Shown here one piece after another: positions 1-64,000 of a stretch of DNA of 64,000 nucleotides. Positions within the stretch are counted from its first letter, which is position 1. The number at the start of each line of letters is the position of its first letter. The stretch comes from a virus. Its lineage: Duplodnaviria > Heunggongvirae > Uroviricota > Caudoviricetes. The DNA lies in the IMG/VR virus record IMGVR_UViG_2531839524_000004; one strand, 5' to 3'. The notes under the pieces were generated by a model that worked only from the letters and a program-made list of their open reading frames with translations, was not told the DNA's origin and did no database searches. The position numbers and the translations under genes were made by a program.

Positions 1-444
1 GACGCCTACATTAATGAGGTGTCTAAAGCCGTTGGTGTAACCGCAGACATGATCATCGATCTGCATGATTACGACATTCTTCGACCTTTGGTTGAGGCAA
101 TCATTCGCCATGAGAATGGGCGAGGTCCGCTAAAAACGCTGAACACCTGGTATGCGGCAGAAGTTATTGAGGAAGGTCTGCGTCGAGCTGGCGTCGTTAA
201 GCCGGTGAAAACCGTGAAGGCTGTTCCTGTAACTAAAGAAACAGCAGGCGCAACTGTCACAGCAGGTATTGGTCTGGCGCAGCTGGCCGATGTTATGCCG
301 CAGGTTTCCGCTGCTATGGATAAAGCACAAGGTCATATCTCTAGCGGGGATACAGTACGCATCATCTTCGGTATTGCCACTATTGTTGTGGCTGGATTTA
401 TCGCCTGGTCGCAGGTAAGAAGACACCAGAAAGGGATGGTCTAA
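1..444 (+). CDS. hypothetical protein, C-terminal fragment (gene begins upstream of window); C-terminal hydrophobic helix
   Basis: Frame open from position 1 with no start in window, stop at 442-444; sits directly upstream of spanin-like pair, so possibly lysis-related. Confidence 0.4.
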   Translation, partial: DAYINEVSKAVGVTADMIIDLHDYDILRPLVEAIIRHENGRGPLKTLNTWYAAEVIEEGLRRAGVVKPVKTVKAVPVTKETAGATVTAGIGLAQLADVMPQVSAAMDKAQGHISSGDTVRIIFGIATIVVAGFIAWSQVRRHQKGMV

Positions 445-445
445 T

Positions 446-697
446 ATGCTAGGCAGCCTGATGACAAAGCTCAAAGTTGCTTTGATTACGCTGGCTGCCG
501 TTCTTTTCGTTCTGGTCGGCGCTTACACGATGGGCGGAAATGCGGCGCGACGAGCAATGGAAGAGAAGGCAAAACAGGAAGACAGGAAACGACTTCAAAG
601 CACAGTGGACGTCAAAAATGAAACACTTGATGAGTTACGGCGCAAGGATGCTTCTACTGTTCATCATGAGTTGCACAATAAGTGGTTGCGTGATTAA
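446..697 (+). CDS. putative i-spanin (Rz-like)
   Basis: 83 aa; N-terminal TM helix (KVALITLAAVLFVLVGAY) then highly charged helical region; overlapping partner ORF in another frame. Confidence 0.45.
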   Translation: MLGSLMTKLKVALITLAAVLFVLVGAYTMGGNAARRAMEEKAKQEDRKRLQSTVDVKNETLDELRRKDASTVHHELHNKWLRD

Positions 698-848
698 GCC
701 TCAATCCTCTGGTGTGCTTTTCTGCGATGCGGCTACACCGCTATACATCAGCCGTGATGATCTCATGACCGAAGAGACTGAAAGGGAAGTACTTTTTCAC
801 AATATGATAGGGGAGCGATTGTGTGGATGGGGCAGAAAAGTGCCATAA
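618..848 (+). CDS. putative o-spanin (Rz1-like) lipoprotein, overlapping the i-spanin frame
   Basis: ATG at 618 inside 446..697 in a different frame; signal peptide ending in lipobox-like ISGC; extends past i-spanin stop (overlapped architecture). Confidence 0.4.
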   Translation: MKHLMSYGARMLLLFIMSCTISGCVIKPQSSGVLFCDAATPLYISRDDLMTEETEREVLFHNMIGERLCGWGRKVP

Positions 849-1022
849 TAAAAGCGGAATTTTCTAACATAAAATTTGCATATTATTAGAGCACAAGGTA
901 GATTTGAAGCATGGATGTCAAGTAAATCATACCTTGTTTTAATAAATCGACGCATACTCGTAGCCTCTAAACCGACAAGGTCGCCGCTATGACATAAAGT
1001 TATTACCGGCTAAGGTGGAAAC

Positions 1023-1421
1023 ATGCATACTGCACTTAACGCATCTCGTTCTATTCAGACGATAAGAGACTGTACCAAGATGATCGCATCGGTTCCGTTG
1101 CGACATTGGAATGACTCGCTCCAAATTCGTGAAATGAACAAACCGGGTATGCTTAAGGATCAGCGTTTCATCGTTAACCTTAAAAGTGACGTTGAAGAAG
1201 GCAAGTTTACCATCAAATTGTTTGCAGAAATGATGGTGCTCAACAATCGGTTACGTTTTCTTGTTAAGCCAGAAAAACAGTTTCCCGATGTTGTGCGTTG
1301 TGAACAGGATGCTTTCTATGAGATTGAAAGCAAAATAGCTAAATTTATCAAAGATAAATACCGCGTAGATGTTAAAATAGCGAAACTGGATTCATCTACG
1401 GATATGCGGCTTGCTAACTAA
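1023..1421 (+). CDS. hypothetical protein
   Basis: 132 aa ORF with AAGGTGG RBS a few nt upstream of ATG. Confidence 0.5.
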   Translation: MHTALNASRSIQTIRDCTKMIASVPLRHWNDSLQIREMNKPGMLKDQRFIVNLKSDVEEGKFTIKLFAEMMVLNNRLRFLVKPEKQFPDVVRCEQDAFYEIESKIAKFIKDKYRVDVKIAKLDSSTDMRLAN

Positions 1422-2198
1422 ATGTCACCATCATTCATAGCAGAGTATTCAAAAGTACTGTCTGGTTTCCCTGAATGTGAAGCAAGAGAGAAAATCAGAG
1501 TTGGCTACATGGTTAACTCTGATTTTTCTGTTTTACGGCTCACAGAGTGGTCCTTGATCGGGTCTAATTATGATTACTGTTTGACAGTGTCATTTGTAGG
1601 CGACCCTGATGCAGATTGGCTTCAAGAACATGCAATGGATCTTGACGAGCAGGGGTATTCAGAAGCAGAGATAGTTCATAGTGTTCGTGAATTAGTTGGT
1701 GATGAGCAAGAAGATGATGACGGCATTCAGATCGCCAGGTTCGTCTACAAACGATTCCAGTTTCGCTCACAAAAAGGCTCTCATCTTGGGGTCCAGATTA
1801 AAGGGGCATTTGTAACCCCTTCAAAGGAACAAAAGGGACTTGCTAGAAGAGTTTACAATTTCCTTCTCAATTGGCATGACCATGTGGTATGTGATGACCA
1901 TCAGACGGTTTACGGTGCCAGAATTTGGGCGGTCGGTATGCTTCTGGTCGGGCGTGTCCAAATCTATGACAATTTAAACAAAGAATTTATAGATGTCCTT
2001 GTTGAAGGTGGTATTGGGCAGAATGGCGTCAAACCGTGGGACGCGCTGCTATTGAGCAGCGAGGCCCAGTTACGTCACTGGAACCCTATGGCCGTCAGCA
2101 TAGACCCATCTAGTCAGATTCTCGCCATCATCTCCAAAGAAGACCGTCACATTGAAGTGGGCGTTACAACTTTTGACGCCAGGTCTACCAACCATTAA
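1422..2198 (+). CDS. hypothetical protein
   Basis: 258 aa ORF, ATG immediately after upstream stop (coupled); followed by intrinsic terminator. Confidence 0.55.
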   Translation: MSPSFIAEYSKVLSGFPECEAREKIRVGYMVNSDFSVLRLTEWSLIGSNYDYCLTVSFVGDPDADWLQEHAMDLDEQGYSEAEIVHSVRELVGDEQEDDDGIQIARFVYKRFQFRSQKGSHLGVQIKGAFVTPSKEQKGLARRVYNFLLNWHDHVVCDDHQTVYGARIWAVGMLLVGRVQIYDNLNKEFIDVLVEGGIGQNGVKPWDALLLSSEAQLRHWNPMAVSIDPSSQILAIISKEDRHIEVGVTTFDARSTNH

Positions 2199-2203
2199 TT
2201 CCT

Positions 2204-2225
2204 AAACCCGCTTCGGCGGGTTTTT
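2204..2225 (+). terminator. rho-independent terminator
   Basis: AAACCCGC-TTCG-GCGGGTTTTT hairpin plus T-run right after stop at 2198. Confidence 0.7.
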
Positions 2226-2353
2226 GATGTTTCAGTTTCTTTATCAACCTACTAATTAACCTTTACACCGCAGCCGTAGGCATTTAGGCTATATCACATA
2301 TAAGAAAACAAGTTGTTTCAGACGATAATTATATACGCAAAGGGAACTCTCCA

Positions 2354-3022
2354 ATGACCAAGATCTTTGTGGTTGGCGGCACAAAGGGCGGGCCTGGCAA
2401 ATCCACCGTTGCCCAGCAAATTGCCGTTTGCCTGAAAGTCAAAAAGAAGAAGAAGGTTTATATCACTGATATAGATATTCAGCGCACGACAACAAGCTGG
2501 TGTGAAGACCGTCGACAGAACGAAGACCTTGAGCTGATTCCTTTTGCATACGTTCAGGATGACATCATTAAGCACCTAAAATCGCTTCAGGGTAGAGCTG
2601 AGTTTGTAGTGGTAGATGCTGGTGGCTTTGACTCCGAAATTCAGCGACAAGCGATGCTGATGGCCGACGTTATCATTATCCCGCTGCGTCCTAAGCGTCG
2701 TGATTTGAAATCTTTACGTGACATCGATCCTATTATCGACAATGTTCGTAATGTAAACGATAAAGTGAAGGTCCGCGCGGTCATGAACCAGTGCCCGGCT
2801 TTGCCATCACAAGTGTCTCGCATTTTGGCGGCTAAAGAGATTGTCGAGACGTTTGGCATCGAGTCTGCGCCAGTCAATTTATATAACCGCAACGTCTATG
2901 ATGATGCGGAAGAGTCTGGTCGTTCTATCTTTGAAATGACCGGTAGCGAGCGCGACAAAAAGGCGGAAGCCGAGTTTGAAGAATTTGTAGATTATCTGTT
3001 GAGTCTGGAGGAAGAAGAATAA
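2354..3022 (+). CDS. parA: ParA-family partition ATPase
   Basis: Deviant Walker A GGTKGGPGKST near N-terminus, about 220 aa; followed by coupled small gene. Confidence 0.75.
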   Translation: MTKIFVVGGTKGGPGKSTVAQQIAVCLKVKKKKKVYITDIDIQRTTTSWCEDRRQNEDLELIPFAYVQDDIIKHLKSLQGRAEFVVVDAGGFDSEIQRQAMLMADVIIIPLRPKRRDLKSLRDIDPIIDNVRNVNDKVKVRAVMNQCPALPSQVSRILAAKEIVETFGIESAPVNLYNRNVYDDAEESGRSIFEMTGSERDKKAEAEFEEFVDYLLSLEEEE

Positions 3023-3381
3023 TGTCCATGAAAATGGGTGACCTAGCAAAGCGCAAAGAGCCTGATGCACCGGCTAAGAACACAACTCCTTTGCGCCAAC
3101 CAGTCAGACCACAGGGACGCCCGACTCGTGGCAAAGAGAAAATTAAAAGCCGCACAATGTCACTGGAGGACGAATACTTCGAACTGCTGGAGATGATGAA
3201 GTTCATCCCTCGCTTCGAGAAGTTCACTCGTTCTGACGTGATTCGAGCAGCCATTTTCCATCTGGCAGAGAAGTCACCGCAGGAAATCGAGGACATCGTG
3301 AAATTGAATGAGGCGATCACCGCTGCCGATGTCACGATGCGTACCGATGAAATCAAACGAGAGTTGATGAAGAAAGGTTAA
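3022..3381 (+). CDS. putative partition adaptor / centromere-binding protein (ParG/ParB-like small partner)
   Basis: 119 aa, start overlaps parA stop (TAATG); basic N-terminus; position typical of ParA partner; no direct domain proof. Confidence 0.45.
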   Translation: MSMKMGDLAKRKEPDAPAKNTTPLRQPVRPQGRPTRGKEKIKSRTMSLEDEYFELLEMMKFIPRFEKFTRSDVIRAAIFHLAEKSPQEIEDIVKLNEAITAADVTMRTDEIKRELMKKG

Positions 3382-3386
3382 AAATC

Positions 3387-3417
3387 ATGCATTGGCGCGT
3401 ACATTGCGCCAATGCAT
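3387..3417 (-). terminator. perfect 12-bp inverted repeat hairpin, probable terminator for the convergent minus-strand gene
   Basis: ATGCATTGGCGC-gtacatt-GCGCCAATGCAT; on the minus strand it is followed by a T-run (complement of AAAAAT at 3381-3386). Confidence 0.5.
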
Positions 3418-3433
3418 AACTACAGTGTCAGCT

Positions 3434-4201
3434 TTATGCCGCGCTAACACTATGTTCAGTCCTAACCACCCCAACCTTCACAAAAGGGCTACCGTAGCTT
3501 GGTGGCTTCTTGATTAATTTGCCTACATACAGTTTTCTAATATGCTCATCGGCTATTCTGCCAACAAATTCATAACGTTTTGTGTCGGGGCCAAGAGCTA
3601 TATCCCTTGTAAAGTACTGCTGAGAACCGGCTTTGACCCAGCATTCAATCTGATAAACTTCCATTATCAGCCCACCATATGTAGCGTAGGCATATTTGAG
3701 ATTCTCGTCTCTTGGAACCTTTGCCCATACGCCACGCGTAGCTTCATATAATGCCAGAGCGGACATTCCTGACTTGTAGGTGCTGTTTAGCAGGAAGGCA
3801 AGACCGGCGTGCTCAGGAGCAATTTCAGTTTCCTCTTGCAGCACTAAGTGATGGTAGGCGTCCAGTGATATTCTGCCCATCATGGAACCACTTCCTCGTA
3901 CCTTATTCGTAAGCTCTCCGACCCCCATAAGGTCGATGCATGTCGCCTCAACAAGTTTGGCTGTGGTTTCATCCATACCATGACGAAGTATATCTATGCC
4001 TAATTTTTTATTAGCCAAAAGTTCTTTGATCCGCATGGATTTGGGAGAGTCATCGGGATACTTGATGTGATCGAGACAACGAGTCGATTTGCCTTTTCCT
4101 ATGTAAAACGGTCTTTTCATCTTGTCTTCTGTATCATAGAGACAGTAAACATAGTATTTAGCCTTATCCAATGATCTCGCGTATACCGATAAATCGTCCA
4201 T
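3434..4201 (-). CDS. GIY-YIG-type nuclease domain protein (possible homing-endonuclease-like)
   Basis: N-terminal YVYCLYD...FYIGKGK...R motif typical of GIY-YIG; 255 aa; isolated minus-strand gene. Confidence 0.55.
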   Translation of the reverse strand: MDDLSVYARSLDKAKYYVYCLYDTEDKMKRPFYIGKGKSTRCLDHIKYPDDSPKSMRIKELLANKKLGIDILRHGMDETTAKLVEATCIDLMGVGELTNKVRGSGSMMGRISLDAYHHLVLQEETEIAPEHAGLAFLLNSTYKSGMSALALYEATRGVWAKVPRDENLKYAYATYGGLIMEVYQIECWVKAGSQQYFTRDIALGPDTKRYEFVGRIADEHIRKLYVGKLIKKPPSYGSPFVKVGVVRTEHSVSAA

Positions 4202-4319
4202 TATTGCATCTCTTTGCTACTGACTAATGCGTTCTATTTTACACATAAGTTTTTAATCAATTTAACAGGCTCAAAGTGTAGAGCTTCTGGGCGTCTAAGA
4301 CGACAAGTTAGCCTGCTTC

Positions 4320-4380
4320 TGTATATATAAATAATAAGTAACTTATTAAATATATATACGGAAGCAGGTCTTTTAAAAGA
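4320..4380. repeat. about 60-bp near-perfect AT-rich palindrome; first of two related copies in the window
   Basis: AGCCTGCTTCTGTATATATAAATAATAAGTAACTTATTAAATATATATACGGAAGCAGGTC; left arm identical to 52709..52733. Confidence 0.6.
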
Positions 4381-4484
4381 CACCACCAGAACAACTCCCT
4401 TCCGTTTCCACTTCCAAAAACTGCCACCAGTCGCTATCATCCGCTCATTGTGATAAGTAAGTAACTACCTACCAGGTGAGCCAC

Positions 4485-5225
4485 ATGAGCCAAATCTTTT
4501 TCGATACCATCGACAACGACCAGTACGACTTCATGACAGAGTGGAATACCGCTGTTATGGACAAGTGGGTCGCTGAAAACATTGGTTTGTCGCGCTGTAA
4601 AGACGAGGCTGAACTCTTCGAGACGAAGTGGTTTGATTACCGCGACATGCATCCTCTCATGGCCACCTGTCTTTTTACGGAGGCATACAAACGTCAGTAC
4701 TCAAATATCATGCTGACGCACGGTCGCGAACACTTTGAAACAGCTCCGTTCACCACCGGGTTAAAACGCCTGCCTTATCAGGAGTTGTCGACTGCCAATA
4801 AAACGTCGCTATGGAAAGCACGCCAGTTTGCGGATCGCTATTGCTGCTCATACGACTACTTTATCTCCACCGTTCTTTCCGCAGCTGCACGACGGCTGTG
4901 GGACAAGCTGCCGCGCCCACAGCATTTGTGGCAGCCAGAACTGATTGAGATATTTGAAGAGAAATTAGCCAGACGCGCAACAACCCGTCTGGATGACTCT
5001 CTGGTTAGCTTTAAGCATATGGGAGACATGCAGTTCAACCCGATTCAGGAAAGCTATTTTGAGTGGATTCTGGAGCGTTTGCGCACCATCCCTCGCAGCA
5101 AGCGCATACGCGCAATTTTCTCCGCTATCTGGCTAATGGAAATCGTTCCAGAGCGCCTTATTTCCGCCCACTTTCCAGAAGAACTGGAAGAAGCACGGCG
5201 GTTTATTGATCCCCTATCTAATTAA
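4485..5225 (+). CDS. hypothetical protein
   Basis: ORF with AGGTGA RBS 5 nt upstream of ATG 4485 (track ORF begins at in-frame GTG 4476). Confidence 0.5.
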   Translation: MSQIFFDTIDNDQYDFMTEWNTAVMDKWVAENIGLSRCKDEAELFETKWFDYRDMHPLMATCLFTEAYKRQYSNIMLTHGREHFETAPFTTGLKRLPYQELSTANKTSLWKARQFADRYCCSYDYFISTVLSAAARRLWDKLPRPQHLWQPELIEIFEEKLARRATTRLDDSLVSFKHMGDMQFNPIQESYFEWILERLRTIPRSKRIRAIFSAIWLMEIVPERLISAHFPEELEEARRFIDPLSN

Positions 5226-5268
5226 CTAATACTAGAAAACAATTTGTTTAAAAAACAAAGGAAAGCAC

Positions 5269-6609
5269 ATGACCGAACTTTGCCATACAGGACGCGGGCT
5301 GTCCGAAGAGTTTGATGAAGATTTCCAGAACAGACTGACGGCATATTTTTGTCGTGATCACGAGTTTCTTACTCGTGCGGGAGATCTGGTTGTGCCTAGC
5401 CAATTTGCCAATGCGGCCAATGCCATATTGGTTAATATGGTTTCGGGCTATTACCGTATGTACAAGAGCGCGCCCTCTTCATCTGCAATTCTGGATATGC
5501 TTAAGCGTGCGAAACGCGATAAGACTATCCGTGAGGAACTATTCGCCGATGTTGTTGCTGCGTTTAAGCGCATTCTTGCAGAAAAATTGTCCGATACCTC
5601 GTACATGGTTGACCAGGTATCAACCTTCGCAAAAAGTGTAGCGTTTGATGATGCTCTGATTAAGGCTGCTGAACTGAAAGAGAAAGGCGACTTTCACGGG
5701 GCGATGGCAATCATGGCCAAGGTTCAGCAGATTGGATCGAACGAAGCGACCGGAATCTATGACTACTACACCTCCGCAAGTGAGCGATTGAAAGCGCGTG
5801 AATATGAGGCTTCAGAGGAGTATGTACCAAACAGTATTACAACTGGACTCCCTCTTCTCGATAGGTTGCTGTACCAAAAAGGCTGGGCAAAGCGCGAAAT
5901 GGTGCTCTTCATGGGGTTCGCTAAATCCGGTAAATCGACCGCAATGGGTGAGTTTTCCATAAACGCAACACTTGCTGGCTACAATGTTCTGTATCTCTCG
6001 CTGGAGGTTCACACCACCATTTTATCCGACCGTTTTGATGCAAGATTGTCGGAGACGGAAATGTCCAAGTTGGTGGAACGGCGCGATGAAGTTCATCGCA
6101 AGTTGGCAGAGTTGGGAGCTACGAAGGGTATTGGTAGTTTGTGGGTTGTTGAGCGTCCGTCAGGAAGTATGTCACCGGCAGATCTGGACCGTATGCTTAA
6201 CAGCATGAAAGCCAACGGCATGGTGCCTGACATGGTTGTTGTCGACTACGCAGATTTGATGCGTGCCAGTTATGACCTTCGTGATGATCGCGCCAACATT
6301 CGTAGTATCTACACCGATTTACGTGCTCTTTATGACAAGCATAACGTTGCTGGGATCACGGCATCGCAGACAAACCGTGAAGGTGGCGCGTCAGAAGTTG
6401 CCACAATGATGCACGCTGCCGACAACATCGAAAAAGTACGTATTGCTGACCTGGTAATAACGATCAACAAAACCGAAGAAGAAGAAGCGAAAGGAGAGGC
6501 TCGTCTCTACTTTGCTGGTTCACGTAACCAGCAGGGAGGGATCAGCATTCGCGTTAAACAAAACCTCGAACAAATGCGCTTCATTGAGCGAATCTTAGAC
6601 GTTACCTAA
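5269..6609 (+). CDS. DnaB-like replicative DNA helicase
   Basis: 446 aa; C-terminal RecA-like domain with Walker A GFAKSGKST and DnaB-like architecture; conserved leader AAAGGAAAGCACATG. Confidence 0.8.
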   Translation: MTELCHTGRGLSEEFDEDFQNRLTAYFCRDHEFLTRAGDLVVPSQFANAANAILVNMVSGYYRMYKSAPSSSAILDMLKRAKRDKTIREELFADVVAAFKRILAEKLSDTSYMVDQVSTFAKSVAFDDALIKAAELKEKGDFHGAMAIMAKVQQIGSNEATGIYDYYTSASERLKAREYEASEEYVPNSITTGLPLLDRLLYQKGWAKREMVLFMGFAKSGKSTAMGEFSINATLAGYNVLYLSLEVHTTILSDRFDARLSETEMSKLVERRDEVHRKLAELGATKGIGSLWVVERPSGSMSPADLDRMLNSMKANGMVPDMVVVDYADLMRASYDLRDDRANIRSIYTDLRALYDKHNVAGITASQTNREGGASEVATMMHAADNIEKVRIADLVITINKTEEEEAKGEARLYFAGSRNQQGGISIRVKQNLEQMRFIERILDVT

Positions 6610-6690
6610 AAAATAAGCGTGGAGAACACCTCCACGCTTGATTCATTGGTGAAACAACTTTTCTTTTGCCAAACCACAAAAGAAAAACAC

Positions 6691-7872
6691 ATGAGCCTTT
6701 ATGTTATATCAACATTTAGGTTGGTCACAATATTGCCTGTTAAAAGTGGAATTATCGTGAGCGAGCTGAAAGAGCTAATTACCGAATTAGATTTTGAACA
6801 ATGGTTGGATACTGAAGGTATCGTTTATCGACGTGGAGGCGTGAGTACTCGCGGTCGTGAAGTGAATATCAAGGAGTGTCCGGTATGTGGCAGCTCCAAC
6901 TGGAAGGTATATTTCAATCTGACCAGTGGCGTCGGTAAATGCTTCGCTGGTGATCATCCCGAAGAGATTCAGTTCAATAAGCTGGTCTTCCTCAAGCACT
7001 ACAGCGGCAAATCACGACGACAGTTCGAGGAATATGTGCAGAACGCCCTTCTTTCCCAGGGGTGGGCACCAAAGAAAGAAGAGCTAGTGCTTGCAAGCAC
7101 AGTCGAGTTAGAGGGGCCAGTTGCACTCCCTCGTCATTACGAGCTTCCTATAGATGGTCGTCTTCCAGACTATCTGGTTGAACGAAACATATCGCCTGAA
7201 ATGGCAAAGTATTTTGACCTACGATACTGCGTCGAAGGCAAGCACGCCTATGTAGATCCGTATACAGATCAGGTTAAAGGACAGATATTCGATATGCGAA
7301 TACTGATACCGGTTTACGATCTGGATGGGGTAATGAAGACATTTCAGGGACGAGACATTACCGGTACAGCAGAACGTCGCTACCTCTTTCCTATGCAGCT
7401 TCCAGCTTCAGGTAAGTTTCTCTACAACGGCCATAATGCAGTCGGCAAACAGACGGTAGTTGTCTGTGAGGGGGCGTTCGATGTTATGGGGGTCAAACGA
7501 GCTATTTTTGACGAAGAAACATTACGTGATTACGTGGAACCAATAGGAACGTTCGGGATGCATCTATCTGGCAACACCACTCAGGATGCAGAAGATCAGC
7601 TGGGCGCGTTCCTGACGCTCAAGGCGCGTGGATTACGTAATGTGATCATGATGTGGGATAGTGAAAAGCAAGCTATACGCAACACTATGGCCGCAGCTAG
7701 GCGACTCACAAGTATTGGCCTTAATGTCAAAGTTGCGTGTTTGGGCGAGGAAGGACTCGACCCCGGCGATGCGACACCGGGGCAGATTATCAAAGCCTAC
7801 TATTGCGCAAAACCTTATTCACGACAGCTTGAACTCTTAAGCAAGGTGAAAGGCATTGCAGCACTAGTTTGA
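6691..7872 (+). CDS. DNA primase (zinc-ribbon plus TOPRIM)
   Basis: CPVCGS...C...H zinc-binding motif and TOPRIM-like VVVCEGAFDVMG; start chosen at ATG 6691 preceded by conserved AAAGAAAAACAC leader. Confidence 0.7.
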   Translation: MSLYVISTFRLVTILPVKSGIIVSELKELITELDFEQWLDTEGIVYRRGGVSTRGREVNIKECPVCGSSNWKVYFNLTSGVGKCFAGDHPEEIQFNKLVFLKHYSGKSRRQFEEYVQNALLSQGWAPKKEELVLASTVELEGPVALPRHYELPIDGRLPDYLVERNISPEMAKYFDLRYCVEGKHAYVDPYTDQVKGQIFDMRILIPVYDLDGVMKTFQGRDITGTAERRYLFPMQLPASGKFLYNGHNAVGKQTVVVCEGAFDVMGVKRAIFDEETLRDYVEPIGTFGMHLSGNTTQDAEDQLGAFLTLKARGLRNVIMMWDSEKQAIRNTMAAARRLTSIGLNVKVACLGEEGLDPGDATPGQIIKAYYCAKPYSRQLELLSKVKGIAALV

Positions 7873-8901
7873 ACCAGTATTAGTCACGTAAACATTGACC
7901 GAAAATGATTTAACTTCTGTGTTGAAGTTGTCAGTCATTACCGCGAGGTAGGCATTCTTGGTATCTCTGAATTGCTTCAGGATGATTTGAACGTTATCGG
8001 TGCAAACAAACGAGGTAGCCAGATTGCCTCCTTTCTCTGAAAAATCCTTTAGGAAAGTGCAGTCAATTTTGCCATCATTAGCGGTGAAGGTGGCATCATC
8101 ACCCTGCCAGGTAAATGTTGCGTTAACGCCTTTATCAATGGATTTAGCAATAAGTCGCTGAGTGGAGGATTTTGCTTTAGATCTTGCTGCTGATGGTTGG
8201 TATTTACCGCTTTCTTTTAGTTCTGCAATGTAATCACAGCCATTTTTATCTTCTTTATCGCAAGCTGCCTGATAAAGCTCAGCTGCTTTTTTATAATCTT
8301 TTTTAACCCCTTCACCATACTCATACATAATGCCAAGATTCGCCAATGCAGATGCACTGCCTAGTTCGATTCCTTTTTTATAATACTCTATTGCCTTTTT
8401 GTAGCTTTTTGGCACGCCTGCGCCAACATAATATAACTGTCCTAGATATGACGCAGATTCAGGGTCGCCAGCCTCTACTGCAAGTTTGTGATATTTCAGG
8501 GAAAGTTTTTGGTCTTTCTTACCCGCAAGTCCTTTATGATAAATAACACCCAGATTGTGATAAGAGTTGCCTCCAGCTGCATCACCAGCTTTCTTAAAGA
8601 GTTCCTCTGCCTTTTTGAAATTTTTATCAACCCCATACCCAAGGGCATACATTATACCTAGAGCATTAAACGCTTCTTTGTTCCCCTTAGAAGTCGCCAG
8701 TTCAAGCCATTTTCTGGCTTCATCGTAGTTTTTTTCGACACCATGAATACCTTTCATATAGTCGATACCTAAAGCACTCTGTGACTCAACGTCGCCTGCT
8801 TTTGCCGCATCGATCAGCTTTTGTATTTCATAGGCATGTGCACTCCCCGAAACAAGTAATAGCGACAACATAAAGAAAGATATTGGTTTGAAATGTTTCA
8901 T
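7864..8901 (-). CDS. secreted Sel1-like repeat (SLR/TPR-like) protein with extra C-terminal domain
   Basis: N-terminal signal peptide MKHFKPISFFMLSLLLVSGSAHA; multiple repeats with A-G-x-x-Y-x-x-G pattern typical of Sel1 repeats. Confidence 0.7.
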   Translation of the reverse strand: MKHFKPISFFMLSLLLVSGSAHAYEIQKLIDAAKAGDVESQSALGIDYMKGIHGVEKNYDEARKWLELATSKGNKEAFNALGIMYALGYGVDKNFKKAEELFKKAGDAAGGNSYHNLGVIYHKGLAGKKDQKLSLKYHKLAVEAGDPESASYLGQLYYVGAGVPKSYKKAIEYYKKGIELGSASALANLGIMYEYGEGVKKDYKKAAELYQAACDKEDKNGCDYIAELKESGKYQPSAARSKAKSSTQRLIAKSIDKGVNATFTWQGDDATFTANDGKIDCTFLKDFSEKGGNLATSFVCTDNVQIILKQFRDTKNAYLAVMTDNFNTEVKSFSVNVYVTNTGSN

Positions 8902-9082
8902 TTTTGGATTTTCACAAGATGGTTAGGTGGTTGTGGCTACTCGGTGTAAGGCTTTGTAATCACCGATTGGTAAGGTTACTTCAATTTAGCTTAACTGTCA
9001 GCATACCCAATCGCCGAAAAGATAAGTAGATGATTACTTATTAGTGTGTAAGAATACTGCCATCTGTTAGCTAGGAGTTGGT

Positions 9083-9865
9083 ATGAAAGAAGAAATTAAG
9101 AGATTAGCCTGCAACATCATTGATAAAACTGGTTTAGAAATCAGCGAGAGCAATCGGCTAGACATCATTGAAAAAGCCGTCAATACGGCAATGGATCATA
9201 TCGCCACTCGTTTGGTCGAGATCCCGCTACCGGGGCTACCTTATCTGAAGGTTAAGTTGCGCGTATGGGGCGAACCTGCACATGCACGACGTTCTGCATT
9301 AGTTGTTTTTGTACGCAAAGAAAACTTACGAACTCTAAAAGTGCAGGTTGGGGCGTGGTTTGATGGCAGAGTCATCTATACAGATACCATTATCTGTCCT
9401 CCAGGTGACGAACATATTGAAGCCGTCATTCGAGAATCAATTCGAGCTATGCGCAGTTTAGCTTTGCTGGAAGACAAGCAAAACTTTGAAGATTACTTGC
9501 TGTCGGTAAAAGCTGAACCAACATTGTCTCTGAAAGCCGATTTCGTCACCCCGACAAATCTGTTGGAGGTTTTGATTAATAAAGGGGCTAATGATGCTGT
9601 AAACCTAATCAGGGAAAGCGAATATTCGACTCTTTGCGACATGTGCAAAAGCCAGTTGGATCTGGTGCATATCGTTATTGATGCTGGGAAGGCATGTGAT
9701 GGCGTAATGGCTGAATTTGCTGGGAAGATGGTCAGGATTGCTAACGAATTACCGATGATAGAGCAAGAGGCCAAATCATACGCCACCAATCATGTCACAG
9801 AGCTTCTTGCCCCCTATCGCTTAGAAAGCGATCAGCGCAAGATGATTAGCTGGGGAAGTTGGTAA
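9083..9865 (+). CDS. hypothetical protein
   Basis: 260 aa ORF with AGGAG RBS. Confidence 0.5.
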   Translation: MKEEIKRLACNIIDKTGLEISESNRLDIIEKAVNTAMDHIATRLVEIPLPGLPYLKVKLRVWGEPAHARRSALVVFVRKENLRTLKVQVGAWFDGRVIYTDTIICPPGDEHIEAVIRESIRAMRSLALLEDKQNFEDYLLSVKAEPTLSLKADFVTPTNLLEVLINKGANDAVNLIRESEYSTLCDMCKSQLDLVHIVIDAGKACDGVMAEFAGKMVRIANELPMIEQEAKSYATNHVTELLAPYRLESDQRKMISWGSW

Positions 9866-9932
9866 GCTCTCTGTGTGTCGTTTTTTACGCAAATAATGAT
9901 AGGTAAGCACAAGATTATTTCTGGCGGTAATT

Positions 9933-10403
9933 GTGAAAGCTGATTTGTCAAAAATCCCTTCTATTTCAGGAAATAACGGTTATTCACTTCGTTGTGAGGA
10001 AGTAAAGATAAACGGTGAGTCGGCATATTGCAGCTATTCCGTTTGCCAGCACACCATTCTTGCCTTCAAAGAAAACCGTCTTCCTCGAACTTCTTTCCAG
10101 TCGTGCGCAACCGCTATCAAAGCAGGCAAATGCAAGGCGTTAAAAATGATGGTTGAAGAGATTCGTAAAGGAGAATCTCTGTATTTCGAAGATATGACCG
10201 CGCTCATTAAGGAGGTTGAAGAACGGAATAAACAAGCCAGAACTATAAAACGAAAACGTGACAGTGTAACGATTAATAGCATGGTTAAGAAGAGCACCAC
10301 ATCACAAACAGCGATCACTGACGTGTATGCGGCGTTGCTTGAAGAAACAACAAAAGAAACACATGAGCAAATCGATCAACATATGGAGGCAAAACAACAA
10401 TGA
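9933..10403 (+). CDS. hypothetical Cys-rich protein
   Basis: ORF overlapping ligase start; several N-terminal cysteines; start codon uncertain (GTG in track). Confidence 0.4.
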   Translation: MKADLSKIPSISGNNGYSLRCEEVKINGESAYCSYSVCQHTILAFKENRLPRTSFQSCATAIKAGKCKALKMMVEEIRKGESLYFEDMTALIKEVEERNKQARTIKRKRDSVTINSMVKKSTTSQTAITDVYAALLEETTKETHEQIDQHMEAKQQ

Positions 10404-11722
10404 AAAAGTTGATCGCACTTAAGCATAAGCTGGACGAAATGAAAGCTATGGGAACCAATGCAAAAAAAGAGGCATTGGCCAACATGGATGACTTCGAGCA
10501 AAGCATGGTTTCATTGATGCTCAACCCTTTCATCCGTTTTGGGGTAAAGAAATACAAAGTGGCAGAGCCGCTTAGTGAGTCCGTCCCAAGTGACGAAAAA
10601 GCCATTGATATACTGAATAAGCTGGCCTCTCGCGAGCTGACGGGGAACGCAGCAATAGCTGCTGTTGAGTCTATCGTGGCGTCAATGTGCGCCGATGGGC
10701 AGGACGTGTTCCGTCGTTTCCTCTTAAAAGATCCGAAAGCTGGCGTTGGGATTAGCCTATGTAACAAGGTTTTTGAAAATCCCATTCCGAAATTCGAGGT
10801 GCAGCTGGCGTCACCGTATAAAGAAAAAGGCGACAAATACCCCTTCAAGCCAAATCCTAAAGCCAAATGGCCGATGATTGGCAGTCTTAAGCTCGATGGT
10901 TTGCGAGTAATTTGCGAGGTTATTGTTGACGAGGAAGAGGTTAACTTCCTTTCTCGTACTGGTAATCCAATCACGTCTCTCGATCACCTAAAGCCAGCCA
11001 TGCTCGAATTAGGCAAACTTTCAGGCCACAAACACATCTTCTTCGATGGTGAAGGAACTGCCGGTTCATTTAACCAGTCCGTATCTGCATTGCGCAAAAA
11101 GAACGTGCAGGCAATTGGCGCTATTTATCATGTTTTCGACTTCTTCCTACCGGAATGGCGAGCACAGGCTAAATCCAAAGAGTATGCAAAGACAGGTATG
11201 AAGCTGAAAGAGCGCCTGGCTATGCTGGTGGCGTTGTTCAAAAACGATCGCAGTGAAGGCTACACACAAGACATTCACCTGCATCCGTTCTATATCATCC
11301 ATAGCCACGAAGACTTCATCGAACGCTTCATGAAACGCCTGGACGATAACGAAGAAGGGGAGATGGGCAAAGATCCGAACTCTGTTTACGAGTTTAAACG
11401 TACCCGCAGCTGGTGGAAGTTAAAAGACGAAGATTCAGAAGATGGTGAAATTATCGACTTTGAGCCGGGCGACCCGGACTCTGGTTTTGCCAACACACTT
11501 GGAAAAATTGTTATTCGTCTTGAAAACGGCGTCATCGTTCGTGCGAGCGGTATTAAGCATAAATATCTGGACGAGATCTGGAACAACAAAGAGAAGTACC
11601 GTGGTCGTATTGTTGAGGTTCATTGTCACGAGAAAACACCGGATGGCAGCTTACGCCACCCCCGACTGAAATGGCCGCGTTGCTTACGCGATACAGAAGA
11701 TCGAATCGGAGATAAAGAATGA
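10400..11722 (+). CDS. ATP-dependent DNA ligase
   Basis: Adenylation motif I KLDGLR (KxDGxR) in PMIGSLKLDGLRV; length about 440 aa. Confidence 0.8.
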   Translation: MKKLIALKHKLDEMKAMGTNAKKEALANMDDFEQSMVSLMLNPFIRFGVKKYKVAEPLSESVPSDEKAIDILNKLASRELTGNAAIAAVESIVASMCADGQDVFRRFLLKDPKAGVGISLCNKVFENPIPKFEVQLASPYKEKGDKYPFKPNPKAKWPMIGSLKLDGLRVICEVIVDEEEVNFLSRTGNPITSLDHLKPAMLELGKLSGHKHIFFDGEGTAGSFNQSVSALRKKNVQAIGAIYHVFDFFLPEWRAQAKSKEYAKTGMKLKERLAMLVALFKNDRSEGYTQDIHLHPFYIIHSHEDFIERFMKRLDDNEEGEMGKDPNSVYEFKRTRSWWKLKDEDSEDGEIIDFEPGDPDSGFANTLGKIVIRLENGVIVRASGIKHKYLDEIWNNKEKYRGRIVEVHCHEKTPDGSLRHPRLKWPRCLRDTEDRIGDKE

Positions 11723-11898
11723 TGCTCGGCTGGATGATTGCATTTTTAGCAGTTGGGTTTTTCATAGGTATTGTGGTGATGTCCAGTTGCATCAATGACT
11801 ACATTAAAAGCGGTGTTATAGAAAGACGCGGTCGTATTTATCGCATTGTAGAAATAACCAACACCCTGAAGGAGATTAAGGATGATCGTATTAAGTAA
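11719..11898 (+). CDS. small membrane protein (59 aa), first of tandem paralogs
   Basis: ATG overlaps ligase stop (ATGA); N-terminal TM helix then GRIYRIVE motif shared with 12094..12246; below the ORF-track size cutoff. Confidence 0.45.
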   Translation: MMLGWMIAFLAVGFFIGIVVMSSCINDYIKSGVIERRGRIYRIVEITNTLKEIKDDRIK

Positions 11899-12097
11899 AC
11901 GGGAGAAGGAAACGCTTCATGAAATCAGTAAGTGGCCGGAGTTCCCTGAGTACTGGAAGCCTAAAACGCGAGCTAAGTTAGAGCGTTTAGGGTTGGTTGC
12001 AAACGTTTCTGAAACGTGGTGTTCGGCCAACTACCAGTTAACTGATAAAGGGAAAGTATTGCTACAGCAATTAGTAGAATCAGGAGTGTTAAAATGA
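11882..12097 (+). CDS. hypothetical protein
   Basis: 71 aa ORF, translationally coupled to flanking small genes. Confidence 0.4.
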   Translation: MIVLSKREKETLHEISKWPEFPEYWKPKTRAKLERLGLVANVSETWCSANYQLTDKGKVLLQQLVESGVLK

Positions 12098-12246
12098 TTC
12101 CATACATCTCATTAGCTTTTATGGGTGGCTTCCTTATCGGCTTCGGCATCTGTCGTGATTTAATTAAGCAGGAACTTAAAACCAAAACACTGTGCATCGG
12201 AAAGCGTGTGTATCGGGTAGTTCATGAAACAAAGGTGAAAAAATGA
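12094..12246 (+). CDS. small membrane protein (50 aa), paralog of 11719..11898
   Basis: ATGA overlap with upstream stop; TM helix FMGGFLIGFGI then KRVYRVVHE; not in ORF track (under 60 aa). Confidence 0.45.
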   Translation: MIPYISLAFMGGFLIGFGICRDLIKQELKTKTLCIGKRVYRVVHETKVKK

Positions 12247-12533
12247 GCAATTTAACTTCTTGGGAATGGTGGTTGGCCACCTATTTCTTAGCGGCCGGAG
12301 TCGCATTCGCCTTTTACGTAGGTCAGTTAGTCGTAAAACTGTTGCTGATTAAATTTGCTAGTCATAAACGTATCGATGATGGTCTGTGGCGTCTTGGCAC
12401 CCTGGTGGAAACTCGCTACGGGCAACTTAAGGAGAACGAAACCATTACTATCCAAGCGAAACGATTCACTGCCACCATTACAAGAACACCTAGTCGTAGA
12501 GTGGCCTTGATCAAAAAAGTCACAACCGAATAA
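12243..12533 (+). CDS. small membrane protein (96 aa)
   Basis: ATGA overlap with upstream gene; N-terminal TM helix YFLAAGVAFAFYVGQLV. Confidence 0.45.
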   Translation: MSNLTSWEWWLATYFLAAGVAFAFYVGQLVVKLLLIKFASHKRIDDGLWRLGTLVETRYGQLKENETITIQAKRFTATITRTPSRRVALIKKVTTE

Positions 12534-13311
12534 AAACATATTGATAAGTATTTACTTACTTATCTTTTGTGTATAAGATGACTTTGTTTTCGTTGAGACG
12601 CGACTGTTTGAACTTAAATACAAGTGCAAACGAAGAAGTCTATCTGGCAGTAGCCTAATAAGCCAAACACCAGCGAGGTCAGTTTCCAGCCTCGTTACCG
12701 AAATGGGACACACTGAGCGAGTGGGATTGCAGAACGCAGGAGGGAACATTCATGTTCCCTCCGATGAAGTAACAGAATGGGCGGTTGGTATATTTTCAAC
12801 TCCATATGACTCCCGGATTCTTAGCCACTGACCGCCCATTCTGTTACGTCATTTTGTTCAATTATGTCGTTTATACTGGGTTAAAAAGCGGCGACGTAGC
12901 CCGGCTGGTATGGTTAGCCAGCACACAACGTTGAGGCCATTACATTTTTATCAATTCTAAGGTTCTATTCACAGAGATACCGGCGAGCGTTGATATGTAA
13001 CATGTTGGGCAAACATTCAATCGGAGTAGTGGCCTCAACGTTGTGAAGACGGGATTGTTGTGTAGGTTTAACCACTGTTGCCATTGGTGCCTGTTTTCAC
13101 AACAAATGATTCCATACATCACATTGTATAAATTACAAAGTAGGTGCTGTCCTCAGAAACATCATCTACTTAAAGATTTTGCCTTCTACTATTGAGCGAA
13201 GTCGAAAGCGTCTGGCACTAACGAAAAGTGCAAGTAGCGGTGCGTTTCCTGGCAGAAACTAAACCGTCGCGATTGGCACTGTTGAGTAATAAATACTGGC
13301 AGTGCTGAATT

Positions 13312-13386
13312 GATGGTGTAGCTCAGCGGTAGAGCAGTTGGCTGTTAACCAACTGGTCGGTGGTTCGAATCCACCCACCATCGCCA
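13312..13386 (+). tRNA. tRNA-Asn (anticodon GTT)
   Basis: Hand-folded cloverleaf: acceptor GATGGTG/CACCATC, anticodon loop CTGTTAA, T-loop TTCGAAT, encoded CCA. Confidence 0.85.
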
Positions 13387-13391
13387 ATTTA

Positions 13392-13478
13392 GGGGAGTTA
13401 GTCCGTAGAGGTAGCGGTGTAGACTGTAAATCTACTGTCATGGCGACTCGGGTGGTTCGACTCCATCACTCCCCACCA
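13392..13478 (+). tRNA. tRNA-Tyr (anticodon GTA), long variable arm
   Basis: Acceptor GGGGAGT/ACTCCCC, anticodon loop CTGTAAA, long variable arm, encoded CCA. Confidence 0.8.
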
Positions 13479-13482
13479 AATT

Positions 13483-13558
13483 GCCGGTTTAGCTCAGTTG
13501 GTAGAGCGCCTGCCTTGTAAGCAGGATGTCAGCGGTTCGAGTCCGTTAACCGGCACCA
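13483..13558 (+). tRNA. tRNA-Thr (anticodon TGT)
   Basis: Acceptor GCCGGTT/AACCGGC, D-arm GCTCAGTTGGTAGAGC, anticodon loop CTTGTAA, T-loop TTCGAGT, CCA. Confidence 0.85.
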
Positions 13559-13775
13559 ACACAACAGGAAAGAGCATTGAAACCCGCCGAGACTGCCCTG
13601 TTTTAAGCGTAAGTCCGTGCAAACGTCATACAGTGCTCTTTTCGTTGTGGTTGATGCGCAGACTGATGCGCGGAAAGAAATGCCCCAGCGACACACGAGG
13701 CGAGTTCACACACTGCAATGCAGTCAGTAGCCGGGGTCGCTAAGCCGGAGATCAGTACCGGTAACCACAACAATT

Positions 13776-13862
13776 GGAGAGTAGGGAGCATGGTGCTCAA
13801 GCGGTCTTGAAAACCGTCCCATTGTGCAAACGATGATGGTTCGATTCCATTACTCTCCGCCA
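13776..13862 (+). tRNA. tRNA-Ser (anticodon TGA), long variable arm
   Basis: Acceptor GGAGAGT/ACTCTCC, anticodon loop CTTGAAA, long variable arm, T-loop TTCGATT, CCA; D-arm pairing slightly irregular. Confidence 0.7.
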
Positions 13863-14016
13863 GACACAGCGTTGAGCGGTTTGGCCTTTTAATCAACTCG
13901 ATTAAGACTCCGCTAACATAAACCAGACCGCTCAACGCTGTGATAGATAATTACGGCAGACGTTCTTAACCATAGCTTGCTAACATCCTAGCAACACTTT
14001 TTTCAGCGCAAAATTC

Positions 14017-14041
14017 AAAGGGGCTTCGGCCCCTTTTTTGT
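14017..14041 (+). terminator. rho-independent terminator closing the tRNA cluster
   Basis: GGGGC-TTCG-GCCCC followed by TTTTTT. Confidence 0.8.
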
Positions 14042-14054
14042 TGAACAGTGCAAT

Positions 14055-15317
14055 TTACTTTGCATAGTCGCCCAATTTTAATATTTCGCGCTTATATTCA
14101 TTAACCATGCTACTGGATTCAGTATAAATTCGATTTAAAAGATTATCGTTATCTTTATTTTCATTTATCTTAATTAGTGCTAATTTATATTCATAGTCAT
14201 CAAATGCCACAATTAAATGGTGGCCTGGGATTATATCTTCGTCACTCTTAAAGTATATATCTTCAAGTATGTAATCTAGTTGATTAGATTTTCTTTTCTC
14301 GATGTAATCTTCAGCCATAGCTATTACATCATTCCTGTCATTTAACCTGTTTTTTTCGGAAGGCACATCTTCGTAATGTTGCACGATTGAACAACCAATA
14401 AGGCGTGGGATGTAAACGTCAAAATGAGTAACTCTATCATTCGCGGTTTTAAGTAGTTCCTCAAAGTAGTTTCTTACATGTAAAGGCAACTTCTCAAAGT
14501 AATCATTAATTATAGGAGAACAAGGAGTTTTATAATTCATAAGAACCGACGGTACGAGCTTTGGGTGTCGAAACATCCAGTCCCTTTTAACGTCCGATGG
14601 AACATAATAACTTTTAATGATATTATCAAAATAATTTATCATTCGAGATTTGAATATTTTGTTGAATCTAAGGTTTATGAATGTATCCAGATAAGGCATA
14701 TTTGAATAAGCATCATCAAAAAATATTTCATCATTGAAAAAATCATATTTATTCAATAAACAACACAGTTTTTCCGAATTAATATGTTCACAATAATCGA
14801 TTTTTAATCCAAAGATAGCAATGATCAACTTCATCTGAGGTGGGATTTTAAAAATTAATTGTGACACATACGCTCTTTTTTCCTTGAGACATTCCCCATC
14901 AATATAAAATGAACCATCCACATACTCAAATATATTAATAATATGCTTCACATACTGTATTACCTCATGCTGTCTTACCAATGGATAATATAGTCTATGT
15001 AACTCATCGCTGTTTAAATTAATTTTGTGTTTATCGATAATTTGTTTTGCAAGAAGACATAACTCATCATGTTGATTTAATAAGGAATCAAACCATTGTT
15101 TAAATGCACTCTTTCGCATTTCGAACAATGATTCAGTTGTTAATTGAAGGGCTGAAAAAGCTGCTTTTGCACTTTTTCTCGCTTCGTAGGCATTCCATGC
15201 TGTTGCTATAAAAGCAAATGCTGTAGCCAATGTTCCAACAGTTTGACCATTTAAAACAACCCAATCCCAAAAAATGACGGTGAGCAGTAGTATAATAATG
15301 AAAATTAAAAAAGGCAT
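14055..15317 (-). CDS. membrane-anchored hypothetical protein, strongly AT-rich accessory gene
   Basis: 420 aa; two N-terminal TM helices; base composition much more AT-rich than flanking genes; isolated on minus strand. Confidence 0.6.
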   Translation of the reverse strand: MPFLIFIIILLLTVIFWDWVVLNGQTVGTLATAFAFIATAWNAYEARKSAKAAFSALQLTTESLFEMRKSAFKQWFDSLLNQHDELCLLAKQIIDKHKINLNSDELHRLYYPLVRQHEVIQYVKHIINIFEYVDGSFYIDGECLKEKRAYVSQLIFKIPPQMKLIIAIFGLKIDYCEHINSEKLCCLLNKYDFFNDEIFFDDAYSNMPYLDTFINLRFNKIFKSRMINYFDNIIKSYYVPSDVKRDWMFRHPKLVPSVLMNYKTPCSPIINDYFEKLPLHVRNYFEELLKTANDRVTHFDVYIPRLIGCSIVQHYEDVPSEKNRLNDRNDVIAMAEDYIEKRKSNQLDYILEDIYFKSDEDIIPGHHLIVAFDDYEYKLALIKINENKDNDNLLNRIYTESSSMVNEYKREILKLGDYAK

Positions 15318-15491
15318 GTATGTATTTCACTCTACTAACTATAAAATATTAGGCTAATGTTAACCAAACAATGCCTTAATTAATAGATTGATCGAGGCTT
15401 TAATAGCTTTATAATGCAGACTGTAAAGATAAGTATGCACATACCTATCTTCTTTGTAAGTAAAGTTGCATATCAATTCTATGAGGTAACA

Positions 15492-15737
15492 ATGACGATC
15501 ACTATCTACGGACGAGATAACTGCTCATACTGCAAACGTGCGGTCGAGCTGGCGAAGCAACTAAAGGGACATGGCTACGGTGATTATGAGTACATCGACA
15601 TCACCACTGCCGGTATCGACAAGGAAAAACTAAGTGAAATTGTTGGTAAACCGGTAGAGACTATCCCCCAAGTGCTGATCGATGGCCAACCGATTGGCGG
15701 ATACACAGAACTGGCTGCATACGTCAGCACCCTCTGA
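15492..15737 (+). CDS. glutaredoxin/NrdH-like redoxin
   Basis: MTITIYGRDNCSYCKRA with CxxC active-site motif; GAGG RBS 4 nt upstream of ATG 15492. Confidence 0.7.
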   Translation: MTITIYGRDNCSYCKRAVELAKQLKGHGYGDYEYIDITTAGIDKEKLSEIVGKPVETIPQVLIDGQPIGGYTELAAYVSTL

Positions 15738-15741
15738 TTTT

Positions 15742-15766
15742 AACGGCTCACAGGAGCCGTTTTTAT
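15742..15766 (+). terminator. rho-independent terminator
   Basis: AACGGCTC-acag-GAGCCGTT followed by TTTATT. Confidence 0.65.
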
Positions 15767-15947
15767 TCCCACCAAACTCACTCCCGTTTCCCTTAAAATT
15801 CAAAAAACAACGTCAAAATGATTCCATACCTACTATGTATGGAATCATTACTGAAAATGAGTTACTTTGACTCTTGATCCTATAAGAATCTATGCCTAAT
15901 ATACTGTTTACTTATACAGTGAATCGGCGTAACTCGGTGATTGTCAT

Positions 15948-17051
15948 ATGAAAAATAGCTTTGACAGAGCACGCGCTGCGGAGAACACCTCAAAAGAGGC
16001 GATTGAGTATCTCGAAAGAGCATCTCAAATGCAGGCCGTTATGATCTCGCAGGTTAGCAATGATATGAGATTCTCGGACGCATTCATGTTATTTACTCGC
16101 TTATCTCTGCTGATAACAAGACGTCGGCCGGAGATCGCTGTTCATTGTATTTTGATACATGTTTTGCCGCACATTGCTGATGTAAAAGTAAGTGACATTA
16201 ATAGGTTCATGGTGAACCAACTGGTCAACCCCCTAATACTGGATGGCAAAATTGTTATGGGCCGCCGCGTTTTCTCTCTGATGAAGCAGTTCCTTAGCTG
16301 GTGTGCCTTCCAGGGGATGATCGACGTGTCACCGTTAAACGATATGTCACTAAACAAAGTTGCCGGTGGCGCAAAGCCCACGCCTCGCGAGCGGAAGCTA
16401 ACCGACGCAGAGGTATGGGTGTTCTGGAATATATGGGACTACTTCAATGTGTGCGCTGGTACAAAATGGGCGGCCAGGCTATGTCTTGTATCCGCAAGAC
16501 GACCTGACGAAGTACTGCGGGCTAAAAAAAGTGAGTTCAACCTCCAGCGTGGGGTTTGGAATCAAGGCAAGAGAAACAAATCAGCCCGTGAGCATTCTCT
16601 GCCTTTAAGCACATTAATGCGCACATGCATTGAAGAGTTATTCGAATATGGTAAAGGCAGCCAGTGGCTTGTGCCTTCGAATAAAAAAATCGGGAAAGAT
16701 CTTCCGATGTCTAAAGTGGCAATAGCCCAGGCATTACGCCGTATCCTGGAACGACCAGAACTGATGGAGCTTGAGCCATTTACACCACGAGATTTGCGTC
16801 GTACTGCGCGTAGTTACTTCCCAGCATTAGGCATAAGCCAGGAGGTATCACGTAAAATCATGAACCACAGTCTTGAGGGGATAGATCGGGTCTACGACCG
16901 GCACGATTATATGGACGAGATGCGAGACGCCTTAGAAAGTTTCTCGACGTACATCGCATCAATCGTAGAGCAACCGGATTTAGACGAAATTGACCACAAA
17001 TTCAAGGGAGATCGTCTATCGACAGAGCTTATTCGTGTAAATTTTTCATAG
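15948..17051 (+). CDS. tyrosine recombinase / phage-type integrase
   Basis: C-terminal catalytic region with DLRRT box and NHSLEG...RVYDRHDY (His and Tyr nucleophile); first His of HxLRR appears to be Arg. Confidence 0.65.
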   Translation: MKNSFDRARAAENTSKEAIEYLERASQMQAVMISQVSNDMRFSDAFMLFTRLSLLITRRRPEIAVHCILIHVLPHIADVKVSDINRFMVNQLVNPLILDGKIVMGRRVFSLMKQFLSWCAFQGMIDVSPLNDMSLNKVAGGAKPTPRERKLTDAEVWVFWNIWDYFNVCAGTKWAARLCLVSARRPDEVLRAKKSEFNLQRGVWNQGKRNKSAREHSLPLSTLMRTCIEELFEYGKGSQWLVPSNKKIGKDLPMSKVAIAQALRRILERPELMELEPFTPRDLRRTARSYFPALGISQEVSRKIMNHSLEGIDRVYDRHDYMDEMRDALESFSTYIASIVEQPDLDEIDHKFKGDRLSTELIRVNFS

Positions 17052-17432
17052 AGACTTTATGGCCTCAACAACCTTTTGTGATGCGCCTTTCTCTTTACCG
17101 AATCGCTCGTTATATGCAGCAAGAACCTGTTTTTCGTCCTCGTTAAGAGGAGCAGTGCCTTCTTTGTATAAAAATGCTGCGAGTTCGGGTTGGCGTTCTT
17201 CCAGCACCATCATCATAAGACGACTTGGCTCAATACCCAGTGCCAGCGCCAGCGGACGAACCTTATCGATAGGCAAAGGAATTTTGCCGCTTTTAATTAA
17301 AGAAAGGTTGTTGGCGTTTTTATACCCAATTGTTTTGGCTATCTGGGCCTGGCTCATAGGTGAGGATTCAATCAACCCTGCGATAAAAGCAGCGTAGCGA
17401 CTTTCTATAAATTCAATCTTGTTGTCAGACAT
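17046..17432 (-). CDS. XRE-family helix-turn-helix transcriptional regulator
   Basis: HTH signature SQAQIAKTIGYKNANNLSLIKSGK; convergent with and overlapping recombinase 3' end. Confidence 0.7.
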   Translation of the reverse strand: MSDNKIEFIESRYAAFIAGLIESSPMSQAQIAKTIGYKNANNLSLIKSGKIPLPIDKVRPLALALGIEPSRLMMMVLEERQPELAAFLYKEGTAPLNEDEKQVLAAYNERFGKEKGASQKVVEAIKSL

Positions 17433-17684
17433 TGTTACAACCTTTGCGCGTTCAATTCTCTCTGGTAAGTGCTTACCGATATTACATCAAAGGTTAGGGT
17501 TGTAAAGCTATTATCATTTTTTTCGATAGGCACTTAAAAGACCGGTTAAAGGCCATTGCACGGAGAAAAAATTAGCCCAAAACAGGTAAGAAAATTAACT
17601 TGCATCTAATATGGATGTATTCAGTATTGATATAAATTTTAGTAGTATTCCTTACAATAGTATAAGTAAGAATGGATTGATTGA

Positions 17685-17897
17685 ATGAACACCACTATTT
17701 CCAGCCTAATAGCTCTTGAGATCGGACACGTACAAAAATTAGCTGATGAGTGTGTAGCTGACATCCTCACCGAGCTACCGAATGAGCAGATTGAGGTTGG
17801 TGTGAATGACACAACTGGCTTTATATTCGAACTTAACAACAAACGCTTCACGCTTATCAATACCGGCTCCGGGTCTTTAGCCGTCAGAACCTGTTAA
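17685..17897 (+). CDS. hypothetical small protein
   Basis: 70 aa ORF divergent from HTH regulator across an AT-rich intergenic region. Confidence 0.3.
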   Translation: MNTTISSLIALEIGHVQKLADECVADILTELPNEQIEVGVNDTTGFIFELNNKRFTLINTGSGSLAVRTC

Positions 17898-17995
17898 TCC
17901 CTCTTCTACCTGCGCGAATGGCTTAGTTCCCTGTTCGCGCAGTGCTACATTAAACACACTAGTAAATAATTTGTTTTCATAACAAAGGATTAGCC

Positions 17996-20104
17996 ATGTC
18001 TAAAAAACGTTCCATCAAAGAGGTTCAGGACTTCCGTGACAGTGTAAAACGAGTAGTCGCTCTCCTTTCAGGTAAAAACATCCCTGTTGCAGAACGAGGG
18101 GACGACGCTTATGTACGCTATAACGATGATGGAGAGCCAATTCTCGTAAACATCCCATCAATCCCGGATAACGCAACACCGGCATTGATGAATGCTGTGC
18201 GCGGATTTCTCGATCATGAGGTTGCTCACATTTTGTTTACCGATATTCGTGTGTCCAACAAAATGAGAGAAAAAGGACGCGTTCCTTCCTGGTCGCTATG
18301 GAATGCCTTAGAAGACGTGTTCATCGAGCGAAAAATGGGTCAGGTCTTTAACGGAACAAGACGTAATCTGATGGCAACTCAGCGCCTTATAATCGAAAAA
18401 GTCTTTAAACCAAAGGCTTCAGAGGCTATTGCTTATTGTGGCAAAGATCAGCGCGCGCTTTTTCTAAACTTCTTTCTCTGTCCGGTTGTAAGAGCCTGGG
18501 ATGGCCAAGCACCGTTCGTAGATTTCATGGATGAATATTGGCCTGTCATTGAGAAACCAATTTCATTATTAAAAGAACATGGTATCGATGTGGCCGTGCG
18601 TAACATGTCTTGCACCGAGGATTGTGTAAAGGTGGCTGCGACCATAGCTAAGATCCTCAAAGACACTGAAAGTGAAAGCAAAGGTAAGGAGTCAGCTCCG
18701 GGAAAAACTTCCGATCCTTCAGACGCTGACCAGACGGATGCCTCTGGAGAAAACAATGAAGACAACGAAGATCATGAGACACTCTCAGTGTTAGATAATC
18801 ACAAATCTATCAAATCAGAATCACATAGTAAGTACAAACATGATAATAACGACAGTGATGATTCAGATAATTCTGAATCATCAGAAACAATATTCGATGA
18901 TACAGAAAATGATAAAGAGGTATCAGATTCTGATGCTTCTGATAACGCGGCGTCAGAATCATTAACCGCTGACCACGAAAAAAGAAAAACGACAGAAGAC
19001 GGCTCTTCAGATATCCCAACTCCGTCAAAAATGAGTCTGGAAGAGGCTTTAGAGGAGCTGGATAGCATAGAAGATGAAGTCGGAGGCATGACAGAAGATG
19101 CTCTATCCGAAACGATTAAAAGCGAGTTAACAGAAAGCTCGAAAAGCGAATACAGGCCATACAATCGCTCATACGACTTCATCGGCTCGATTGATCAGGC
19201 AGAAGCCCATATCAAACGGCTTATTAAAACATTCTCCGATATTGATTTAGGTGGATATCCAATCAGCCGTTATCGCATCGTTCCTGAAGGCAACCAACTC
19301 TTCGACAAATATATTGAAAAGCACCTTTCGTCAGGTGTTTCGTCGACGCTGGCAAAAGACCTGGAACGTGCAATAGCAAGCAGAAACAGAGTTCAGTTTA
19401 TACCTGGCCAGCGTCGGGGGCGCATTCATGGTTCAAGTATCTACAGATTAACAATGAATGATGATCGCGTGTTTCGTAAAAAAGAAGAATCTAAAGCCGT
19501 TAACGCCTGTGTTCAACAAGTGATTGATTTATCAGGTTCAATGAGTGGTATAACGATACAATTGGCTCTTGCAAGTGCATATACCATCGCCGATGCCCTT
19601 GATCGAATAAATGTTCCCAACATTATCACCGGCTTCACTACATTTGGTAGTCATATGGCGGCAGGAGAACTTAAGGCTGTCAAGTATGAGTTCTCTCGCT
19701 TTGAATCTTTAATGCTACCTATCATCAAAAATTGGAATGAAAAGGTAAATTCTCGCGAAGTTCGCTCACGTATGGGGTGCGTAGGCTACACATTCCCACT
19801 TCTTAATAACGTGGATGGTGAAAGCATAGCCAGCCTTGCATCGTTATTTTCCGGTCGCATGGAGGACAGGAAGATCATGCTTGTTCTGAGTGATGGCGCG
19901 CCGTGGGCTGTTGGGAGAGGTTTTGACGCTCATTTGCGTTCAGTTGCGAAGCAAATTGAAACGCAGACTGATATTGATTTGATGGCAATTGGCATCATGA
20001 CTGACGCACCGGAGAGATTTTACGCAAATCATGCCCTGGTAACGAGCGTTGATAGTCTTGGTGCATCTGTAGTTACTGAACTATCTCGTATCATTTTGAA
20101 GTGA
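17996..20104 (+). CDS. VWA-domain protein (CobT-like) with acidic Ser/Asp-rich insert
   Basis: MIDAS motif in VIDLSGSMSG; long low-complexity acidic segment (residues about 230-330). Confidence 0.7.
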   Translation: MSKKRSIKEVQDFRDSVKRVVALLSGKNIPVAERGDDAYVRYNDDGEPILVNIPSIPDNATPALMNAVRGFLDHEVAHILFTDIRVSNKMREKGRVPSWSLWNALEDVFIERKMGQVFNGTRRNLMATQRLIIEKVFKPKASEAIAYCGKDQRALFLNFFLCPVVRAWDGQAPFVDFMDEYWPVIEKPISLLKEHGIDVAVRNMSCTEDCVKVAATIAKILKDTESESKGKESAPGKTSDPSDADQTDASGENNEDNEDHETLSVLDNHKSIKSESHSKYKHDNNDSDDSDNSESSETIFDDTENDKEVSDSDASDNAASESLTADHEKRKTTEDGSSDIPTPSKMSLEEALEELDSIEDEVGGMTEDALSETIKSELTESSKSEYRPYNRSYDFIGSIDQAEAHIKRLIKTFSDIDLGGYPISRYRIVPEGNQLFDKYIEKHLSSGVSSTLAKDLERAIASRNRVQFIPGQRRGRIHGSSIYRLTMNDDRVFRKKEESKAVNACVQQVIDLSGSMSGITIQLALASAYTIADALDRINVPNIITGFTTFGSHMAAGELKAVKYEFSRFESLMLPIIKNWNEKVNSREVRSRMGCVGYTFPLLNNVDGESIASLASLFSGRMEDRKIMLVLSDGAPWAVGRGFDAHLRSVAKQIETQTDIDLMAIGIMTDAPERFYANHALVTSVDSLGASVVTELSRIILK

Positions 20105-20199
20105 TTAAAACAGCCTTAATGATAAGTAACTACTTATCATAGTTAATGGTATATTTATATAAGAAATTAAACGCTCATTAGAGAACAAAGGAAAAGCGC

Positions 20200-21435
20200 A
20201 TGACTACGACTGCACTGCAAAATGATAAAAATCCTTCTGATTACCTTGTTTGCAAGTGGTGCGGCAAATCATTTCATTATTTTAAGTCCCATGTAGCCAA
20301 TGGTAATTGCGAGGGCATTCCTGAGTCAGTAAAAGATGCCGATCCTGACACTGTACTGAAAATGTACACAACGCAGTTTCCAGACGAGCCGACGCTATCA
20401 AAAAAGGCACTTGATGCAATTCAAGCCAAACGTGCCGAGCAAAAAAGCGAAATAGCCAAATCTTCTGGCGTAACCAGTAACCCAGGCTACACAGGCACAG
20501 TTGAGTACAAGACAGATCTGGTCGCAGCTCACGAACTGCTAGGTGTAACGGTGAAAGAACTCGGGACAAAACGTGGGGCGCCGCTCATGGTTAGCGTCAA
20601 CGTCAATACGCCGTTTCCAGAGTTCGTTCCAGAAGTGAAGCAGGGCTACGTATATGGCGACTTTGAACTGATCAAAGACATTTTCATGATGCTTGAACTT
20701 GGCATACCAGGCTATTTGTGGGGTCATGCGGGAACAGGCAAATCATCATTACCTACACAGCTATGTGCTTTGCTCAATCGTCCGTTAATCCGTGCCCAAC
20801 ATACAGCATCAATGGAAGAGGCTCATGTTACTGGTCAAATTCTGGCGCGTGATGGCTCTACGTATTTCGAACCTGGCTTACTTGCGCTTGCCATGAAGCA
20901 TGGCTGGGTTTACCTCGCGGATGAATACGACTTTGCGTTTCCACAAATTCTTGGCGTGTACCAGCCAGTGCTGGAAGGTGAGGCGTTGGTTATCAAAGAG
21001 GCGACTCCAGAATGGCGTCGCATTACTCCGCATGAACGATTTGCTTTCATTGGTACTGGCAACACAAACGGTTCTGGTGATGAAACCGGCTTGTACCAGG
21101 GTACAAATATCCAGAACGCCGCAAACTTTTCGCGTTTTGGCATCGTTTCGAACGTGAAATACATGAGCAAAGAGGCAGAGATCAACATGTTGATAAATGC
21201 CGGCATCGTGGATGAATACGCTGAGAAGATGGTTAAGTTTGCCGGTATCGTTCGCGATGGATACGAAGAACACAATATCAGCCAACCAATTGGGCCTCGT
21301 GAGCTTTTGTTGTCGGCCAAGATTGGAATGATGCGAGGCGACTTTGTGACAGGCATTGAGCGTTCTTTCATTAACAAACTCCCTTCAGCTTCTGCGCAAG
21401 CGGCTCGTGAAATTGTTCAGAAAATATTTGGTTAA
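20200..21435 (+). CDS. AAA+ ATPase (CobS/MoxR-like), partner of VWA protein
   Basis: Walker A GHAGTGKSS, Walker B VYLADEYD; N-terminal Cys-rich segment; adjacent to VWA gene. Confidence 0.75.
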   Translation: MTTTALQNDKNPSDYLVCKWCGKSFHYFKSHVANGNCEGIPESVKDADPDTVLKMYTTQFPDEPTLSKKALDAIQAKRAEQKSEIAKSSGVTSNPGYTGTVEYKTDLVAAHELLGVTVKELGTKRGAPLMVSVNVNTPFPEFVPEVKQGYVYGDFELIKDIFMMLELGIPGYLWGHAGTGKSSLPTQLCALLNRPLIRAQHTASMEEAHVTGQILARDGSTYFEPGLLALAMKHGWVYLADEYDFAFPQILGVYQPVLEGEALVIKEATPEWRRITPHERFAFIGTGNTNGSGDETGLYQGTNIQNAANFSRFGIVSNVKYMSKEAEINMLINAGIVDEYAEKMVKFAGIVRDGYEEHNISQPIGPRELLLSAKIGMMRGDFVTGIERSFINKLPSASAQAAREIVQKIFG

Positions 21436-21615
21436 TCGTGCGTAAAGGATGTTTCGGCTCTCTTATCGCTGCTTCTGAAACTGGTAAGGCTTGTCTGGTA
21501 TGTCCAGACAAGCCCGATTGTCACCAATCAGCAAAAGAAGTTGCGATTTCGATGTATGGGAAGTTCGTAGGCTTCCCCAATGACAAAATCAAAAAAACCA
21601 GAAAGGTAAAAACAC

Positions 21616-24600
21616 ATGAAGGCTCTAATGGTTCGAACTGACTTCTCTCTTGGGGAGTCGGCTCTAAAAGCAGAAAACGCGGGGAAGATTGCCAGAGAAG
21701 CTGGCTACACCGCTGTAATTTCGGCAGATAGCATGAATATTGCGAGTGTTATTCCACTACAACGTGCCGCTGGTGACGACATGGCGGTTATTTGTGGTGT
21801 GAAACTAAACATCGTTGATGATCCCACATACGAGCACCGGGCTAAACTTGCTAAAGAGTCTATGAGATGTATGGAATCATTAGAGCGTGGGCGGAACTAC
21901 TCGTTTACCGCTCTAATTAAAAATGAGCAAGGATATCGCGACATCTGCGAACTAATGACGGTGGCCAACACACGAGAACAATTCTACTTTGTACCGCGTC
22001 TCTCGCTCGATCAGCTGGTTTCTACATATGCCAAAGGCAACATCATCCTGCTTACTTCCGACATCGGTAGCGTGTTCCAACGCAACGATTTTGCAAAAAT
22101 CATAAGCTCACTGATTACAGCGGGTGGAAAAGACAACTTCTATAGCGTGGTTTATCCGCACCCTACCCCATTCTACGACCAGATTAACGTCCGAGCGATG
22201 AAAGTAGCTAGCGCACTGAAAATAGAGCCAGTGGCGTTCTATCCCGCTTATTACGAATCGATCGACGATGCAGACATTAAAGACATTGCGCACATGGTTA
22301 CGAACAACATCAAAATAGCCCAGCCGCATCGTCTGCGTATCCCCCACCAGCGAGATAACGCCGTCAATGGTCGCCGCCATCTCCTTGAGGCGCTTAAAGC
22401 CTTCTCCGTTCGCATGGATGTGCCGGTAACAGCTGCAATGGCCTCAACAACGCAGGACACCATTATCGAAGCCTGCACATGGCGCTGGCATGAATTGCCA
22501 CCAGCACTTCCTAAGATGGCAGACGACGAACCTGCAACACTGATGAAACTTGCTGTTGCAGGGCTGCGTAAGCGTCTTACCACAAAAGAGTTTGGCTATA
22601 TACCACCGGCTTCTGAGAACAGGGTTTATGTTGAACGACTTAAGTACGAAATGGACACGCTGACTCGCCTGGGATTCTGTGGTTACTTCCTGATGGTGCG
22701 CGATCTGATGAATCATAGTCGTGAAACTGGCATTCCCGTTGGGCCTGGTCGTGGTTCCTCTGCCGGTTCTCTGGTGGCGTGGTGCATAGGCATAACCAAC
22801 GTCGACCCAATCCGTCACGGTCTTCTGTTTGAACGTTTCATCAACCCTGAGCGTCTCGACTTGCCGGATGCGGATTTGGACTTCAGCCAGGCACGTCGCC
22901 ATGAGGTGATCGAGTATCTGAATGAACGCTACGGCGAAGATTACGTTGCAGGCATTCCGAACTTCACCTACCTGGGCGCCGCCTCTGCACTACGTGACAC
23001 TGCTCGTATTTATGGTGTGGAGTCCGCAGATATGGCGGTATCAAAAGAGCTGAAGAACGTCGAGGATGATAGCCTTCCATTGGAGGAGCTGCGCGAACAA
23101 CTGGCAAGTCTCGACAAATACGCGACAAAATACCCTGATGCATTCAATGCAGCCTGCAAGTTACAAAGCCTTATGCGTGGCTTTGGTAGGCATGCGGCTG
23201 GGATGATCGTAGCAGGTGTTCCTCTGACTGAACGTACACCGGTTGAACGTCGTGGTGACGCGCGTTGTATCGCATTTGACAAGCGTTACTGCGAGGCTAT
23301 GGGCCTAATTAAGCTGGACGTACTTGGCCTAGCAACTCTCGATTTGCTCGATAGTGCAAAACGCTATATCAAAGAGAACACGGGTGAAGATATCAACCTT
23401 GATGCCATTTCTCTTGAAGATCGCAAGGTGCTGGATGGTTTTGCTGCTGGGTACACTCAAGGTGTTTTCCAGCTTGAATCAGGCCCAATGCGCAAGCTGC
23501 TTAAGGACTTAGGTAGTGGCATTGAGCCAATGAGCTTTAAAACGGTCGTTGCTACGACTGCGCTCTTCCGACCGGGGCCAATTCAGTCAGGCATGTTGGA
23601 TGACTATGTTTCTGTCGCCAAAGGTTTTATGACGCCAGAGTCACTACACCCCGTTCTTGATGAGCTTACCGCAGAAACCAACGGTGTGATTCTCTATCAG
23701 GAGCAGACGATGAACGCGACCCGATTGCTTGCCGGCTTCACAATGGCTGAAGCTGACGGCGTTCGTAAAGCGATCGGCAAAAAAGATATGGAAAAAATGA
23801 AGAGCATGGGCGAGAAGTTCATCGTTCAGGCTCAAGCTGGCTGGATAGACGTTGAGCTGGAAGATGGCACTACACAGCGCATTCACCGTGCGGAACATTT
23901 TAAATGCGAAGACGGAACTCTGAAAACTGTCGAAGAGGCACTTGAGCACGGCGCAAAACTACCTATAAACGCAGTACGCGTGACAGCGTCACACCCAGGG
24001 CTATCAGAGATGAAAGCGAAGGAGATCTGGACCGCATTCGAAAAAAATGGTGCCTACCAGTTCAACAAATCACACTCTGTTGCTTACTCCTTAATCAGTT
24101 ATCAATCTATGTGGTTGAAAACTCATTATCCCGCAGAGTTTTTCGCTGCTGCTCTTACTATTCTTGGTGAAGATAAACACCAGGGGCTGGTTAAAGATGC
24201 GCTGACCTATGGCATTCGCGTATTGCCACCAGACGTTAATGTGTCATCTAACCGAATAGAGATCCGCACGCTTGAAGATGGCAGCCAGGTGCTGTTCGCG
24301 CCTTTCTCTGCTGTGAAGGGGTGTTCAGAGAATGGCTGCCAAGCCATCATGAGAGCGCGTGAAAAAGTTGGAGGTAAATTCGAGTCACTGGCGCAATTCG
24401 AAGAAGCTGTCGAGAAACGTGCCTGTAATAGTCGAGTACGCGAATCACTGCAAAAAGTAGGGGCGTTTGCATCCATTGAGCCTGGTAGTCTGCCAGCAAC
24501 TGATCCAGAGCGTCTCCGCGACCAAGCAGAATTGATGGGAAACCTTGTCATAGACGCAGTTAAAGCCTCACGTCCGTTTGAAATGAACCCCAAACGATCG

Positions 24601-25134
24601 GCTGAAATTAACGTGCTCATGACACGGATGGCGGCTGAAATGGGTTTAGGTGATGAACTAATCCGCCCCAGCATTGGTATTAAGCCGAAAATCATGATCA
24701 TTCTGGACAATGCGAACGGCAATGATGCTCGAACCGGTTACTTTATGGAGAACGGATACGACGATTTTAAGGCCAAGTTGCTGACGGCCGGAGATTTGCG
24801 TATGGGCGATCTCTATGTCACAGGCGTTTGCAAGAAGGTTAAAGACAAAGAAAAAGACTACACCAAAGACGAGATCGGCCAGTTCACCGACTTTATGCGT
24901 GAAGAGATCAATCTGGTGCGTCCGACCTATGTTCTGACGTGTGGTAGTCGGGCGACGTCGCTCTTCAACAACAAGAGCAAACCATCCGACCTGGTTGGAC
25001 GCAAAGAGTATCTGCCAGAGCTGGATGTGACCGTTTTCTACGGCTTTAACCCGAATATTTTGTACTTTCGTCCAGAGGAAGGCGAGAAGCTGGAAGCAAT
25101 TCTGGCAGAGGTAGCGGAGACTATTAGCAAATGA
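21616..25134 (+). CDS. DNA polymerase III alpha-like (DnaE-family C-type polymerase)
   Basis: 1172 aa; strong match to DnaE catalytic core, e.g. GPGRGSSAGSLVAWCIGIT..DP and FERFINPERLDLPDADLDF. Confidence 0.9.
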   Translation: MKALMVRTDFSLGESALKAENAGKIAREAGYTAVISADSMNIASVIPLQRAAGDDMAVICGVKLNIVDDPTYEHRAKLAKESMRCMESLERGRNYSFTALIKNEQGYRDICELMTVANTREQFYFVPRLSLDQLVSTYAKGNIILLTSDIGSVFQRNDFAKIISSLITAGGKDNFYSVVYPHPTPFYDQINVRAMKVASALKIEPVAFYPAYYESIDDADIKDIAHMVTNNIKIAQPHRLRIPHQRDNAVNGRRHLLEALKAFSVRMDVPVTAAMASTTQDTIIEACTWRWHELPPALPKMADDEPATLMKLAVAGLRKRLTTKEFGYIPPASENRVYVERLKYEMDTLTRLGFCGYFLMVRDLMNHSRETGIPVGPGRGSSAGSLVAWCIGITNVDPIRHGLLFERFINPERLDLPDADLDFSQARRHEVIEYLNERYGEDYVAGIPNFTYLGAASALRDTARIYGVESADMAVSKELKNVEDDSLPLEELREQLASLDKYATKYPDAFNAACKLQSLMRGFGRHAAGMIVAGVPLTERTPVERRGDARCIAFDKRYCEAMGLIKLDVLGLATLDLLDSAKRYIKENTGEDINLDAISLEDRKVLDGFAAGYTQGVFQLESGPMRKLLKDLGSGIEPMSFKTVVATTALFRPGPIQSGMLDDYVSVAKGFMTPESLHPVLDELTAETNGVILYQEQTMNATRLLAGFTMAEADGVRKAIGKKDMEKMKSMGEKFIVQAQAGWIDVELEDGTTQRIHRAEHFKCEDGTLKTVEEALEHGAKLPINAVRVTASHPGLSEMKAKEIWTAFEKNGAYQFNKSHSVAYSLISYQSMWLKTHYPAEFFAAALTILGEDKHQGLVKDALTYGIRVLPPDVNVSSNRIEIRTLEDGSQVLFAPFSAVKGCSENGCQAIMRAREKVGGKFESLAQFEEAVEKRACNSRVRESLQKVGAFASIEPGSLPATDPERLRDQAELMGNLVIDAVKASRPFEMNPKRSAEINVLMTRMAAEMGLGDELIRPSIGIKPKIMIILDNANGNDARTGYFMENGYDDFKAKLLTAGDLRMGDLYVTGVCKKVKDKEKDYTKDEIGQFTDFMREEINLVRPTYVLTCGSRATSLFNNKSKPSDLVGRKEYLPELDVTVFYGFNPNILYFRPEEGEKLEAILAEVAETISK

Positions 25135-25312
25135 ACAAAGAGAACACCATAAAGGTGGTCAAAGAATTTATGGAAGTGAACAGATTGGCGATGTGAGACA
25201 GTATCGGCTGAAGCGTCAAACCAGAGTAACGCGATCCAACATTTTTAGTAAGAAAGTCGCTTAATTGTAAGGCTCGCTAAGTAGCGAGCCTTAATAGCAA
25301 CAATAAGAGGAC

Positions 25313-26161
25313 TCAATATTTAACAAATATTTCATTAAGCCTAGGGTTAACTTGGTCATATTTATCTATGTCGTCTTTTAAAACTGAATGACATTTGACA
25401 CCAATTTCAAATGCTATCAATATCGAATTTATATATTGATTATAGCATTCAATCAAAGATTTAATATCAGATGATAGTTGTATCAACCGTGGATTGACTC
25501 TAAGAGCACTAATAACCTTATCATACTTGTTAAGCAACCCATTCAATTCATTAGCAAAATTATATGGATAACCATTTTGGTATGTATTTTCATCATCAGC
25601 AGGACCTAAATAATCACCAATGCACTTAAGTTTATTCTTAATGAATACAGCATCTTCAGTGGCATCTATATCATTTTTCGTTAAGAAAAGTTCTATCCAC
25701 TTGTTCTTGTCCGACTCTTTCAAAAGGTTATTTTCTTTATCAAAAGTAATACAATAGCTATCACTTTTTTTCTCGTTGGAAATACTAATCATTTCCGCCA
25801 ACTCGTCTTTACCTAAATGTTTCCAAAATATTACAGGGAGACCGTTGTCGTTTAGAAAAACGCGAACAATGACAATCGGATCATTAATACTTTGCCAATA
25901 AATTAAATTTTTAATAGGTACAGAAACTCTTAGTGAATCATCGATTTTTTTACTTGTTGTTTTAACTTGAACTCCAATAAACATACCTGTTGAATGACAG
26001 TTGTCATCATAAATCTCAACCTGAGCATCCAACCCCATGTCAATATCAAGAATTCGGCAAGGCCATACAAATTTATTTGAAATCCAATATGCGAAATAAA
26101 ACTCACCAGCATTTCCGTTAGCAACTCTTTCGATATATCTCATGCCCTGATCGTTTGCCAC
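25313..26161 (-). CDS. hypothetical protein with PD-(D/E)xK-like N-terminal motif (recalled DUF4365-like pattern); AT-rich accessory gene
   Basis: 282 aa; LDIDMGLDAQVEIY ... IGVQVKTT arrangement; isolated minus-strand AT-rich gene convergent with polymerase. Confidence 0.55.
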   Translation of the reverse strand: MANDQGMRYIERVANGNAGEFYFAYWISNKFVWPCRILDIDMGLDAQVEIYDDNCHSTGMFIGVQVKTTSKKIDDSLRVSVPIKNLIYWQSINDPIVIVRVFLNDNGLPVIFWKHLGKDELAEMISISNEKKSDSYCITFDKENNLLKESDKNKWIELFLTKNDIDATEDAVFIKNKLKCIGDYLGPADDENTYQNGYPYNFANELNGLLNKYDKVISALRVNPRLIQLSSDIKSLIECYNQYINSILIAFEIGVKCHSVLKDDIDKYDQVNPRLNEIFVKY

Positions 26162-26315
26162 TTCCGTATCCCTTGTTAAGTTATCACTGGAGCACTTTAG
26201 AGAACACTTTGATAATTAACAAGTTGCAGCCTAGTGGACAGACAAAGGCTATTGTTTGATGTAACACCAGATAGTCATATAATTGATATATAGAAATAAG
26301 TAACAGGATACATTT

Positions 26316-26747
26316 ATGAACGCCGATATTTACGAGAAAATAATGTCTGATCTCGAGTTTGACCGAGACAATCTGGAAGACGTCTGGCGTAGACAACCTC
26401 GCCTGTTGATGGAGTATGGTTCAAAGCTCGCCCATGCAGAAAGAAGTGTCGCAGAGGCAAAACTTAACCTTGAAGCTGTTGAAGCAAAGCTATACGACAC
26501 AGAGCGTAAGAACTTGAGTATGAACGGCATTAAGTTCAACGAATCTGTACTAGACGCTAAGGTTAAAACAAACCCACAGTATCTATCTAAACGGCAGAAG
26601 TTGGATGAAGCACGGCACATCGCAGACATATACAAACATGCTGTCGCCGCCTTTTCGCATCGCCGAGACATGATCGTTCAGGCGTCGAAGATGGCCATTG
26701 TTGAATTAGAGCGATTAGGCTCTGAACGCTTTATCACTCCCCGTTGA
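26316..26747 (+). CDS. hypothetical protein
   Basis: 143 aa, predicted helical; directly upstream of SSB. Confidence 0.5.
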   Translation: MNADIYEKIMSDLEFDRDNLEDVWRRQPRLLMEYGSKLAHAERSVAEAKLNLEAVEAKLYDTERKNLSMNGIKFNESVLDAKVKTNPQYLSKRQKLDEARHIADIYKHAVAAFSHRRDMIVQASKMAIVELERLGSERFITPR

Positions 26748-26864
26748 TTTTTGATAGATAATAAGTAAGTACTGATCTATCATTTAGCAGCTCGAAAGAG
26801 TCACGAATGAACGAAAGCCCAACGCGCATAGCGCCATCGGCCAAATCACAACAAGGAGAAACAC

Positions 26865-27893
26865 ATGTCTAAGACATTACTTGATTTGCTTAACAAAACT
26901 CGTGAAGACATTGCCGCCAAACGTGGTAACAACGTTGATCTGACTCGCTTAAAAGACGGCGTCAACTATATCCGCATCTTCCCGAATAAAGACGACCCAA
27001 ACGGTAAGTTCTTCCAGACTTTCGGTATGCACTACGTTAAGTATCAGAACGAGGAAGGTAAAGAAGCAACCAACGCTTATATTTGTGAGCAACATACTCA
27101 CGGTCGCGCTTGTCAGCTATGCGAAATGGTGATGGAAGGTCGCGCTCGTCACAAGGGTAACAAAGCAATGGAAGAACGCATCGGTCAAATGCGTGCCACT
27201 CCTCGCTACCTGGTCAACGGCATTCTTTCTGCTCGTGAGGATTTCGCAGATGCTGAGAAATGCCAGTTAATCGAGCTGCCGTCTACTGTATTCGATGATA
27301 TCTGCAAAGCAATCACCGAAGACATCGCTGATGATATCGGCAATCCACTGAGCAAAGAGGAAGGCTACGCATTCCTGATTAAACGTACTGGCTCTGGTCG
27401 CGATACCAAATATGACGTCTCGCCTAAGCGTAAAGTCTACAAAGGCGATATCGAAGATAAATTCTGGAACACCCAGCATGATCTGATCGCATACGCAAAT
27501 CAGGCTGATGAAACTCGTCTTCTGTCGACAGTTCGCACTATGGGTCGTCTGATTGGCATCGCTGCACCAACTGCCGCAGCATCTGCACCAGCAATTTCCT
27601 CAACCGCGAAAACATCGGCTGCGGCACTACCTGGATTTGGCTCTGTCACTGGTCATACAGAAGGAGCGACGGCTGTAGCTACCGCTCATACCCCAGCTTC
27701 TGAACCAACCAGTCTGGTTGATGAAGAAATCCTCCGTGCCGTTGAAACTGAATTTAAACCAGAAGCAAGTTCCGCTGCCGTTGCCGTATCAGTCAAAGAG
27801 TCTGAAGCAGTCGCAGCGACATCTGTAGCAGCCGCATCTGCGACGGAAGATGAAGGTCTGGATGACCTACTGAGAGAGCTGGACTCTCTGTAA
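26865..27893 (+). CDS. single-stranded DNA-binding protein (gp32-like)
   Basis: Cys/His cluster CEQHTHGRACQLCE; Ala/Ser-rich linker and acidic C-terminal tail DEGLDDLLRELDSL. Confidence 0.6.
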   Translation: MSKTLLDLLNKTREDIAAKRGNNVDLTRLKDGVNYIRIFPNKDDPNGKFFQTFGMHYVKYQNEEGKEATNAYICEQHTHGRACQLCEMVMEGRARHKGNKAMEERIGQMRATPRYLVNGILSAREDFADAEKCQLIELPSTVFDDICKAITEDIADDIGNPLSKEEGYAFLIKRTGSGRDTKYDVSPKRKVYKGDIEDKFWNTQHDLIAYANQADETRLLSTVRTMGRLIGIAAPTAAASAPAISSTAKTSAAALPGFGSVTGHTEGATAVATAHTPASEPTSLVDEEILRAVETEFKPEASSAAVAVSVKESEAVAATSVAAASATEDEGLDDLLRELDSL

Positions 27894-27909
27894 TCCCATT
27901 ACGTGACCA

Positions 27910-27938
27910 GTAAGGCGTCTACGGACGCCTTACTTTTT
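27910..27938 (+). terminator. rho-independent terminator (GGCGTC/GACGCC stem family)
   Basis: GTAAGGCGTC-tacg-GACGCCTTAC followed by TTTTT. Confidence 0.7.
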
Positions 27939-27953
27939 GGAAGGAATGTACCG

Positions 27954-28898
27954 GTGAATTATCTCTTCGTAGATGGCAATAGCCTGGGTTATTACCACCA
28001 ACAATCTGACAAATTGCACAACGGCGAAATGGAAGTACAGGCTGCTTTCGGCTTTGTTAAGAACGTCCGTCGTTATGCCTCCATCCTCCATGCCCGACCT
28101 ATGATTCTTTGGGATGGATTTAGTGACAAGCGTCGCGACTTTTACCCGGACTACAAAGCAAATCGCGACGACGATCCTGATATGAAAAAGATGAAGGAAG
28201 GCTTTGCTATCCAGAAGCCATACATCCTCAAAATGATGACCGCGCTTGGTGTTAACCAAATCATTGCAAAAGATGCAGAAGCGGATGATCTGGCCGGGCT
28301 GCTGGTATCCCGCATGGCACCGCAGCCAACCGTTGAACACATCTATCTGTTAACAGGCGATAGCGACTGGCTTCAGTTAGTTCGCGAAAACGTAAGCTGG
28401 GTAAGCCTGCGTGAAGACGCCAAAAACAAGCAGGTTAATTTTGAGCAATTTGCGGAGCTGACAGGATTCGCCACGCCTCGCGCATTTTTGGAAGCAAAAG
28501 CATTACAAGGCGATAACTCGGACAACATTAGCGGTGTTGGTGGCATTGGTGCTGGCGGTGCGAAAGAGCTGCTGCATGAATGGGGAAGTGTCGCAACGAT
28601 GGTACGCGGCATCAACGACGGCTCAATCGTGGTTAATAAAGGGCGTCATAAGACCGCCTTCAACAAACTAGCGAAGAATGCCTTCAACGAGAAAACAGGC
28701 TGTCGAATGCTCGAAGCGTTCAAGAGAAACATCACGCTAATGAACCTGATTGAGACGAAGTTTCCGCCTACCGAAATCGAAACAATCAAAGGCAATCGTG
28801 ACGTGAAAGCATTCGAGCAACTGTGCTACGAGCTGAATTTCCGTTCGTTCCTTGAAGACCTTGAAGTGTTTGTTCTTCCATTCGAAAGGTATTGCTAA
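27954..28898 (+). CDS. flap endonuclease / 5'-3' exonuclease
   Basis: LFVDGNSLGYY N-terminal motif, GDSDWLQL, H3TH-like GVGGIGAGGAKELL; start set at in-frame GTG 27954 after GGAAGG RBS. Confidence 0.75.
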   Translation: MNYLFVDGNSLGYYHQQSDKLHNGEMEVQAAFGFVKNVRRYASILHARPMILWDGFSDKRRDFYPDYKANRDDDPDMKKMKEGFAIQKPYILKMMTALGVNQIIAKDAEADDLAGLLVSRMAPQPTVEHIYLLTGDSDWLQLVRENVSWVSLREDAKNKQVNFEQFAELTGFATPRAFLEAKALQGDNSDNISGVGGIGAGGAKELLHEWGSVATMVRGINDGSIVVNKGRHKTAFNKLAKNAFNEKTGCRMLEAFKRNITLMNLIETKFPPTEIETIKGNRDVKAFEQLCYELNFRSFLEDLEVFVLPFERYC

Positions 28899-29164
28899 TG
28901 CTTAAATCGATTATCAATGGCGCTACAACCACCCCTGCCCAACTGGCAAAAGAGATTGTCTTTTATCACGGTGAGTACGCTGTCATCGCACTGCCGTCAA
29001 TTCTAGGCGCTGCCGGAATGAAAGCGACAGATCGCGAGTTTGGATTAGTCAGCGAGCAGGTCGTAAAAATCCTCGCTCGTGTATCCAGACTCCTTAACCA
29101 CGATGCGATTGTATTCGACGAATCCGCCGCTTTAAAACGAATCAACGAAACAAAAGGAGCCTGA
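28892..29164 (+). CDS. hypothetical protein
   Basis: 90 aa ORF overlapping FEN stop. Confidence 0.4.
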   Translation: MLMLKSIINGATTTPAQLAKEIVFYHGEYAVIALPSILGAAGMKATDREFGLVSEQVVKILARVSRLLNHDAIVFDESAALKRINETKGA

Positions 29165-29166
29165 TC

Positions 29167-30240
29167 ATGGCAAAAGGAAAATCCGCACTGGCACTTGCTC
29201 TGAAAAAGAAAATCGGTAGCAACGACGAAATTCAGAAAGTAACTCATTGGATTGATACAGGCTTTCCACCGTTAAACAAAGCTATTTCTGGTCGTTACGA
29301 TGGCGGCTTCCCATGTGGTCGTATCGTCGAAGGATTCGGTCCTCCAAGTGCAGGGAAAACGTTCCTTGCAACAGCAGCGATGATCTCCGCTCAAAAACAA
29401 GATGGTCTGGCGGTATTCCTCGATCATGAAAACAGTTTTGACGTTGGCCTGGCTGTAGCCAATGGCCTGAACGCAGATGAGGATGACGGTCAGTGGGTAT
29501 ACAAGCAGCCTGATACCTTCGAAGACTCTGTAGAGTTGATCGGCACAATTCTTAAATTGGTACGTGATGAAGAGCTTATTCCTGAATCAGCACCTATCTG
29601 TATCGTGGCTGACTCACTTGCGTCTATGGTTCCGAACTCCAAAGCCGAGAAGTTCGAAAAGATGGCTGAAGGCACTGCCAAAGACAAAGATCAGCTAAAC
29701 ATGAACGACAATACGGCACTGGCTCGTGCGACAAGTGCGAACTTCCCTACTCTGGCTTTGTGGGCACGCAAATACAACGCCTGCATCATCTTCTTGAATC
29801 AGGTTCGCACAAAAATCGGTGTAATGTTTGGCGACCCTACTACGTCGCCAGGTGGAGATTCACCGAAGTTCTACGCTTCTGTACGTATCCGTCTTGGTGC
29901 ATCGGTGATGAAGGATGGTAAAGAGAAGATCGGCCAGGACGTAGGCGCAGAATGCATCAAAAACAAAGTTGCACCACCGTATGGCAAATGCACCTGGAAA
30001 TTCTACTTCGATCCTACTCGTGGCCTCGACGTTATCGAATCGCTCGTCGAGTACATGCTGGAAGAAGGATACCTGCCAAAGAACGCCAGCGGGCGAGTTG
30101 AAATTGGTGACAAGAAATACACCAAATCGCAGATCGTCGAGATGTATCGGGAGAAGCCACTGGCTGAAATCATTGCGGCTTTGCAGGCAATCGACGACCG
30201 AAGAGCAAAAGACAACCCCACCGAGTCAGTAGAAGAGTAA
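29167..30240 (+). CDS. RecA-family recombinase (UvsX/Sak4-like)
   Basis: GRIVEGFGPPSAGKTFLA Walker A context closely resembling the RecA core; 357 aa. Confidence 0.8.
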   Translation: MAKGKSALALALKKKIGSNDEIQKVTHWIDTGFPPLNKAISGRYDGGFPCGRIVEGFGPPSAGKTFLATAAMISAQKQDGLAVFLDHENSFDVGLAVANGLNADEDDGQWVYKQPDTFEDSVELIGTILKLVRDEELIPESAPICIVADSLASMVPNSKAEKFEKMAEGTAKDKDQLNMNDNTALARATSANFPTLALWARKYNACIIFLNQVRTKIGVMFGDPTTSPGGDSPKFYASVRIRLGASVMKDGKEKIGQDVGAECIKNKVAPPYGKCTWKFYFDPTRGLDVIESLVEYMLEEGYLPKNASGRVEIGDKKYTKSQIVEMYREKPLAEIIAALQAIDDRRAKDNPTESVEE

Positions 30241-30245
30241 ACACA

Positions 30246-30269
30246 AGGCGTCCACAGGACGCCTTTTTT
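30246..30269 (+). terminator. rho-independent terminator (GGCGTC/GACGCC stem family)
   Basis: AGGCGTCC-aca-GGACGCCT followed by TTTTTT. Confidence 0.75.
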
Positions 30270-30332
30270 ATCTCTTGAAAATATATAAGTACTTACTTAT
30301 TATTTTCGCATAACAACCACATAGGAAAACAC

Positions 30333-30533
30333 ATGATCAAAATCTATCTATTGGCAGTAGCCACAGGCCTTTCAGTGGCTCTCATCTACGGTTTACTGGT
30401 TCCGTCGCTGATTTCTACCAAGAGTGATTTAGCCGTCATGTTTGGAGTTATCGTTGGTTTTGGTGCTCCTGTAATCGGTCTTATTGCTGGTCGTAAGTTT
30501 ATCAACTCATTAATCAAAGCAAAGGGGAAATAA
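30333..30533 (+). CDS. small two-helix membrane protein
   Basis: 66 aa, two hydrophobic helices; immediately upstream of SPFH gene. Confidence 0.5.
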   Translation: MIKIYLLAVATGLSVALIYGLLVPSLISTKSDLAVMFGVIVGFGAPVIGLIAGRKFINSLIKAKGK

Positions 30534-30536
30534 GTA

Positions 30537-31367
30537 ATGAAGAAAGGTTTACTTGCAGTTGCTCTGGCGGCTATTTGCACAATGGGTCTTACTGGCTGTG
30601 ATCGCGTGGAGCCTGGATACGTTGGCATCAAAGTAAACAAATTAGGTGAAGACAAAGGGATCGGTGAAGTGGTTGGCGTTGGTCGCCAATGGACAGGTCT
30701 TAACACCGAACTTTACGTATTCCCGACCTTCAAACAAATGAAGACCTACGACGAACCGTTCACATTCCAGATGAGTGACGGTACTGCTATTGGTCACAAA
30801 ATTGGCGTTGCGTATCTGGTTAATCGTGACAAGGTAACGACGGTGTTCCAGACCTATCGCAAAGGCGTAGACGATATCACCGAATCAGATCTGCGTCAGA
30901 AAATTGCCGACTCTCTAAACCGTTTGGCCAGCCGTATGACCACTGACTCATTTATCGACGGTGGTAAGGCGCAATTGCTGGACAACGCACTGAAAGATAT
31001 TCAGAAAGAGATGTCTCCGGTTGGTATTGAGGTACTGAGCCTGTCATGGGTTGGAAAGCCTGATTACCCAAAAACCGTCATTGAATCTATCAACGCCAAA
31101 GTAACGGCTAACCAGCGTACTCTGCAACGTCAGCAGGAAGTTGAACAGCGTAAAGCTGAGGCGAATATGCTACGTGAACAGGCTAATGGTGAAGCTGATG
31201 CTATCCGTGCTCGTGCGCAAGCAGAAGCCGACGCCATTCGTCTGCGCGGTGAAGCTCTGCGTCAAAACCCGAACGTTATGGAGCTGGAAGCCATCAATAA
31301 ATGGAATGGCCAGTTACCGCAGTACATGACTCAAGGGGCTAACACTCCTTTCATTACAGTGAAATAA
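30537..31367 (+). CDS. SPFH/band-7 domain lipoprotein
   Basis: Signal peptide with lipobox LTGC; band-7 core and C-terminal Ala/Glu/Arg-rich coiled coil. Confidence 0.7.
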   Translation: MKKGLLAVALAAICTMGLTGCDRVEPGYVGIKVNKLGEDKGIGEVVGVGRQWTGLNTELYVFPTFKQMKTYDEPFTFQMSDGTAIGHKIGVAYLVNRDKVTTVFQTYRKGVDDITESDLRQKIADSLNRLASRMTTDSFIDGGKAQLLDNALKDIQKEMSPVGIEVLSLSWVGKPDYPKTVIESINAKVTANQRTLQRQQEVEQRKAEANMLREQANGEADAIRARAQAEADAIRLRGEALRQNPNVMELEAINKWNGQLPQYMTQGANTPFITVK

Positions 31368-31385
31368 CTCTCATTAAGAAGATCA

Positions 31386-31409
31386 GGCGTCCAGTTGGAC
31401 GCCGTTTTA
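31386..31409 (+). terminator. rho-independent terminator (GGCGTC/GACGCC stem family)
   Basis: GGCGTCCA-gt-TGGACGCC followed by GTTTTA. Confidence 0.7.
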
Positions 31410-31462
31410 TTCTCGTTATTATCACACACAAGAAAACAATTTGTTAAAAGGTTAAGTTAATT

Positions 31463-32287
31463 ATGCCCAACCACATTACAAACGAAATCCGAGTCATAGG
31501 TGGTACAAATAAACAACGCTTAGATTTCATACGTGCCATAACTAACAAAAAAGGTCTAATTGACTTTAATACCATTTGCAGACGTCCGAAAAGTATAGAA
31601 ATGGAAGAAAACAATCATATCAGGCGCATGGCCTCTGCAATGGCGGGCGAAACAGTTTACGACCACATGTTCGGTGAATTAAAGACTCCAGAACAGGTCG
31701 AATTAGCTATGCGTGAATCAGGAATGACACGCAAGGAAATTCGCAAAATCAAAGAGCAGGCTCTTATGCGGCTTGAGAATTATCGTCGCTATGGCTATTA
31801 CTCATGGTTTGACTGGTCGCGAGCTAATTGGGGAACAAAATGGAATGCCTACAACATCGAAATGCCCGTAAAACGTATCCCTACACGTATTAAGTACGGC
31901 CATAATTTCCGCCATACACACGTTCGAGCATATGCAAAACGAATCTATAAAAAACGTCTTGCAAGACATGCCGCAACTGGTAGTGAGTTGGTGATTCGCT
32001 TTGAAACAGCCTGGTCTATGCCAAAACCAATTTATCAAGAGATGGCTAGAAAGTTCCCGCACCTTGAGTTTGTAATACGTTATGCAGACGAAGACTTCGG
32101 CAATAACTGCGGATTCATTTTACTTCGCAACGGCAAATGGGAATATGACTACATTGCACCGGCGAATAACAAACAATCGTCAGAAGAAAAAATCAAATGG
32201 CGCAAGTTCGCCTTTGAGTTATGTTGTCCTGGTATCACTCCACAAGAATACGGTCTAAATGAAGAATACGAATACGCCGGATATTAA
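31463..32287 (+). CDS. conserved hypothetical protein with SWFDW...NWGTKWN motif
   Basis: 274 aa; AT-rich gene; motif recalled from a plasmid/phage family (DUF1281-like), unverified. Confidence 0.5.
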   Translation: MPNHITNEIRVIGGTNKQRLDFIRAITNKKGLIDFNTICRRPKSIEMEENNHIRRMASAMAGETVYDHMFGELKTPEQVELAMRESGMTRKEIRKIKEQALMRLENYRRYGYYSWFDWSRANWGTKWNAYNIEMPVKRIPTRIKYGHNFRHTHVRAYAKRIYKKRLARHAATGSELVIRFETAWSMPKPIYQEMARKFPHLEFVIRYADEDFGNNCGFILLRNGKWEYDYIAPANNKQSSEEKIKWRKFAFELCCPGITPQEYGLNEEYEYAGY

Positions 32288-32334
32288 AAAAAATTGTCAT
32301 TTAGCTTTACGCATGAAGCATAGAGGTTAATAAG

Positions 32335-33075
32335 ATGAAAAGAAAAATTGAAGAACCAAAAACGACCCTTAATAAACATGGGGAAAAAATTCAAACACAT
32401 CCAGCGTTCGGTCTTGTGAAAACAAGCCGTGTTAGCACAACTGGCATTCGCCTATTTGATTCAGAACTGGAACATAGAGACTATATTGAAATAGGCGTTT
32501 ACGAGGCGGAACTGTCCTTAGACAATGAACGAACCCGCCCACAAAGAAGTTGCAATAGACGGCCTTTAGTTGAAATTAGACTTAGCCAGGCACAATGGGC
32601 TGCTATGGTTAGCAGTTTTGGAGTGGGCGAAGGTGTGCCATGCACTATTTCATATAAAACCATTGGAGACTCAATTAGAGTTCATGATATTGCCGAGCAA
32701 AAAAGTATTCGGCAAAAATTCAACGATCAAATAAAGGCCGCTACGAATAGTGAGATTGATCGACTTAATCAGCAAGTTTCAGAGCTAGGTGAACTTGTGA
32801 AAAAAGGAAGAGCTGGAAAACGTGACCTTGAAGAACTATATAGAAAACTAGCATCTGCTGTAGCTAACCTTCCTGAAAATCTGTGCTTTGCTACCGAATT
32901 AATGCAGGAACAAATGGATGAAATTGTCTCATCTGGAAAGGCGGAGATTGAGGCGTATGTTGCGGGCACGGTTATGCGTAAAGGGTTAGCAGCATTAGGC
33001 ACAGAATCATGCATTAACGATGATCCTACTGTCTCTATCACCAAAATGGAAAGCGGTAAAGAATTACTGCCATAA
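32335..33075 (+). CDS. hypothetical protein
   Basis: 246 aa ORF with GAGG RBS. Confidence 0.45.
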   Translation: MKRKIEEPKTTLNKHGEKIQTHPAFGLVKTSRVSTTGIRLFDSELEHRDYIEIGVYEAELSLDNERTRPQRSCNRRPLVEIRLSQAQWAAMVSSFGVGEGVPCTISYKTIGDSIRVHDIAEQKSIRQKFNDQIKAATNSEIDRLNQQVSELGELVKKGRAGKRDLEELYRKLASAVANLPENLCFATELMQEQMDEIVSSGKAEIEAYVAGTVMRKGLAALGTESCINDDPTVSITKMESGKELLP

Positions 33076-33095
33076 ATGCATCTGAGGTACTGACA

Positions 33096-33485
33096 ATGTT
33101 TTTAATTCAACCTGGGTTCGGTTTAAAGATAAAAAAAGGGCATATGTTTGGTGAGCGAGATTCCAAACGAAAAATTCTGTCTATTCGATTACCATTTATC
33201 ACCATTCATTGGTTAAACAGAGAGTCAACCGATTATTGGTATAAATGCGCAAGAGCAGCATTTAACGACCCTGACTGGTTTGTAGAAAATCACCACGCGG
33301 TTCGTCAGGCAAAAAGAAAGGCTAATACGACATATATGAAGGCATATCAGGATGCCTGGGAAGAACATCGTGGCCGATACCAAAAAAACATTGAAAAACT
33401 TGAATCAGAAAATATGGACCTAAGAAGAAAACTCGGTGAAGCACGTCGAGACATCGAAGCATATAAACGTCTTGTATCGGAGTGA
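33096..33485 (+). CDS. hypothetical protein (start uncertain)
   Basis: ORF with coiled-coil C-terminus; internal ATG possible. Confidence 0.4.
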   Translation: MFLIQPGFGLKIKKGHMFGERDSKRKILSIRLPFITIHWLNRESTDYWYKCARAAFNDPDWFVENHHAVRQAKRKANTTYMKAYQDAWEEHRGRYQKNIEKLESENMDLRRKLGEARRDIEAYKRLVSE

Positions 33486-33546
33486 ATATATCTTTGCTTT
33501 ATTTTTTCAAAGGTGATTATTTTCCTATTTATAAGGAGAAGTAAAC

Positions 33547-33972
33547 ATGGCAGCAATTAAGAAACTCTACGATGCCGCAAACGCGGCTCTGGATGTTATT
33601 GATGATGAAGTATCAAAAGGCTTTCCTGAACCTGATTGGGCGCATCAGCTACGAAACGCTATCGCAGAAATGACCCCATCAGATCCAACCCCCGACGAGA
33701 CAAACTGGCAGCGATTCATCCGTATGTACGCTCAGGAAATAGGTCCAACGCCAACGGCAGAGCAGGCAATGCTGCTGAAATACTTCAAAGAGGCGGGAGA
33801 GGATTTACCAATTGATGACTCAGCATATTGGTTCCACTGCGCATGGCGTAAGTATGACGTGATATTCACACAAGGCATGGGAAGCAAAGATATGGTTGTG
33901 TGGCATCTACTCCATATAGACACAGCCGTTGACAGAGTTATTGAACAGTTTTTCCCTAACCAAGAAGATTGA
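33547..33972 (+). CDS. hypothetical protein
   Basis: 141 aa, AAGGAGA RBS. Confidence 0.5.
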   Translation: MAAIKKLYDAANAALDVIDDEVSKGFPEPDWAHQLRNAIAEMTPSDPTPDETNWQRFIRMYAQEIGPTPTAEQAMLLKYFKEAGEDLPIDDSAYWFHCAWRKYDVIFTQGMGSKDMVVWHLLHIDTAVDRVIEQFFPNQED

Positions 33973-34027
33973 TCGCCTATTCATAACTAACAAAATAAGT
34001 AAACACTAACCACAAAAGGAAAAACAC

Positions 34028-34303
34028 ATGAGAGTTTTAGTTCGAATCGTTACCAGCACTGTCTATGACGTGTTTCCGCTTTTTATGGTCAAAGTCGATG
34101 GCCTTAACGATGAAGAAACTGACGCGCTGATCCAGCGTATTCTCGTTGAATATACAGGTCATGACGCTGATTCAGTGATGGTTGATGATGATGGTGTTTG
34201 TTGGCATAACGGCAACTGTTGGTACGTAGAAGAGACTCAACAAATCAGTGATGAAGATGCCGCACATCTTGAGCGTATTTTAAGCATCAGCACTTTTGAG
34301 TGA
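34028..34303 (+). CDS. hypothetical protein
   Basis: 91 aa; conserved leader AAAGGAAAAACACATG. Confidence 0.5.
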   Translation: MRVLVRIVTSTVYDVFPLFMVKVDGLNDEETDALIQRILVEYTGHDADSVMVDDDGVCWHNGNCWYVEETQQISDEDAAHLERILSISTFE

Positions 34304-34518
34304 GTTTACAGTAAAATTTATATAAGTTAGTATCTACCTATCATGAAGATTTTTATTGAATACTTGTTACTCATCGTTTCAATAGCTTTTGTCATCGACT
34401 GCATTTTCACCGGTGTCATTCGTAAAGTCTTTTCCCCGGTGAACGACGTAGTCATAAACGCTTTGGCTATCGTGCTCGTATTTAATTCAGCATTTGATCT
34501 AATCAAAGAGGTGGCAGC

Positions 34519-34854
34519 ATGAAGGCCATCCCATTCGCGCTGTTGTTCCTTTCTTCGATCGTTGTGGCCGACACCACTGTTTATCAGTGTGAAATGTCTG
34601 TAGCCGACGTTAAGAATGGCGCTCTTACCGACGTCATAAAAGCACCATATGGAGCGATGGTCGTAGACAGCGGCGACCAGTTCTATGTTGTGCGTGACGA
34701 TCGAGTGTTGTCATCCCCATATCTCACAAATCGTAATGGCAAATTAACCGGCGTCGGAGAAGACCACTTCGTATACAACAAATACAAGGGCTTCTATGGC
34801 GTTCACGCTTCTCAGCAAAGCTACCTTTTCGATGACTGCAAGGAGGTTGGGTAA
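34519..34854 (+). CDS. hypothetical secreted protein
   Basis: N-terminal signal peptide MKAIPFALLFLSSIVVA; GAGG RBS. Confidence 0.5.
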   Translation: MKAIPFALLFLSSIVVADTTVYQCEMSVADVKNGALTDVIKAPYGAMVVDSGDQFYVVRDDRVLSSPYLTNRNGKLTGVGEDHFVYNKYKGFYGVHASQQSYLFDDCKEVG

Positions 34855-35066
34855 TGGCATTAACACTGGCAGGTCTGGAAATCGAGAAAACAAGCGGCTA
34901 CTGGCGTGCTAAGGGTTTCAAGCAGCCTGGCATTCTTGAGCGTCTGGAACGTGAAGATGGGTATATCGTCCACCAGCGGCGTGAATGGCGTATGTACGAT
35001 CCAGAAACAGGAAAACTGACTACAAAAGCCGGAACACTTTGGGGTCTGTTGAAGAAAATACACTAA
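34854..35066 (+). CDS. hypothetical protein
   Basis: 70 aa ORF coupled to upstream gene. Confidence 0.4.
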   Translation: MALTLAGLEIEKTSGYWRAKGFKQPGILERLEREDGYIVHQRREWRMYDPETGKLTTKAGTLWGLLKKIH

Positions 35067-35112
35067 ATGCAAACTGACTGCGGCTCGTTCCGCAGTCATA
35101 TTTCATAGTCGT

Positions 35113-35646
35113 CACCGCTGACAGCATACACAATCAACTACCGCTGATAGCATATCGAGAGTCTATCTCACCGCTCACAGCATACTTTACTCGATTTTTT
35201 ACCGCTGACAGCATACTTAAGAAATTGCATGAATAATGTGTCCCAGTATGGGTATAACCAGAACAAAATTACCGCTGGCAGCATACGAATGTCTGACATA
35301 TACCATTAATTACCGCTGATAGCATATCCAAACAAAAATTCCTCAATAAAACACCGCTGACAGCATACGTTCTATCAGGGAGTAGCAGGCAATAAATGCC
35401 TTTCACTACAAGCAATCAGCGCAATAGCAATAGAATGTTAGTGAGCGCAAACCTATATGGAATGCACTCTTCGAGGTTAGTAACCACTGGGGAGGTATGA
35501 CAGAGCATTGAGTGGTGATAGATGATTTACCGCTCACAGCATACGTTCATCTCACTATACCGCTGGTAGCATATCTTTAACCGTTCACAGCATACTTTTC
35601 AGAAAAATAGCCGCTGATAGCATACATTTCACCGCTGACAGCATAT
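35113..35646. repeat. iteron array (about 12 copies of about 17 bp ACCGCTGACAGCATAC), incA-like copy-control locus
   Basis: Copies at about 35113, 35149, 35169, 35200, 35270, 35311, 35352, 35528, 35558, 35579, 35609, 35630 with minor variants; downstream of Rep gene. Confidence 0.8.
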
Positions 35647-36740
35647 CAAAGCAGTTTGAGACTATTGGAAAGGATCTCAATCATCTTGATATTTTCAGGC
35701 GTCAAATTCTGCGAAAGTTCGGTTATCTTGTTGATAATGTTCTGTTTGGCATCAATTTCCCCAGCTTTCTCATCTGGTTTTTTGGGTTCGATGTCTTCAG
35801 GTTTTGGCGGTGCGACTTTGAGTTTTGGATTGCGGCTGTGAATCTGGATATAGATCGACCGCCCACGCTTAATCTCGCTGTATTCGAGATAGCCCAAATC
35901 TTGGAGAGCTTTTAAGCCGTTACGTATAGTCTGATTCTGCGAGCTGACATTCCTGCTACTCAAATTGAGTCGCGCACGCAATCGAGCAAGCGATACCGGC
36001 GCAGGCTTGGTTGGAAGACTTTCGATGAAGGTGTACAGAGCCTGTGCTGTTTCTTTGCGTGGTAGCTTATTGATAACCTTTAACTGCAAAAGAACCTTAT
36101 GGTCAAAGCGATATAGTTCGGCCAGCTTCGGTTCTGCATAGAACACCACCGTATCTTTCTGCTCGTTGTAGTCCACGCTATTGATGAGGTGCACCATCAG
36201 AAGCGAGATCTTGTTAGAGCCGTCGACGTTCTTTTCTTCATACGTTCTCTGGAAAGACAGAGTTGTACGCATGATCTTCAAAAGACTGTTTGTAAGCCGG
36301 TCGCGGAGTGTTTTGCGGATCTGTGACGATGGATAGCCACAAAACTTAGCAAATTTCGTGATGCTTAACTCGACACGACCGTTAGGTTCGCCGTATTCTG
36401 CCAGCGAACGCACAACGCCCACCCACGTTTTGAAATCATGATCCATGTCGAGACGAGGACCGGTTATCTTGATATCGGAATAGCCTTCAGAACGGGCTAC
36501 TTCGAGCTGGACAAGCTCCTTTGAAGCATCGATCTCATTTGGCTTGTTACGTTTACTGTATTTTGTTCCCTTAAGCGTGGGGACGAACAACCCCAGTCGC
36601 ATCAACGCAATTGGTTGGACTGTATTGTTGCTATTAGGGACAAGTTCCCCTGTGTACAATTCAAGGGAACCTTCTTCAAAGTTGTCGATGTTATCTTCTA
36701 CTTCTTTGTTATTTTTACCTTTTTTATTTTTTGTGGACAT
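35646..36740 (-). CDS. plasmid-type replication initiator (Rep) protein
   Basis: Minus-strand 364 aa ORF flanked on both sides by iterons; start set at ATG (MSTKNKKGK) with AAGGTG RBS because the longer track ORF would overlap upstream iterons. Confidence 0.6.
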   Translation of the reverse strand: MSTKNKKGKNNKEVEDNIDNFEEGSLELYTGELVPNSNNTVQPIALMRLGLFVPTLKGTKYSKRNKPNEIDASKELVQLEVARSEGYSDIKITGPRLDMDHDFKTWVGVVRSLAEYGEPNGRVELSITKFAKFCGYPSSQIRKTLRDRLTNSLLKIMRTTLSFQRTYEEKNVDGSNKISLLMVHLINSVDYNEQKDTVVFYAEPKLAELYRFDHKVLLQLKVINKLPRKETAQALYTFIESLPTKPAPVSLARLRARLNLSSRNVSSQNQTIRNGLKALQDLGYLEYSEIKRGRSIYIQIHSRNPKLKVAPPKPEDIEPKKPDEKAGEIDAKQNIINKITELSQNLTPENIKMIEILSNSLKLL

Positions 36741-36759
36741 GTGGACACCTTTGTCATTC

Positions 36760-36863
36760 AACCGCTGACAGCATACTTGATTTGCCGCTGACAGAATACC
36801 AAAAACAGTTGGCAGCATACGGTGAACCGCTGACAGACTATCAATTACCGCTGACAGCATACA
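36760..36863. repeat. iteron array (5 copies) upstream of rep, origin/incC-like
   Basis: ACCGCTGACAGCATAC-type repeats at about 36760, 36783, 36805, 36825, 36845. Confidence 0.75.
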
Positions 36864-36920
36864 TGAACATGACTTCAGACCAGGCGTGGCGCGGCTTACA
36901 GCGATCGGGGATCTTATTTG

Positions 36921-36996
36921 ATCTATATAAGGATCTATCTATGGATCTCTTTATTAGGATCTATCCTGTGGATATGTGAATAATTAAAACAGGCAT
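36921..36996. promoter_or_regulatory. origin-associated GATC-rich repeat block with DnaA-box-like site
   Basis: Six GATC sites within about 65 bp, mostly as GGATCT repeats; TGTGGATAT (complement of DnaA-box-like ATATCCACA) at 36988-36996. Confidence 0.6.
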
Positions 36997-37061
36997 TTAC
37001 TACCTTCGGCGCACCTGGTGGGTTATCGTTGCCTCGGCTAACAATCACAGAAAAATGACAT

Positions 37062-37706
37062 ATGGATCTAAAACGCACGCGCTGGGTTCGTCGTCTTGAA
37101 GACGGCTCCTACACTATCGAATCAAATTCCAACCTGAATAAGCAGAAGTTGCTTTGTGACATCTGCGGTATAGCGGCGAAGTGCCCGATCTACGAAACCA
37201 GAATTAAACTTGATAAGGCTGGTGTGAATTTTCATTTAAACAGTTGCATCAGGTACGTTCCATTACTCGCATTTCGTAAACCGATCATCGGATTGGATGC
37301 TCCCTACTTCAACACACTCCGTTCAGGTGTGACGTGGCGAGATCGTTTATCACCAGACAAGCTGATTTGCCTCGTATCCGCAGACACAGGGAAAATCATC
37401 CGTTTTGGGAAAGTAGACAAGGTTTACTCAGGCCCAGTAGACGAAATGTTGCGGAAACACAGCCGGTTTAATCATCTCTGTATGGGTGGTGAGAAAATCG
37501 AGAAGGTAGAAGAAGTGATCCGCAAATCCTACGGACACTTTCTGACCAAAGATAGCCTGCTCACCGCAATCTACATCAGACATGTAAAACGTGAGTTCGA
37601 CCTCGAATACCACAGCGAAGAAGAGCTTAACCTTGTTGACCCACGTCCAAAAGCTGGCGTCATAAGCATAAACGCAGCGCGTAAAAAGCCCACTGACGCG
37701 CTGTAA
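37062..37706 (+). CDS. hypothetical protein
   Basis: 214 aa ORF. Confidence 0.5.
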   Translation: MDLKRTRWVRRLEDGSYTIESNSNLNKQKLLCDICGIAAKCPIYETRIKLDKAGVNFHLNSCIRYVPLLAFRKPIIGLDAPYFNTLRSGVTWRDRLSPDKLICLVSADTGKIIRFGKVDKVYSGPVDEMLRKHSRFNHLCMGGEKIEKVEEVIRKSYGHFLTKDSLLTAIYIRHVKREFDLEYHSEEELNLVDPRPKAGVISINAARKKPTDAL

Positions 37707-37960
37707 CCCTCCAGATCGTATATTGGCGTAGATAGAATCTACGCCTCCTCAAAATAGCTCTCATAGCGTTCTACAGTGATTCTGTCTTATTTTTAGTCAT
37801 ATAGACAAGCAAACTTGCGCCACAATAAATAGGTATATACTTACTTATAAATTTTGTATATTAAGGCGCTCGTTTCATTCCTAACATACCGTTATGCATA
37901 GTTGTTTACCTCATCATTGCTCTTAGAATTTGTATCAAAATAACCACAAAGGAAAAATAC

Positions 37961-39046
37961 ATGACTTTGCCATACGGCGTCATTTCTGACTGCCACTACC
38001 ACAAATGGGATGCGTTCTCCACGACGAACGCTGAGGGGCTTAACTCCAGACTTGAAATACAGTTGGAAGCAACGAAAGAAGCAGCCATCGCCATGAAGAA
38101 GGCCGGTTGTAAGTACATGTTGGTTGCCGGTGATACATTTCACGTCCGAGGAACTGTGTCCCCTTCTGTTTTGCATTACGTAACTGAAACGTACAAGTGG
38201 ATTATCAACGAGCTTGATCTGATAGTAGTAATGCTGGCCGGTAATCACGATCTTGAAACCAACGATTCAGTATATAGCGCCAACGCAGCAGCATCGCTGA
38301 GTTCTATCGGCGTGGTAATCGTATGTGGCAAGCGCCCACACTCAATAAAAATTGGTGATGTGACTGTCCACCTGATTAGCTGGCGTAACAATCATGCGGA
38401 GCTTATCAGCGATCTGAAAGCATTACGTAAGAGCGTAGAAGGTGATAATCATGACGTTGTTATCCATACATCCATTAACAAAGCCATTCCAACAATGCCT
38501 GACGTCGGTATCGATGCGCAGGAGTTAAAGGATATCGGCTTTCGTCTCGTGCTTAGTGGGCATTACCACAACCACAAAGAGGTCATTCCTGGAGTTATCA
38601 GTGTCGGTGCGCTGACCCATCAAAATTGGGGAGATGTTGGATCTCTGGCTGGTTACATGATCGTAAACCCGGACGGCAGTTTCAGTCACTACGAAACCAG
38701 TGCGCCTAAATTCATTAACCTGGAAGATTATGTTGCCGATGACCAAATTCGCGGCAACTACGTGCGTTTCCGCGCCGTAATCGAGAACGATGAAGAAGGC
38801 ATTAAGTACCAGAACATCCTTAAAACAATGGGTGCAAAAGGTGTTGTGTGCAACTTCATCCGTAAGTCATCAATGATGGAAGGGACAGCAAGCACAACGG
38901 AAACCAGCAAAATCGATAGCCTGGGAGAGTCGGTATCTGCTTATTGCAAGATTGTCCACGATACTGACGGCGGATTTGATCTGAGCAAGTTGGATATTTT
39001 GTGTCAGGAAATCCTCACCGAAGCGGAGAGTTCGGAGGCTGTGTGA
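37961..39046 (+). CDS. sbcD: SbcD/Mre11-like metallophosphoesterase nuclease
   Basis: Calcineurin-like motifs DCHYH, AGDTFH, GNHD; followed by SbcC-like gene. Confidence 0.75.
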   Translation: MTLPYGVISDCHYHKWDAFSTTNAEGLNSRLEIQLEATKEAAIAMKKAGCKYMLVAGDTFHVRGTVSPSVLHYVTETYKWIINELDLIVVMLAGNHDLETNDSVYSANAAASLSSIGVVIVCGKRPHSIKIGDVTVHLISWRNNHAELISDLKALRKSVEGDNHDVVIHTSINKAIPTMPDVGIDAQELKDIGFRLVLSGHYHNHKEVIPGVISVGALTHQNWGDVGSLAGYMIVNPDGSFSHYETSAPKFINLEDYVADDQIRGNYVRFRAVIENDEEGIKYQNILKTMGAKGVVCNFIRKSSMMEGTASTTETSKIDSLGESVSAYCKIVHDTDGGFDLSKLDILCQEILTEAESSEAV

Positions 39047-39275
39047 GGCAAAGTCGTTATGGGAGCTTTCGAGACTTTGCCATCACGATGAAAAGACTTG
39101 AACGAGGCCAGACGGTGATGTTTCACAAGCCCTACCCGCCACAAGGAAATCCCGTAGCGTTTTATCTTGGAAGGTTAACCAGAAAAGGCGTATTGAGGCG
39201 CAGATCCTTCCCGGCGCATACGGAGTTCAGATTGAAAGAAGGTCAAAAGCTAACACACGGTATCAAAGGTGTTAT

Positions 39276-41192
39276 ATGAAGTTTTTAAAGCTCCAGGTTG
39301 AGAATTTTATGGCTATCGCCAGCGCGGAGGTCGAGTTAGATCAGCGTGGTTTAGTGCTCATTCAGGGTGTTAATAGTGATGATAGTTCCGCATCAAGTAA
39401 TGGCTCTGGAAAGTCAACTCTAATGAATAGCCTGATGTGGTGTCTTTATGGCGAAACAGCTCATGGTGTGAAGGGGGACGATGTGTTGTCTACCGACCAT
39501 GAAAAGAACTGTCGTGTTGCAGTAACCATCGAGGATGAAGGCAAGAGATATGCGATCATTCGTCACCGTAAACACAAAGAGTTCAAAAATCGTCTTATCG
39601 TTCGTGGTGAAGACGGCGATATGACGAAAGGCAAAGATGCGCTGACGCAAGAGTTCGTCGAGCGTCTGATCGGTGCATCTAAAGAGGTTTTCATGGCTTC
39701 CATCTATGCGAGCCAAGAAGCTATGCCAGATTTACCTGGAATGTCCGACAAAAACCTCAAAACCATCGTAGAAGAAGCCGCTGGCGTTGACAGACTGACA
39801 CGCGCCTACGCTATTGCTCGTGAGCGAGCTAATGCAGCTGCCGCACGTATGGATGTGGTTAAAACCAAATTGGAGTCGACAATCTCGACCATTGAGGCAA
39901 CACAGTCAGAAATTGAGTCAGCGAAAGCCTCCTCTGAATCATGGGAGCAAGAGCGTTCTAAACGTTATGACGATGCCCTGGCTGGGCTGGCCAGTGCCGA
40001 AGTTGAGTTAACGGAAGTTGAACTTGAGATCCGCACTCTTCCCGAACAGATCCGTGATACCGAGAAGGCAATCGAAAGTGAGCGCAAAAAGTTAGCCTCA
40101 AAAGAAGAACATGACGCCAAGTTGCTCAAAGTTCGTGGTGCGATAACTGATATTCGGGCAAGCATCAAAGCTACAGAAAATAGTCAGGCTGATGCAATGA
40201 ACCGCGCGCGTAATTTTAAGACCAAAGCAGAAGAGGTTGGTACTAAAGTGGGATCACCATGCCCTACTTGTGGCAAAGCCTACTGCGAAGAAGATCTATC
40301 AACGGTGAAGGAGAATTTCATTGAACAAGCACGTCAGGAAATTGGTCAGGCGAAGACACTTGCAGAGGCAATGGCTAAACACAAAACGAATCTTGAGAAA
40401 GCGTTAAGCATTGAGTCTGCCCTTGTTAAAACGACACCTGATGTAACGGCTATCATTGCCCGGATTGAAGAGCTTACGAAACAACTCTCATCTTTGCGTC
40501 ATCGTGAGAAGGAGGTTGTTGCTATTGAGTCTCTTGTGACTCGTGCTCGTACTGAGGTCGATCGTATATCAAAAGAGATTAATCCGTTTATTGCTCTTAT
40601 CGCCAGACACGAAGATAACCTGGTATCCAGTAAGTCTACCTTCAAGTCCTTAAAAGATGAGTTGAAGGCTATTCAGGAACAAACGTTGCTATTGGAAAAA
40701 GCTCGTCAGGTCTACTCTCCTGCCGGGGTGCGTTCTCATATTTTGACGTCTGTTACGCCTTTCCTGAATACACGCACTGCCGAGTATCTCAATACGTTGT
40801 CTGACGGGAATATTACTGCTGAGTGGTCGACGATGGATGTCACTAAAAAAGGTGAGTATCGCGACAAATTCAACATTAGTGTGCAGAAGAAAGGTTCAAG
40901 TAAGTCGTTCCAGACCCTCTCTGGTGGTGAGAAGCGGAAGGTTCGCATTGCGTGTTCTTTGGCATTGCAGGATCTGGTTAGTAACCGGGCGAGTAAAAAC
41001 ATCGATTTGTTTATCGGCGACGAAATTGACGATGCACTCGATACAGCCGGTCTTGAACGCCTCATGGGTATTCTGGAGTCCAAAGCTCGCGAGCGAGGTA
41101 CTGTGCTGATTATCTCCCATAAAGAGATGAAGTCATGGTTCCGGGAAACTATTACGCTGGAAGTTAAAGAGGGGCGCAGCTATGTCGTTTAA
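39276..41192 (+). CDS. sbcC: SbcC/Rad50-like ATPase
   Basis: N-terminal Walker A NGSGKSTL, long coiled coil with CPTCG zinc hook, C-terminal signature and Walker B (LFIGDEIDDALD). Confidence 0.75.
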   Translation: MKFLKLQVENFMAIASAEVELDQRGLVLIQGVNSDDSSASSNGSGKSTLMNSLMWCLYGETAHGVKGDDVLSTDHEKNCRVAVTIEDEGKRYAIIRHRKHKEFKNRLIVRGEDGDMTKGKDALTQEFVERLIGASKEVFMASIYASQEAMPDLPGMSDKNLKTIVEEAAGVDRLTRAYAIARERANAAAARMDVVKTKLESTISTIEATQSEIESAKASSESWEQERSKRYDDALAGLASAEVELTEVELEIRTLPEQIRDTEKAIESERKKLASKEEHDAKLLKVRGAITDIRASIKATENSQADAMNRARNFKTKAEEVGTKVGSPCPTCGKAYCEEDLSTVKENFIEQARQEIGQAKTLAEAMAKHKTNLEKALSIESALVKTTPDVTAIIARIEELTKQLSSLRHREKEVVAIESLVTRARTEVDRISKEINPFIALIARHEDNLVSSKSTFKSLKDELKAIQEQTLLLEKARQVYSPAGVRSHILTSVTPFLNTRTAEYLNTLSDGNITAEWSTMDVTKKGEYRDKFNISVQKKGSSKSFQTLSGGEKRKVRIACSLALQDLVSNRASKNIDLFIGDEIDDALDTAGLERLMGILESKARERGTVLIISHKEMKSWFRETITLEVKEGRSYVV

Positions 41193-41925
41193 ATTAAGCC
41201 GCTCGCAGTTTTTGCAGGTATTTGCAGTGATGCAGTCGATAAAACTGATCAATGGGCATACTTCCAATGGTGCGGCTCCACGTATTCTGTGGGGCAGCAA
41301 CAATATTGACGGAGTACAATTCGCCGCGTTGCTTGGTCTAATATCCGAGACGCCATTGATGCAAAGTTTGAAATCACTACCACCTGGATGTATTGCGCCG
41401 ATCCTGATTAATCCTTTTGTTGAGGGGGGATATCTTCCCAACGTCGGGCCTGGGTTTATTGCATCCCATGAAACTGAAGATCTTAACATTAATAGCGAAG
41501 GGTTCTTTGGGGGAATGGGTGCGCATCACTGTATGGCTTTCACGAACCTTATTCGACTTGCCAATAAGCGGGTGGATAGTTTGGCATCGCCAGGTGATGC
41601 TTTTACTGGTTTCCTTATCCAAAGGAGGGATAAAAAGTACAGTGCGGACAAACTACAGTTTGTTGGTAAGTATGGAGAAATGGTAGAAATCGAACTTCAG
41701 CTCCCTCATGTTTTAGCAAACGATAGTGCAGACAGTCGGAGGCTGTTGGGCATCATGCGTCATTTCATAGCAAGTGGTGTTAAACATGCCGCAGATAAAC
41801 GTGTCACGCAGGAAAATGAGTATTCAGACTTTGCAAACTATCCCCAACCAACGTTGCAAACGGCAATAGTAGCCAATTCGTTGGAGGCGAGATTATTGGA
41901 AAACCCTATATGGGGAACATGGTAA
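41182..41925 (+). CDS. hypothetical protein
   Basis: 247 aa ORF overlapping sbcC stop. Confidence 0.5.
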   Translation: MSFKLSRSQFLQVFAVMQSIKLINGHTSNGAAPRILWGSNNIDGVQFAALLGLISETPLMQSLKSLPPGCIAPILINPFVEGGYLPNVGPGFIASHETEDLNINSEGFFGGMGAHHCMAFTNLIRLANKRVDSLASPGDAFTGFLIQRRDKKYSADKLQFVGKYGEMVEIELQLPHVLANDSADSRRLLGIMRHFIASGVKHAADKRVTQENEYSDFANYPQPTLQTAIVANSLEARLLENPIWGTW

Positions 41926-41934
41926 GGAGACTAT

Positions 41935-42504
41935 ATGAGTAAAAAAATCAGCGTAGTTGGTGTTGATCCCTCAATGAGCAACTTTGGGCTTGCTGTGGGC
42001 ACTTTAGACCTTGAGACGGACGAACTTGAGATTCACGGCCTTACTCTTGTTGAGACTAAAGCGGGGAGTAACAAAAAGACCGTTCGTGTGAACAGTGACG
42101 ATCTGCGCCGAGCCAGTGAAATATGGCGTGTTGCGAAGCCAATCATTGATAAGGCAAATATGGTTTTTTGTGAGCTACCGGTTGGGAGCCAAAACTCTCG
42201 TTCGCAGACGTCTTACGGTATTTGTATCGGTGTACTTGCGTGTGTGGATAAGCCATTGATCCAGGTTACTCCAAACGAAATCAAGCATTTTGTCGGCAAT
42301 AAACTTACTACATCGAAAGAAGAGATTATCCAGTGGGCTACGAAAAAACACCCTAAAGCACCGTGGCTGCGTCGTAAGCAATCTGGACAGGATGTTCTCG
42401 TGAACAAAAACGAACATTTGGCTGATGCGGTGGCTGCCATCCATACCGGTATGCAAACAGATCAGTTCCGCCAGGTGCGCGATGTTCTTAAGTCTCTCAT
42501 TTGA
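41935..42504 (+). CDS. RuvC-like Holliday junction resolvase
   Basis: VVGVDPSMSNFGLAV N-terminal motif, acidic FCELPV, C-terminal ADAVAAIHTG resembling RuvC catalytic motifs. Confidence 0.6.
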   Translation: MSKKISVVGVDPSMSNFGLAVGTLDLETDELEIHGLTLVETKAGSNKKTVRVNSDDLRRASEIWRVAKPIIDKANMVFCELPVGSQNSRSQTSYGICIGVLACVDKPLIQVTPNEIKHFVGNKLTTSKEEIIQWATKKHPKAPWLRRKQSGQDVLVNKNEHLADAVAAIHTGMQTDQFRQVRDVLKSLI

Positions 42505-42538
42505 TTTCATTGATAGGTAAGTGCTTATCTATTAACAT

Positions 42539-42569
42539 GGGCCACTATATTTAGTGGCCCTCTTTATTT
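42539..42569 (+). terminator. rho-independent terminator
   Basis: GGGCCACTA-tatt-TAGTGGCCC followed by T-rich run. Confidence 0.65.
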
Positions 42570-42577
42570 GGTGATAC

Positions 42578-44893
42578 ATGATAAGCATCGTAAAACGTAA
42601 CGGCCAAACAGAGCCGTTATCCGAAGAAAAATACAACCGCGTCGTAATGTATGGCGTAGAAGGCATTCGTGGTGTAAGCGCATCCGCTGTAGCAATGGGA
42701 GCTGCGGCCAGCATTTTTGATGGGATGACCACCAGCCAGTTGCATGAGGCTTTGGTTAAATCTGCCGCTGATTTGATCTCACCAGAAGCACCAAATTACT
42801 CACAGGTGGCTGCCCGCCTGAACATTTTTAAAATCCGCAAAGATGCCTTCGGTCGTTACGACTATCCGAACTTCTACCAACACATTGTCAAGAACGTTAA
42901 CAAGGGCGTTTATGACAAGGATTTGCTGACACATTATTCGTTTGAAGAGATCGAAGAACTCGGCAATTACATTAAGCCGAAACGTGACGATCTTTTTGGC
43001 TATGCAGCTACGGTGCAGTTGCAAAGCAAATACCTCGTTCAAAACCGTGTTACTGGTGAGATTCATGAGGGGCCGCAACATATCTATATGCTGGTAGGCA
43101 TGTGTCTGTTCCAGAATTGGGAAGACGACTGCGCTGGCAAAACACGTATGGAGATGGTCAAAGGTTTCTATGACGTTACAAGTACGTTCAAACTGTCTCT
43201 GCCCACACCAATCATGGCCGGCGTCCGTACTCCAACCCGTCAGTTCTCCAGTTGTGTGCTGATTGAGTCTGGCGATAGTCTGAAAGGGATTAGTGCAGCT
43301 TCAGCCGCAATTATCGACTACGTTTCACGTCGTGCTGGAATTGGTATTGGTTTTGGCCGTATCCGTGCGCTGGGCAGCGAGATCCGCAATGGTGAAGCCA
43401 CCCATACCGGAGTTATTCCATTCCTGAAGCATTTCCAGACGGCTGTTAAATCTTGTTCGCAAGGTGGTGTTCGTGGTGGCGCAGCAACAGCGTTTTACCC
43501 GATCTGGCATCTTGAAGTTGAAAGTCTGCTGGTGGTGAAAAATAACCGTGGTATTGATGAAAACCGCGTTCGCCATCTTGATTACGGCGTCATGAGTAAC
43601 CGTCTAATGTACCGTCGACTCGTCAGAAGCGAGAACATCACTCTGTTCAGCCCGCATGATGTGCCTGATATGTACGAAGCCTTCTTCACAGACCAGGAGC
43701 TGTTTGAAAAGCTGTACCATAAATACGAAGCCGATGATTCAATTCGCAAGAAGTCAGTACCTGCCATTGAGCTGTTCTCATCTCTGATGCAGGAACGAGC
43801 GTCCACGGGCCGAATTTATATTGCGAACGTCGATCATATTAATGAGCATGGCGCTTTCATTCCTGCTCTTGCACCTGTCCGCCAGTCAAACCTGTGCATG
43901 GAGATCACTCTACCCACTCGTCCACTGGCATTTACCGACGACCCGAACGGTGAGATCGCGCTATGCACTTTATCCGCTTTTAACCTCGGAGCCATCCGTT
44001 CACTGGAGTCTCTTAAAGAGGTGGCGTTCTATGCCGTTGCTGCACTGGATTCGTTACTGGATTATCAAGACTATCCGATGGAGGCAGCCGAAGTGCCTGC
44101 CAAAGCTCGTCGTAGCTTGGGAATTGGTGTAACCAACTTTGCTTATTACCTGGCAAAGAATGGCGTTCGTTATTCTGATACCGCTGGCAATAAACTGGTG
44201 CATGAAACGTTCGAAGCTATCCAGTATTACCTTCTTGATGCCAGCTGCCGACTTGCTGAAGCAAAAGGTGAGTGTGACTGGTTTGAGCAGACCAAATACG
44301 CAATTGGTCAGTTGCCGATCGACCATTACCGTTCTTCATTAGACGAAAGTGGCGAAACCAACTTTGAGTTAAAGATGCCGTGGGAAGAACTGCGTGAACG
44401 TATTGCAAAATACGGCCTTCGCAACTCCACACTGACGGCACAAATGCCATGCGAGACTTCCAGCCAGATCACTAATTCCACCAACGGCATCGAACCGCCT
44501 CGTGGCCCGGTGTCAGTGAAATCTTCTAAGGACGGCATCGTCAAGATGGTCGTGCCTGAGTTTGAAAAACTGAAGGAACAGTATGAATACCTGTGGGATA
44601 TGCCGGACAACCGCGGCTATCTGACAAAGGTGGCGATCATCCAGAAGTTCTTTGACCAGGCTATTTCGGCCAATACCAACTATGACCCTTCTCGCTTTGA
44701 AGGCGATAAAGTCCCAATGATGACGCTACTGTCAGATTTGCTTCTCGCCTACAAGATGGGAGTTAAAACGCTTTACTACCACAACACCAGAGATGGTGCA
44801 GGAAAGCGTGATGACGACGAACCGCAGAATCCACTGGCGCAAGCTGTAGCCGTCGAGCCAGAAGATGAGTGCGACGGAGCCTGCAAAATCTGA
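42578..44893 (+). CDS. nrdA: ribonucleotide reductase class Ia alpha subunit
   Basis: 771 aa; long identical stretches to enterobacterial NrdA (e.g. LVQNRVTGEI, SLPTPIMAGVRTPTRQFSSCVLIE, PVRQSNLCMEI); C-terminal CDGACKI. Confidence 0.9.
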   Translation: MISIVKRNGQTEPLSEEKYNRVVMYGVEGIRGVSASAVAMGAAASIFDGMTTSQLHEALVKSAADLISPEAPNYSQVAARLNIFKIRKDAFGRYDYPNFYQHIVKNVNKGVYDKDLLTHYSFEEIEELGNYIKPKRDDLFGYAATVQLQSKYLVQNRVTGEIHEGPQHIYMLVGMCLFQNWEDDCAGKTRMEMVKGFYDVTSTFKLSLPTPIMAGVRTPTRQFSSCVLIESGDSLKGISAASAAIIDYVSRRAGIGIGFGRIRALGSEIRNGEATHTGVIPFLKHFQTAVKSCSQGGVRGGAATAFYPIWHLEVESLLVVKNNRGIDENRVRHLDYGVMSNRLMYRRLVRSENITLFSPHDVPDMYEAFFTDQELFEKLYHKYEADDSIRKKSVPAIELFSSLMQERASTGRIYIANVDHINEHGAFIPALAPVRQSNLCMEITLPTRPLAFTDDPNGEIALCTLSAFNLGAIRSLESLKEVAFYAVAALDSLLDYQDYPMEAAEVPAKARRSLGIGVTNFAYYLAKNGVRYSDTAGNKLVHETFEAIQYYLLDASCRLAEAKGECDWFEQTKYAIGQLPIDHYRSSLDESGETNFELKMPWEELRERIAKYGLRNSTLTAQMPCETSSQITNSTNGIEPPRGPVSVKSSKDGIVKMVVPEFEKLKEQYEYLWDMPDNRGYLTKVAIIQKFFDQAISANTNYDPSRFEGDKVPMMTLLSDLLLAYKMGVKTLYYHNTRDGAGKRDDDEPQNPLAQAVAVEPEDECDGACKI

Positions 44894-44898
44894 CATAT

Positions 44899-44930
44899 GG
44901 TGGGGGATATCCCCACCTTCTCTTTGATTT
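44899..44930 (+). terminator. rho-independent terminator
   Basis: GGTGGGGGATATCCCCACC hairpin followed by TTCTCTTTGATTT. Confidence 0.65.
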
Positions 44931-44999
44931 GTAAGCCTTGTTTAAACACATAAGATAACAACTTGTTTAAACGCACCAAAAAAGAAAAAGGAAAAACAC

Positions 45000-46142
45000 A
45001 TGTCATATTCAACGTTCCGTTTGGGTGCTAATGATGCAACCAAAGAGCCTATGTTCCTCGGACAATCTGTCAACGTGGCACGTTACGATCAGCAAAAATA
45101 CCGTGATTTTGAAAAGTTGATTGAACGTCAATTGTCTTTCTTCTGGCGGCCGGAAGAAGTTGATATTTCGAGCGATCGTATCGACTTCAACACGAAGCTG
45201 CGGGACCACGAACGTCACATTTTTCTGAGCAATCTCCGTTATCAAACGTTACTCGATTCAGTTCAGGGACGTAGTCCAAATGCAACGCTGCTGCCGCTTA
45301 TCTCTATTCCTGAACTGGAAACGTGGGTTGAAACGTGGTCTTTCTCTGAGACTATCCATAGCCGCAGCTACACCCACATTATTCGTGGCATGGTGGACGA
45401 TCCGAGCATTGTTTTTGACGGTATTGTTACGGATGAAGAAATCATCAACCGAGCGATCAGTATCTCTGCTGAATATGACAGGCTTTATGGGATGACCTGC
45501 GAGCGCCAGTCGTTAGGTGAGAAGGAATTTGAGCGTCTGTACGTAAATGAATATGGCTGGGAGCCATACCCTTTGCATCGTCAGCTTTTCCGCACGTTGG
45601 TGTCCATTAATGCGCTTGAGGCGATCCGTTTCTACGTAAGTTTTGCATGTACGTTTGCCTTTGGTGAACGGAAGTTGCTTGAGGGTAACACCAAAATTAT
45701 GCGCTTTATTGCCCGTGATGAAGCTCTGCATTGCGAAGGAACTGAACGCATGATCCGCTTCATGCGTACCGGTCGCGAAGGTTTATTGTGGAAAGAGATT
45801 GCTGCTGATGAAGAAAACGTCATTTACGACACCATGAAATCAGTCGCCGAACAAGAAATGAACTGGGCAGACTATCTCTTCAAAGACGGTTCGATGATTG
45901 GTTTAAACGCGGATATTCTCAAAACCTATGTAAAATACCGCACCAATCTGGCTATGAATCGTCTTGGCCTGAAGGCTTTATTTCCAGAAGTTACCACAGA
46001 TCCGCTGGTCTGGATGAACAAGTGGTTGTTAACCGACACACTGCAAATTGCACCACAAGAGGCAGAGCAAAGCACATATCTGGTAGGTCAGATCGATTCT
46101 ACCGTGGATAAGGCTTCTCTAAGCCAGTTTGCAGACCTGTAA
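45000..46142 (+). CDS. nrdB: ribonucleotide reductase class Ia beta subunit
   Basis: 380 aa; near-identity to enterobacterial NrdB in blocks such as FFWRPEEVD and [33 protein letters not shown]. Confidence 0.9.
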
Positions 46143-46219
46143 ACCGATACAAAGCATTATGTGGCCTGGCAACGCTGGGCCACAATGGATCACAAGAATT
46201 AAGAAGGAACAAAACTAGC

Positions 46220-47089
46220 ATGAACTTTACCAAACTGACTGACCCCCTGAAACTTGCCACCGATCGTCTCATTGGATTTAAGCCAGAACCATATGAGTTG
46301 CATGAAGGTCATGGTGTAGCTACTGAAAGTATTTACAAGATGGTCGATCAGTTTCATGAACTCTTCCAGCATCCGAGACGCGTTATGCCGACACCAGAGC
46401 TGCTTCGTCTCCGTGCAAGCCTGATTCATGAAGAAGCTGTAGTGGAAGGTATTCCAGCCGCAATGAATGGGGATATTGAGCAACTGCTGGATGCAATGGC
46501 CGACTTTTTATACGTTGGTGTTGGTACGATGGTCGCCATCAAAGGTGGTATTTCTACCGGCATGACCTATTACACGCAGGAACAGAGCATTGATCGCTTT
46601 ATGCAGACAATTTTTGTGCCCGGTAACACTGTTTTCGATGATATGGCAATGCCATTTCAGGAAGCTCGTGAGGCGTCATATATGCTCGAAGAGCTGGCAG
46701 ATAAACTTGAGAACAAGACTGTTAAGGATTCTGAGCTGATTCAGGAACTGCGCCGTGTCATGAACAAAATCTATGTGGCGTGCATGATGACCTATCGACT
46801 GGCTGATTTCCTCGGTATCAATGTAGTCGAGCTGGTTGGCGAAATTCATCGGTCTAACATGACAAAATTATGGCCTGCTGATGTCGAGGAACGTCGCCAG
46901 GCTGTGGCCAACTGCAAATACGACTCTTCAGACCTGGGATTTCGCCATGCTGATGGTACCGATAAGATGATCGGTTTTCGAATTTCCGATGGAAAGATTC
47001 TGAAGTCTCCAACCTATAGTGATGTCGATTTATCCTCCTTTGTTGAGCAAGCTAAAGCCTCAGCAATGTACGGAATGATCAAAAAATAA
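46220..47089 (+). CDS. putative MazG-like nucleoside triphosphate pyrophosphohydrolase
   Basis: All-alpha candidate with acidic EEAVVEG...DIEQLLDAMADFLY pattern reminiscent of MazG/HisE; weak, by eye. Confidence 0.35.
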   Translation: MNFTKLTDPLKLATDRLIGFKPEPYELHEGHGVATESIYKMVDQFHELFQHPRRVMPTPELLRLRASLIHEEAVVEGIPAAMNGDIEQLLDAMADFLYVGVGTMVAIKGGISTGMTYYTQEQSIDRFMQTIFVPGNTVFDDMAMPFQEAREASYMLEELADKLENKTVKDSELIQELRRVMNKIYVACMMTYRLADFLGINVVELVGEIHRSNMTKLWPADVEERRQAVANCKYDSSDLGFRHADGTDKMIGFRISDGKILKSPTYSDVDLSSFVEQAKASAMYGMIKK

Positions 47090-47156
47090 TTGTAGGTAGT
47101 TATCTATCTATGTATATTGTGTTAGCGCGTTAAATTCCTGAAACAACTATTCGTTT

Positions 47157-47182
47157 TGGTGGCCTATGGCCACCATTTTTTT
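47157..47182 (+). terminator. rho-independent terminator
   Basis: TGGTGGCC-tat-GGCCACCA followed by TTTTTTT. Confidence 0.75.
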
Positions 47183-47259
47183 ATCTATCTGGCCTTGTTC
47201 CCTCAATAAATGTAAACTCACGCAATGAATAAGTGATTACTTATCTTTGTGAGGTTTTT

Positions 47260-48363
47260 GTGTCACTCCTTTTGAATCGTGAGCATACGAACGGTCAGGT
47301 AACAAACGCATCGTATGCAAAAGTTATTGAGACGGTGCTTAAAAGCGGCGTGCAGGCTGATGATCGCACAGGCACTGGTACTTTAAGCACCTGCTACGTT
47401 CCCTCTTACTACATGCTTACTGGTGGGACTGTGCCGCTTATTTCTGGAAAGGCGGTAAATCTTAAGCCACTGCTTGTCGAACTTGAGTGGTATCTGAAAG
47501 GCACGGGCAACATCCAATTTCTCAAGGATAACGGCGTTAAGATTTGGGATGCATGGGCCGATGAGAATGGCGATTTGGGGCCAGTTTACGGTAAGCAGTG
47601 GCGTCGATGGGAAGATACCCGCATCGTGAGCCATAGTGAATATCTGAGCAAGATCGCTACTTTCCGTGAACGCGGGTACAAAGTCGAGGGATACCTAGGT
47701 ATCAGTGAAGATCGCGTAGTGCTGTCCCGTGAAATCGATCAGCTACAGCGTATTGTCGATACACTGCGCACGAACCCTACCGATCGTCGCATCATGCTTA
47801 ACGCATGGAACGTAGGCGAGCTTGAGGATATGAAACTGCCACCTTGCCACTTTGTCTTCTCTTTGTGGAGTCGTGAGCTTGATTTTGAAACCCGTTTAAC
47901 GATGGCAACTGACATTGGTCTTCAACACAGTCGCCTCGGTTACGAGTCTATCTACACCAAGATGCTATACGATCTGGAGATGGACGGCAGTGTTACTGAA
48001 GCTGAACTGGATGAACTTGGAATCCCCAAACGCATCCTCAACTCCTGCCTCGTACAGCGTAGCGTAGACACTTTTGTTGGTATGCCATTCAATATTGCTG
48101 GCTATGGCATTCTCACTCATTTTCTCGCGAAGATTACGGGTCACATGGCCGGTGCATTTGTGCATTTTGGCTTTGACGTGCATTTGTACAATAACCACAT
48201 GGAAAGTGTGCGTGAGCTAATGCAACGACAGGCTCCAGAGCATTCAGATCCGGTCGTTATATTCCCTAATGAATGGTCTGAGCTGGATGATTTCAAATGG
48301 GACGAGATTCTTATTCTTGGCTATGCCCCTCTACCGTGGATCAAGGTTCCAGTGGCGGTGTGA
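47260..48363 (+). CDS. thyA: thymidylate synthase (ThyA) with two in-frame insertions
   Basis: DRTGTGT, WADENGDLGPVYGKQWR, catalytic LPPCH, MPFNIA motifs; GTG start at 47260 after GAGG RBS; about 100 aa longer than E. coli ThyA. Confidence 0.85.
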   Translation: MSLLLNREHTNGQVTNASYAKVIETVLKSGVQADDRTGTGTLSTCYVPSYYMLTGGTVPLISGKAVNLKPLLVELEWYLKGTGNIQFLKDNGVKIWDAWADENGDLGPVYGKQWRRWEDTRIVSHSEYLSKIATFRERGYKVEGYLGISEDRVVLSREIDQLQRIVDTLRTNPTDRRIMLNAWNVGELEDMKLPPCHFVFSLWSRELDFETRLTMATDIGLQHSRLGYESIYTKMLYDLEMDGSVTEAELDELGIPKRILNSCLVQRSVDTFVGMPFNIAGYGILTHFLAKITGHMAGAFVHFGFDVHLYNNHMESVRELMQRQAPEHSDPVVIFPNEWSELDDFKWDEILILGYAPLPWIKVPVAV

Positions 48364-48364
48364 T

Positions 48365-48778
48365 ATGGCAAGAGGTATGTATGTCTTATGCGAAATTGAA
48401 GGTGTGCTGGCAAATACCAGCCATCGTAAATCTGTATCTGACTCGGATGCAGGCCAATTCATTGCCGGTGATGAACTCATTTTCCCCACCAGCCGTATGT
48501 TGCGTGGTTTTGCTCGCTCAGGGGCTGAAGTGGTGCTTATCAGTAGCCGCTCTGAAACTCTTGAAGCGCCCACTAAACGATGGCTGAAAGATTTTGGTGT
48601 TGATTACGACTGGCTTCATCTCGTACCGAATAGCACTAGTTATGAGAAGCATATTAAGCGCACATTAGCGGAGCATAAAGGCGATCTGCTTATCGCTGCG
48701 CTGGTGCACGATCCTCGACTCCGTGCCGCTTTAGCTGACTCTCATCATAGACCGGTCATCTATGAGGTGAGCAAATGA
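48365..48778 (+). CDS. hypothetical protein
   Basis: 137 aa ORF between thyA and DHFR, translationally coupled. Confidence 0.45.
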   Translation: MARGMYVLCEIEGVLANTSHRKSVSDSDAGQFIAGDELIFPTSRMLRGFARSGAEVVLISSRSETLEAPTKRWLKDFGVDYDWLHLVPNSTSYEKHIKRTLAEHKGDLLIAALVHDPRLRAALADSHHRPVIYEVSK

Positions 48779-49251
48779 AGATGATAGCTGCTGTTGGCCG
48801 TAACTATGAGATCGGCATAGCGAACGAACTGCCCTGGCGTTGTTCTACCGATCTGAAGCTATTTAAGAGACTCACCAAAAACGCCACTGTCGTTATGGGG
48901 CGTAAAACGATGGAAAGTCTCAAACGCCCTCTTCCAGAGAGTCATAACCTCGTTTTGACGCGCTCTCATGGCTTTGTACCAAATGGATTCTACCCTGCTG
49001 GTGTGGATGATGTGTTGCGATTACCAGAGCCTGTGTGGGTGATTGGCGGGGAACAAATTTACTCGCTATTCATGCCGCATGTTGAAGAGATTTGGCTCTC
49101 CCACATCGGCGTTGATGTGCCAAACGCCGATGCATTCTTCCCGGCAAGCATGATGCGTAATTTAGGCTTTGTGCCTGTTGAAACAGCTTATACCCAACGA
49201 GCCAGCGAGGAAGAGCCTGGCTTTTCGCAGATCGTATACAGAAGGTCGTAA
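48775..49251 (+). CDS. folA: dihydrofolate reductase
   Basis: MKMIAAVGRNYEIGIANELPWR N-terminus and overall DHFR-like length/pattern (VMGRKT, VIGGEQIY). Confidence 0.75.
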   Translation: MKMIAAVGRNYEIGIANELPWRCSTDLKLFKRLTKNATVVMGRKTMESLKRPLPESHNLVLTRSHGFVPNGFYPAGVDDVLRLPEPVWVIGGEQIYSLFMPHVEEIWLSHIGVDVPNADAFFPASMMRNLGFVPVETAYTQRASEEEPGFSQIVYRRS

Positions 49252-49895
49252 TGGATTACCGGATTGGGATCACTGGTGCTCAGGGCAGTGGGAAAACAAC
49301 CCTGGCTAAATATATCGACAAACATTACGGAATCCCTTACGTGGATGCTGGTGTCGGAAGTTTGATGAGCCGCCTCGGTGTTCGAGTAGGTGATTCTATG
49401 CCTCTATATGAGCGGCTTCAGATTCAAATGGAAATAGCAAAGCATATAGAGCTACTTACGCGTGGTGTTGAAGGCTTTGTTATCGATCGCACACCTGCTG
49501 ATGTTATGGCCTACACGTTGGATTTGGTCGGCCATACAAATGAAGATCGGTGTATTGAGTTAGCCCTCGATATCGAAAAGTTTTGCCACAAAACTGCTAT
49601 TTCAAACTTTAACGCCATTGCTGGCCTACGCCCGGGGGTCGCTCTCTCAGAGCGAGATTACTTGCGGTCACAACGAGCATCATTAGACCGTCTGTATGTC
49701 GCTCGTATTGATGCGTTGATGTGCGGGGAACTGACAAAAATTCACCTGCATCCGCAAAGGGGAGATCTGCAAACCTTCGTCGTTTCCAACCGGTATCGCA
49801 CAGTTGAAGCAAGAGCCAGATCAGTGATGAGAATGCTAGATAACGCTGTAGAAAAGATAGAAAACCGCTTCTGTGGCCGAGTAACCGTTCATTAG
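49251..49895 (+). CDS. deoxynucleoside monophosphate kinase-like P-loop kinase
   Basis: P-loop GAQGSGKTT at N-terminus; 214 aa; nucleotide-metabolism context. Confidence 0.6.
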   Translation: MDYRIGITGAQGSGKTTLAKYIDKHYGIPYVDAGVGSLMSRLGVRVGDSMPLYERLQIQMEIAKHIELLTRGVEGFVIDRTPADVMAYTLDLVGHTNEDRCIELALDIEKFCHKTAISNFNAIAGLRPGVALSERDYLRSQRASLDRLYVARIDALMCGELTKIHLHPQRGDLQTFVVSNRYRTVEARARSVMRMLDNAVEKIENRFCGRVTVH

Positions 49896-49956
49896 AAATT
49901 GTTCGCCTCTTCGACATTGCGACAATAAAACTCTCAAAATGGGTTAAGGATAAAAA

Positions 49957-50376
49957 ATGTTTAGTGAAATGTTGCTTGAAGATGAACTGGATCGGAAAAC
50001 AACAGAGGCTTTGATTCGTGTAGCGGACGAACATTCCCGGTCGCTTATGAGCGATCGAGAGGCTCGTCTGGCTATTCGTGCCATATTCGAAACTGCGCAG
50101 GGGCTTGTTGGTACACAAGTGGGTGAAGCCATTAACATCGCCATGTCTCAGTTCAGTGAAGGCAGTAAAAAGCCTCTGTTTCCTATGCATTTGATGCTGG
50201 CTGGTGGCACGGTGCTTTATATCTCTGTTTGTCTGGATAGCAACCAAATCAATATTCTCAACACTGTGTCAGGTAAGTGGAAAGATCCGATTGTCTGTGA
50301 AACCAGTGAAGAAACTTTGAAAAAAGCGGCTCAATTTGTACGTAGCGCACTACTTAAGGGCGCTAAGAAGTTGTAA
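49957..50376 (+). CDS. hypothetical protein
   Basis: 139 aa ORF. Confidence 0.45.
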   Translation: MFSEMLLEDELDRKTTEALIRVADEHSRSLMSDREARLAIRAIFETAQGLVGTQVGEAINIAMSQFSEGSKKPLFPMHLMLAGGTVLYISVCLDSNQINILNTVSGKWKDPIVCETSEETLKKAAQFVRSALLKGAKKL

Positions 50377-50385
50377 GGAGTTCTG

Positions 50386-50943
50386 ATGACAACGATTGTT
50401 GCAGGCATCGATATCGAGTCTACGGGACTGGATTTCCTTGCTGGTCATAAAATTATTGAAATCGCAATTACCCGCTATGAACTGGAGACACAGAGACATA
50501 TTGATAGTCTGGAGATGCGTTTTAACCCTCGCAGAAACATAGATCCGAAAGCTCAAGCCGTTCATGGCATTTCATTGGAACAGCTCGCAGCTGAACCTTT
50601 GTTGTCAAATCATGCCAGCGAAATTGGCGCTTATATGGGGGCATGTAGTGTGTGGGTTGCTCATAACGGCGAAGCATTTGATATACCATTTATTCGACAC
50701 GAGTTTTCAGGGTATGGAGTAAGACTGCCAGAAGTTCCTGTTATAGATACTATGTTATCGGGATTGTGGGCCACAGAAGACGGCAAACGTCCCCGCCTTG
50801 AAGAGTTGGCCTTCTCTCTTGGCTATATATACGATCATGCCAAAGCACATAGTGCCTTATATGACACAAACTTAATGATGCAATGCTTCTTTAAGGCACG
50901 TAATAAGTACGGATTTTTTAAATTACCCTCTGAAATTGTGTAA
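50386..50943 (+). CDS. DnaQ-like DEDDh 3'-5' exonuclease (candidate proofreading subunit)
   Basis: Exo I GIDIESTG, Exo II HNGEAFDIPF, Exo III HSALYDTNL. Confidence 0.75.
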   Translation: MTTIVAGIDIESTGLDFLAGHKIIEIAITRYELETQRHIDSLEMRFNPRRNIDPKAQAVHGISLEQLAAEPLLSNHASEIGAYMGACSVWVAHNGEAFDIPFIRHEFSGYGVRLPEVPVIDTMLSGLWATEDGKRPRLEELAFSLGYIYDHAKAHSALYDTNLMMQCFFKARNKYGFFKLPSEIV

Positions 50944-50947
50944 AACA

Positions 50948-50986
50948 AAAGCCTACTTTAAAAAGTTTAAAGTAGGCTTTCTTTTA
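50948..50986 (+). terminator. rho-independent terminator
   Basis: AAAGCCTACTTTAAA-aag-TTTAAAGTAGGCTTT followed by CTTTT. Confidence 0.7.
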
Positions 50987-51101
50987 AAGAACAGTAGCCT
51001 TTCAATCATTTCCTGCCTGTATTTAATACTTTTCCGCCTGATAGGTTTAGTCAAAATGCAGCCATCGAAACGCAAATGTAACCAAACAGAAGGAGACTTA
51101 C

Positions 51102-51911
51102 ATGAGTTCGGTTGAAAATGTAATGACAAATGATGATCTGGACGAGCTGACAGCCATGTTGCAATCACTTGATGAACCAGTAAAAAAAGCTGCACAGGTT
51201 GAAAATACTGATGATATTGACGATCTGCTGCTCGGCCTAGATGCTGGCGTAGCCATGAGTTCTGATGATGTTGCCGAAGAACTGTTCAATGAAGAAAAAG
51301 CAGGTGATTTCAGCTCTGCTTTAAATGAGTTGGAGTTAGCGCATGAGCCTATAAACGTAATTAACGCTGAAAGTGTTGAAGCTGCCGAAAACGAGCCAGA
51401 ACAATTGGGATTTATTGAGGTTGAAGAGTGTGTTGAGGTTAATGATGAATTAAAAGTTCAACAGTCAAATGATAGCAATACAAATAAAAAAGCTCGTACT
51501 GCAAGAGGTCCTCGTTTTACTTTAAGTGATAAAGATGATTCGTTTTTCAATAAAGCGGGCTTAGAAAAAGATATTTTCTTAGACGCTTACGATAACGCGC
51601 CTGTCAAAGCAAAGGATAAGATATTAAACCTTCTTAATTGGTTTAGCGGAGGTCCAGATATTAGTGTTTACACGGTAATTTCCATGAGACACCTTCTCAC
51701 AGAAAAGAAGGCTACAAGTAATAGTATTAAGATTGCTTTAATGAGCAATCCAGAAAAACCGTATCCGCTTAATACTGCGTCAACTCAGGCTGGGCAAATG
51801 ATGGCTGTATTTCCAGCGACAGGAATTGCCGTTAGAGACGGTGGAAATCTAACATTGAACGAAGAATCACCGATCGTTAAGAAGTTTGTCGCGGAGTACA
51901 CTATTGGATGA
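51102..51911 (+). CDS. hypothetical acidic protein
   Basis: 269 aa; highly acidic N-terminal half; GGAGA RBS. Confidence 0.5.
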   Translation: MSSVENVMTNDDLDELTAMLQSLDEPVKKAAQVENTDDIDDLLLGLDAGVAMSSDDVAEELFNEEKAGDFSSALNELELAHEPINVINAESVEAAENEPEQLGFIEVEECVEVNDELKVQQSNDSNTNKKARTARGPRFTLSDKDDSFFNKAGLEKDIFLDAYDNAPVKAKDKILNLLNWFSGGPDISVYTVISMRHLLTEKKATSNSIKIALMSNPEKPYPLNTASTQAGQMMAVFPATGIAVRDGGNLTLNEESPIVKKFVAEYTIG

Positions 51912-52094
51912 CGTTCCCCTACTTAAAATAAAGCCCATAGAGAGCTTTATAGTACTGGGTAAGCCAATCACATACCCAGCACCACAAAAACGCGCCAGAG
52001 AGCTTCTCGTTTGCATTTCTGGCGCGTTTTATTTGATTGCCAGACATAAAATCAAATGCAAAAATAGGTATATACTTACCTATCGAGAAAGAAG

Positions 52095-52688
52095 ATGATT
52101 GCAGCCGAAAAAATCAAACAGCGAAAGCGCGACAACTCTCTTCGTGACCTCTGGAGAACACCTGACTGGCTGTTTTCTGCCATTCAACGTTATCTTGGAG
52201 TGACATTTGATGTTGACGTTGCCTGCAACAAGGACAATGCAAAGCTGCCTAATTTCATAGGCGTTGAGCGTGATGCTTTGAAATCTGAATGGGGACAGCC
52301 AGGTACAATTGCCTTCCTCAATCCACCCTACTCCAAAATCTCCCCCTGGATTGATGCGGCTATACGTGAGCAGGCTCCCGGAGTTACAACAGTGATGCTA
52401 ATTCCTCAATCCCTAGATACAAAGTGGTATGAGCGTGCAACAGAGTGTGCGAATGAGACGATTATTCTGTCTGGTGGCCGCGTAGCGTTTGTCGAGCCTG
52501 ACGTAAATCTGGGTCAGGTAGAAGTAAACATCAACCCAGGTGGCAGTATGCTCGTTGTTTTTCGAGGATTCTGTCAGGACGCTGGGCACTCTATAAGCAA
52601 GATCCCTTTGGACGTCATGAAAAGTCTGGGAGGGTATGATCCTGCGAATGTGATCAGGAAAAAAAGACCATCAAAGAAGGCTGCTTAG
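52095..52688 (+). CDS. phage-type N6-adenine DNA methyltransferase (Dam-like)
   Basis: Catalytic motif FLNPPYS (DPPY/NPPY class) and small size (197 aa) typical of phage Dam family. Confidence 0.7.
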   Translation: MIAAEKIKQRKRDNSLRDLWRTPDWLFSAIQRYLGVTFDVDVACNKDNAKLPNFIGVERDALKSEWGQPGTIAFLNPPYSKISPWIDAAIREQAPGVTTVMLIPQSLDTKWYERATECANETIILSGGRVAFVEPDVNLGQVEVNINPGGSMLVVFRGFCQDAGHSISKIPLDVMKSLGGYDPANVIRKKRPSKKAA

Positions 52689-52708
52689 TTTGTTCTGGTG
52701 TCTGTAAT

Positions 52709-52768
52709 TAGCCTGCTTCTGTATATATAAATAACTACATATTAATTATTAATATACGGAAGAAGGCT
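52709..52768. repeat. second copy of AT-rich palindromic element
   Basis: AGCCTGCTTCTGTATATATAAATAA identical to 4320..4344; partner arm TTAATATACGGAAGAAGGCTG degenerate. Confidence 0.55.
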
Positions 52769-52873
52769 GTTTTGTATCAGAGACTCCAGACCTGAACATC
52801 ACTACAGAATCCACTAGAACCCCTTCCCAGACGCTTTAAAATCGATTTTATGAACCACTTTAAGGAAACCAAC

Positions 52874-53104
52874 ATGTCATACCCGACTAATGTCGTTGCG
52901 CTCGTAGAGAGCGATTTTCTGGCCCAGGCTCGTGAAATGATGAAAGATCGTGAGCAGGCTTTCAACTTGTACGAATGGGCAATTAAGTGCTTGCATCTTG
53001 GCGAGCATCGCGAACTTGTTGAACAGCTTTTAGGTGAGTTGATCAATGAGGTGTTTGCCTTGAATGTTCAACTACATGGTAGAGAAAATAATCAATCACA
53101 ATGA
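52874..53104 (+). CDS. hypothetical small protein
   Basis: 76 aa from ATG 52874 with AAGGAAACC RBS. Confidence 0.35.
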   Translation: MSYPTNVVALVESDFLAQAREMMKDREQAFNLYEWAIKCLHLGEHRELVEQLLGELINEVFALNVQLHGRENNQSQ

Positions 53105-53686
53105 TAGATAAGTACAAACTATTCATAAAGTGAATTGTAAGTGCTAAGATCTGATAGTTTCCAGTCGTAGACTGGAGACTCGACCTGATGGGTGGGGGTA
53201 AGCGTCACTGGCGTCAGGTTTAAAAAAGCTCACTACCAGCGTAGAACTGGTGCCGTTTAGGTGTCGGGGAAGGGGGAACCAAAGTGAGCAGAGACAAGGG
53301 TCACTTTATGATTGTCGAGTCTGGGGTGTTTCGAGAGGTTGAATCCAGTACTCCCCTTCATAAAGTGTGGGAAGATCTCGGTTCTGGGGTGCTGTCATCC
53401 ATAACTTCCCAAGTCTAAGCTGGCAGTAGACTTAGACCATAACTTTTCAGGTTATGAAACGACCAGGTTGGTGAGAGATTTTTATACTCACCTCCCTGGG
53501 AGAGTATTACCTGAAAAGACAACCTCTCACTTCGTTCGAGGTGAACTTCACTCACTTCGTTCGTTCAGTTCAGGTTTATAAAAACCTGTTCTGGGAAGTA
53601 ATTTGTTTATTTTAATAATTATTAACACGCACGCGTGTGCGCACGCGCGAGGAAAAATCGGCGCGGCGCTTGATTCAGGAGTTTAT

Positions 53687-54277
53687 ATGACGACGAAGAC
53701 ACCAGCCCGATCGCAAGCAAAAACTCGCAAAAAAGCCAAAAACAAAAATTCCCCCCGCACCAATCCCACAACGCCTGTCGTAGAGTTCAATCCCCAGCTT
53801 AAAACCGTGAAAATCTTTAGTGATGGCTCTTGCCTTAAAAATCCGGGTGGCCCGGGCGGTTACGGTATCGTTCTCCAGTATCGTGGTGAGGAACGCGAGT
53901 TCTCAGATGGTTTTCATAGCACCACCAATAACCGCATGGAGATGATGGGGGCACTTATCGGGCTGGAGCGTTTGAAATATCCATGCAACGTTATTTTGCA
54001 CTCTGATAGCCAGTATCTGAAAAACGGCATGACACAGTGGATGAAATGGTGGAAACGCAATGGATGGATGACTTCTGACAAAAAACCGGTAAAGAATGTT
54101 GATCTGTGGAAGCGTCTGGATGAGGCCGCAAGTCGACATAATGTTCGCTGGAAGTGGGTTAAAGGCCACGCCGGGCATCGTGAGAATGAAATATGCGATC
54201 GACTCGCGAAGATCGCAGCTTTTTCAGCAGCAGATATGCCTCACAAGAAAGATATTGGTTTTGTTTATAATAAGTAG
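53687..54277 (+). CDS. rnhA: ribonuclease HI with basic N-terminal extension
   Basis: [57 protein letters not shown] closely match RNase HI. Confidence 0.85.
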
Positions 54278-54425
54278 TAAGTAAGTGTTTACCTATCATT
54301 TTAAATCATGTATCTTATCGGCGTCAGGATGACAATGTGTCGGTAAGACACAGTTCCAGGATGGAACGAGAAAGGCGGCTGGCAATCGCCAGCCGCAACT
54401 CTTTCTGACACTGGATGGGGTCCAC

Positions 54426-54920
54426 ATGGCACGTCAAACCTATTTCACTTCTGCAACTAAACGTCCTCGTTCTTTACGTCAAATTTTGGCCGAATTATTT
54501 AGCGGTCGTGTTATGTCACGTCTTGATGAACTAGAGACTACCGTTCGGTTGCTGAATGAACGTTTAGATAATCAAGCGTCAGTTGTTGCGAACGTGGGGG
54601 CGATTGTTGCCTCTGGTTCTTCACGCGAAGCGAAAAGTACACGGCCTTTAGTGAAGGAGAAAAACAACAAGGACAGTTCGAATGGAAAATTTTCAAAGAA
54701 AGAGGCTGAAACCAATGGCCTACGTTCTCATTATAGTTTCACTGGCGACGGTAGCCGTTCCAGCCGGCCAGAGCCTTTTGATGCCGGATTCATCCATCAC
54801 CACACCTTCGTCGACGACAATTACCACCACTCCAGTGGAGCGTCCTGTCACTCTGGATGGGATGGCGGTGGATGCGATACCTCAAGTTCATCCAGTTACT
54901 CAGGATCATGCTGTGACTAA
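54426..54920 (+). CDS. hypothetical protein; 3' half frame-ambiguous with overlapping ORF 54715..54933
   Basis: N-terminal 85 aa look protein-like; C-terminal low-complexity Ser/Cys/Gly tail overlaps an alternative frame encoding a signal-peptide-like protein. Confidence 0.3.
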   Translation: MARQTYFTSATKRPRSLRQILAELFSGRVMSRLDELETTVRLLNERLDNQASVVANVGAIVASGSSREAKSTRPLVKEKNNKDSSNGKFSKKEAETNGLRSHYSFTGDGSRSSRPEPFDAGFIHHHTFVDDNYHHSSGASCHSGWDGGGCDTSSSSSYSGSCCD

Positions 54921-54929
54921 GGCGGTTGT

Positions 54930-55118
54930 ATGAACTGGTTTTCAAATCACTTTGGAAAAATTTGGCTGGCAATTCTTGCCCTTATGGTCGCCGGTTGGGT
55001 ATCGAACATTATAAAACTTGTTTGCTCTGGCGATCTCCAGTTTCAGGCTGGCATGACCTTGGCTCGTGTAGTTGGGATTTTTGTTTTTCCAGTTGGTTCG
55101 GTACTTGGTTATTTCTGA
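54930..55118 (+). CDS. small two-helix membrane protein
   Basis: 62 aa, two hydrophobic helices; ATGA overlap with upstream frame. Confidence 0.4.
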   Translation: MNWFSNHFGKIWLAILALMVAGWVSNIIKLVCSGDLQFQAGMTLARVVGIFVFPVGSVLGYF

Positions 55119-55211
55119 CGGCTGTTAGTGCATATGCATTGACCATCTCTGCGTAAGCAATTTATGTAATTAGAAAACAACTTGTTTTGACAAATAATAA
55201 AAGGAAAGCAC

Positions 55212-55637
55212 ATGTTAGGTTTCTTCAAAAAGAAAACTCGTAAAGCTGTTATCGAAGTCAAAAAAATGGAGAACCGTGATGCGGTTGAGGCCACCGTGTG
55301 GGGCGCGTACATGATCTCCTATGCCGACGGCACATGTGACGCAAAAGAAATTGCCATTCTTGAGAAGACAATTGCAGCTCTGCCTGCGTTTTCTCCGTTT
55401 GCTGGTGAAATTGCCCAAATGAGCGCCAATATCCGTGCTCGTTACGAAGCGTCCCCTCGTTCTGCTAATGCACAGGCTATTCGTGAGCTGTCTGATATTG
55501 CGGGTACTCCAGAGGCGGTCGATGTTCTGTGTCTGTGCCTTGATATTGCCGATCAGGACGGCATTGGTGAACAAGAAGAGCAGGCACTGAAAAAGATCGC
55601 CCAGGCGCTTCAGTTGTCACTGGATGCTTATCTCTAA
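55212..55637 (+). CDS. TerB-like domain protein
   Basis: By-eye resemblance to TerB tellurite-resistance domain (SYADGTCDAKEIAILE...DIADQDGIGEQEEQALKKIA); conserved leader upstream. Confidence 0.5.
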   Translation: MLGFFKKKTRKAVIEVKKMENRDAVEATVWGAYMISYADGTCDAKEIAILEKTIAALPAFSPFAGEIAQMSANIRARYEASPRSANAQAIRELSDIAGTPEAVDVLCLCLDIADQDGIGEQEEQALKKIAQALQLSLDAYL

Positions 55638-55796
55638 TGCTTGAGAGATTCCGGCTTGTGATCGTCATTGCTCTTCTGGTGATGGCGGGGTTGGTGGATT
55701 TTACGGGAAAGATGATGTCTGTCATTTCTGATGGCGTCCTCATTGGTTTGGCGATCTACTTCGCTTATCCGTTAGTTCGTAAAGCAAAGTGTTAAT
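55638..55796 (+). CDS. small membrane peptide (52 aa)
   Basis: ATG overlaps TerB-like stop (TAATG); hydrophobic sequence; followed by strong terminator; not in ORF track (under 60 aa). Confidence 0.4.
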
Positions 55797-55798
55797 GA

Positions 55799-55828
55799 CA
55801 AGGGCCAAATGGCCCTTGTGTTTCGTTG
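55799..55828 (+). terminator. rho-independent terminator
   Basis: ACAAGGGCC-aaat-GGCCCTTGT followed by GTTTCGTT. Confidence 0.7.
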
Positions 55829-55934
55829 ACCGAAATAGAGAGTTTGCACCTTTACGTTTAGCTTGCTCCCCTTTTATGCCACATCACAATAAAGCCAATA
55901 AGAAAACAACTTGTTTAAGCATTAGGAAAAACAC

Positions 55935-56504
55935 ATGTGCAAGAAATGCAAAGCGATAGCTGATGAACAAAACGCCTTATTCGAAGAAATGGATGCTAAT
56001 GAACTGGTCAAAATGTTAGCCATTCTTCGAGGAATAGAAGACGTTTCCATATTTGAGAGAGTGGTTACAGCACTTAATTTTGAGTCCACCTTTGAAGAGC
56101 CAACTCAGGTTGTAGCTTTAGCACATCATTTCGGTGTTCATTATCTTGCTGAAAAAGAGCGCGCTGATAAGTTGCAGGCGACTTTGGATATGGTGAGCGA
56201 GACTCAACGAACTGATGACACTAACAAGAGTGAGGCGATTATTGCCAGCAAAGATCGTGAAATTGCTGGGCTTAAATCCTCTCTAACGATGTTGATGTCT
56301 GCGTTCAATCTTATGTCTTCTCAGGCGGGTTATAAAATGCCATCACTAAACAGCGATGATCCGATGGCCGTTCGTCAGCTTTTGGGAGCAATGGCCGACC
56401 AACTCGACGACACAAAGAGTCGGCTTGAAGACATGATGCGTGAGTTAAGCCATCGACATAACCTCGCAACACAGCCACACAAAGCCTTTCAAAGCTCTAA
56501 TTGA
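55935..56504 (+). CDS. hypothetical protein
   Basis: 189 aa; conserved leader GGAAAAACACATG. Confidence 0.5.
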   Translation: MCKKCKAIADEQNALFEEMDANELVKMLAILRGIEDVSIFERVVTALNFESTFEEPTQVVALAHHFGVHYLAEKERADKLQATLDMVSETQRTDDTNKSEAIIASKDREIAGLKSSLTMLMSAFNLMSSQAGYKMPSLNSDDPMAVRQLLGAMADQLDDTKSRLEDMMRELSHRHNLATQPHKAFQSSN

Positions 56505-56559
56505 TCTGATATGGCCGCATGATCGGCCATATTGTGTTGATAAAAAACAAGGATGAAAA

Positions 56560-56841
56560 ATGGCATACGGTACAGGGATTTACAACAATAAAGGAATTAA
56601 CGTTACTGGCTTCCTTACTCCTATTTTTTTTCTTGATCGATTTACTGCGTCATCAGGCTCTAAGACGTACTCCAATCCGCCACCGGGTAAATCGCTACAT
56701 GCCGTGTGGTCATTGATGCCTCTTAACAACGACAACTACATTAATTTACCTGTTCCAACAGTTACTATTAATGGAAATACGGTTAGTTGGTCAAATTTAT
56801 ATACGGGGCTTGGTTCTTACATATACACATACTGGGGATAA
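56560..56841 (+). CDS. hypothetical protein (AT-rich cassette)
   Basis: 93 aa; Gly/Asn/Thr/Tyr-rich. Confidence 0.4.
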   Translation: MAYGTGIYNNKGINVTGFLTPIFFLDRFTASSGSKTYSNPPPGKSLHAVWSLMPLNNDNYINLPVPTVTINGNTVSWSNLYTGLGSYIYTYWG

Positions 56842-56843
56842 TT

Positions 56844-57458
56844 ATGTTCGGGATGTCAATTACTCAATCAGATGGAAGTTTGTGGATGAGTCCAGAATTT
56901 ACTCCGCAAAATCTGATTAATAAAGGGACAATGTCTACATCTAAAGGTTCTGTTTTTCAAACATCAATCCCATCAAACAAATCATGCTTTTTCTTCATAA
57001 AAAGCAGTAATAAGGCGAACATGATGTTTATTCATGAGCATAGTAACGGATACAATGCTCTCAGATTGCATCAGGTAAATGGTAGCCCCGGAACAATAAC
57101 AGTTTATGCTTTTTCTGATATGGTGTTACCACATTCTGGCTATGGCATTGCCATGTATAACAGCGCAGGCGCAATGGTGTATCACGGTGAGATGATGCCC
57201 CTTGATGCGAAACTTATCACTATTTCGGACCCTCAATTTACCATAGATGTGGGGTATCCGTGTGCGGTAATGCCTGCTATGGTTGGGGTTTATAACTATA
57301 GACGAACCGATTACGACAGACCTGTCTATGTAACTATGACCGGTGCAACTGGAAACCAAGTATATAACGGTCAATGGTATTCCGGTAATGTCACATGGGA
57401 TATTAAGAAGATTTATACAAACAAAATCCTGGTTATAAATACCTCAAAGTATGATTAG
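56844..57458 (+). CDS. hypothetical protein (AT-rich cassette)
   Basis: ATG 56844 directly after upstream stop; 204 aa; Gly/Asn/Tyr-rich. Confidence 0.45.
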   Translation: MFGMSITQSDGSLWMSPEFTPQNLINKGTMSTSKGSVFQTSIPSNKSCFFFIKSSNKANMMFIHEHSNGYNALRLHQVNGSPGTITVYAFSDMVLPHSGYGIAMYNSAGAMVYHGEMMPLDAKLITISDPQFTIDVGYPCAVMPAMVGVYNYRRTDYDRPVYVTMTGATGNQVYNGQWYSGNVTWDIKKIYTNKILVINTSKYD

Positions 57459-57561
57459 CAAATACCTTTATTTAAAGGATTGCCTGTTAATTTCTATTTA
57501 GCACCTTTTCATTTTTGAAATAATTGCACCATTAAACAAATCTTTTCTTAATGGTGCAATT

Positions 57562-59247
57562 ATGAATACAGCTCTTTCCATCATCGACGATGCCAACTCA
57601 AACACTGCTATCGATTATCGTCAGGAAATGAACGTCATCCACGAAATTGTGGCCGAGTGCGAGAAGGAGATCGCCTTCATGTATCAGGTTCACGACTTCG
57701 TTTATGGAGACGAACGCCACAACATGATTAATCGCCTGCTGCAACTGAACCACCGACCAGATGAAGAACGCTCACGTTTGAATCGAGCTTGGCTGGATAA
57801 AGTCGATCTGGAATGGGTGAAACAGAATATTTGGGCCGAGTACTGGAGGAAGGTCACGGATATGACTAACGTTCTGCTGATCATGCCAGCTTCCCGTCGC
57901 GACGAGTGGCGTGAGCAGTTTATCGAGGGTAAGCAGGAAGTCATCAAAACTGACAGAACCGGCTATCAGATGAAGGTAAAAGAGTTCGTTGGTGTACCGG
58001 AGTTCAAAGCAGAAACGGTCATACCCACGATGCTTAATTTGCTGAATGACAGGCACAAATATCTCTCTGAGCGCGTGTATGGCTTGTTTAAGGCGCTGAG
58101 TCCTGCGCACAAGACAAATAAGACAAACGGTTTCAGCGAACGTCTGATAATCGCTGACTGCATTTCTGATTTCTGGCGGGACAGCGTTAGTGTGAACTAT
58201 CGCAAAGAGGACTATATCGACGATCTGCGTGTCTTGCTTCATTTCTTCGCGCACAAAGAATTTATTACCATCAACCGCACTGCTGAGGTGCTATCAGCTG
58301 CGTATCGGGCAAACGACTGCCGGACCGGTGACTGGATGAACGTCGATGGAAATCTGATGCGCGTGAAGATGTTCAAGAACGGCAACGTTCACTTTGAAAT
58401 ACATCCTGACGTGGCCTGGAAGTTGAATGAGGGGCTGGCTTACAGTATGCCTGCTGCAATCCCCGCGCCATGTCGCACCGCGCCAAAAACACGGGCACCA
58501 AAGCAGTTCGGGTTAATCCAGAAGACGATCTCCGTGCCGGTTCGCACTGCGCTTCGTGACGGGCGATTGAGCAAAGACAAAGGCGTATGGTACTTCTCTG
58601 ATTCAGCTCTCCAGAAGTCGCAGGTGGAAGAGCTTGAGCGCACACTGAGCTTCATTGGCGGCGTGCAGGAGAAAAAGCACTGGCAGTTCCCGTATGACAT
58701 CGTCCATACGCTAAATACGATTGTGGCTACCGGTTTAATACCGGATACAAAATCACACCAGTTCTACCCTCCCCCACGCTTGATTGCTGAGTACGTTGCC
58801 AGAGCCACTGAATTGAAGTCTGGTGAGAAGCTGCTGGAGCCTCAAGCCGGACGTGGGGATCTTCTGGCCTATATTAACGCCGATCTGGAAGATGTTACCT
58901 GCATAGAAATCGCACCTCTCTTCGCTGATATCCTGCGTGGAAAAGGGTATACGAACACGATTTGCTGCGACTTCATAAAGTGGTCTGAGGACAACGTAGG
59001 TTATCAGTTCGACAAAATCGTTATGAACCCGCCGTATTCGCTTGGTCGTCATAGAGAGCACACGCTGGCTGCGCTGGGGCATCTGAAAGTCGGCGGGCGT
59101 CTTGTAGCAGTATTGCCGGGCACTGCGCCAATACTGGACTGGATGACGATGGATAATTACGTTTATGCCAGAGGGAAGTCGTTTACCAACGAGTTTGAAG
59201 ACACAGGGATCACAGTCAGCGTATACGTTTTCAAACGCGTTAAATGA
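57562..59247 (+). CDS. large protein with C-terminal amino-methyltransferase domain (gamma-class, NPPY)
   Basis: C-terminal motif I-like LLEPQAGRGDLL and motif IV IVMNPPYS; N-terminal about 400 aa without recognisable motifs. Confidence 0.65.
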   Translation: MNTALSIIDDANSNTAIDYRQEMNVIHEIVAECEKEIAFMYQVHDFVYGDERHNMINRLLQLNHRPDEERSRLNRAWLDKVDLEWVKQNIWAEYWRKVTDMTNVLLIMPASRRDEWREQFIEGKQEVIKTDRTGYQMKVKEFVGVPEFKAETVIPTMLNLLNDRHKYLSERVYGLFKALSPAHKTNKTNGFSERLIIADCISDFWRDSVSVNYRKEDYIDDLRVLLHFFAHKEFITINRTAEVLSAAYRANDCRTGDWMNVDGNLMRVKMFKNGNVHFEIHPDVAWKLNEGLAYSMPAAIPAPCRTAPKTRAPKQFGLIQKTISVPVRTALRDGRLSKDKGVWYFSDSALQKSQVEELERTLSFIGGVQEKKHWQFPYDIVHTLNTIVATGLIPDTKSHQFYPPPRLIAEYVARATELKSGEKLLEPQAGRGDLLAYINADLEDVTCIEIAPLFADILRGKGYTNTICCDFIKWSEDNVGYQFDKIVMNPPYSLGRHREHTLAALGHLKVGGRLVAVLPGTAPILDWMTMDNYVYARGKSFTNEFEDTGITVSVYVFKRVK

Positions 59248-59308
59248 TAGGTAAATACTTACCTAATTTGTGTAAGAATGTAGTTACTAAACGATAAGAG
59301 AAAAACAC

Positions 59309-60013
59309 ATGAACAACCTCCAGTTAGAGCATTTTAACGTCACAGGCCATTCTGATTTTCCTTTCAAGTTTACATTGAAAGGTTATGCAGAGGATGCGGT
59401 AGGCCAGATCATTATTGATAAAGGCATCGTTAAGTTTGAGGGGGATTTTGATGAATCCGCGAAAACATTCATAGACTTCGTTGCCAAACGTTGGAGCGAG
59501 CAATGGAAAAACCTGGAAAAGCGCGCCAATGAGTTTGATCGGTTCATGGATGCAATGGATACAGCAAAAGAGGCTCTTGATGCCGGGACTCCGTTAGATC
59601 TGGAGTCACTTTTCAACGGCGAAGTGGCCTCTGCGATGTTTGCCACCATGTTCGCGGGTGAGTTCGTCCGCAGCGGTGCCAAAAACTACCTTGAGCTGGA
59701 TTACAACGTCCCTGCAATTGGCGATTTCGTCGTTACCATCCAACGCAAAGAAGGTAAGACGCCAGGTGAACGCGTCGCAGAGCTTGAGGCCGTTGTGGAT
59801 CAGCGTAACGGAGAGTGTGACCGTTTGATCAACGAGCTTCATGCACTTCGGGAAGAAAGAATATGTGCGGGTAGCAATACACGTAATGCAGCGGATATCT
59901 ACTTCCAGTTAGTTGAGGAATGCCAGATTCCACCAGGTGGCTCTCTTGTCGATTACGTCAGACATTTAATGGCGGAAGTTAACTCCAGCCATAAAGATGG
60001 TGAGGTGCGCTGA
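59309..60013 (+). CDS. hypothetical protein
   Basis: 234 aa; conserved leader AGAAAAACACATG. Confidence 0.5.
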   Translation: MNNLQLEHFNVTGHSDFPFKFTLKGYAEDAVGQIIIDKGIVKFEGDFDESAKTFIDFVAKRWSEQWKNLEKRANEFDRFMDAMDTAKEALDAGTPLDLESLFNGEVASAMFATMFAGEFVRSGAKNYLELDYNVPAIGDFVVTIQRKEGKTPGERVAELEAVVDQRNGECDRLINELHALREERICAGSNTRNAADIYFQLVEECQIPPGGSLVDYVRHLMAEVNSSHKDGEVR

Positions 60014-60393
60014 TGTTTGGCATTGACGCACAGCGTATAGCCGCTTTTGCAAAAAGCCCTCTTGATAATCCCTTGTCTCGTAGTGAGCAAATGGAGCTGG
60101 CAAGGCTTTTTCTTCACATTCAAAAACAGGCAGACATTTTCAATAACATGCCTAATCAACCTATTCTGGATGGTCACATCCAGATGGTCATTAACAGTCA
60201 TGAGAAAGGCTGGGCTGCAATCGTCCCCTGCACAATTACATACAAGTTGGCGAAAGAGGTTCAAGAGTTTCGAAAAGCCAGTGTCGAATCGGAGTCTACC
60301 AAAGCCGCAATAAACACTCTTATTCGCATGGGGTTCACATGGACCGGTGGAGCCTACTGGCAAGCACCTCACCCCATTTTATCCGGCAATTAG
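60013..60393 (+). CDS. hypothetical protein
   Basis: 126 aa, ATGA-coupled to upstream gene. Confidence 0.5.
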   Translation: MFGIDAQRIAAFAKSPLDNPLSRSEQMELARLFLHIQKQADIFNNMPNQPILDGHIQMVINSHEKGWAAIVPCTITYKLAKEVQEFRKASVESESTKAAINTLIRMGFTWTGGAYWQAPHPILSGN

Positions 60394-60423
60394 ACGCTAC
60401 AAATCCTTCGGCATGAATAAATA

Positions 60424-60460
60424 AAGGCCATAAGTTGTGGCCTTAAATAAATTGTTTTCT
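60424..60460 (+). terminator. putative terminator
   Basis: AAGGCCA-taagttg-TGGCCTT hairpin followed by A/T-rich tract ending in TTTTCT. Confidence 0.4.
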
Positions 60461-60512
60461 ACCTTTTCTTATTTGTGAAAATAACCACAACTAGAAAACA
60501 ACGGAGTTAAGA

Positions 60513-61154
60513 ATGTCTAGTATTTCCGAAGCTCATATGTTCGCCGCTGGCGCTCATGGTGGCGTTGGTCAGAAAAGAAAATATACCGGCGAAGACTACA
60601 TCAACCACCCGGTTGCTGTCCGAGAGATTGTTGCATTGCATGACGGAACCGTGGAGATGCAAATCGCGGCGCTTCTGCATGATGTGGTCGAAGACACCCA
60701 TGTAACCATAGAGATGGTTCGTGATCACTTCGGTGAGCGCGTAGCTGAAATGGTTCAGGCTCTGACCAACATTGCAAGGCCAGAAGACGGCAATCGAATA
60801 CAGCGTTTCATCATCAATGTCCGGGAGCTGGAGCAAAATCTCGACATGCAGACGCGCATGATCAAGCTGGCTGACCTGCTCGACAATACCTCTTCTATCG
60901 TGAGTCGCGATCCCGAGTTTTCAGCTGTCTACCTCGCAGAGAAAGAACTGATGCTGGACGTACTCTTTCACGGCAAAGAGATTGGTGCCAATGCTGATGT
61001 TGTCGAGTACATGGAGAGGATCGGTATAGAACACCCGTTGCTATTAAGCGCAATGGCGAAAGTCACTGAAGGTATTGCGCTTCTGAAACCGGTACACATC
61101 AAACGTTATGAAAAACACAAATCGCTGATCTGGAGCGCGTGGGAGGCTGCATGA
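60513..61154 (+). CDS. RelA/SpoT-type HD-domain hydrolase (small alarmone hydrolase-like)
   Basis: HPVAV...AALLHDVVEDT...FGERVAEMV...IKLADLLDN matches the (p)ppGpp hydrolase HD domain motifs. Confidence 0.75.
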   Translation: MSSISEAHMFAAGAHGGVGQKRKYTGEDYINHPVAVREIVALHDGTVEMQIAALLHDVVEDTHVTIEMVRDHFGERVAEMVQALTNIARPEDGNRIQRFIINVRELEQNLDMQTRMIKLADLLDNTSSIVSRDPEFSAVYLAEKELMLDVLFHGKEIGANADVVEYMERIGIEHPLLLSAMAKVTEGIALLKPVHIKRYEKHKSLIWSAWEAA

Positions 61155-61693
61155 AGGTCGAAAAAATAGATGTTCTTTCCTTTGTGCTGACGGATCTGGA
61201 ACGCCTCGATCCGGTTCGAGTAATGATTGAAAACTACGAACCTGGTAAGGGAAGAATCACCATCATCTGCTACGGAAAAGCGTGGACTGCGGCTTGGTTT
61301 GCTATGGGCGGTGATGATGTGCAGACGTTCATTAAGCGGGTCAGCAACGAGTATCTAATCGGCTATTTCGACTCTCAACTGCGAAGCACGGTCGACGATG
61401 ACAACGATGCAAATCTGCTTTTCGTGAAGTCAGAAATCATAAAGTTACGAAGAGAGAGAGAAATAGACGCCGTACTGGCTCGCGAAATGTGGGACGAGGC
61501 GGAAAACGCCGATGACGTAAAAGAAAGCTGCTGTTGTTTCGGCGTCGGTAACAAACTGCTGAATCTCTTTGGTGATGATCCGTGGTATGCCGACTGGCCA
61601 ACGGTACCAAACCCGAAATACCAGTATCTGGAACGCATTGTGAACGCGGTACGTGAAGGGCTGAAAGAGTTAGATAAGTTAGAGGCATCGTAA
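61151..61693 (+). CDS. hypothetical protein
   Basis: ATG 61151 after GGGAGG RBS; overlaps HD hydrolase 3' end. Confidence 0.45.
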   Translation: MKVEKIDVLSFVLTDLERLDPVRVMIENYEPGKGRITIICYGKAWTAAWFAMGGDDVQTFIKRVSNEYLIGYFDSQLRSTVDDDNDANLLFVKSEIIKLRREREIDAVLAREMWDEAENADDVKESCCCFGVGNKLLNLFGDDPWYADWPTVPNPKYQYLERIVNAVREGLKELDKLEAS

Positions 61694-62115
61694 TGAGAGA
61701 GAAAATCAAGAACCCGGTCGTCGTATTGTATAAACGGGAAACCAGCGATTCTTATGCGGTATCCATCACTGATGGAAGCCAGAACATGCACGATGGTCTG
61801 CTAATGGCCTCCGTATCTCCTGATGATTCTGACTACCCTTTCGCCACTTTCGCTATGGTTGGTTACTACATGGCTGCCGAAATTGAGAAGTTGCGTGTTG
61901 AGCTGGAGACCGTTAAACAGCGGGAAAAGGATCTGTTTATGGAAAATGTTCGACTTAAGTCAGGTATAGCCGGTCTGATACACCTCGGTATTCGATATGC
62001 GGATGTTGAGGTCATGAAAATTGCTGGAGATGCCCAGCTTTCTACTCCATGCACTGACAGCATCATAAACAGCATTGCAGCAGGCATTTTCACCAAAGAG
62101 GGGGCAGCACGATGA
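61693..62115 (+). CDS. hypothetical protein
   Basis: 140 aa, coupled. Confidence 0.45.
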   Translation: MREKIKNPVVVLYKRETSDSYAVSITDGSQNMHDGLLMASVSPDDSDYPFATFAMVGYYMAAEIEKLRVELETVKQREKDLFMENVRLKSGIAGLIHLGIRYADVEVMKIAGDAQLSTPCTDSIINSIAAGIFTKEGAAR

Positions 62116-62297
62116 GAACACTAGAGGTTCGCGCTGAAGACGTAATCCCTGGTGATGTGCTCATAACATCTAAAGGTCAACAATGTGCGGTTAAATCTTT
62201 TTGGATGGAAAATGACAAAGTGACTCTGTTCGGTACGGATGGTTCCGAAACTGATTATGACTACGACGAATTGCTTGTTGTTGAGAGAGCTGCCTAA
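62112..62297 (+). CDS. hypothetical small protein
   Basis: 61 aa, coupled. Confidence 0.35.
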   Translation: MRTLEVRAEDVIPGDVLITSKGQQCAVKSFWMENDKVTLFGTDGSETDYDYDELLVVERAA

Positions 62298-62950
62298 TGA
62301 CCACCGTTAACAATAAGAAATGCTACCCAAGCGAGAAATATCTTAATGAGCTGATCACCAACATTGAGTTTGCTGCAAAGGCACCAGTTGAAGTCGTGAG
62401 AGCGATTGCAGCAGAGCTACAGAAGCACCGTAAGGCCTATGCCAATACAGCCGCATCTAAGGATGGTTGGATAAGCTGTAGTGAGCGAATGCCTGTAATT
62501 GGCGAGCTAAATTGGAGAACTAGTTTTCCTTTACTGGTTATGTGTGAGATCGGCGTTATACCTGCTTATTACGGCTTTGTGAGCGTTAATGGTGATAGGC
62601 ATTATGGCTTTATGGAGAGTCTTAAATACGGAGACGATAACGGCAACCATCCTCAAACTAATGAATATGGTCTGATTAGCAATGTCACACACTGGATGCC
62701 ACTACCAGAACGCCGCAGGAGTCGAACAGTGAATAATGCAGAGTTATTTCAGAAAATATCGGCTCTCGCGACTGAATGCCACGCTATAGCATCTGAGCTT
62801 GATGTTGGCGATGAACGAACCGAGATGTTCGAAATATACAGTGTGCTGCGCAATCTCTGTCGGCGTGGCTACGCCACTCAAGTAGGGCGAATGACTAACC
62901 CACTACTCTCATCCTGTGATGAGGATGACTCGGATGAGGATGACGAATGA
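62297..62950 (+). CDS. hypothetical protein (possible DUF551-like phage protein)
   Basis: 217 aa; WISCSERMP pattern recalled from a phage protein family, unverified. Confidence 0.4.
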   Translation: MTTVNNKKCYPSEKYLNELITNIEFAAKAPVEVVRAIAAELQKHRKAYANTAASKDGWISCSERMPVIGELNWRTSFPLLVMCEIGVIPAYYGFVSVNGDRHYGFMESLKYGDDNGNHPQTNEYGLISNVTHWMPLPERRRSRTVNNAELFQKISALATECHAIASELDVGDERTEMFEIYSVLRNLCRRGYATQVGRMTNPLLSSCDEDDSDEDDE

Positions 62951-63330
62951 TGCATAAATCAGTAGCCGGTGAGTTTCAGAAGGAAGTCGATAATACCACT
63001 GATCTATTGGACGATATTTTAAGCATTCTCGCGCTGCTTGAGGCTGGCGATTGGTCAGAACATTGCACTCAAACAGAGCTAGGCGGTCGGCTTGAAAGAG
63101 AGATTACACGACTGATTAGCGATGCCCAAAATGATTTGTCACCTGAGCATCTCCCCTGCGATGTAGTTCTTGTGCCAGGGATGAGGATACACGAAGGCGT
63201 CAGAACGAAAACATTATTAACCGCATTACAGAGAAGAGCCGAACTAAGCTCGCGGATAAAGTTGATGCCATCCAAAATATTTGATGTCGTCAAATTTACG
63301 CCATCGCAACATACTGAGAGAGATAAATGA
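62947..63330 (+). CDS. hypothetical protein
   Basis: 127 aa, coupled. Confidence 0.4.
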   Translation: MMHKSVAGEFQKEVDNTTDLLDDILSILALLEAGDWSEHCTQTELGGRLEREITRLISDAQNDLSPEHLPCDVVLVPGMRIHEGVRTKTLLTALQRRAELSSRIKLMPSKIFDVVKFTPSQHTERDK

Positions 63331-63707
63331 GCACGGTAGCGAAAGATCTCACAGAAGATATTCTCAATGAAATTATTGCTGGTGCAAATACCTCGCTTGA
63401 GCAACTTCTTGCGTTAGCACTGAGAGCCGAACGTCGAGACAGAAATCGTTTTTATGAGCGATTACCAGGGAAGCGACCAGATAGATCGGATGAAGAAGGT
63501 TGCGATATAGACTACATGGAGCCTTCAGAGATTTATCAACTTGGTAAAGATGACGGCTGGAACGCTTATCACGATGCTGTGATGAAGTTGGATGAAAAAG
63601 TTAAACCTCTTTCTCGACCGGTAGATCACGGTTTCCGCGATAACTGCGAATGCTCTAGTTGCCAGACCACGGCCCGTATTTGTTCCGAATTGACAGATAA
63701 GTCGTAA
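63327..63707 (+). CDS. hypothetical protein; stop codon lies inside the IS terminal sequence
   Basis: 126 aa; TAA at 63705-63707 is part of GTAAGCG at the putative IS end. Confidence 0.4.
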   Translation: MSTVAKDLTEDILNEIIAGANTSLEQLLALALRAERRDRNRFYERLPGKRPDRSDEEGCDIDYMEPSEIYQLGKDDGWNAYHDAVMKLDEKVKPLSRPVDHGFRDNCECSSCQTTARICSELTDKS

Positions 63708-64000
63708 GCGTAAACTGACCGCCGTATGTAGCCATCAGACGAGAATTGGTAACTTAGACGCCCATCTGATATAGACGGACATCTAAGTATGGAATTACAG
63801 GACTGGCGAAAAGAACCTCGTAAAAACTATTCGAATGAATTCAAACTTCGTATGGTGGAACTGGCATCACAACCTGGAGCTTGTGTTGCACAGATTGCAC
63901 GTGAAAATGGCGTCAATGATAATGTTATTTTCAAATGGCTCAGGCTCTGGCAGAACGAAGGGCGTGTTTCGCGGCGTCTTCCGGTAACGACCTCTTCTGA
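63704..64000 (+). mobile_element. left end of an insertion sequence (IS66-family-like), truncated by window edge
   Basis: GTAAGCG terminus recalled as typical of IS66-family inverted repeats; HTH transposase-accessory ORF starts about 85 bp inside. Confidence 0.45.
63789..64000 (+). CDS. IS transposase accessory protein (TnpA/OrfA-type HTH), 5' partial at window end
   Basis: MELQDWRKEPRKNYSNEFKLRMVELASQPGACVAQIARENGVNDNVIFKWLRLWQ is a typical IS HTH OrfA pattern; no stop before 64000. Confidence 0.5.
   Translation, partial: MELQDWRKEPRKNYSNEFKLRMVELASQPGACVAQIARENGVNDNVIFKWLRLWQNEGRVSRRLPVTTSS

Follow-up and report, generated by a model that had tools for sequence, protein, structure and literature searches.

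In an SSU5/pHCM2-type phage-plasmid of E. coli, many genes of the replication half are preceded by the same short palindrome, by a near-invariant ribosome-binding leader or by both, which raises the question of whether these form one regulatory signal or two, and of what kind. The stretch of DNA analysed here (the window, 64,000 nt) is, on sequence grounds, the non-structural half of such an element. Its genes cover partition, replication, recombination and nucleotide metabolism, a content that agrees with assignment to the SSU5 group, and synteny and high identity extend to DnaE, RepA with its iterons, ParA, CobT/CobS and NrdAB; the DnaE gene shares 94-95% identity with those of E. coli SSU5-like phage-plasmids and 85.5% with that of SSU5. 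T4-like gp32, UvsY and UvsW and SbcCD-like proteins are also encoded by the element, and an Rfam scan of the window returned tRNAs only. SSU5-like elements are clinically common, and no description of a repeated palindrome or leader signal was found in the literature on this type of element. Dispersed palindromes are an ordinary kind of regulatory signal; what is new is their occurrence here.

The palindrome has the consensus AAACAANTTGTTT and the core AAACAA-N-TTGTTT, extended in the E. coli lineage to GAAAACAA-N-TTGTTT[TC/AA], and is termed family 1 below. A search of the window for GAAAACAANTTGTTT with at most one mismatch gave nine matches against 0.15 expected, and the core sites were intergenic in eight of eight cases, the intergenic share of the window being 12.1% (P = 4.5e-8). 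The sites reported by the first-pass annotation thus lie far above chance and were located correctly to within one base (31432, not 31433; 44954, not 44953); their distance from the ATG, given there as 15-35 nt, was found to be 16-35 nt, in agreement with that statement. Two further sites, at 17962-17978 (5' of 17996) and 60443-60459 (5' of 60513), complete the set.

2304-2320, + strand: family-1 palindrome GAAAACAAGTTGTTTCA, 35 nt 5' of the parA ATG (2354), abutting a TATAAG -10-like hexamer
5235-5251, + strand: family-1 palindrome GAAAACAATTTGTTTAA, 19 nt 5' of the ATG of a DnaB-like helicase gene (5269)
17962-17978, + strand: degenerate family-1 palindrome GTAAATAATTTGTTTTC, 5' of a CobT-like gene (17996)
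31432-31448, + strand: family-1 palindrome GAAAACAATTTGTTAAA, after a terminator hairpin
44954-44970, + strand: family-1 palindrome GATAACAACTTGTTTAA, 31 nt 5' of the nrdB ATG (45000)
55173-55189, + strand: family-1 palindrome GAAAACAACTTGTTTTG, 5' of a TerB/TciA-like gene (55212)
55902-55918, + strand: family-1 palindrome GAAAACAACTTGTTTAA, 18 nt 5' of the ATG at 55935
60443-60459, + strand: upstream-type family-1 palindrome TTAAATAAATTGTTTTC, immediately 3' of a GGCC hairpin, with an HD-domain gene (60513) downstream

The parA-promoter site is kept in SSU5, Klebsiella pneumoniae NZ_CP132690 and Klebsiella sp. PO552, and the orthologues of the degenerate site at 17962-17978 are perfect palindromes in SSU5, Klebsiella and pMT1. 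Before the 31432 site, the terminator stem includes a -35-like TTGGAC, followed after 16 nt by a -10-like TATTAT. Downstream of the 60443 site come first TGtGAAAAT, which is an extended -10-like element, and then, ahead of the gene at 60513, a half-site at 60494, GAAAACAA; relatives have complete palindrome pairs with a spacing of 51 bp. The palindrome is also the core of a longer conserved module, a point missed in the earlier reading: some 55 bp, comprising a T-rich stretch, TGnGATAAT, AACaCCAACAA and the palindrome, recur ahead of unrelated small genes.

Among E. coli, Salmonella and Klebsiella relatives the core occurs in 14-20 copies per genome (20 in SSU5, 18 each in PhiR41_1 and Cyrano, 14 in a Klebsiella plasmid), and PO552, with a DnaE identity of only 59%, has 18 core copies. 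Elements of Escherichia, Salmonella, Klebsiella and Yersinia share an invariant core, and of the longer module PO552 keeps only these 13 bp; in the Acinetobacter relative the core is effectively absent, with three loose, non-modular matches. Comparison of orthologous sites gives identities of 95-96% for the arms, 68-83% for the flanks and only 40-70% for the centre base, and the composition of the centre base is nearly even (A24/C26/G28/T23). Departures from the consensus affect one arm in 107 cases and are compensated in one. Conserved arms, a free centre and uncompensated one-arm changes fit a DNA site for a protein dimer, with two-fold symmetry, both half-sites conserved and a free dyad centre, and do not fit an RNA hairpin. 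A hairpin or intrinsic terminator was rejected for these reasons and for the 1-nt spacer and the lack of a T-run. Its sequence and distribution make it most likely that, at about 20 promoters, the palindrome is bound by a regulator that the element itself encodes. The earlier suggestion of a co-regulated gene class with an element-specific regulator site is supported in that the signal is genome-wide, intergenic, locked in position to predicted promoter-like elements, under purifying selection in both arms and restricted to the enterobacterial branch.

The placement of the sites relative to promoter-like elements is informative as to their mode of action. In a permissive home-made matrix scan, the best promoter score near the sites averaged 7.5 against a background of 5.25 (sd 2.4), and -10 starts clustered at -25 to -27 (11 sites) and at +26 (eight sites, mostly of PO552) relative to the palindrome centre, a clustering that overstates independence since many sites are orthologous or paralogous copies. 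Relative to the predicted start, palindrome centres would thus lie at about -38 (upstream type) or at about +2 to +13 (downstream type), the downstream register being the commoner of the two in the E. coli and Salmonella elements; the spacing of paired sites is 51 bp. That the sites keep to two fixed registers with respect to -10-like hexamers favours a repressor operator. In some copies the ATG follows just 12 nt past the palindrome, so that transcription must start inside or 5' of it. A scan of four window sites for the strict sigma-70 consensus gave no plausibly placed promoter (none at 2312, 5243 or 55910, and at 55181 a 9/12 match only, implying a leader of about 7 nt). The upstream-type sites adjoin extended -10 elements without a -35, an arrangement that also fits activator-dependent promoters. 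In a lysogen of the relative Cyrano, E. coli LF82, genes behind palindromes are expressed at background, with the exception of the parA operon (PMC9928086, S1 table), and the lack of an activator would account equally well for such silence.

The leader has a different distribution. A search for AAGGAAAAACACATG with at most two mismatches, with shuffles as control, gave nine matches against 0.27 expected (shuffle maximum two), all nine on the + strand and all nine at ORF starts (6691, 20200, 21616, 26865, 34028, 37961, 45000, 55935 and 59309). With near variants at three more starts, 5269 and 55212 (aaaggaaagcacATG) and 30333 (ataggaaaacacATG), the previous count of about a dozen leader genes holds.

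5254-5271, + strand: leader aaaggaaagcac-ATG, helicase
6676-6693, + strand: leader aaaagaaaaacac-ATG, primase; the start agrees with the PhiR41_1 annotation
20185-20202, + strand: leader aaaggaaaagcgc-ATG, CobS-like AAA ATPase
21601-21618, + strand: leader aaaggtaaaaacac-ATG, DnaE
26850-26867, + strand: leader caaggagaaacac-ATG, gp32-like SSB
30318-30335, + strand: leader ataggaaaacac-ATG, 66-aa membrane protein
34013-34030, + strand: leader aaaaggaaaaacac-ATG
37946-37963, + strand: leader aaaggaaaaatac-ATG, SbcD-like
44985-45002, + strand: leader aaaaggaaaaacac-ATG, NrdB
55197-55214, + strand: leader aaaaggaaagcac-ATG, gene start 55212
55920-55937, + strand: leader ttaggaaaaacac-ATG, gene start 55935
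59294-59311, + strand: leader taagagaaaaacac-ATG, Ead/Ea22-like

The leader consists of an AAGGA Shine-Dalgarno sequence, an A-rich 7-nt spacer, CAC and the ATG, and is poor in G and U; in annotated genes, 7-8 nt separate AAGGA, AGGA or GAGG from the ATG. The genes marked by the leader are the first of non-structural transcription units, with preceding intergenic gaps of median 102 nt, and at the SbcD-like gene conservation covers a block of about 35 nt, tatcaaaataaccacaaaggaaaa, 5' of which the sequence has diverged. SSU5 and PO552 likewise have ACAC-ATG starts at orthologous genes; none were found in the Acinetobacter relative, and in the SSU5 structural module no annotated start has CAC before the ATG. 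Leader initiation regions are predicted to be less structured (-4.2 against -6.8 and -7.5 kcal/mol; p = 0.004 and 0.0003), and conservation at positions -4 to -1 is 89%, compared with 62% for other first genes; ribosome binding alone does not explain the conserved CAC (-3 to -1), which might also be a target of a protein or an RNA. The leader is a short unstructured ribosome-binding region distinct from the palindrome. It is present at four of the eight palindrome genes, and most leader genes have no palindrome, so the two are separable and do not form one composite signal.

We consider it somewhat better than an even bet that the family-1 palindrome is the operator of a dimeric regulator encoded by the element, most probably a repressor, and that the leader is a separate ribosome-site feature. 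Such a dimer would bind about 20 palindromes per genome at sigma-70-type promoters of the host RNA polymerase, in one register overlapping the -35 region (centre about -38) and in the other covering the first transcribed bases (centre about +13), and some promoters would carry both registers, exactly 51 bp apart. Occupancy would most probably repress these promoters in the plasmid (lysogenic) state, keeping early and replication genes silent, and the parA promoter would be among the targets. The leader would be the very short unstructured 5' UTR of promoter-proximal non-structural genes, giving efficient translation initiation, and its uniformity may arise because promoter, start site and ribosome site are packed into about 35 nt, together with selection against structure.

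Candidate binders were ranked by context and conservation, and two loci of the window come into consideration.

17046-17432, - strand: XRE/HTH_19 regulator gene (= CYRAN_45), adjoining the integrase gene
2354-3381, + strand: parA (2354-3022) and the gene for its 119-aa partner (3022-3381)

The XRE-family regulator, whose binding the first-pass annotation had proposed to test, is a poor candidate, since its own promoter has a palindrome of another family and since it has diverged to 56-66% identity between lineages whose family-1 palindrome is identical. This family-2 palindrome, GATAAGTA-NN-TACTTATC, is more abundant than family 1 and was overlooked earlier; a member, GGTAAGTGCTTACC, lies upstream of the XRE gene (17464-17477), and the E. 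coli, S. Typhi and Klebsiella elements all have GGTAAG-NN-CTTACC at the gene's promoter. Family 2 is the more probable target of the XRE regulator. The best candidate for the family-1 binder is the ParA partner: each of the four enterobacterial lineages compared has a perfect site over its parA promoter, the partner keeps 90% identity or more in almost all of 793 plasmids, with the invariant segments KSRTMSxEDE and FTRSDVIRAAI, and the Acinetobacter relative lacks both protein and motif. The partner is expressed in the lysogen, where the ParB_N proteins of the element are silent (PMC9928086, S1 table). Fold and family searches with the partner gave no match supporting a DNA-binding domain, and pMT1 has intact family-1 sites and no partner protein, which may speak against this candidate. 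The fuller proposal, that the partner autoregulates parA, uses the approximately 20 sites as centromere-like anchors and silences early and replication promoters, is a tentative one that we hold to be rather unlikely; if true, it would couple plasmid maintenance directly to lytic repression, in the manner of KorB or SopB but through a small protein unrelated to them.

Other explanations account for parts of these data. It is conceivable, though we doubt it, that the palindrome is an activator site at which a lytic-phase protein of the element, bound at about -38, recruits host RNA polymerase to middle or late promoters lacking a -35. The sites of PO552 and the upstream-type sites have a rigid arrangement (palindrome, 17-18 nt, TGnGATAAT, no canonical -35), the palindrome target genes are silent in the lysogen, and a candidate is available in a conserved 88-aa DNA-binding protein (CYRAN_123/SSU5_130), likewise silent in the lysogen and 74% identical in PO552 (DnaE 59%), which is encoded outside the window just 5' of the tandem sites, 25 bp apart, that precede terS. 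However, activation is not expected from a palindrome over or after the predicted start (about +2 to +13), as in the register that prevails in E. coli and Salmonella elements, where the sites adjoin acceptable -35/-10 pairs (e.g. TTGGAC-16-TATTAT) and vary in position relative to the -10. An action on mRNA, raised earlier in the form of a translational operator, seems improbable: an RNA-binding repressor would recognise leaders containing GAAAA(A)CA and shut off early proteins in the manner of T4 RegA. Downstream-type palindromes and the leader do both lie inside predicted 5' UTRs, the CAC before the ATG is conserved beyond the needs of a ribosome site, and a candidate repressor is the FljA-family protein of these elements (SSU5_121/CYRAN_114, matching Pfam Flag1_repress at 3e-81), FljA proteins being known to act post-transcriptionally on fliC mRNA (PMC2652032). 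The palindrome, however, also occurs 5' of the -10 element, its arms are equally conserved, which recognition of single-stranded RNA does not need, and the 1-nt spacer leaves no room for a hairpin loop, nor is compensation seen. The Salmonella fliC leader has CAAGTTGT and AAGGAAAA, so that the FljA target is weakly similar; CAAGTTG is absent from the fliC leader of E. coli, although transfer of the fljA(z66) plasmid pBSSB2 into a motile E. coli is reported to have made it non-motile (PMC2652032). The FljA-like protein is, moreover, just 26% identical in PO552 with the palindrome core unchanged.

Also improbable is a site for a factor of the host, either a chromosomal transcription factor or a nucleoid protein, that the element exploits, as might be suggested by the invariance of the core in four enterobacterial genera and its absence from the Acinetobacter-borne relative. 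The palindrome loosely resembles the consensus sequences of IHF (WATCAANNNNTTR) and KdgR (GAAACA-N-TGTTTC), yet it fits them only with two mismatches or a 2-bp change in spacing, and we know of no enterobacterial factor with the family-1 consensus. Least probable of all is a spread of promoter-leader cassettes by recombination, like the PeSL modules of T4-type phages, with uniformity reflecting common descent and no shared trans-acting factor; recurrence of the whole module of about 55 bp before unrelated small genes accords with it, but descent alone leaves unexplained the contrast between arms and flanks, the free centre base and the persistence of only the 13-bp core in PO552.

Several known systems resemble the putative operators in part. 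In Cluster K mycobacteriophages, the SAS/ESAS signals described in 2011 combine a near-invariant Shine-Dalgarno-containing motif a few bases 5' of the ATG of a gene subset, confined to the non-structural genome half, with inverted repeats just upstream in about half of these genes, for which an RNA hairpin was unsupported (PMC3203893) and whose function was still unexplained in 2025 (PMC12699233). The likeness extends to the uniform Shine-Dalgarno motif, the upstream repeats, the non-structural location and the unsupported hairpin. Membership was rejected, and SAS/ESAS is an analogue only, as sequence and repeat geometry differ (SAS is the 13-bp GGGATAGGAGCCC, 3-7 bp before the start codon; ESAS has 17-bp repeats spaced by 4-13 bp), the phages belong to another lineage and have another host, and the palindrome here is compact (13-17 bp, 1-nt centre), occurs also without the leader and is locked to -10-like elements. 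In the phage-plasmid P1, the C1 immunity repressor controls replication and other lytic operons through many scattered operators, asymmetric 17-mers of the form ATTGCTCTAATAAATTT; the SSU5-type element is likewise a phage-plasmid with many dispersed putative repressor sites, and to our knowledge has no sequence or protein homology to the C1 system. RK2 KorA/KorB and N15 SopB act at short palindromes that are scattered across the replicon and occupy fixed positions at promoters. The KorB operator is a 13-bp palindrome with an odd centre (TTTAGCSGCTAAA), and its class I sites are at about -39/-40. KorB and SopB are partition-system proteins that also silence genes, and the N15 centromere sites are dispersed among phage genes. 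The site sequence differs here, and the ParA partner, a candidate binder only, has just 119 aa and is no homologue of ParB/KorB; the consensus AAACAANTTGTTT differs from both ATTGCTCTAATAAATTT and TTTAGCSGCTAAA, and membership in the P1 C1 and RK2 KorB operators was rejected. T4 RegA and gp32 have translational operators in a class of early and replication mRNAs with a shared start-codon sequence, and the element resembles T4 in sharing such a sequence among early and replication genes and in encoding T4-like proteins; the RegA target sequence differs, and no RegA homologue was seen in the element. The stoperators of mycobacteriophage L5 (Cluster A) are tens of repressor sites in short intergenic gaps genome-wide that silence the prophage (PMC3203893). 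They are asymmetric, orientation-dependent 13-mers, whereas family-1 sites are symmetric. In the Acinetobacter relative, a different palindrome, AGTCAGTACTGACT, is present in at least 22 copies, many of them between -35-like and -10-like hexamers.

The first-pass annotation had described a palindrome and a uniform ribosome-binding leader upstream of many genes and had taken them for the mark of a co-regulated gene class, and both signals proved to be real. In the window, nine matches to the palindrome GAAAACAANTTGTTT were found at up to one mismatch where 0.15 were expected, and nine to the leader AAGGAAAAACACATG (a Shine-Dalgarno sequence, an A-rich spacer and CAC directly before ATG) at up to two mismatches where 0.27 were expected. 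All nine leader matches lie on the plus strand and at gene starts, and close variants occur at three further starts. The coordinates reported there and the palindrome distance of 15-35 nt were right to within one base. The symmetric core AAACAANTTGTTT (up to one mismatch) is intergenic at eight of eight sites, with intergenic sequence making up 12.1% of the window (P = 4.5e-8). This palindrome, AAACAA-N-TTGTTT or family 1, is most likely a dispersed operator of an element-encoded regulator, probably a repressor. The leader is a separate compact and unstructured translation-initiation region, and the XRE regulator more likely serves a second family of palindromes (family 2) rather than family 1.

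For the element itself, the DnaE gene shares 94-95% nucleotide identity with the E. coli phage-plasmids CMS-2020a and PhiR41_1, 89% with Cyrano (the pLF82 element of E. coli LF82), 85.5% with Salmonella phage SSU5 and about 80% with Klebsiella elements. The window also encodes a DnaB-like helicase, CobT/CobS-like proteins, an SbcCD-like nuclease, NrdAB, a ligase, four tRNAs and RepA, the DnaE being fused to a UDG domain, and its gene order is syntenic with that of annotated relatives. On account of DnaE identity, gene content and synteny, the window can be assigned to the non-structural half of an SSU5/pHCM2-type phage-plasmid. Such phage-plasmids are widespread among clinical Enterobacteriaceae; protein-level DnaE relatives were identified in 1,183 PLSDB plasmids, and in about 780 of these the identity is 80% or higher; examples that carry resistance genes have been reported (PMC3999498, PMC9600943).

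Features of the window
2354-3022: parA
3022-3381: gene after parA, encoding a 119-aa protein (the ParA partner)
3434-4201, minus strand: accessory gene, LEM-3-like GIY-YIG protein
7864-8901, minus strand: accessory gene, Sel1-repeat protein
13312-13862: tRNA cluster (Asn, Tyr, Thr, Ser)
14001-16000: low-GC island (34.8% GC against about 45% elsewhere), adjoining the tRNA cluster
14055-15317, minus strand: gene for a 420-aa protein in the low-GC island
15948-17897: block of integrase, XRE regulator and a small divergent 70-aa gene
17046-17432, minus strand: XRE regulator
21616-25134: DnaE gene, with a C-terminal family-4 uracil-DNA glycosylase domain (residues ~1051-1170)
25313-26161, minus strand: accessory gene, DUF4365 protein
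35114-35640 and 36761-36866: about ten iterons (ACCGCTGACAGCATAC) flanking the RepA gene
35646-36860, minus strand: RepA gene

The family-1 palindrome behaves as a DNA site for a protein and not as a structure in RNA. Its twelve arm positions show 95-96% identity between orthologous sites, compared with 68-83% for the adjacent intergenic flanks and 40-70% for the central base, which over 101 distinct site variants is A in 24, C in 26, G in 28 and T in 23. Among the same variants, departures from the consensus affected one arm in 107 cases and were compensated in a single case. A hairpin or terminator acting in RNA is ruled out by this absence of compensation and by the 1-nt spacer, with which no loop is possible; an Rfam search of the window returned tRNAs only and no palindrome-linked RNA.

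The core was identified in 20 copies in SSU5, 18 each in PhiR41_1 and Cyrano, 14 in a Klebsiella pneumoniae plasmid, and 18 in plasmid p2 of Klebsiella sp. PO552 despite a DnaE identity of only 59%. The PO552 sites keep only the 13-bp core, and their flanks are different, typically GTAAACAA...TTGTTTAC. Motif variants in the wider set include GAAAACAA and GTAAACAA and, as a second group, TAAGTA, TATGTA and GTCAGT. A scan of viral contigs with the exact pattern returned mostly contigs of ~90-112 kb, the size of SSU5-like elements, together with scattered single matches, and was uninformative. In the Acinetobacter baumannii relative (DnaE 39%) the family-1 motif is effectively absent, with only three loose, non-modular matches, and this plasmid, NZ_CP031384, carries at least 22 copies of AGTCAGTACTGACT, many of them between -35-like and -10-like hexamers. 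As the enterobacterial lineages and the Acinetobacter relative each have a motif of their own, dispersed promoter-associated palindromes appear to be a trait of the whole phage-plasmid family, with a lineage-specific sequence. Upstream of parA, NZ_CP031384 has local arrays of GTATTACC repeats, as is conventional for a centromere or an operator.

The family-1 palindrome is the core of a longer module that runs from a T-rich stretch, in many cases with TGn, through GATAAT, TATTAT or GAAAAT and aACaCCAAcAA to the palindrome, a Shine-Dalgarno sequence and ATG. In a simple sigma-70 matrix scan the promoter score was 7.5 near the sites versus 5.25 at random positions (sd 2.4); a strict consensus scan of four window sites yielded no promoter in a plausible position, so that the promoter association, which we infer from sequence, rests on the permissive matrix scan. 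Two registers were distinguished: (i) a predicted -10 at +26 relative to the centre of the palindrome, whose right arm then overlaps the -35 region with the centre at about -38, and (ii) a predicted -10 at -25/-26 from the centre, which then lies at about +13. Paired palindromes flanking one -10 are spaced by exactly 51 bp, about five helical turns. Some copies lie just 12 nt before the ATG, and transcription must therefore start within or before the palindrome. The downstream-type sites vary in their distance to the -10, abutting it at parA and lying ~10 nt past it at most small early genes, a variability that characterises repressor operators rather than activator sites. In the E. coli LF82 lysogen with Cyrano, nearly every gene that follows a family-1 site is at background level, including those for the helicase, cobT, nrdB, a tciA-like gene and the small genes CYRAN_101-110, and the parA operon is at ~5-9 times background (PMC9928086, S1 table). 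Cyrano is induced 39-fold by ciprofloxacin. This pattern fits repression in the plasmid state, and it fits dependence on an activator equally well.

With regard to the protein that would bind family 1, the XRE regulator, put forward in the first-pass annotation as the one to test, is disfavoured. It carries an HTH_19 domain (Pfam) and corresponds to CYRAN_45, a putative repressor expressed ~10-fold above background in the lysogen; its own promoter bears another palindrome, GGTAAG-NN-CTTACC, located ~30 bp upstream of the start codon in the window, in an S. Typhi pHCM2-like plasmid and in a Klebsiella plasmid. Moreover, XRE identity is merely 56-66% between lineages with an identical family-1 core, and the homologues from Klebsiella, PO552 and Acinetobacter depart from it in the presumed recognition helix. 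The gene is missing from SSU5, where the whole block of integrase, XRE regulator and 70-aa gene is absent; the block is present in the plasmid-maintained relatives Cyrano, pMT1 and Klebsiella plasmids. SSU5, termed virulent in one abstract, may be a repressor-deletion derivative, and its lack of XRE is for that reason not decisive. The palindrome at the XRE promoter belongs to family 2 (consensus GATA[A/G]GTA-NN-TAC[T/C]TATC), which is more abundant than family 1, with ~17 loose matches (up to two mismatches) in the window and ~30 in SSU5, including its structural module.

Family-2 palindromes of the window (positions)
4453, 12544, 17464, 20122, 26761, 30285, 34326
37829, 42513, 47092, 47229, 52064, 54281, 59247

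These copies lie between genes, in many cases right on or just ahead of the ribosome site, and one ends at the ATG of the gene starting at 34343. The form is altered to GTATGTA-NN-TACATAC in PO552, and a positional analogue is seen in Acinetobacter, where three copies of AGTCAGTACTGACT lie beside the XRE homologue of NZ_CP031384. Family 2 is probably the operator set of the XRE repressor.

The most suggestive context for the family-1 binder is parA, the promoter of which is covered by a perfect site in the window, SSU5, the Klebsiella plasmid and PO552. In small-ParA operons the partner protein usually acts as an autoregulator, and the ParA partner is accordingly a candidate together with two proteins encoded outside the window. 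Nearly all of 793 plasmids encode it at 90% identity or more, and it is expressed in the lysogen; no homologue was found in the Acinetobacter relative. Its alignment has the invariant segments KSRTMSxEDE and FTRSDVIRAAI, in which we would read a possible ribbon-helix-helix protein; a DNA-binding fold was unsupported by Pfam, PDB sequence, profile and Foldseek searches, and an AlphaFold monomer (pLDDT 63) gave nothing usable. In pMT1, which lacks the partner, four orthologous sites are intact, with 48 of 48 core positions kept versus 92% flank identity, a comparison confounded by branch history. The second candidate is an FljA-family protein (Pfam Flag1_repress, 3e-81; SSU5 46897-47343, minus strand), 26% identical in PO552, which may silence host flagellin as a lysogenic-conversion function. 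Its link to the motifs is weak: the Salmonella fliC leader has CAAGTTGT and AAGGAAAA in common with them, and the E. coli fliC leader is without these sequences. The third is an 88-aa protein (CYRAN_123) encoded just before tandem sites at terS; its identity in PO552 is 74%, and its gene is silent in the lysogen. Pfam scans of ~30 candidate small proteins detected DNA-binding domains only in XRE and, as a weak HTH, in SSU5_116.

These tandem sites are two family-1 palindromes 25 bp apart upstream of terS in SSU5 (L004, 54-130) and Cyrano (L008, 55-130), followed by a GC-rich hairpin and a T-run right before the terS ribosome site. A promoter followed by a terminator in this way points to antitermination control of the late operon.

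The leader is a signal separate from the palindrome, being present at only four of the eight palindrome genes, with other leader genes lying behind family-2 palindromes or neither family. In SSU5, CAC precedes ATG at 12 of ~130 annotated starts, all in the non-structural part, and the gap before these genes has a median of 102 nt, which makes them first genes of transcription units. Their initiation regions contain more A and C and less T than those of other genes and are less structured (ensemble energy -4.2 versus -6.8 and -7.5 kcal/mol; p = 0.004 and 0.0003). ACAC-ATG is kept in SSU5 at the orthologous DnaE, SbcD, SSB and NrdB genes, among others, and in PO552 at DnaE, SbcD and SSB despite a varying Shine-Dalgarno core; it is absent in the Acinetobacter relative. 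Conservation at positions -4 to -1 reaches 89% for the leader genes, compared with 62% for the remaining first genes. The start region of sbcD retains a conserved block of ~35 nt (tatcaaaataaccacaaaggaaaa.ac-ATG), beyond which the upstream sequence diverges, and the PO552 sbcD has a perfect TATAAT 26 nt before ATG. It is plausible that the leader makes up almost all of the 5' untranslated region in compact cassettes of promoter and ribosome site, which would be selected to be unstructured. The conserved CAC goes beyond an unstructured 5' untranslated region and leaves room for a trans-acting factor.

The P1 C1 operators, RK2 KorA/KorB operators, N15 SopB sites and L5 stoperators are all dispersed over their replicons, and the family-1 palindrome resembles each of the four in this dispersed-site logic. 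It has no sequence or protein in common with these systems which makes it an analogue rather than a member. Among published systems, the one nearest to the combined picture is the SAS/ESAS of Cluster K mycobacteriophages, in which non-structural genes have a 13-bp motif containing the ribosome site within a few bases of the ATG, and roughly half of these genes have upstream inverted repeats for which a hairpin is unsupported (PMC3203893); its function is still unexplained (PMC12699233), and the present motifs allow comparison with this equally unexplained system. No description of operators, promoters or the lysis-lysogeny switch of SSU5-type elements was found in the literature. The motifs provide a concrete regulon map, in which one palindrome family goes with the promoter of the XRE gene and the other with that of parA, and may serve as probes in binding experiments and for placing gene starts and transcription units.

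In addition, the iteron-flanked repA region is the plasmid replication origin. The 420-aa gene of the low-GC island, without a match in Pfam and NCBIfam searches, is probably an acquired accessory gene, and the SSU5 annotation at the adjoining tRNA cluster has tRNA-Asn only. DnaE and uracil-DNA glycosylase are annotated as two genes in PO552, and some Klebsiella relatives have an HNH endonuclease gene inserted within dnaE. The three minus-strand accessory genes vary among relatives, and Cyrano carries toxin-antitoxin genes at some of the matching positions.

Follow-up and report, generated by a model that had tools for sequence, protein, structure and literature searches.

The stretch of DNA analysed here (the window, 64,000 nucleotides of virus record IMGVR_UViG_2531839524_000004) carries a nuclease gene that is the sole minus-strand gene between a parA/parB-like pair and a DnaB-helicase/primase operon. 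The left flank consists of a ParA-type ATPase gene (2354-3022, plus strand; Pfam MipZ/AAA_31/CbiA/ParA, with ParA annotated in PhiR41_1, Cyrano and SSU5) and, in the ParB position, a gene for a 119-aa protein that has no Pfam match (3022-3381, plus strand). The right flank is a plus-strand replication operon (4476-7872) encoding a 249-aa protein without an assigned function, a DnaB-like helicase (5269-6609, plus strand; Pfam DnaB_C) and a primase (6619-7872, plus strand; Pfam Toprim/DNAG_N), the last two also recognized from annotations in relatives. Across positions 2300-6700, the window shares 98-99.5% identity with Escherichia phages PhiR41_1 and CMS-2020a and with over 100 non-mobilizable E. 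coli plasmids of about 110 kb, and about 82% with Salmonella phage SSU5. Given these close matches, the window is part of an SSU5-like phage-plasmid of E. coli.

In alignments that also included PhiR41_1, the sequence ceases to be homologous to Cyrano and SSU5 precisely at the parB-like stop codon (3379-3381) and becomes so again from the left arm of a palindrome (4312) onward. The inserted unit is therefore a 930-bp exchangeable cassette at 3382-4311, made up of a terminator, the nuclease gene and a 110-bp upstream region. These breaks bear out the first-pass annotation, which had described a stand-alone minus-strand insertion between the partition pair and the helicase operon. The same annotation had described the gene as flanked by a hairpin and a palindrome. 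Both elements exist, but the hairpin belongs to the gene and the palindrome to the backbone.

The hairpin (3387-3417) contains a 12-bp perfect GC-rich inverted repeat, 100% complementary, within a stem of 12-16 bp, and folds at z -3.4 to -4.4. On the minus strand it forms a 16-bp stem (-26.6 kcal/mol, z -4.4) that is followed by GAUUUUU, and because of this strong stem and U-tract we assign it as the intrinsic terminator of the nuclease gene (3381-3417, minus strand; GC-rich stem plus U5). The U5 corresponds to A5 at 3381-3385 on the plus strand and overlaps the parB-like stop codon. A scan with a terminator consensus missed the hairpin, whose strong stem and U5 were revealed by folding, and it is present only in genomes that have the nuclease cassette. 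A promoter scan of the 110-bp upstream region gave no convincing sigma-70 site, the sole match (9/12) lying inside the backbone palindrome. Equipped with its own terminator, the nuclease gene forms an autonomous transcription unit on the minus strand.

The palindrome (4312-4368) is AT-rich, with 28-nt arms that are 89% complementary (z about -8), and forms the right edge of the cargo site. It is kept in every relative, whatever the cargo, including Cyrano, SSU5, PhiR41_1 and one empty-site plasmid, and is a backbone element rather than a part or mark of the insertion, probably with a regulatory role. A second, diverged copy (52711-52768) is 81% identical; it lies immediately downstream of a gene for an N6-adenine methyltransferase (52095-52688) and precedes the next plus-strand gene. 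Since both copies precede operon starts, the palindrome may serve as an operator or regulatory element shared within the phage-plasmid backbone. Transposition was considered as the mechanism of insertion and rejected, as there are no direct repeats or IS-like ends beside the cassette.

The nuclease gene (3434-4201, minus strand, an ATG-to-stop open reading frame) encodes a 255-aa protein identical to RefSeq WP_000342417.1, which is named 'LEM-3-like GIY-YIG domain-containing protein', and our literature search found no experiment on this protein or accession. It is not a chance reading frame, given its 288 homologues, at least 120 of which are 50-100% identical, and the 1,781 sequence clusters that match it. 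The N-terminus of the protein reads KYYVYCLYDTEDKMKRPFYIGKGKSTRCLDH and has YYVY (17-19) and FYIGKG (32-37), followed by R41, H45, E85 and N99. The GIY-YIG domain (3890-4165, minus strand) is supported by Pfam PF22945, LEM-3-like GIY-YIG (30.1 bits against a gathering cutoff of 27, E 5.5e-7, aa 32-104), by the catalytic residues and by structural matches to UvrC GIY-YIG domains. In a 57-sequence subfamily alignment the catalytic residues are invariant. A broader 227-sequence family alignment includes two chains of the characterized enzyme CMoRE as recovered from the HMMER alignment, and in it Y17, Y19, Y33, G35, G37, R41, H45, E85 and N99 are kept in at least 221 sequences, CMoRE included. The N-terminal catalytic module that had been read from the sequence at first pass is thus present, with a Pfam score above the gathering cutoff and an intact catalytic set, and the loss of catalytic residues that the first reading had named as a possible refutation did not appear on alignment. 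The protein also matches PHROG 5356, a phage family whose function is not known, from end to end (E 1e-99), and has no match in NCBIfam.

Several searches place the whole protein, not only its N-terminus, in the PD-T4-3/CMoRE family. A domain search had been proposed with the original annotation; in Pfam it returned GIY-YIG only, while in PADLOC the PD-T4-3 model PDLC04031 was matched at E 1.3e-23 (81.9 bits), with aa 11-231 aligned to positions 11-238 of a profile of 256. A phmmer search against all PDB chains recovered 9u7u_A (E 2e-15) and 9u75_A (E 3.5e-15) over aa 12-230, which covers both domains, and the four CMoRE entries are the sole PDB sequence matches of the window protein. The chains of 9U7U and 9U75 are labelled '5hmC specific restriction endonuclease PD-T4-3'. 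Identity to CMoRE in the 227-sequence alignment is 33%. An AlphaFold model built from the 57-sequence alignment is confident (pLDDT 86.9, pTM 0.82). When it was compared with the PDB using Foldseek, the best four matches were PD-T4-3 structures (E about 2e-11, probability 1.00), and UvrC GIY-YIG domains came next. The global TM-score is low (0.35-0.39), which we attribute to a differing orientation of the two domains across a flexible linker.

PD-T4-3 now goes by the name CMoRE (Liu et al., Nat Commun 2026, PMC12923530), with representatives in E. coli APEC O1 and O157:H7 and the structures 9U7U, 9U7Z, 9U75 and 9U8D. The enzyme is a type IV restriction endonuclease made of one protein, which binds DNA containing 5hmC or glucosyl-5hmC and degrades it; by direct defence and not by abortive infection, it protects E. 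coli about 10^5-fold against T2, T4 and T6 (PMC12923530). CMoRE cuts in a CN11/N9G pattern. Its N-terminal GIY-YIG domain has an unusual 'GIYxY-YIG' motif (Y17, Y19, Y31) together with catalytic Arg and Glu, its C-terminal domain binds 5hmC, and its function requires a tetramer assembled as a dimer of dimers (PMC12923530). A 15-residue acidic loop serves as an autoinhibitory lid; when four consecutive acidic residues of this loop are mutated, the enzyme cuts normal DNA and becomes toxic (PMC12923530). PD-T4-3Capno from Capnocytophaga, which is 48% identical to PD-T4-3, is modification-dependent as well and also cuts DNA of phage Mu (Rodriguez-Rodriguez et al., Cell Host Microbe 2025, PMC12366544). 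Activity of PD-T4-3 in a native clinical isolate has also been reported, where just one other system was found to be active, and in a survey of clinical Enterobacteriaceae, DefenseFinder already lists PD-T4-3 and PD-T7-5 in SSU5-group phage-plasmids of E. coli and Shigella.

The window protein has most of the features that define this family. The three-tyrosine GIYxY-YIG motif with Arg and Glu is present, as Y17-V-Y19, Y33, R41 and E85 (and also H45 and N99) align with Y17, Y19, Y31 and the catalytic Arg and Glu of CMoRE. The single-gene organization is present too, since the nuclease is the sole gene of the 930-bp cassette and its chromosomal homologues have no recurring neighbour. Of the CMoRE residues considered with regard to the tetramer, V92 is kept as V84 and R80 as R73 in the alignment, and the dimer-interface residue L96 is replaced by an invariant cysteine, C88. 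Sequence searches, model and alignments agree, apart from the loop described below, and the 255-aa protein is almost certainly a new and divergent member of the recently characterized PD-T4-3/CMoRE family. Earlier reports had already described the family and noted it in SSU5-group elements, so that nothing here is categorically new. The remark in the first-pass annotation that GIY-YIG-like domains also occur in defence effectors has proved apt, given the full-length homology to PD-T4-3/CMoRE.

One hallmark of CMoRE, the acidic autoinhibitory loop, is absent. The alpha2-alpha3 stretch of the window protein, from H45 to I58, is IKYPDDSPKSMR, with 12 residues of which 2 are acidic and a net charge of +1. 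The corresponding CMoRE loop is 20 residues long, 8 more, and has 5 acidic residues, including DDDD or DDDE; in place of these four consecutive acidic residues the window protein has DD. The short form is the commonest among the retrieved relatives (179 of 227). Given that the CMoRE authors describe an acidic alpha2-alpha3 loop in 'most' members rather than all of them (PMC12923530), we treat its absence as a difference within the family and not as grounds for exclusion. It follows from the missing loop that self-protection works differently in this protein, or that its activity differs. Since PD-T4-3Capno, judged from its published description, is divergent yet still a modification-dependent nuclease, function is kept in this family at considerable sequence distance; that it also cuts Mu DNA, in which adenine is modified, shows that specificity can drift.

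The C-terminal domain (aa about 112-245; 3467-3868, minus strand) is homologous to the modified-cytosine-sensing domain of CMoRE and has the same fold. With marginal scores, it also resembles PUA-like domains, namely YTH domains, EVE/THYN1 bound to 5mC DNA, ASCH domains, the N-terminal domains of McrB, and VcaM4I, a 5hmC/5mC-dependent enzyme. This suggests a very distant PUA-like origin, although the resemblance in fold to the PUA-like type IV enzymes is weak and comes from a predicted model. In type IV enzymes with PUA-like readers (McrB N-terminal domains, VcaM4I and other EVE/YTH/SRA-nuclease fusions) the nuclease is of the HNH, PD-(D/E)xK or McrC type, whereas that of the window protein is GIY-YIG. 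Because the sole published base contact is made by a main-chain atom of CMoRE Y127, which aligns with E123 of the window protein, substrate specificity is not readable from the sequence.

The nuclease gene was found in 156 PLSDB plasmids, in 134 of them at 99% identity or more, and in 107 of 5,426 complete E. coli genomes (about 2%), always on a plasmid and never on the chromosome. The family extends well beyond these elements. With a cutoff of E<=1e-3, an HMMER search of 1.84 billion representatives of 50%-identity clusters matched 1,781 clusters, and with E<=1e-10 it matched 632; most are of about 240-260 aa and align from end to end. Homologues of 72-78% identity are solitary chromosomal genes in Providencia and other bacteria, and one of 56% identity lies in a Shewanella chromosome. 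These chromosomal genes have no recurring partner; some are near IS elements or near Fic, RelA/SpoT-like or integrase genes, and their neighbourhoods are only loosely defence-like.

Virulent jumbo phages whose hosts are Serratia, Pectobacterium, Klebsiella, Pseudomonas or Pantoea also encode relatives, at about 25-36% identity, among them gp009 of Serratia phage Moabite (locus L008, 2968-3732) and 16 other records. Most of those from Serratia and Pectobacterium phages have both domains at full length and keep the catalytic motifs; such full-length relatives, which Klebsiella phages encode too, are about 28% identical and annotated as homing or GIY-YIG endonucleases. They may instead be CMoRE-like nucleases directed against competing modified phages. 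Capture by conjugative IncF plasmids has also occurred. In the E. coli plasmid pCPWW7-IncF (NZ_CP075717.1, 22099-23272; locus L005), the parB-position gene and the nuclease cassette, 99.3% identical, have an IS3 element on one side and on the other a helicase/methyltransferase pair resembling a restriction-modification system.

What occupies the site elsewhere was examined in E. coli plasmids whose flanks are about 97-99% identical to the window. Some have a DUF2971 protein there, which matches the PADLOC candidate PDC-S31 (E 3e-41), others combine DUF2971 with a PD-T7-5 homologue (E 1.4e-139), and others have a KAP-family P-loop NTPase (PDC-S49, E 5e-22). Among further occupants in SSU5-like plasmids, neither Pfam nor PADLOC recognized a 352-aa protein (locus L015, 1143-2201, minus strand), a pair of 246 and 136 aa (locus L017, 1116-1856 and 1849-2259, plus strand) and a pair of 214 and 136 aa (locus L003, 2581-3625, plus strand). 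As they alternate with genes for PD-T4-3-like, PD-T7-5, DUF2971 and KAP NTPase proteins, we regard these unmatched occupants as candidates for unrecognized defence genes. SSU5 itself has two genes without known function plus DUF2971 at this position. The gene's presence or absence in relatives, which the original annotation had put forward as a check, is thus variable; gene-less sites mostly hold other defence-type cargo, and a nearly empty site (parB-like stop, about 31 nt, palindrome) was retrieved with a synthetic empty-site query from 8 of 805 plasmids, for example NZ_CP113488.1 (junction at 1380-1480 of locus L020). In plasmid CP099103 the cassette is 99-100% identical to that of the window in a backbone that is only about 80-85% identical, with identity decaying over 150-300 bp of flank, and this contrast indicates recent lateral exchange of the cassette. 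From these sequence comparisons, the interval between the partition genes and the replication operon appears to be a one-cassette site at which defence-type cargo is exchanged.

We consider it likely that the nuclease is a modification-dependent restriction enzyme of the PD-T4-3/CMoRE family that serves as lysogenic-conversion cargo of the SSU5-like phage-plasmid. In this scenario, the C-terminal domain would bind DNA with bulky base modifications, most likely the 5-hydroxymethyl- or glucosyl-hydroxymethyl-cytosine of T-even phages, and the N-terminal GIY-YIG domain, with Y17, Y19, Y33, R41, H45, E85 and N99, would then cut the bound DNA using a divalent metal. Incoming modified phage genomes would be destroyed directly, and the unmodified host chromosome and the phage-plasmid itself would be spared. 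The nuclease would in this way protect the host of the phage-plasmid, and hence the element, against phages with hypermodified DNA, and defence genes would be swapped at the cargo site by recombination through the conserved flanks. Dependence on modification, the actual substrate and the protection of lysogens are the parts of this scenario that we infer.

A free-standing homing endonuclease, as the gene was first interpreted, would cut a cognate site in gene-less SSU5-like genomes, and repair would copy the gene and its flanks into them. GIY-YIG enzymes of this kind, such as I-TevI and T4 SegA-G, combine a catalytic domain and a linker with sequence-tolerant DNA-binding modules (zinc finger, NUMOD, HTH), their target being the allele that lacks the gene. 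Like them, the window protein has an N-terminal GIY-YIG module encoded by a stand-alone gene between conserved phage genes, with presence/absence polymorphism, and distant homologues of full length in jumbo phages bear homing-nuclease annotations. The near-identical cassette in the diverged CP099103 backbone could also be read in this way, and we leave homing a small probability because an empty site does exist in a few plasmids and the gradient of flank identity resembles co-conversion. We nevertheless find it very unlikely. The whole protein, including the C-terminal domain, is homologous to a type IV enzyme, and that domain is a predicted sensor of modified bases, unlike the modules of I-TevI and SegA-G, for which Pfam and NCBIfam gave no match (NUMOD, zinc finger or HTH) even at E<=10. 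The PHROG 'homing endonuclease' family 314 was matched only at E 0.28, on the GIY motif. Moreover, other cargo predominates over empty sites in the gene-less relatives examined, many close homologues are solitary chromosomal genes in many genera, and the flanking elements are explained otherwise. The chance that the protein is instead a structure-specific repair or replication nuclease of the UvrC/Slx1/LEM-3 type, serving the adjacent replication module, seems slimmer still. The Pfam and RefSeq name 'LEM-3-like GIY-YIG' and the adjoining helicase and primase genes would fit such a role, but the gene is dispensable, being replaced by unrelated genes in most relatives with the same replication operon, it lies on the opposite strand with its own terminator, and its C-terminal domain is of the CMoRE type.

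Closer to the preferred reading is a modification-dependent nuclease of the same family whose target is not 5hmC or its glucosylated form. It could act on other hypermodified bases, for instance the N6-carbamoylmethyl-adenine of Mu, or on competing plasmids and phage-plasmids, with another safety mechanism in place of the acidic lid. An identity to CMoRE of only 33%, the short non-acidic loop in 179 of the 227 family members sampled, the acceptance of unrelated modifications by PD-T4-3Capno and a sensing domain distantly related to PUA-like readers of 5mC, 5hmC and m6A would all be compatible with this. However, all tested family members restrict T-even phages and nothing in the sequence points to another substrate, so that we hold a different target to be rather unlikely. 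A bolder proposal, to which we give some but limited credence, is that the short-loop clade forms a functionally distinct branch with another modified-base specificity and another way of sparing self, that its sensor is a very divergent PUA-like (YTH/EVE/ASCH) reader and not the 'new fold' that was reported, and that the parB-to-palindrome site is a defined single-cassette defence hotspot. If this were true, the site would be useful for finding new systems, with the unannotated 352-aa, 246-aa and 136-aa occupants as candidates.

A modification-dependent restriction enzyme would be suicidal in an element that hypermodifies its own cytosines. This possibility was considered and dropped, as the ThyA homologue of the window (47233-48363) scores above the equivalog cutoff for thymidylate synthase and is accompanied by DHFR. 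Because it scores as a genuine thymidylate synthase beside DHFR, the cytosine of the element's own DNA is presumably unmodified. The ThyA homologue is unusually long at 376 aa, with the profile matched in 3-4 separate stretches and hence insertions between them. It lies in a nucleotide-metabolism block near DHFR and NrdAB and is preceded, within 46220-48363, by a gene for a 289-aa protein with an NTP pyrophosphohydrolase domain of the MazG/PRA-PH type.

From the perspective of annotation, a 'hypothetical' or 'LEM-3-like GIY-YIG' gene now leads to a specific prediction, namely that SSU5-like elements may shield the bacteria that carry them against phages of the T-even type with hypermodified DNA. 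Such protection could be relevant to host-range predictions in phage therapy and to the persistence of SSU5-like elements in clinical lineages. The analysis also delimits a compact cargo site at which known defence genes (PD-T4-3-like, PD-T7-5) alternate with uncharacterized genes. As a natural relative of CMoRE that lacks the published autoinhibitory loop, the protein could help to explain the avoidance of self-toxicity and might find use in enzyme-based detection of 5hmC.

Other parts of the window vary among relatives as well. A second variable site lies upstream of parA, at about 850-2300, where the window has two plus-strand open reading frames (1023-1421 and 1422-2198) without Pfam or PADLOC matches. 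The corresponding place in Cyrano, CP099103 and NZ_CP023851 is taken, on the opposite strand, by a GNAT (KacT-type) toxin with a DUF1778 antitoxin, and the window and locus L019 are non-homologous there (30-48% column identity). A PADLOC scan of the products of 1023-1421, 1422-2198, 3022-3381 and 4476-5225 and of a Sel1-repeat protein gave nothing significant. The gene for this last protein (7864-8901, minus strand) is isolated after the primase gene and encodes a secreted-looking protein of 345 aa with five Sel1 repeats. PhiR41_1, Cyrano and other relatives have a plus-strand hypothetical gene at that position and SSU5 a minus-strand one; given that both the genes and their strands differ there, the position after the primase may be a further cargo site.

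Follow-up and report, generated by a model that had tools for sequence, protein, structure and literature searches.

The question raised by this locus is what two AT-rich palindromic elements are doing in the intergenic DNA of a 64,000-nucleotide viral sequence (hereafter the window), for which a sequence-only reading had suggested bidirectional terminators, protein-binding sites, or targets of recombination or cleavage. Comparison with relatives places the window among the SSU5-like phage-plasmids of E. coli: it showed 99.3% identity to 'Escherichia phage CMS-2020a' and 99.8% identity to plasmid NZ_CP023851.1, and the phages Cyrano, PhiR41_1 and SSU5 were found to be further relatives. Members of this group are widespread in Escherichia, Klebsiella, Salmonella and Enterobacter, and resistance genes are present on some of them. 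To our knowledge, their regulatory layout is almost undescribed.

The first element, copy 1 (AGCCTGCTTCTGTATATATAAATAATAAGTAACTTATTAAATATATATACGGAAGCAGGT), is intergenic and located at 4310-4369. Its inner palindrome of 57 nt (4312-4368, plus strand) is the longest local inverted repeat in the window. The two arms (4312-4339 and 4341-4368) are 89% complementary, with a single T.G pair (T4320/G4360), a GC-rich base (CCTGCTTCTGTATATA / TATATACGGAAGCAGG) and an apical part that is AT-rich and palindromic. The sequence reported earlier at 4320-4380 was therefore present, but had been placed about 10 nt too far to the right. Copy 2 had been described as a degenerate version at 52709..52768, and was found at 52710-52768, also intergenic; its inner palindrome is at 52712-52766 (plus strand), from which the stem is prolonged to the outer ends via AG/CT. 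Its stem contains a G.A mismatch (G52715/A52763) and one T.G pair, and its centre is AT-rich yet barely palindromic. The first 27 nt and the right arm are common to both copies, which have the same orientation.

A search of the window with a 16-nt arm, allowing at most three mismatches, gave four matches, i.e. the four arms, compared with 0.53 expected, and none of the shuffles reached four. With filters off, the covariance model recovered two sites only in the window (E = 5e-14 and 7e-11), the next match having an E value of 0.18. On the sense strand, the RNA fold of copy 1 was -32.6 kcal/mol (z = -7.9 against shuffled sequence) and that of copy 2 was -23.9 kcal/mol (z = -4.5). Arm search, covariance model and folding thus bear out the existence of two AT-rich, intergenic palindromes in the same orientation.

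To the left of copy 1 is the partition module, consisting of the ParA gene (2354-3022) and a small parB-like gene (3022-3381), followed by a minus-strand GIY-YIG-like ORF (3434-4201), whose match to the Pfam LEM-3-like GIY-YIG family was marginal (30.1 bits versus a cut-off of 27). Copy 1 does come after this ORF by position, as had been stated, but in terms of transcription it lies beyond the ORF's 5' end. To the right is the replication module, comprising genes for a 246-aa protein without assigned function, a DnaB-like helicase and a primase; the ATG of its first gene is at 4485 and is preceded by a Shine-Dalgarno sequence. A sigma-70-like promoter of this module is predicted at 4412-4440 on the plus strand (TTCCAA, 17 nt, TATCAT). 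It was read from the sequence and not flagged by a simple promoter scan, and the block containing it (CCCTTCCGTTTCCACTTCCAAAA...CCAGTCGCTATSAT) is kept across genera, from which we infer a putative promoter at this position. Between it and the Shine-Dalgarno/ATG (4485) is a repeated motif, TAAGTAAGTAACTACCTACCAG (4454-4475, plus strand), which looks like an operator. Copy 2 was correctly placed after the Dam methyltransferase gene (PF05869, E = 1e-37), and begins 23 nt past its stop codon (52686-52688). Promoter-like hexamers on the minus strand inside copies 1 and 2 were no commoner than in shuffles, and were given no weight.

Searching relatives for further copies, as had been recommended, revealed a third one. 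The complete E. coli plasmid NZ_CP023851.1 has exactly three copies, oriented as almost all of its genes. One precedes the replication module, one follows Dam, and one separates a small ORF from the genes for the small and large subunits of terminase. The copy at the terminase position (copy 3) is outside the window. Exactly three copies at these positions were also present in a Klebsiella plasmid; its 246-aa replication-module protein and that of the window share 85.8% identity. In relatives, the start of each copy is 23-30 nt past the stop codon of a gene in the same orientation, and the next gene follows at 80-120 nt; this holds for copy 1 with an empty slot as well. For copies 1 and 3, both flanks are visibly homologous out to a pair of outer motifs, giving a repeated unit of about 105 nt. 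The stem is 26-28 bp in copies 1 and 3, and about 16 bp with an irregular top in copy 2. Constant in the family are the 14-16 bp at the base of the stem (CCTGCTTCTGTATATA with its complement), of which the basal 10 bp (CCTGCTTCTG) are GC-rich, an AT-rich apex of 20-50 nt that is palindromic in some copies only and, at copies 2 and 3, an outer inverted repeat.

The element was detected in 259 of 5,426 complete E. coli genomes, at a median of three places per genome, and 658 of the 660 occurrences were plasmid-borne; no feature was annotated beneath it among the E. coli RefSeq matches listed. Both chromosomal occurrences were in one chromosome (NZ_CP103694.1, ~954492-954550), and may represent an integrated phage-plasmid fragment. 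As far as this distribution goes, the element is specific to the SSU5-like phage-plasmid family and is not a general enterobacterial repeat. Among viral contigs, a 14-mer scan gave mostly chance matches, while a gapped two-arm pattern worked; an extra match in each of L259 and L272 was spurious, being inside the Dam coding sequence. When the gapped pattern was run with the diverged arms of the distant orthologues L308 and L309, only the known sites were recovered among the matches listed, the rest being chance. A scan of species-representative genomes with the 246-aa protein gave 6 loci only. Literature searches found no description of the element. Rfam 15 at gathering thresholds identified three tRNAs in the window and no match to the element, and a permissive search gave only sub-threshold, spurious microRNA-hairpin matches.

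The surroundings of copy 1 differ from those of the other copies. Between the parB-like gene and copy 1 there is a slot for accessory genes (3382-4311), which in the window contains a small hairpin (~3386-3420) and the GIY-YIG-like ORF; homology of the window to Cyrano and SSU5 resumes at 4303-4312, i.e. at copy 1. Among 80 viral-contig loci, the left flanks of copy 1 fell into 23-24 unrelated families and the right flanks into 6-9, whereas copies 2 and 3 had conserved flanks on both sides. The slot was found to hold at least 20 unrelated accessory cassettes on either strand, most of their products being without known function. Its content in relatives was a GIY-YIG-like gene, a gene for a DUF2971 protein, other genes in either orientation or, in SSU5, a block of about 1.9 kb, and in some it was empty; in the empty slots (L409, L414, L448 and L459) 29-30 nt separate the stop codon of the parB-like gene from the palindrome. 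The cassettes often carry their own small terminator at the left junction. Equivalents of the hotspot were also seen in L388-L467, L001, L002 and L225-L229. Being retained everywhere, copy 1 is the fixed right-hand border of a cassette-swap hotspot, and the slot is most simply read as a place that tolerates insertions and ends at a signal whose loss is not tolerated.

A border of this kind could also arise if the element were a site of active recombination, or a mobile regulatory cassette, driving the exchange of neighbouring genes, like the cassettes of T4-type phages or integron attC sites. The break of homology to Cyrano/SSU5 within a few nucleotides of the left edge of copy 1, the many unrelated left flanks set against few right ones, and the occurrence of both filled and empty slots would all be expected of it. 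However, the variable region borders copy 1 only, some cassette junctions are 22-25 nt further left, at the outer motif rather than at the palindrome, and attC core sites are absent. Three recombinase sites in direct repeat would delete a third of the genome. In two smaller plasmids, of 72 kb and 62 kb, the context upstream of copy 1 was the normal one, with nothing to suggest that copies had recombined. The pattern is explained by selection for retaining a terminator beside a permissive slot, and we regard active recombination as very unlikely. Of the earlier suggestion of a recombination target, what stands is that copy 1 passively borders a hotspot. Two specific candidates of this class were rejected. 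The arms (CCTGCTTCTGTATA/TATACGGAAGCAGG) lack the RYYYAAC ... GTTRRRY cores of an integron attC site; the only tyrosine recombinase is about 10 kb from the element in the complete relative, and the same palindrome borders all cassettes. The T4-type PeSL cassettes and the lambdoid 'moron' pattern are similar in that a hairpin with a downstream promoter borders a site of unrelated gene replacement, and the gene upstream of copy 1 in Cyrano, CYRAN_30, is classed as a moron expressed in lysogeny (PMC9928086). Unlike PeSL, the element is present in three copies rather than dozens, and only copy 1 borders variable genes, on the left side only; a PeSL-type mobile cassette was rejected on the conserved flanks of copies 2 and 3, such a cassette having variable genes on both sides.

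The same comparison bears on the suggestion that the element is a cleavage or homing target of the adjacent GIY-YIG nuclease, for which the observation was that one copy adjoins the GIY-YIG-like ORF. The same element was found at the same place in relatives with an unrelated gene or no gene in the slot, and its other copies have no nuclease neighbour. Since it is kept in genomes without this ORF, the element predates the cassette and is independent of it, and the proposed link to the nuclease is not supported. A selfish miniature transposable element, for which the terminal inverted repeats might speak, would be expected to leave target-site duplications, of which there were none, and its positions would not be fixed across genera or confined almost wholly to plasmids at a median of three per genome. 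Either idea, nuclease target or selfish element, is extremely unlikely. ERIC/IRU, REP/BIME and miniature elements do resemble the element as imperfect palindromes of about 60-110 bp present in more than one copy in transcribed intergenic DNA, but it differs from ERIC/REP in its restriction to SSU5-like phage-plasmids, its three fixed syntenic positions and the lack of a chromosomal family. Fixed positions, lack of target duplications and near absence from chromosomes led us to reject a miniature transposable element or ERIC-like repeat.

The sequence 3' of the palindromes gives the element a direction. A T-run, TCTTTT (4369-4374, plus strand), lies directly 3' of the copy 1 hairpin, and a T-rich tract, GTTTTGTA (52769-52776, plus strand; GTTTTG being 52769-52774), lies 3' of copy 2. 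At least five T in the 8 nt downstream were present in 49 of 55 distinct copy-1 variants and in 41 of 51 copy-2 variants; an upstream A-run matching the T-run was present in 12 of the 55 and in none of the 51. As the A-run does not mirror the T-run, the latter is not a mere part of the palindrome, and the element is polar. At copy 3, none of 47 variants had a T-run. The T.G asymmetry was also considered as a marker of the sense strand, but was dropped because PhiR41_1, and copy 2 of other lineages, show the reverse (C.A).

Taken with their placement, these features suggest that the three-copy hairpins are probably factor-independent transcription terminators acting on the sense strand and insulating gene modules. 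Copies 1 and 2 each have a stable hairpin with a GC-rich stem on the transcribed strand and a U-tract directly 3' on the sense strand, the latter being missing from copy 3, and they lie downstream of a co-oriented transcription unit, with the minus-strand cassette gene intervening at copy 1 in the window. The earlier proposal of bidirectional terminators is thus favoured as to termination, but the asymmetry of the T-run makes the element look unidirectional. In published RNA-seq of the E. coli LF82 Cyrano lysogen, CYRAN_30, just upstream of copy 1, whose palindrome starts 24 nt past this gene, had log2 values of 5.7-10.4, and CYRAN_31, just downstream, had values of 2.3-4.2 in all ten samples (PMC9928086, S1 Table). 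At gene level, expression therefore falls up to ~200-fold across Cyrano copy 1, reaching the lowest values of the scale. Copy 2 had background values on either side, and the drop at copy 3 was 0-1.7 log2 (PMC9928086). A simple scan of the 193-nt spacer between CYRAN_30 and CYRAN_31 found no terminator-like site, and no strong hairpin other than the palindrome was seen there. We infer that RNA 3' ends are formed at the hairpin, and that copies 1 and 2 of the window act like Cyrano copy 1.

A divergent Klebsiella lineage, with 52-55% identity in the 246-aa replication-module protein, is informative about the positions themselves. At the copy-1 and copy-2 positions it has decayed half-palindromes beside canonical GC-rich terminators, and at the copy-3 position a diverged palindrome followed by TTATTTTTTGTGTTTTTTGG, a very long T-run. 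The loci concerned are L590 3752-3921 and 27789-27944, and L591 29464-29789 (NZ_CP057316.1); in L590 the remnants beside the canonical terminators at two positions consist of the right arm only (…TATAGGAGCCAGGC). With ordinary terminators at two of them in this lineage, the three positions appear to be termination points whichever hairpin fills them. In the distant orthologues L308 and L309, the sequences of the arms (GCCTTGCTCCCATA/TATGGGAGCAAGGC) and of the outer repeat are quite different and pair all the same, and three G.U pairs are present on the sense strand in Klebsiella copy 1.

In the model that we propose, copy 1 (4312-4368 plus TCTTTT) would stop transcripts coming from the partition operon and from the accessory gene in the adjacent slot, both of which are expressed in the lysogen, before they reach the repressed promoter of the lytic replication module with its 246-aa protein, DnaB-like helicase and primase. 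Copy 2 (52712-52766 plus GTTTTG) would end the nucleotide-metabolism/Dam transcription unit. Copy 3 would precede the terminase and structural genes and, having no T-run, would be a weak or conditional stop at most. The element thereby suggests how lytic replication genes may stay silent beside constitutively expressed partition and accessory genes. It also provides a precise address, at copy 1, for the hotspot at which accessory cargo is swapped, and the three copies offer landmarks for annotating transcription units. The element itself is real, conserved and useful for annotation, and its function is probably an ordinary one.

Several properties are not those of a plain terminator. Like intrinsic terminators, the element has a hairpin with a GC-rich base right after a stop codon, a T-run at copies 1 and 2, a gene-level drop in expression at Cyrano copy 1, and ordinary terminators at the same positions in a sister lineage. 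Unlike them, its stem is 14-28 bp and its apex, which is not always palindromic, 20-50 nt, far larger than the usual loop of 3-8 nt, and the whole hairpin is much longer and more AT-rich than in the usual terminator. Its arm sequence is kept across three paralogues and several genera, an outer inverted repeat extends beyond the T-run, and one paralogue has no T-run. At copy 1 of the window, the neighbouring gene is on the opposite strand, which leaves nothing for the element to stop other than antisense transcription or transcripts that run on from the parA operon. Nor did the arms covary: the score over 46 distinct arm pairs was 0.106 against 0.107 in shuffles, the covariation term of RNAalifold was only -0.17, and position 9, the most variable one, varied independently in the two arms (UG 21, CG 11, UA 8, CA 6). 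The stems are conserved as sequence rather than demonstrably as pairing, and the way in which the arms of distant relatives change symmetrically is just as compatible with a dimeric protein that binds DNA. We regard the family as undescribed, probable terminator/insulator hairpins with unusual features.

The outer inverted repeat is located 10-30 nt from the inner arms at copies 2 and 3 (GGTCTGGGAG ... CTCCCAGACC). At copy 2 of the window, its left arm TCTGGTGTCT (52694-52703, plus strand) pairs with AGACTCCAGA (52781-52790, plus strand), and in other lineages the arms at this copy are GTCTGGGAGTG/CACTCCCAGAC, GTCTGGGAGTT/AACTCCCAGAC and CCGCAGTGT/ACACTGCGG. Perfect complementarity of at least 7 nt between the outer arms was kept in 12 of 18 contexts of copy 2 and 10 of 15 of copy 3, compared with about 10% of shuffles (9% in the copy-2 comparison). 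At copy 1 the motifs are TTCTGGG (4285-4291, plus strand) and its partner CCAGAAC (4386-4392, plus strand), the latter conserved within the right flank; complementarity here was not above shuffles and was kept in 4 of 27 contexts, because the left flank is replaced by swapped cassettes. The outer arms folded closed around the inner hairpin in all six copies examined from E. coli and Klebsiella. As the outer 3' arm is beyond the T-run, a terminated transcript would miss it, and a role at the RNA level would be possible in read-through transcripts only. In L308 (1817-1895) and L309 (1794-1873), the outer-repeat motif CTGCGG occurs twice downstream of the element. The second occurrence extends into the next gene's ribosome-binding site (CTGCGGAGataaaATG), a hint that, in transcripts reading through, this site could be covered by the left outer arm.

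Such an arrangement might instead serve RNA processing or stability. RNase III requires a duplex of roughly two helical turns, and at lambda tI, read-through converts the terminator hairpin into a longer substrate for this enzyme. By analogy, RNase III would cut a duplex of about 100 nt, made of the inner hairpin and the outer stem, in read-through transcripts, and so separate or destabilise mRNA segments as at the T7 intercistronic sites or lambda sib/tI, an activity that could coexist with termination. The element has in common with lambda sib/tI and the T7 RNase III sites that several related long hairpins stand between the genes of one phage, and its inner hairpin and outer stem match the read-through layout of tI. 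The closing of the outer arms in all six copies examined, their complementarity above shuffles at copies 2 and 3 with sequences that change between lineages, stems at copies 1 and 3 longer than RNase III needs, and the missing T-run of copy 3, through which transcripts should read, are all consistent with it. A long perfect duplex is, however, not conserved: the centre of copy 2 is barely paired, the centres of the distant orthologues are non-palindromic, and the outer stem is missing at most copy-1 sites. A further difference from the lambda and T7 sites is that we know of no antitermination system in SSU5-like phage-plasmids. On balance, processing as the main role of the element is unlikely.

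A second alternative places the function in the DNA, with the AT-rich centre melting or forming a cruciform between inverted sites for a putative phage-plasmid protein; the element could then be a regulator site or a lytic origin, in which case each genome would have three, one of them adjoining the replication genes on their upstream side. The arm sequence is kept across paralogues and genera with no measurable covariation, the centre is always AT-rich though its sequence and length vary, and the arms and outer motifs change jointly in distant lineages, as co-evolving protein sites would. In addition, copy 1 adjoins the helicase/primase module, and half-sites in the apex, ATAAGT/ACTTAT, are common to a motif repeated at promoters. 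Against this, the plasmid replication origin is elsewhere, at 35110-36862, where there are a minus-strand ORF for a RepB-family initiator (35646-36860) and 11 iterons of about 16-20 nt (ACCGCTGACAGCATAC), eight of them at 35110-35625 and three, covering the beginning of the RepB-family gene, at 36780-36862. The GC skew is monotonic with no inflection at copy 1 or 2, and the spacing of the outer motifs ranges from 10 to 32 nt. An origin does not predict placement after stop codons, a T-run on the sense strand, a drop in RNA-seq signal or replacement by ordinary terminators, and a DNA-level site is distinctly unlikely.

The three elements could also be more than passive terminators, being read by a factor of the phage-plasmid either as conditional terminators or processing sites, or as DNA sites such as lytic origins. 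A dedicated cis-acting signal of this kind would explain the conserved arms, the co-varying outer repeat and the copy without T-run upstream of terminase. We consider this possibility tentative and on the unlikely side. In its conditional form, the stops would be overridden or cut in lytic growth, and the three modules would be coupled only after induction; as a DNA site, the AT-rich centre would be opened between inverted binding sites. If the element were a regulated signal and not a passive stop, it would offer an entry point into the lysogeny-lysis switch of the group.

Two dispersed motifs were noted in the window. A palindromic motif, AGAAAACAAnTTGTTT, is present in at least 7 copies (2290, 5221, 31418, 44940, 55169, 55888 and 60480, inverted at 60443), 15-35 nt upstream of the start codons of parA, the DnaB-like helicase gene and others. 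All relatives also have it ~45 nt past copy 3 (e.g. L217, L231, L312-L386); candidate roles are those of a phage-specific promoter, of an activator site and of a 5'-leader signal. The second consists of ATAAGTA/ATAGGTA, a gap of ~6 nt and TACTTAT/TACCTAT, and is found between -10-like hexamers and ribosome-binding sites at 4454, 9020, 12542, 26762, 30279, 34323, 37827, 52062, 54278 and 59245. It resembles dispersed repressor operators, and the apex of the element (AATAAGTaACTTATT) corresponds to its half-sites without the spacer.

Four tRNA genes (Asn, Tyr, Thr and Ser) are clustered at 13312-13862 of the window. On either side of the cluster is a long hairpin with a large loop (arms 12764-12785/12831-12852 and 13865-13884/13923-13942), and the region 14001-16000 has a G+C content of only 35%. 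The Klebsiella plasmid NZ_CP118908.1, a relative with blaNDM-1 on an IS26/IS91 island, has a gene for an HNH (NUMOD4) endonuclease directly after dnaE (L230 35932-38993), and a 2.3-kb LAGLIDADG endonuclease ORF in the recombination/replication region (L230 44335-46677).

Follow-up and report, generated by a model that had tools for sequence, protein, structure and literature searches.

The plasmid prophage P1 is governed by the C1 repressor, whose operators are spread over ~100 kb, in many cases overlap promoters and also control the repressor gene itself; they are asymmetric 17-mers bound by a 283-aa monomer, and the late genes are regulated indirectly via Lpa. In mycobacteriophage L5, the gp71 stoperators, some 20-30 copies of one repressor site, are asymmetric 13-mers that lie in one orientation relative to transcription, act on elongation and are taken to keep the whole prophage silent. 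These two sets of dispersed sites appear to be the closest analogues of a palindrome that recurs along the window analysed here, the whole 64,000-nt stretch, which is the replication and nucleotide-metabolism half of an SSU5/pHCM2-like phage-plasmid of E. coli with ~95% identity to phage Cyrano. As in P1, one repressor would act on many scattered operons through operators placed on promoters and is predicted to control its own gene, whereas the present site is palindromic and 22 bp long, the candidate repressor is a 128-aa XRE-type HTH protein, and copies also occur inside the virion and lysis operon. As in L5, copies of one putative repressor site occupy short intergenic gaps of early and late operons, but they are palindromic and a sizeable fraction of them forms part of core promoters. 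Only copies within 0-15 nt of a start codon could act as roadblocks; several late-operon sites lie just this close to the next ATG, a spacing that fits a roadblock better than a promoter. Palindromic operators between or over the -35 and -10 are also found for Arc (P22 Pant) and in LexA boxes, and the RK2 KorA/KorB system repeats an operator across the plasmid backbone as a global regulon, although Arc, LexA and KorB belong to protein families (ribbon-helix-helix, LexA and ParB-like, respectively) other than that of the candidate. We found no published description of this palindrome or operator system in the literature.

The palindrome unit is 22 bp long, with (A/G)ATA(A/G)GTAAGT followed by ACTTAC(C/T)TAT(C/T) (GATAAGTAAGT joined to ACTTACTTATC); its ATARGTA arms are usually 6 bp apart, and each half-site consists of tandem tetranucleotides (AAGT AAGT). 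The original prediction of a recurrent palindrome at gene boundaries proved real, and the motif frequency exceeds expectation, the strict pattern ATAAGTA-N0-12-TACTTAT having 4 matches in the window versus 0 in 100 dinucleotide shuffles. With a symmetrised weight matrix trained on the window sites only, we counted 13 strong sites (at least 22 bits) in the window, whereas first-order Markov simulations of the window yielded 0.085 matches at 13 bits or more, and 22 bits was reached in 0 of 500 simulations with intergenic composition (59% AT). The window total is thus 13 strong copies plus 2 variants, against ~0 in simulations. Applied to relatives, the same matrix detected sites that mostly occupy orthologous gene boundaries, 22 of them in SSU5 and 21 in Klebsiella pJN2-26, and whole genomes of relatives (Cyrano, SSU5 and Klebsiella pJN2-26) carry 21-24 copies, virion operon included. 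All eleven coordinates listed originally carry the motif, and the list had missed the sites at 15428, 34321 and 47224 and the core-only copy at 17464. The proposal that the same core forms the centre of a long palindrome at 4320-4380 does not hold: that palindrome (~4312-4366) has only the hexamer ATAAGT in common with the motif, its arms being separated by 1 bp, and represents a second repeat family with a further copy at 52716-52770. The copies, all putative operators and listed without strand, and the candidate repressor gene are the following (scores are weight-matrix bits):

4452..4473: copy GATAAGTAAGTAACTACCTACC, score 26.5, with the ATG of the first helicase/primase-block gene 11 nt on; orthologous positions Cyrano 31295, SSU5 33599 and pJN2 74982
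9021..9042: copy GATAAGTAGATGATTACTTATT, exact pattern match, score 25.2
12543..12564: copy GATAAGTATTTACTTACTTATC, exact pattern match, score 30.2; an invariant block in the four-genome alignment
15428..15449: copy GATAAGTATGCACATACCTATC, score 28.8
17046..17432, minus strand: XRE-family HTH protein, 128 aa, candidate repressor (Pfam, PHROG, AlphaFold)
17464..17477: core-only copy GGTAAGTGCTTACC, located at ~+1 of the promoter predicted for the repressor gene itself
20121..20138: short-spacer variant GATAAGTAACTACTTATC, located between cobT-like and AAA/dnaE genes; exact pattern match with 2 bp between arms, score in the 22-bp register just 8.5
26760..26781: copy preceding the gp32-like SSB gene, score 26.6
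30280..30301: copy right behind a canonical terminator (30245-30265), score 26.5
34321..34342: copy TATAAGTTAGTATCTACCTATC, score 23.3, directly adjoining the start codon (ATG) of a small ORF
37828..37849: copy AATAGGTATATACTTACTTATA preceding the SbcD/SbcC genes, score 27.0; orthologues in Cyrano, SSU5 and pJN2
42512..42533: copy GATAGGTAAGTGCTTATCTATT preceding nrdA, score 29.1; followed by a canonical terminator hairpin (42539-42560)
47224..47245: copy AATGAATAAGTGATTACTTATC preceding thyX, score 22.4; orthologues Cyrano 72594, SSU5 72510 and pJN2 9788
52063..52084: copy AATAGGTATATACTTACCTATC, score 30.2, with the adenine-methyltransferase ATG 10 nt on
54276..54297: copy AGTAAGTAAGTGTTTACCTATC overlapping the upstream stop codon, score 26.9; orthologues SSU5 79903 and pJN2 16841 both score 32.5
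59246..59267: copy GATAGGTAAATACTTACCTAAT, score 27.6

The match at 30285 fits the strict pattern with a 2-bp spacer, and four bases upstream (30280) the sequence is an ordinary 22-bp site of 26.5 bits, tallied here among the strong sites.

The window sites overlap or abut predicted promoters, with operator centres at about -30, -20, +1 and +15, which are repression positions in bacterial promoter architecture. An independent consensus scan placed promoters on sites 15428, 26760, 30280, 34321, 42512 and 52063 and ahead of the repressor gene itself, in a window where consensus matches are fewer than in shuffles in each of three 20-kb segments (1..60000) and with part of the -10 in these calls supplied by the motif. 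Two sites form the spacer of a predicted promoter, at 26760 (TAGATA-17-TATCAT, 26755-26783) and 30280 (TTGAAA-17-TATTAT, 30275-30303). The scan also matched TTGATA-17-TAACAT at 42512 (42510-42538) and both TTTACA-17-TAGTAT and TTTATA-16-TATCAT at 34321; site 15428 lies 13 nt 3' of TTGATC-16-TATAAT (15388-15415), and site 52063 directly follows TTGCCA-17-AAAAAT with TG (52037-52065), its 10-11 nt spacing to the ATG being kept in three lineages while the bases between differ. Sites 9021 and 59246 cover the -35 region of TG-extended -10 promoters (TGTAAGAAT), whose TG-extended -10 elements are 6-7 nt 3' of the sites (hexamer AAGAAT with TG, at +29 and +28 from the motif start, respectively), and both arrangements are kept along with TGTAAGAAT in Cyrano and SSU5. 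Elsewhere we noted -10-like hexamers at +31 of site 12543 (TAAGAT) and +29 of site 37828 (TATATT), as well as TGGTATATT ~10 nt downstream of the 20121 variant, read from the sequence. The nearest -10-like element at site 4452, TATCAT, starts 17 nt upstream, so that this site would fall just past the start point. No promoter was predicted at site 47224. The repressor gene's predicted promoter (TTTACA-16-TAATAT, minus strand, 17506-17479) is followed by the 17464 core, which is kept with its flanks in Klebsiella pJN2-26 (GGTAAGTACTTACCGATATTACA) despite divergent neighbouring sequence.

Distant relatives with 55-60% GC still carry this AT-rich palindrome, although protein identity is only 37-50%; 133 of 134 sites in them are intergenic. 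In these genomes, it either serves as the 17-bp spacer of a sigma70-type promoter or covers the start site. Among 87 co-directional sites, TTG occurs at -5 on the gene strand in 18 cases versus 1 on the other strand (p = 8e-5), and all 18 TTG-bearing sites have TAnnnT at motif positions 19-24, most commonly TACAAT or TATAAT. In a second geometry, the -35 is found at -27 and the -10 at -3. No promoter geometry could be assigned to about half of the sites in GC-rich genomes, and 22 GC-rich sites lie between genes called convergent by crude gene calls, where a promoter is not expected. Of the element-specific promoter class put forward originally, half stands: the palindrome lies physically within sigma70-type promoters, where it makes up the spacer or covers the -35 or the start site, but it does not itself define a new promoter type.

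We consider it probable that the palindrome is the operator of the phage-plasmid's own dimeric (or higher-order) repressor, likely the XRE protein 17046..17432(-), silencing the promoters of almost all lytic gene blocks in the plasmid state. In such a scheme, the ~15 window copies (21-24 per genome) would act on or beside sigma70-type promoters ahead of forward-strand gene blocks, which serve replication, recombination and nucleotide metabolism within the window and include the virion and lysis genes elsewhere in the genome. In the spacer position, the operator would occupy the 17 bp separating the -35 from the -10, and its final four bases together with AT would make up the -10; elsewhere it would cover the -35 region of TG-extended -10 promoters or the start site. 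A protein bound at any of these positions would block RNA polymerase, so that in the plasmid state about twenty promoters would be shut off directly, and the lytic programme with them. Once the repressor is lost, the lytic promoters would be freed, and the operator core at +1 of the repressor's own promoter would provide autoregulation.

The half-sites are conserved independently, without base-pair covariation, and this, together with weak hairpins, points to a protein-binding DNA site. At each of the variable symmetric pairs (1-22, 2-21, 5-18, 10-13 and 11-12), Watson-Crick matches are no more frequent than among shuffled partners (P at least 0.19), A.C mismatches at pair 5-18 are kept across orthologous sites, and hairpin energies are only -1.8 to -8.3 kcal/mol, 2 of 10 being no better than shuffles. 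It is accordingly very hard to credit the palindrome as an RNA hairpin, whether a weak terminator, a site for RNase III or other processing, or the target of an RNA-binding regulator, even if many copies begin -5 to +12 nt from the upstream stop codon, A-rich sequence flanks them 5' and T-rich sequence 3', and the element also codes for an FljA-like protein that has an Hfq-like region. Several copies adjoin real GC-rich terminators, a class-I site lies upstream of the start point and so is untranscribed from its own promoter, and the palindrome has no match in Rfam; the RNA-processing site suggested at the outset is not supported.

As for the protein, a shared operator for one DNA-binding regulator is the best supported of the three original options, and the HTH gene proposed for that role remains the best candidate on circumstantial evidence (lysogen expression, distribution, operator clustering and a joint helix/operator change); we infer that its product most likely binds the palindrome. 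It belongs to PHROG 8 (transcriptional regulator) and matches Pfam HTH_19 weakly, below the curated cutoff (E 7.8e-4; 19.7 vs 30.2 bits). Its sequence has no detectable match to any solved structure, and its AlphaFold model (pLDDT 72.5 for the whole chain, ~85-88 at residues 11-80, which contain the DNA-binding domain) matches PDB entries only weakly, none at E <= 0.001 (best 6.4e-3), the nearest folds being XRE-type (SinR, C.BclI, HigA, a Salmonella phage repressor, 434 Cro and P22 c2). The predicted fold thus resembles that of XRE/Cro-C1-type repressors, SPC32H Rep among them. Like SPC32H Rep, the candidate lacks an S24 peptidase domain, and its induction would accordingly depend on an antirepressor or similar factor; an S24 peptidase is separate in Cyrano, and SSU5 encodes Ant. 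Unlike typical XRE sites of 14-18 bp, the operator is 22 bp with tandem tetranucleotide repeats in each half. The protein is 100% identical to CYRAN_45, expressed in the Cyrano lysogen at 96 versus a background of 9.8, and its gene is present in 865 plasmids of the SSU5/pHCM2-type family, including pHCM2 and pMT1, whereas the lytic isolate SSU5 has it deleted along with the integrase and retains 22 sites. A homologue occurs in every GC-rich lineage examined for it, and three operators lie within ~900 bp around the gene in four GC-rich lineages, and also in Acinetobacter. The Acinetobacter relatives have the operator AATCAGTCAGTACTGACTGATT in place of AATAAGTAAGTACTTACTTATT (AAGT to CAGT) and a recognition helix with GFKRPNVLSMIK in place of GYKN(A/P/Q)N... 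(KN to KR). An Asn-to-Arg change alongside A:T to C:G would agree with the usual amino-acid/base preferences, although this covariation is a single evolutionary event and the A-to-C change affects two positions 4 bp apart per half-site, for which one HTH per half-site is not an obvious explanation.

The same kind of operator could serve another element-encoded protein, leaving the XRE protein to control something else. Candidates would be the FljA-like "repressor of phase-1 flagellin" homologue (CYRAN_114 family), the 92-aa CYRAN_117 and a winged-helix-like protein encoded before terS, all of which SSU5 keeps together with all sites while lacking the XRE gene. CYRAN_117 is expressed in the lysogen at 114, and tandem AAGT AAGT half-sites would suit a ribbon-helix-helix tetramer; the motif presumably resembles the P22 Arc operator, which sits between -35 and -10. 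We nevertheless think this rather unlikely: Pfam gave no significant match for CYRAN_117, and lysogen expression of the winged-helix-like protein stays at background. Neither CYRAN_114 and CYRAN_117 nor the remaining candidates had a match in 695 kb of GC-rich relatives, unlike the XRE homologue, and none of them shows operator clustering or covariation. An activating role, with a dimeric phage activator or sigma-appropriating factor recruiting host RNA polymerase to an element-specific promoter class, as MotA acts at -30 of T4 middle promoters, is likewise unlikely, and slightly the more so. The family does carry T4-like replication genes, and many enteric copies combine a poor -35 with a usable -10 (TATCAT/TATTAT at positions 19-24, or a TG-extended -10 downstream); lysogen silence of the genes after sites would then reflect absence of the activator and is compatible with either model. 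Against it, class-I promoters of the GC-rich relatives are near-consensus (TTGcaa-17-TAcaAT) and make an activator unnecessary, sites also cover the start site or fall between +5 and +27, where activators fail, a perfect palindrome is directionless while transcription is one-way, and one copy lies at +1 of the lysogen-expressed repressor gene.

We regard as improbable that the copies are DNA sites serving genome maintenance instead of transcription, as dispersed centromere-like or KorB/ParB-type loading sites for the two proteins with ParB-N domains or as recombination hot spots reassorting gene modules in the manner of the PeSL cassettes known from T4-type phages. Dispersed palindromic partition or regulator sites have precedents in N15 and RK2, E. 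coli (Cyrano 105106), Klebsiella (pJN2 34778) and a distant relative (L022 855) each carry a copy just 5' of the ParB-like operon, and variable modules often adjoin sites (e.g., the 7864..8901 gene beside 9021). Yet in the plasmid state expression of the ParB-like genes does not exceed background (5.0 and 9.5 vs 9.8), so that they cannot take part in plasmid partition, the parA block (2354..3381) has no copy, and the strand-specific -35 beside the sites points to transcription.

Expression in the plasmid state fits the preferred reading, an operator of the element's own repressor. According to the Cyrano lysogen RNA-seq (PMC9928086, table S1), the first genes after sites are at background (median 8.4 vs 9.7), and the motif is absent from the lysogen-expressed genes, namely toxin-antitoxin modules, the parA block, repA, CYRAN_43 and CYRAN_45. 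Expression steps of at least +2 log2 occur at 4 of 17 motif junctions versus 6 of 82 others in Cyrano, which is not significant (Fisher p = 0.07; rank test p = 0.70). Junctions 55->56 and 59->60, corresponding to sites 30280 and 34321, show steps of +3.6 and +3.9 log2, respectively. Downstream of the copy at 12543..12564 lie a conserved 750-nt non-coding region and a tRNA cluster.

The sites align into a 22-bp palindrome, with the consensus (A/G)ATA(A/G)GTAAGT followed directly by ACTTAC(C/T)TAT(C/T), flanked by A-rich sequence on the 5' side and T-rich sequence on the 3' side. Scored with a weight matrix, the window contains 13 strong copies, against 0.085 matches in first-order Markov simulations, and a score of 22 bits was reached in none of 500 simulations of intergenic composition. 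The recurrence reported in the original prediction also exceeds chance by a shuffle test, a strict pattern being present four times in the window and never in the shuffles. All the positions listed there carry the motif, including 20121, a genuine short-spacer variant, and 30285, which fits a 2-bp-spacer pattern yet is an ordinary strong site (26.5 bits) in the 22-bp register, starting at 30280; the list lacked 15428, 34321, 47224 and a core-only copy at 17464. The long palindrome at 4312-4366, by contrast, does not share the operator core as had been supposed. It is a separate repeat with arms 1 bp apart and a second copy at 52716-52770, and this second family, distinct from the 22-bp operator, consists of a long palindrome of the form TAGCCTGCTTCTGTATATATAAATAA...TATATACGGAAG(CAG) that includes TATAAATA. 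A third copy of it lies in relatives directly upstream of the small terminase gene (Cyrano 108346, SSU5 103267, Klebsiella pJN2-26 38537). A degenerate copy of the 22-bp palindrome (14.8 bits) is present at 18790-18811, inside the cobT-like gene (17996..20104), and its counterpart scores better in SSU5 (43660, 18.4 bits) and Klebsiella (91931, 26.2 bits).

The large open reading frames of the window encode a DnaB-like helicase, an ATP-dependent ligase, CobT/CobS-like proteins, the DNA polymerase III alpha subunit, SbcCD, a class Ia ribonucleotide reductase and a Rep3-type initiator, and four tRNAs are present. Over a 9-kb test stretch (17000-26000), the Escherichia phages CMS-2020a, PhiR41_1 and Cyrano (pLF82) show ~95% identity across ~90% of the length, SSU5 matches at 84% and Klebsiella phage-plasmids at 79% over about half, and more than 1,300 PLSDB records match the window, mostly non-mobilizable plasmids of ~110 kb. 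Judged by this gene content and by the matches to phages and ~110-kb plasmids, the window is the replication, maintenance and nucleotide-metabolism half of an E. coli phage-plasmid of the SSU5/pHCM2 supergroup (group names from PMC7969092). Its tRNA cluster (13312-13862) has the order Asn, Tyr, Thr, Ser; Cyrano carries Asn, Thr and Ser, and SSU5 and pJN2-26 only Asn, so tRNA content is variable within the family. Around the Rep3-type initiator gene (35646..36860, minus strand), at least 12 iteron-like (T/C)ACCGCTGACAGCATAC copies on both sides (35113-35649 and 36760-36865) presumably mark the plasmid origin, and three repeats of the GGATCTATC type stand at 36922-36965.

When the matrix, trained on window sites only, was applied to relatives, it gave 24 matches for Cyrano, 22 for SSU5 and 21 for Klebsiella pJN2-26, most of which occupy orthologous gene boundaries. 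Copies also occur in the virion and lysis operon (between terL and the portal gene, internally at the portal gene 3' end, after the capsid gene, before the tail tube and before the holin), and the motif is therefore not early-gene-specific. The portal copy, outside the window, is strong and carries TTGAAA-17-TATCAT in all three complete relatives. Core scans of IMG/VR retrieve Klebsiella-type contigs and many contigs of 55-65% GC, up to 120 kb long, whose helicase, primase, capsid, terminase and ParB-like proteins are just 37-50% identical to those of SSU5; these GC-rich contigs share the AT-rich palindrome, intergenic in 133 of 134 distinct sites. The 18-mer TAAGTAAGNNCTTACTTA is also found in genome contigs, as single copies in many unrelated genomes and in about the number expected by chance, and these matches are probably fortuitous; they show a marked excess in Pyrinomonadaceae and Blastocatellia (Acidobacteriota) assemblies.

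Of 14 full-length window sites examined, 13 have a predicted consensus promoter on or beside them, these calls being consensus matches in which the palindrome itself supplies part of the -10.

Predicted promoter features at palindrome sites of the window
Site 26760: promoter on the site, TAGATA-17-TATCAT (independent consensus scan)
Site 30280: promoter on the site, TTGAAA-17-TATTAT (independent consensus scan)
Sites 34321 and 42512: promoters on the sites (independent consensus scan)
Sites 52063 and 15428: promoters directly upstream of the sites (independent consensus scan)
Candidate XRE repressor gene, 17046..17432, minus strand: own predicted promoter, core palindrome at ~+1 (consensus scan)
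Sites 9021 and 59246: TG-extended -10, 6-7 nt downstream
Site 20121: TG-extended -10 TGGTATATT, ~10 nt downstream
Sites 12543 and 37828: -10-like hexamers without TG

It is the GC-rich relatives that are instructive here, since promoter hexamers, being AT-rich, contrast with their background. Among 87 gene-oriented sites in these contigs, TTG stands 5 nt before the motif at 18 on the gene strand and at one on the other strand (p = 8e-5), and all 18 have TAnnnT at motif positions 19-24, most commonly TACAAT or TATAAT; here a sigma70 promoter close to consensus has exactly the palindrome as its 17-bp spacer. In a second geometry, with the -35 at -27 and the -10 (TATTGT) at -3, the palindrome covers the predicted start site, and in a third the -10 lies at -10, with a strand ratio of 10:1; a geometry was assigned for about half of the GC-rich sites. 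Relative to the predicted promoters, the operator centres fall at about -30, -20, +1 and +15. Proteins bound to bacterial promoters at such centres repress rather than activate, and variable placement on the promoter is typical of repressor boxes, for example LexA sites. The palindrome likely mediates repression.

The original prediction had proposed an operator, a promoter class or an RNA-processing site. In the symmetry test, based on a consensus of 60 enteric and 79 GC-rich unique sites, there was no excess complementarity over shuffled partners at the variable pairs 1-22, 2-21, 5-18, 10-13 and 11-12. At pair 5-18, A.C or G.T combinations are retained at orthologous sites across lineages, and the central six bases vary freely among orthologues, pairing not being kept. 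The predicted RNA hairpins have energies of -1.8 to -8.3 kcal/mol, with two of ten sites folding no better than shuffles, and an Rfam search of the whole window at the gathering threshold returned tRNAs only and no family at the palindrome. The absence of covariation and of an Rfam family, together with AT-rich stems of at most ~11 bp, led us to reject an RNase III-type processing hairpin or other structured RNA. For an intrinsic terminator, the T-rich flank is mirrored by the A-rich one, a GC-rich stable stem is missing, and a terminator scan never called the motif itself, the calls at several copies being adjoining GC-rich hairpins. An activator box of the T4 MotA type (sigma appropriation) has a fixed position at -30, upstream of a good -10, and no -35, whereas the position of the palindrome is variable and a good -35 stands beside it in the GC-rich relatives, so this candidate is unlikely. 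The lack of covariation, the free centre, the weak hairpins, the separate terminators and the lack of an Rfam match indicate two half-sites, each conserved independently of the other, as is characteristic of a symmetric DNA-binding protein, and the palindrome is very probably a protein-binding operator at promoters.

The protein encoded at 17046..17432 (minus strand), which had been put forward as a helix-turn-helix regulator, is of XRE type by Pfam, PHROG and structure model. It matches Pfam HTH_19 (E 7.8e-4, below the curated cutoff) and PHROG 8, and its model has helices at residues 12-23, 28-34 and 41-47. Foldseek matches of this model are weak (none with E <= 0.001, best 6.4e-3), the top-ranked ones being mostly XRE-type (SinR, C.BclI, HigA, 434 Cro and P22 c2), and a sequence search of the PDB gave no match. 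The protein is 100% identical to CYRAN_45 of Cyrano, and its homologues adjoin the integrase in 865 plasmids of the SSU5/pHCM2 family, including pHCM2 and Y. pestis pMT1. In pHCM2 and in the E. coli and Klebsiella elements, a phoH/gp49/glutaredoxin/integrase/XRE module lies between the tRNA region and cobT (13900-17900 in the window). SSU5, a plaque-forming isolate, is devoid of this entire module (41776-42761) and retains 22 sites, as a repressor deletion would be expected to look, and is consistent with a repressor-less lytic derivative. An XRE homologue was found in every GC-rich lineage in which the gene was examined, and in four of them three operators, at -138, +470 and +750 from the XRE gene start, form the densest cluster of those loci, the right arm of the upstream one incorporating TTGAC. 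The E. coli and Klebsiella genes have a core palindrome, itself conserved, at +1 of their predicted promoter. A genome-contig search with the GC-rich XRE alignment detected no relative, and an XRE match on a Thauera plasmid was discarded as an unrelated conjugative plasmid.

In the RNA-seq data of the Cyrano lysogen (PMC9928086, table S1), the first genes after motif sites are at background (median 8.4 versus 9.7 overall). The genes expressed in the lysogen, namely toxin-antitoxin modules, the parA block, repA, CYRAN_43 and CYRAN_45 (the last at 96, ~ten times the background of 9.8), lack the motif. The candidate repressor is thus expressed and the motif-downstream genes are off, as in a repressed state. 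Steps of +2.5 to +3.9 log2 are seen at four motif junctions out of 17 (33->34, 11->12, 55->56 and 59->60) in the samples taken from macrophages at 6 h, and steps of at least +2 log2 at six out of 82 others (Fisher p = 0.07, rank test p = 0.70), so that the expression steps at motif junctions in Cyrano are suggestive only.

Other binders were considered as well. The ParB-N-domain proteins CYRAN_119 and CYRAN_120 (domain call from Pfam) might bind the palindrome as a parS- or KorB-type site, and a copy does stand in front of their operon in all lineages; their genes are unexpressed in the lysogen (5.0 and 9.5 versus background 9.8), which argues against ParB-like proteins as the silencing factor. 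A host factor could also be envisaged. To our knowledge, the palindrome has no convincing match to the host sites of CRP, FNR, Fur, LexA, ArgR, TyrR, TrpR and MetJ, nor to the consensus sites of PurR, NagC, DeoR, NrdR, DnaA and MqsA; what it has in common with the Fur box is presumably limited to the GATAA/TTATC ends. The Acinetobacter relatives (AB group) carry an altered palindrome, AATCAGTCAGTACTGACTGATT, in ten copies in 34 kb, with an A-to-C change at both tetranucleotide repeats of each half-site. These variant sites span 2955-31977 in A. baumannii p107.0Kbp, and three copies lie beside the XRE gene, between it and the cobT-like block. The recognition helix of the Acinetobacter XRE protein starts with GFKRPNVLSMIK, versus G(Y/F)KN(A/P/Q)N... 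in enteric and GC-rich lineages, and an Asn-to-Arg replacement accompanied by A:T-to-C:G would fit the usual base preferences of those residues. As it represents one evolutionary event, this covariation of helix and operator is suggestive and no proof; that operator and phage protein changed together argues against a universal host factor. Overall, we somewhat favour the candidate XRE protein as the palindrome binder.

Among known systems, the nearest are phage-plasmid P1 with its dispersed C1 operators and phage L5 with its gp71 stoperators and, for the geometry, Arc at Pant and LexA boxes. Unlike in these systems, the site here is a 22-bp palindrome with tandem AAGT units, the candidate is a small XRE protein without a peptidase domain, and the late operon is covered directly by sites. 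As with the L5 stoperators, many copies, here 21-24 per genome, occupy short intergenic gaps of early and late operons; the stoperators are asymmetric and fixed in orientation to transcription, whereas this site is palindromic. We found no description of the palindrome or its sequences in the searchable SSU5/pHCM2 literature, of which coverage is incomplete, and no lysogeny circuit of the SSU5 group in the phage-plasmid reviews covered or the searchable literature.

A joint reading, which we offer tentatively, is that one small XRE repressor might directly gate essentially all lytic units of the SSU5/pHCM2/pMT1/pKpn phage-plasmids (replication, recombination, nucleotide metabolism, virion and lysis) by occupying the spacer, -35 or start site of ~20-25 host-type promoters. 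Such a lysogeny switch would be 'flat' and free of a cascade, its operator conserved from enterobacteria to 60%-GC environmental relatives and its specificity re-coded in Acinetobacter through the Asn-to-Arg change of the recognition helix together with a corresponding A-to-C change in the two tetranucleotide repeats of each half-site. Few large non-mobilizable plasmids are as common as the SSU5-like phage-plasmids in E. coli, Klebsiella, Salmonella Typhi (pHCM2), Enterobacter and Yersinia pestis (pMT1), and they are also carriers of resistance genes. With the operator defined and a candidate repressor named, one would have a regulon and promoter map for the family and a direct handle to induce or cure these plasmids, and the Acinetobacter variant would be a testable case of repressor-operator co-evolution. 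A repressor regulon is an ordinary kind of finding, and its value here is practical and comparative, not conceptual.

Between the operator and predicted promoter at 12543 and the tRNA cluster, ~750 nt (12565-13311) are free of open reading frames and highly conserved, with long invariant blocks, in the E. coli, SSU5 (Salmonella) and Klebsiella elements. This stretch has no match in Rfam even at E <= 1. The consensus structure into which it folds comprises 179 pairs and includes long-range closing helices, and compensatory changes occur at 22 of these pairs, with only three effective lineages compared; it looks like an undescribed large structured non-coding RNA that would be transcribed from a motif-controlled promoter.
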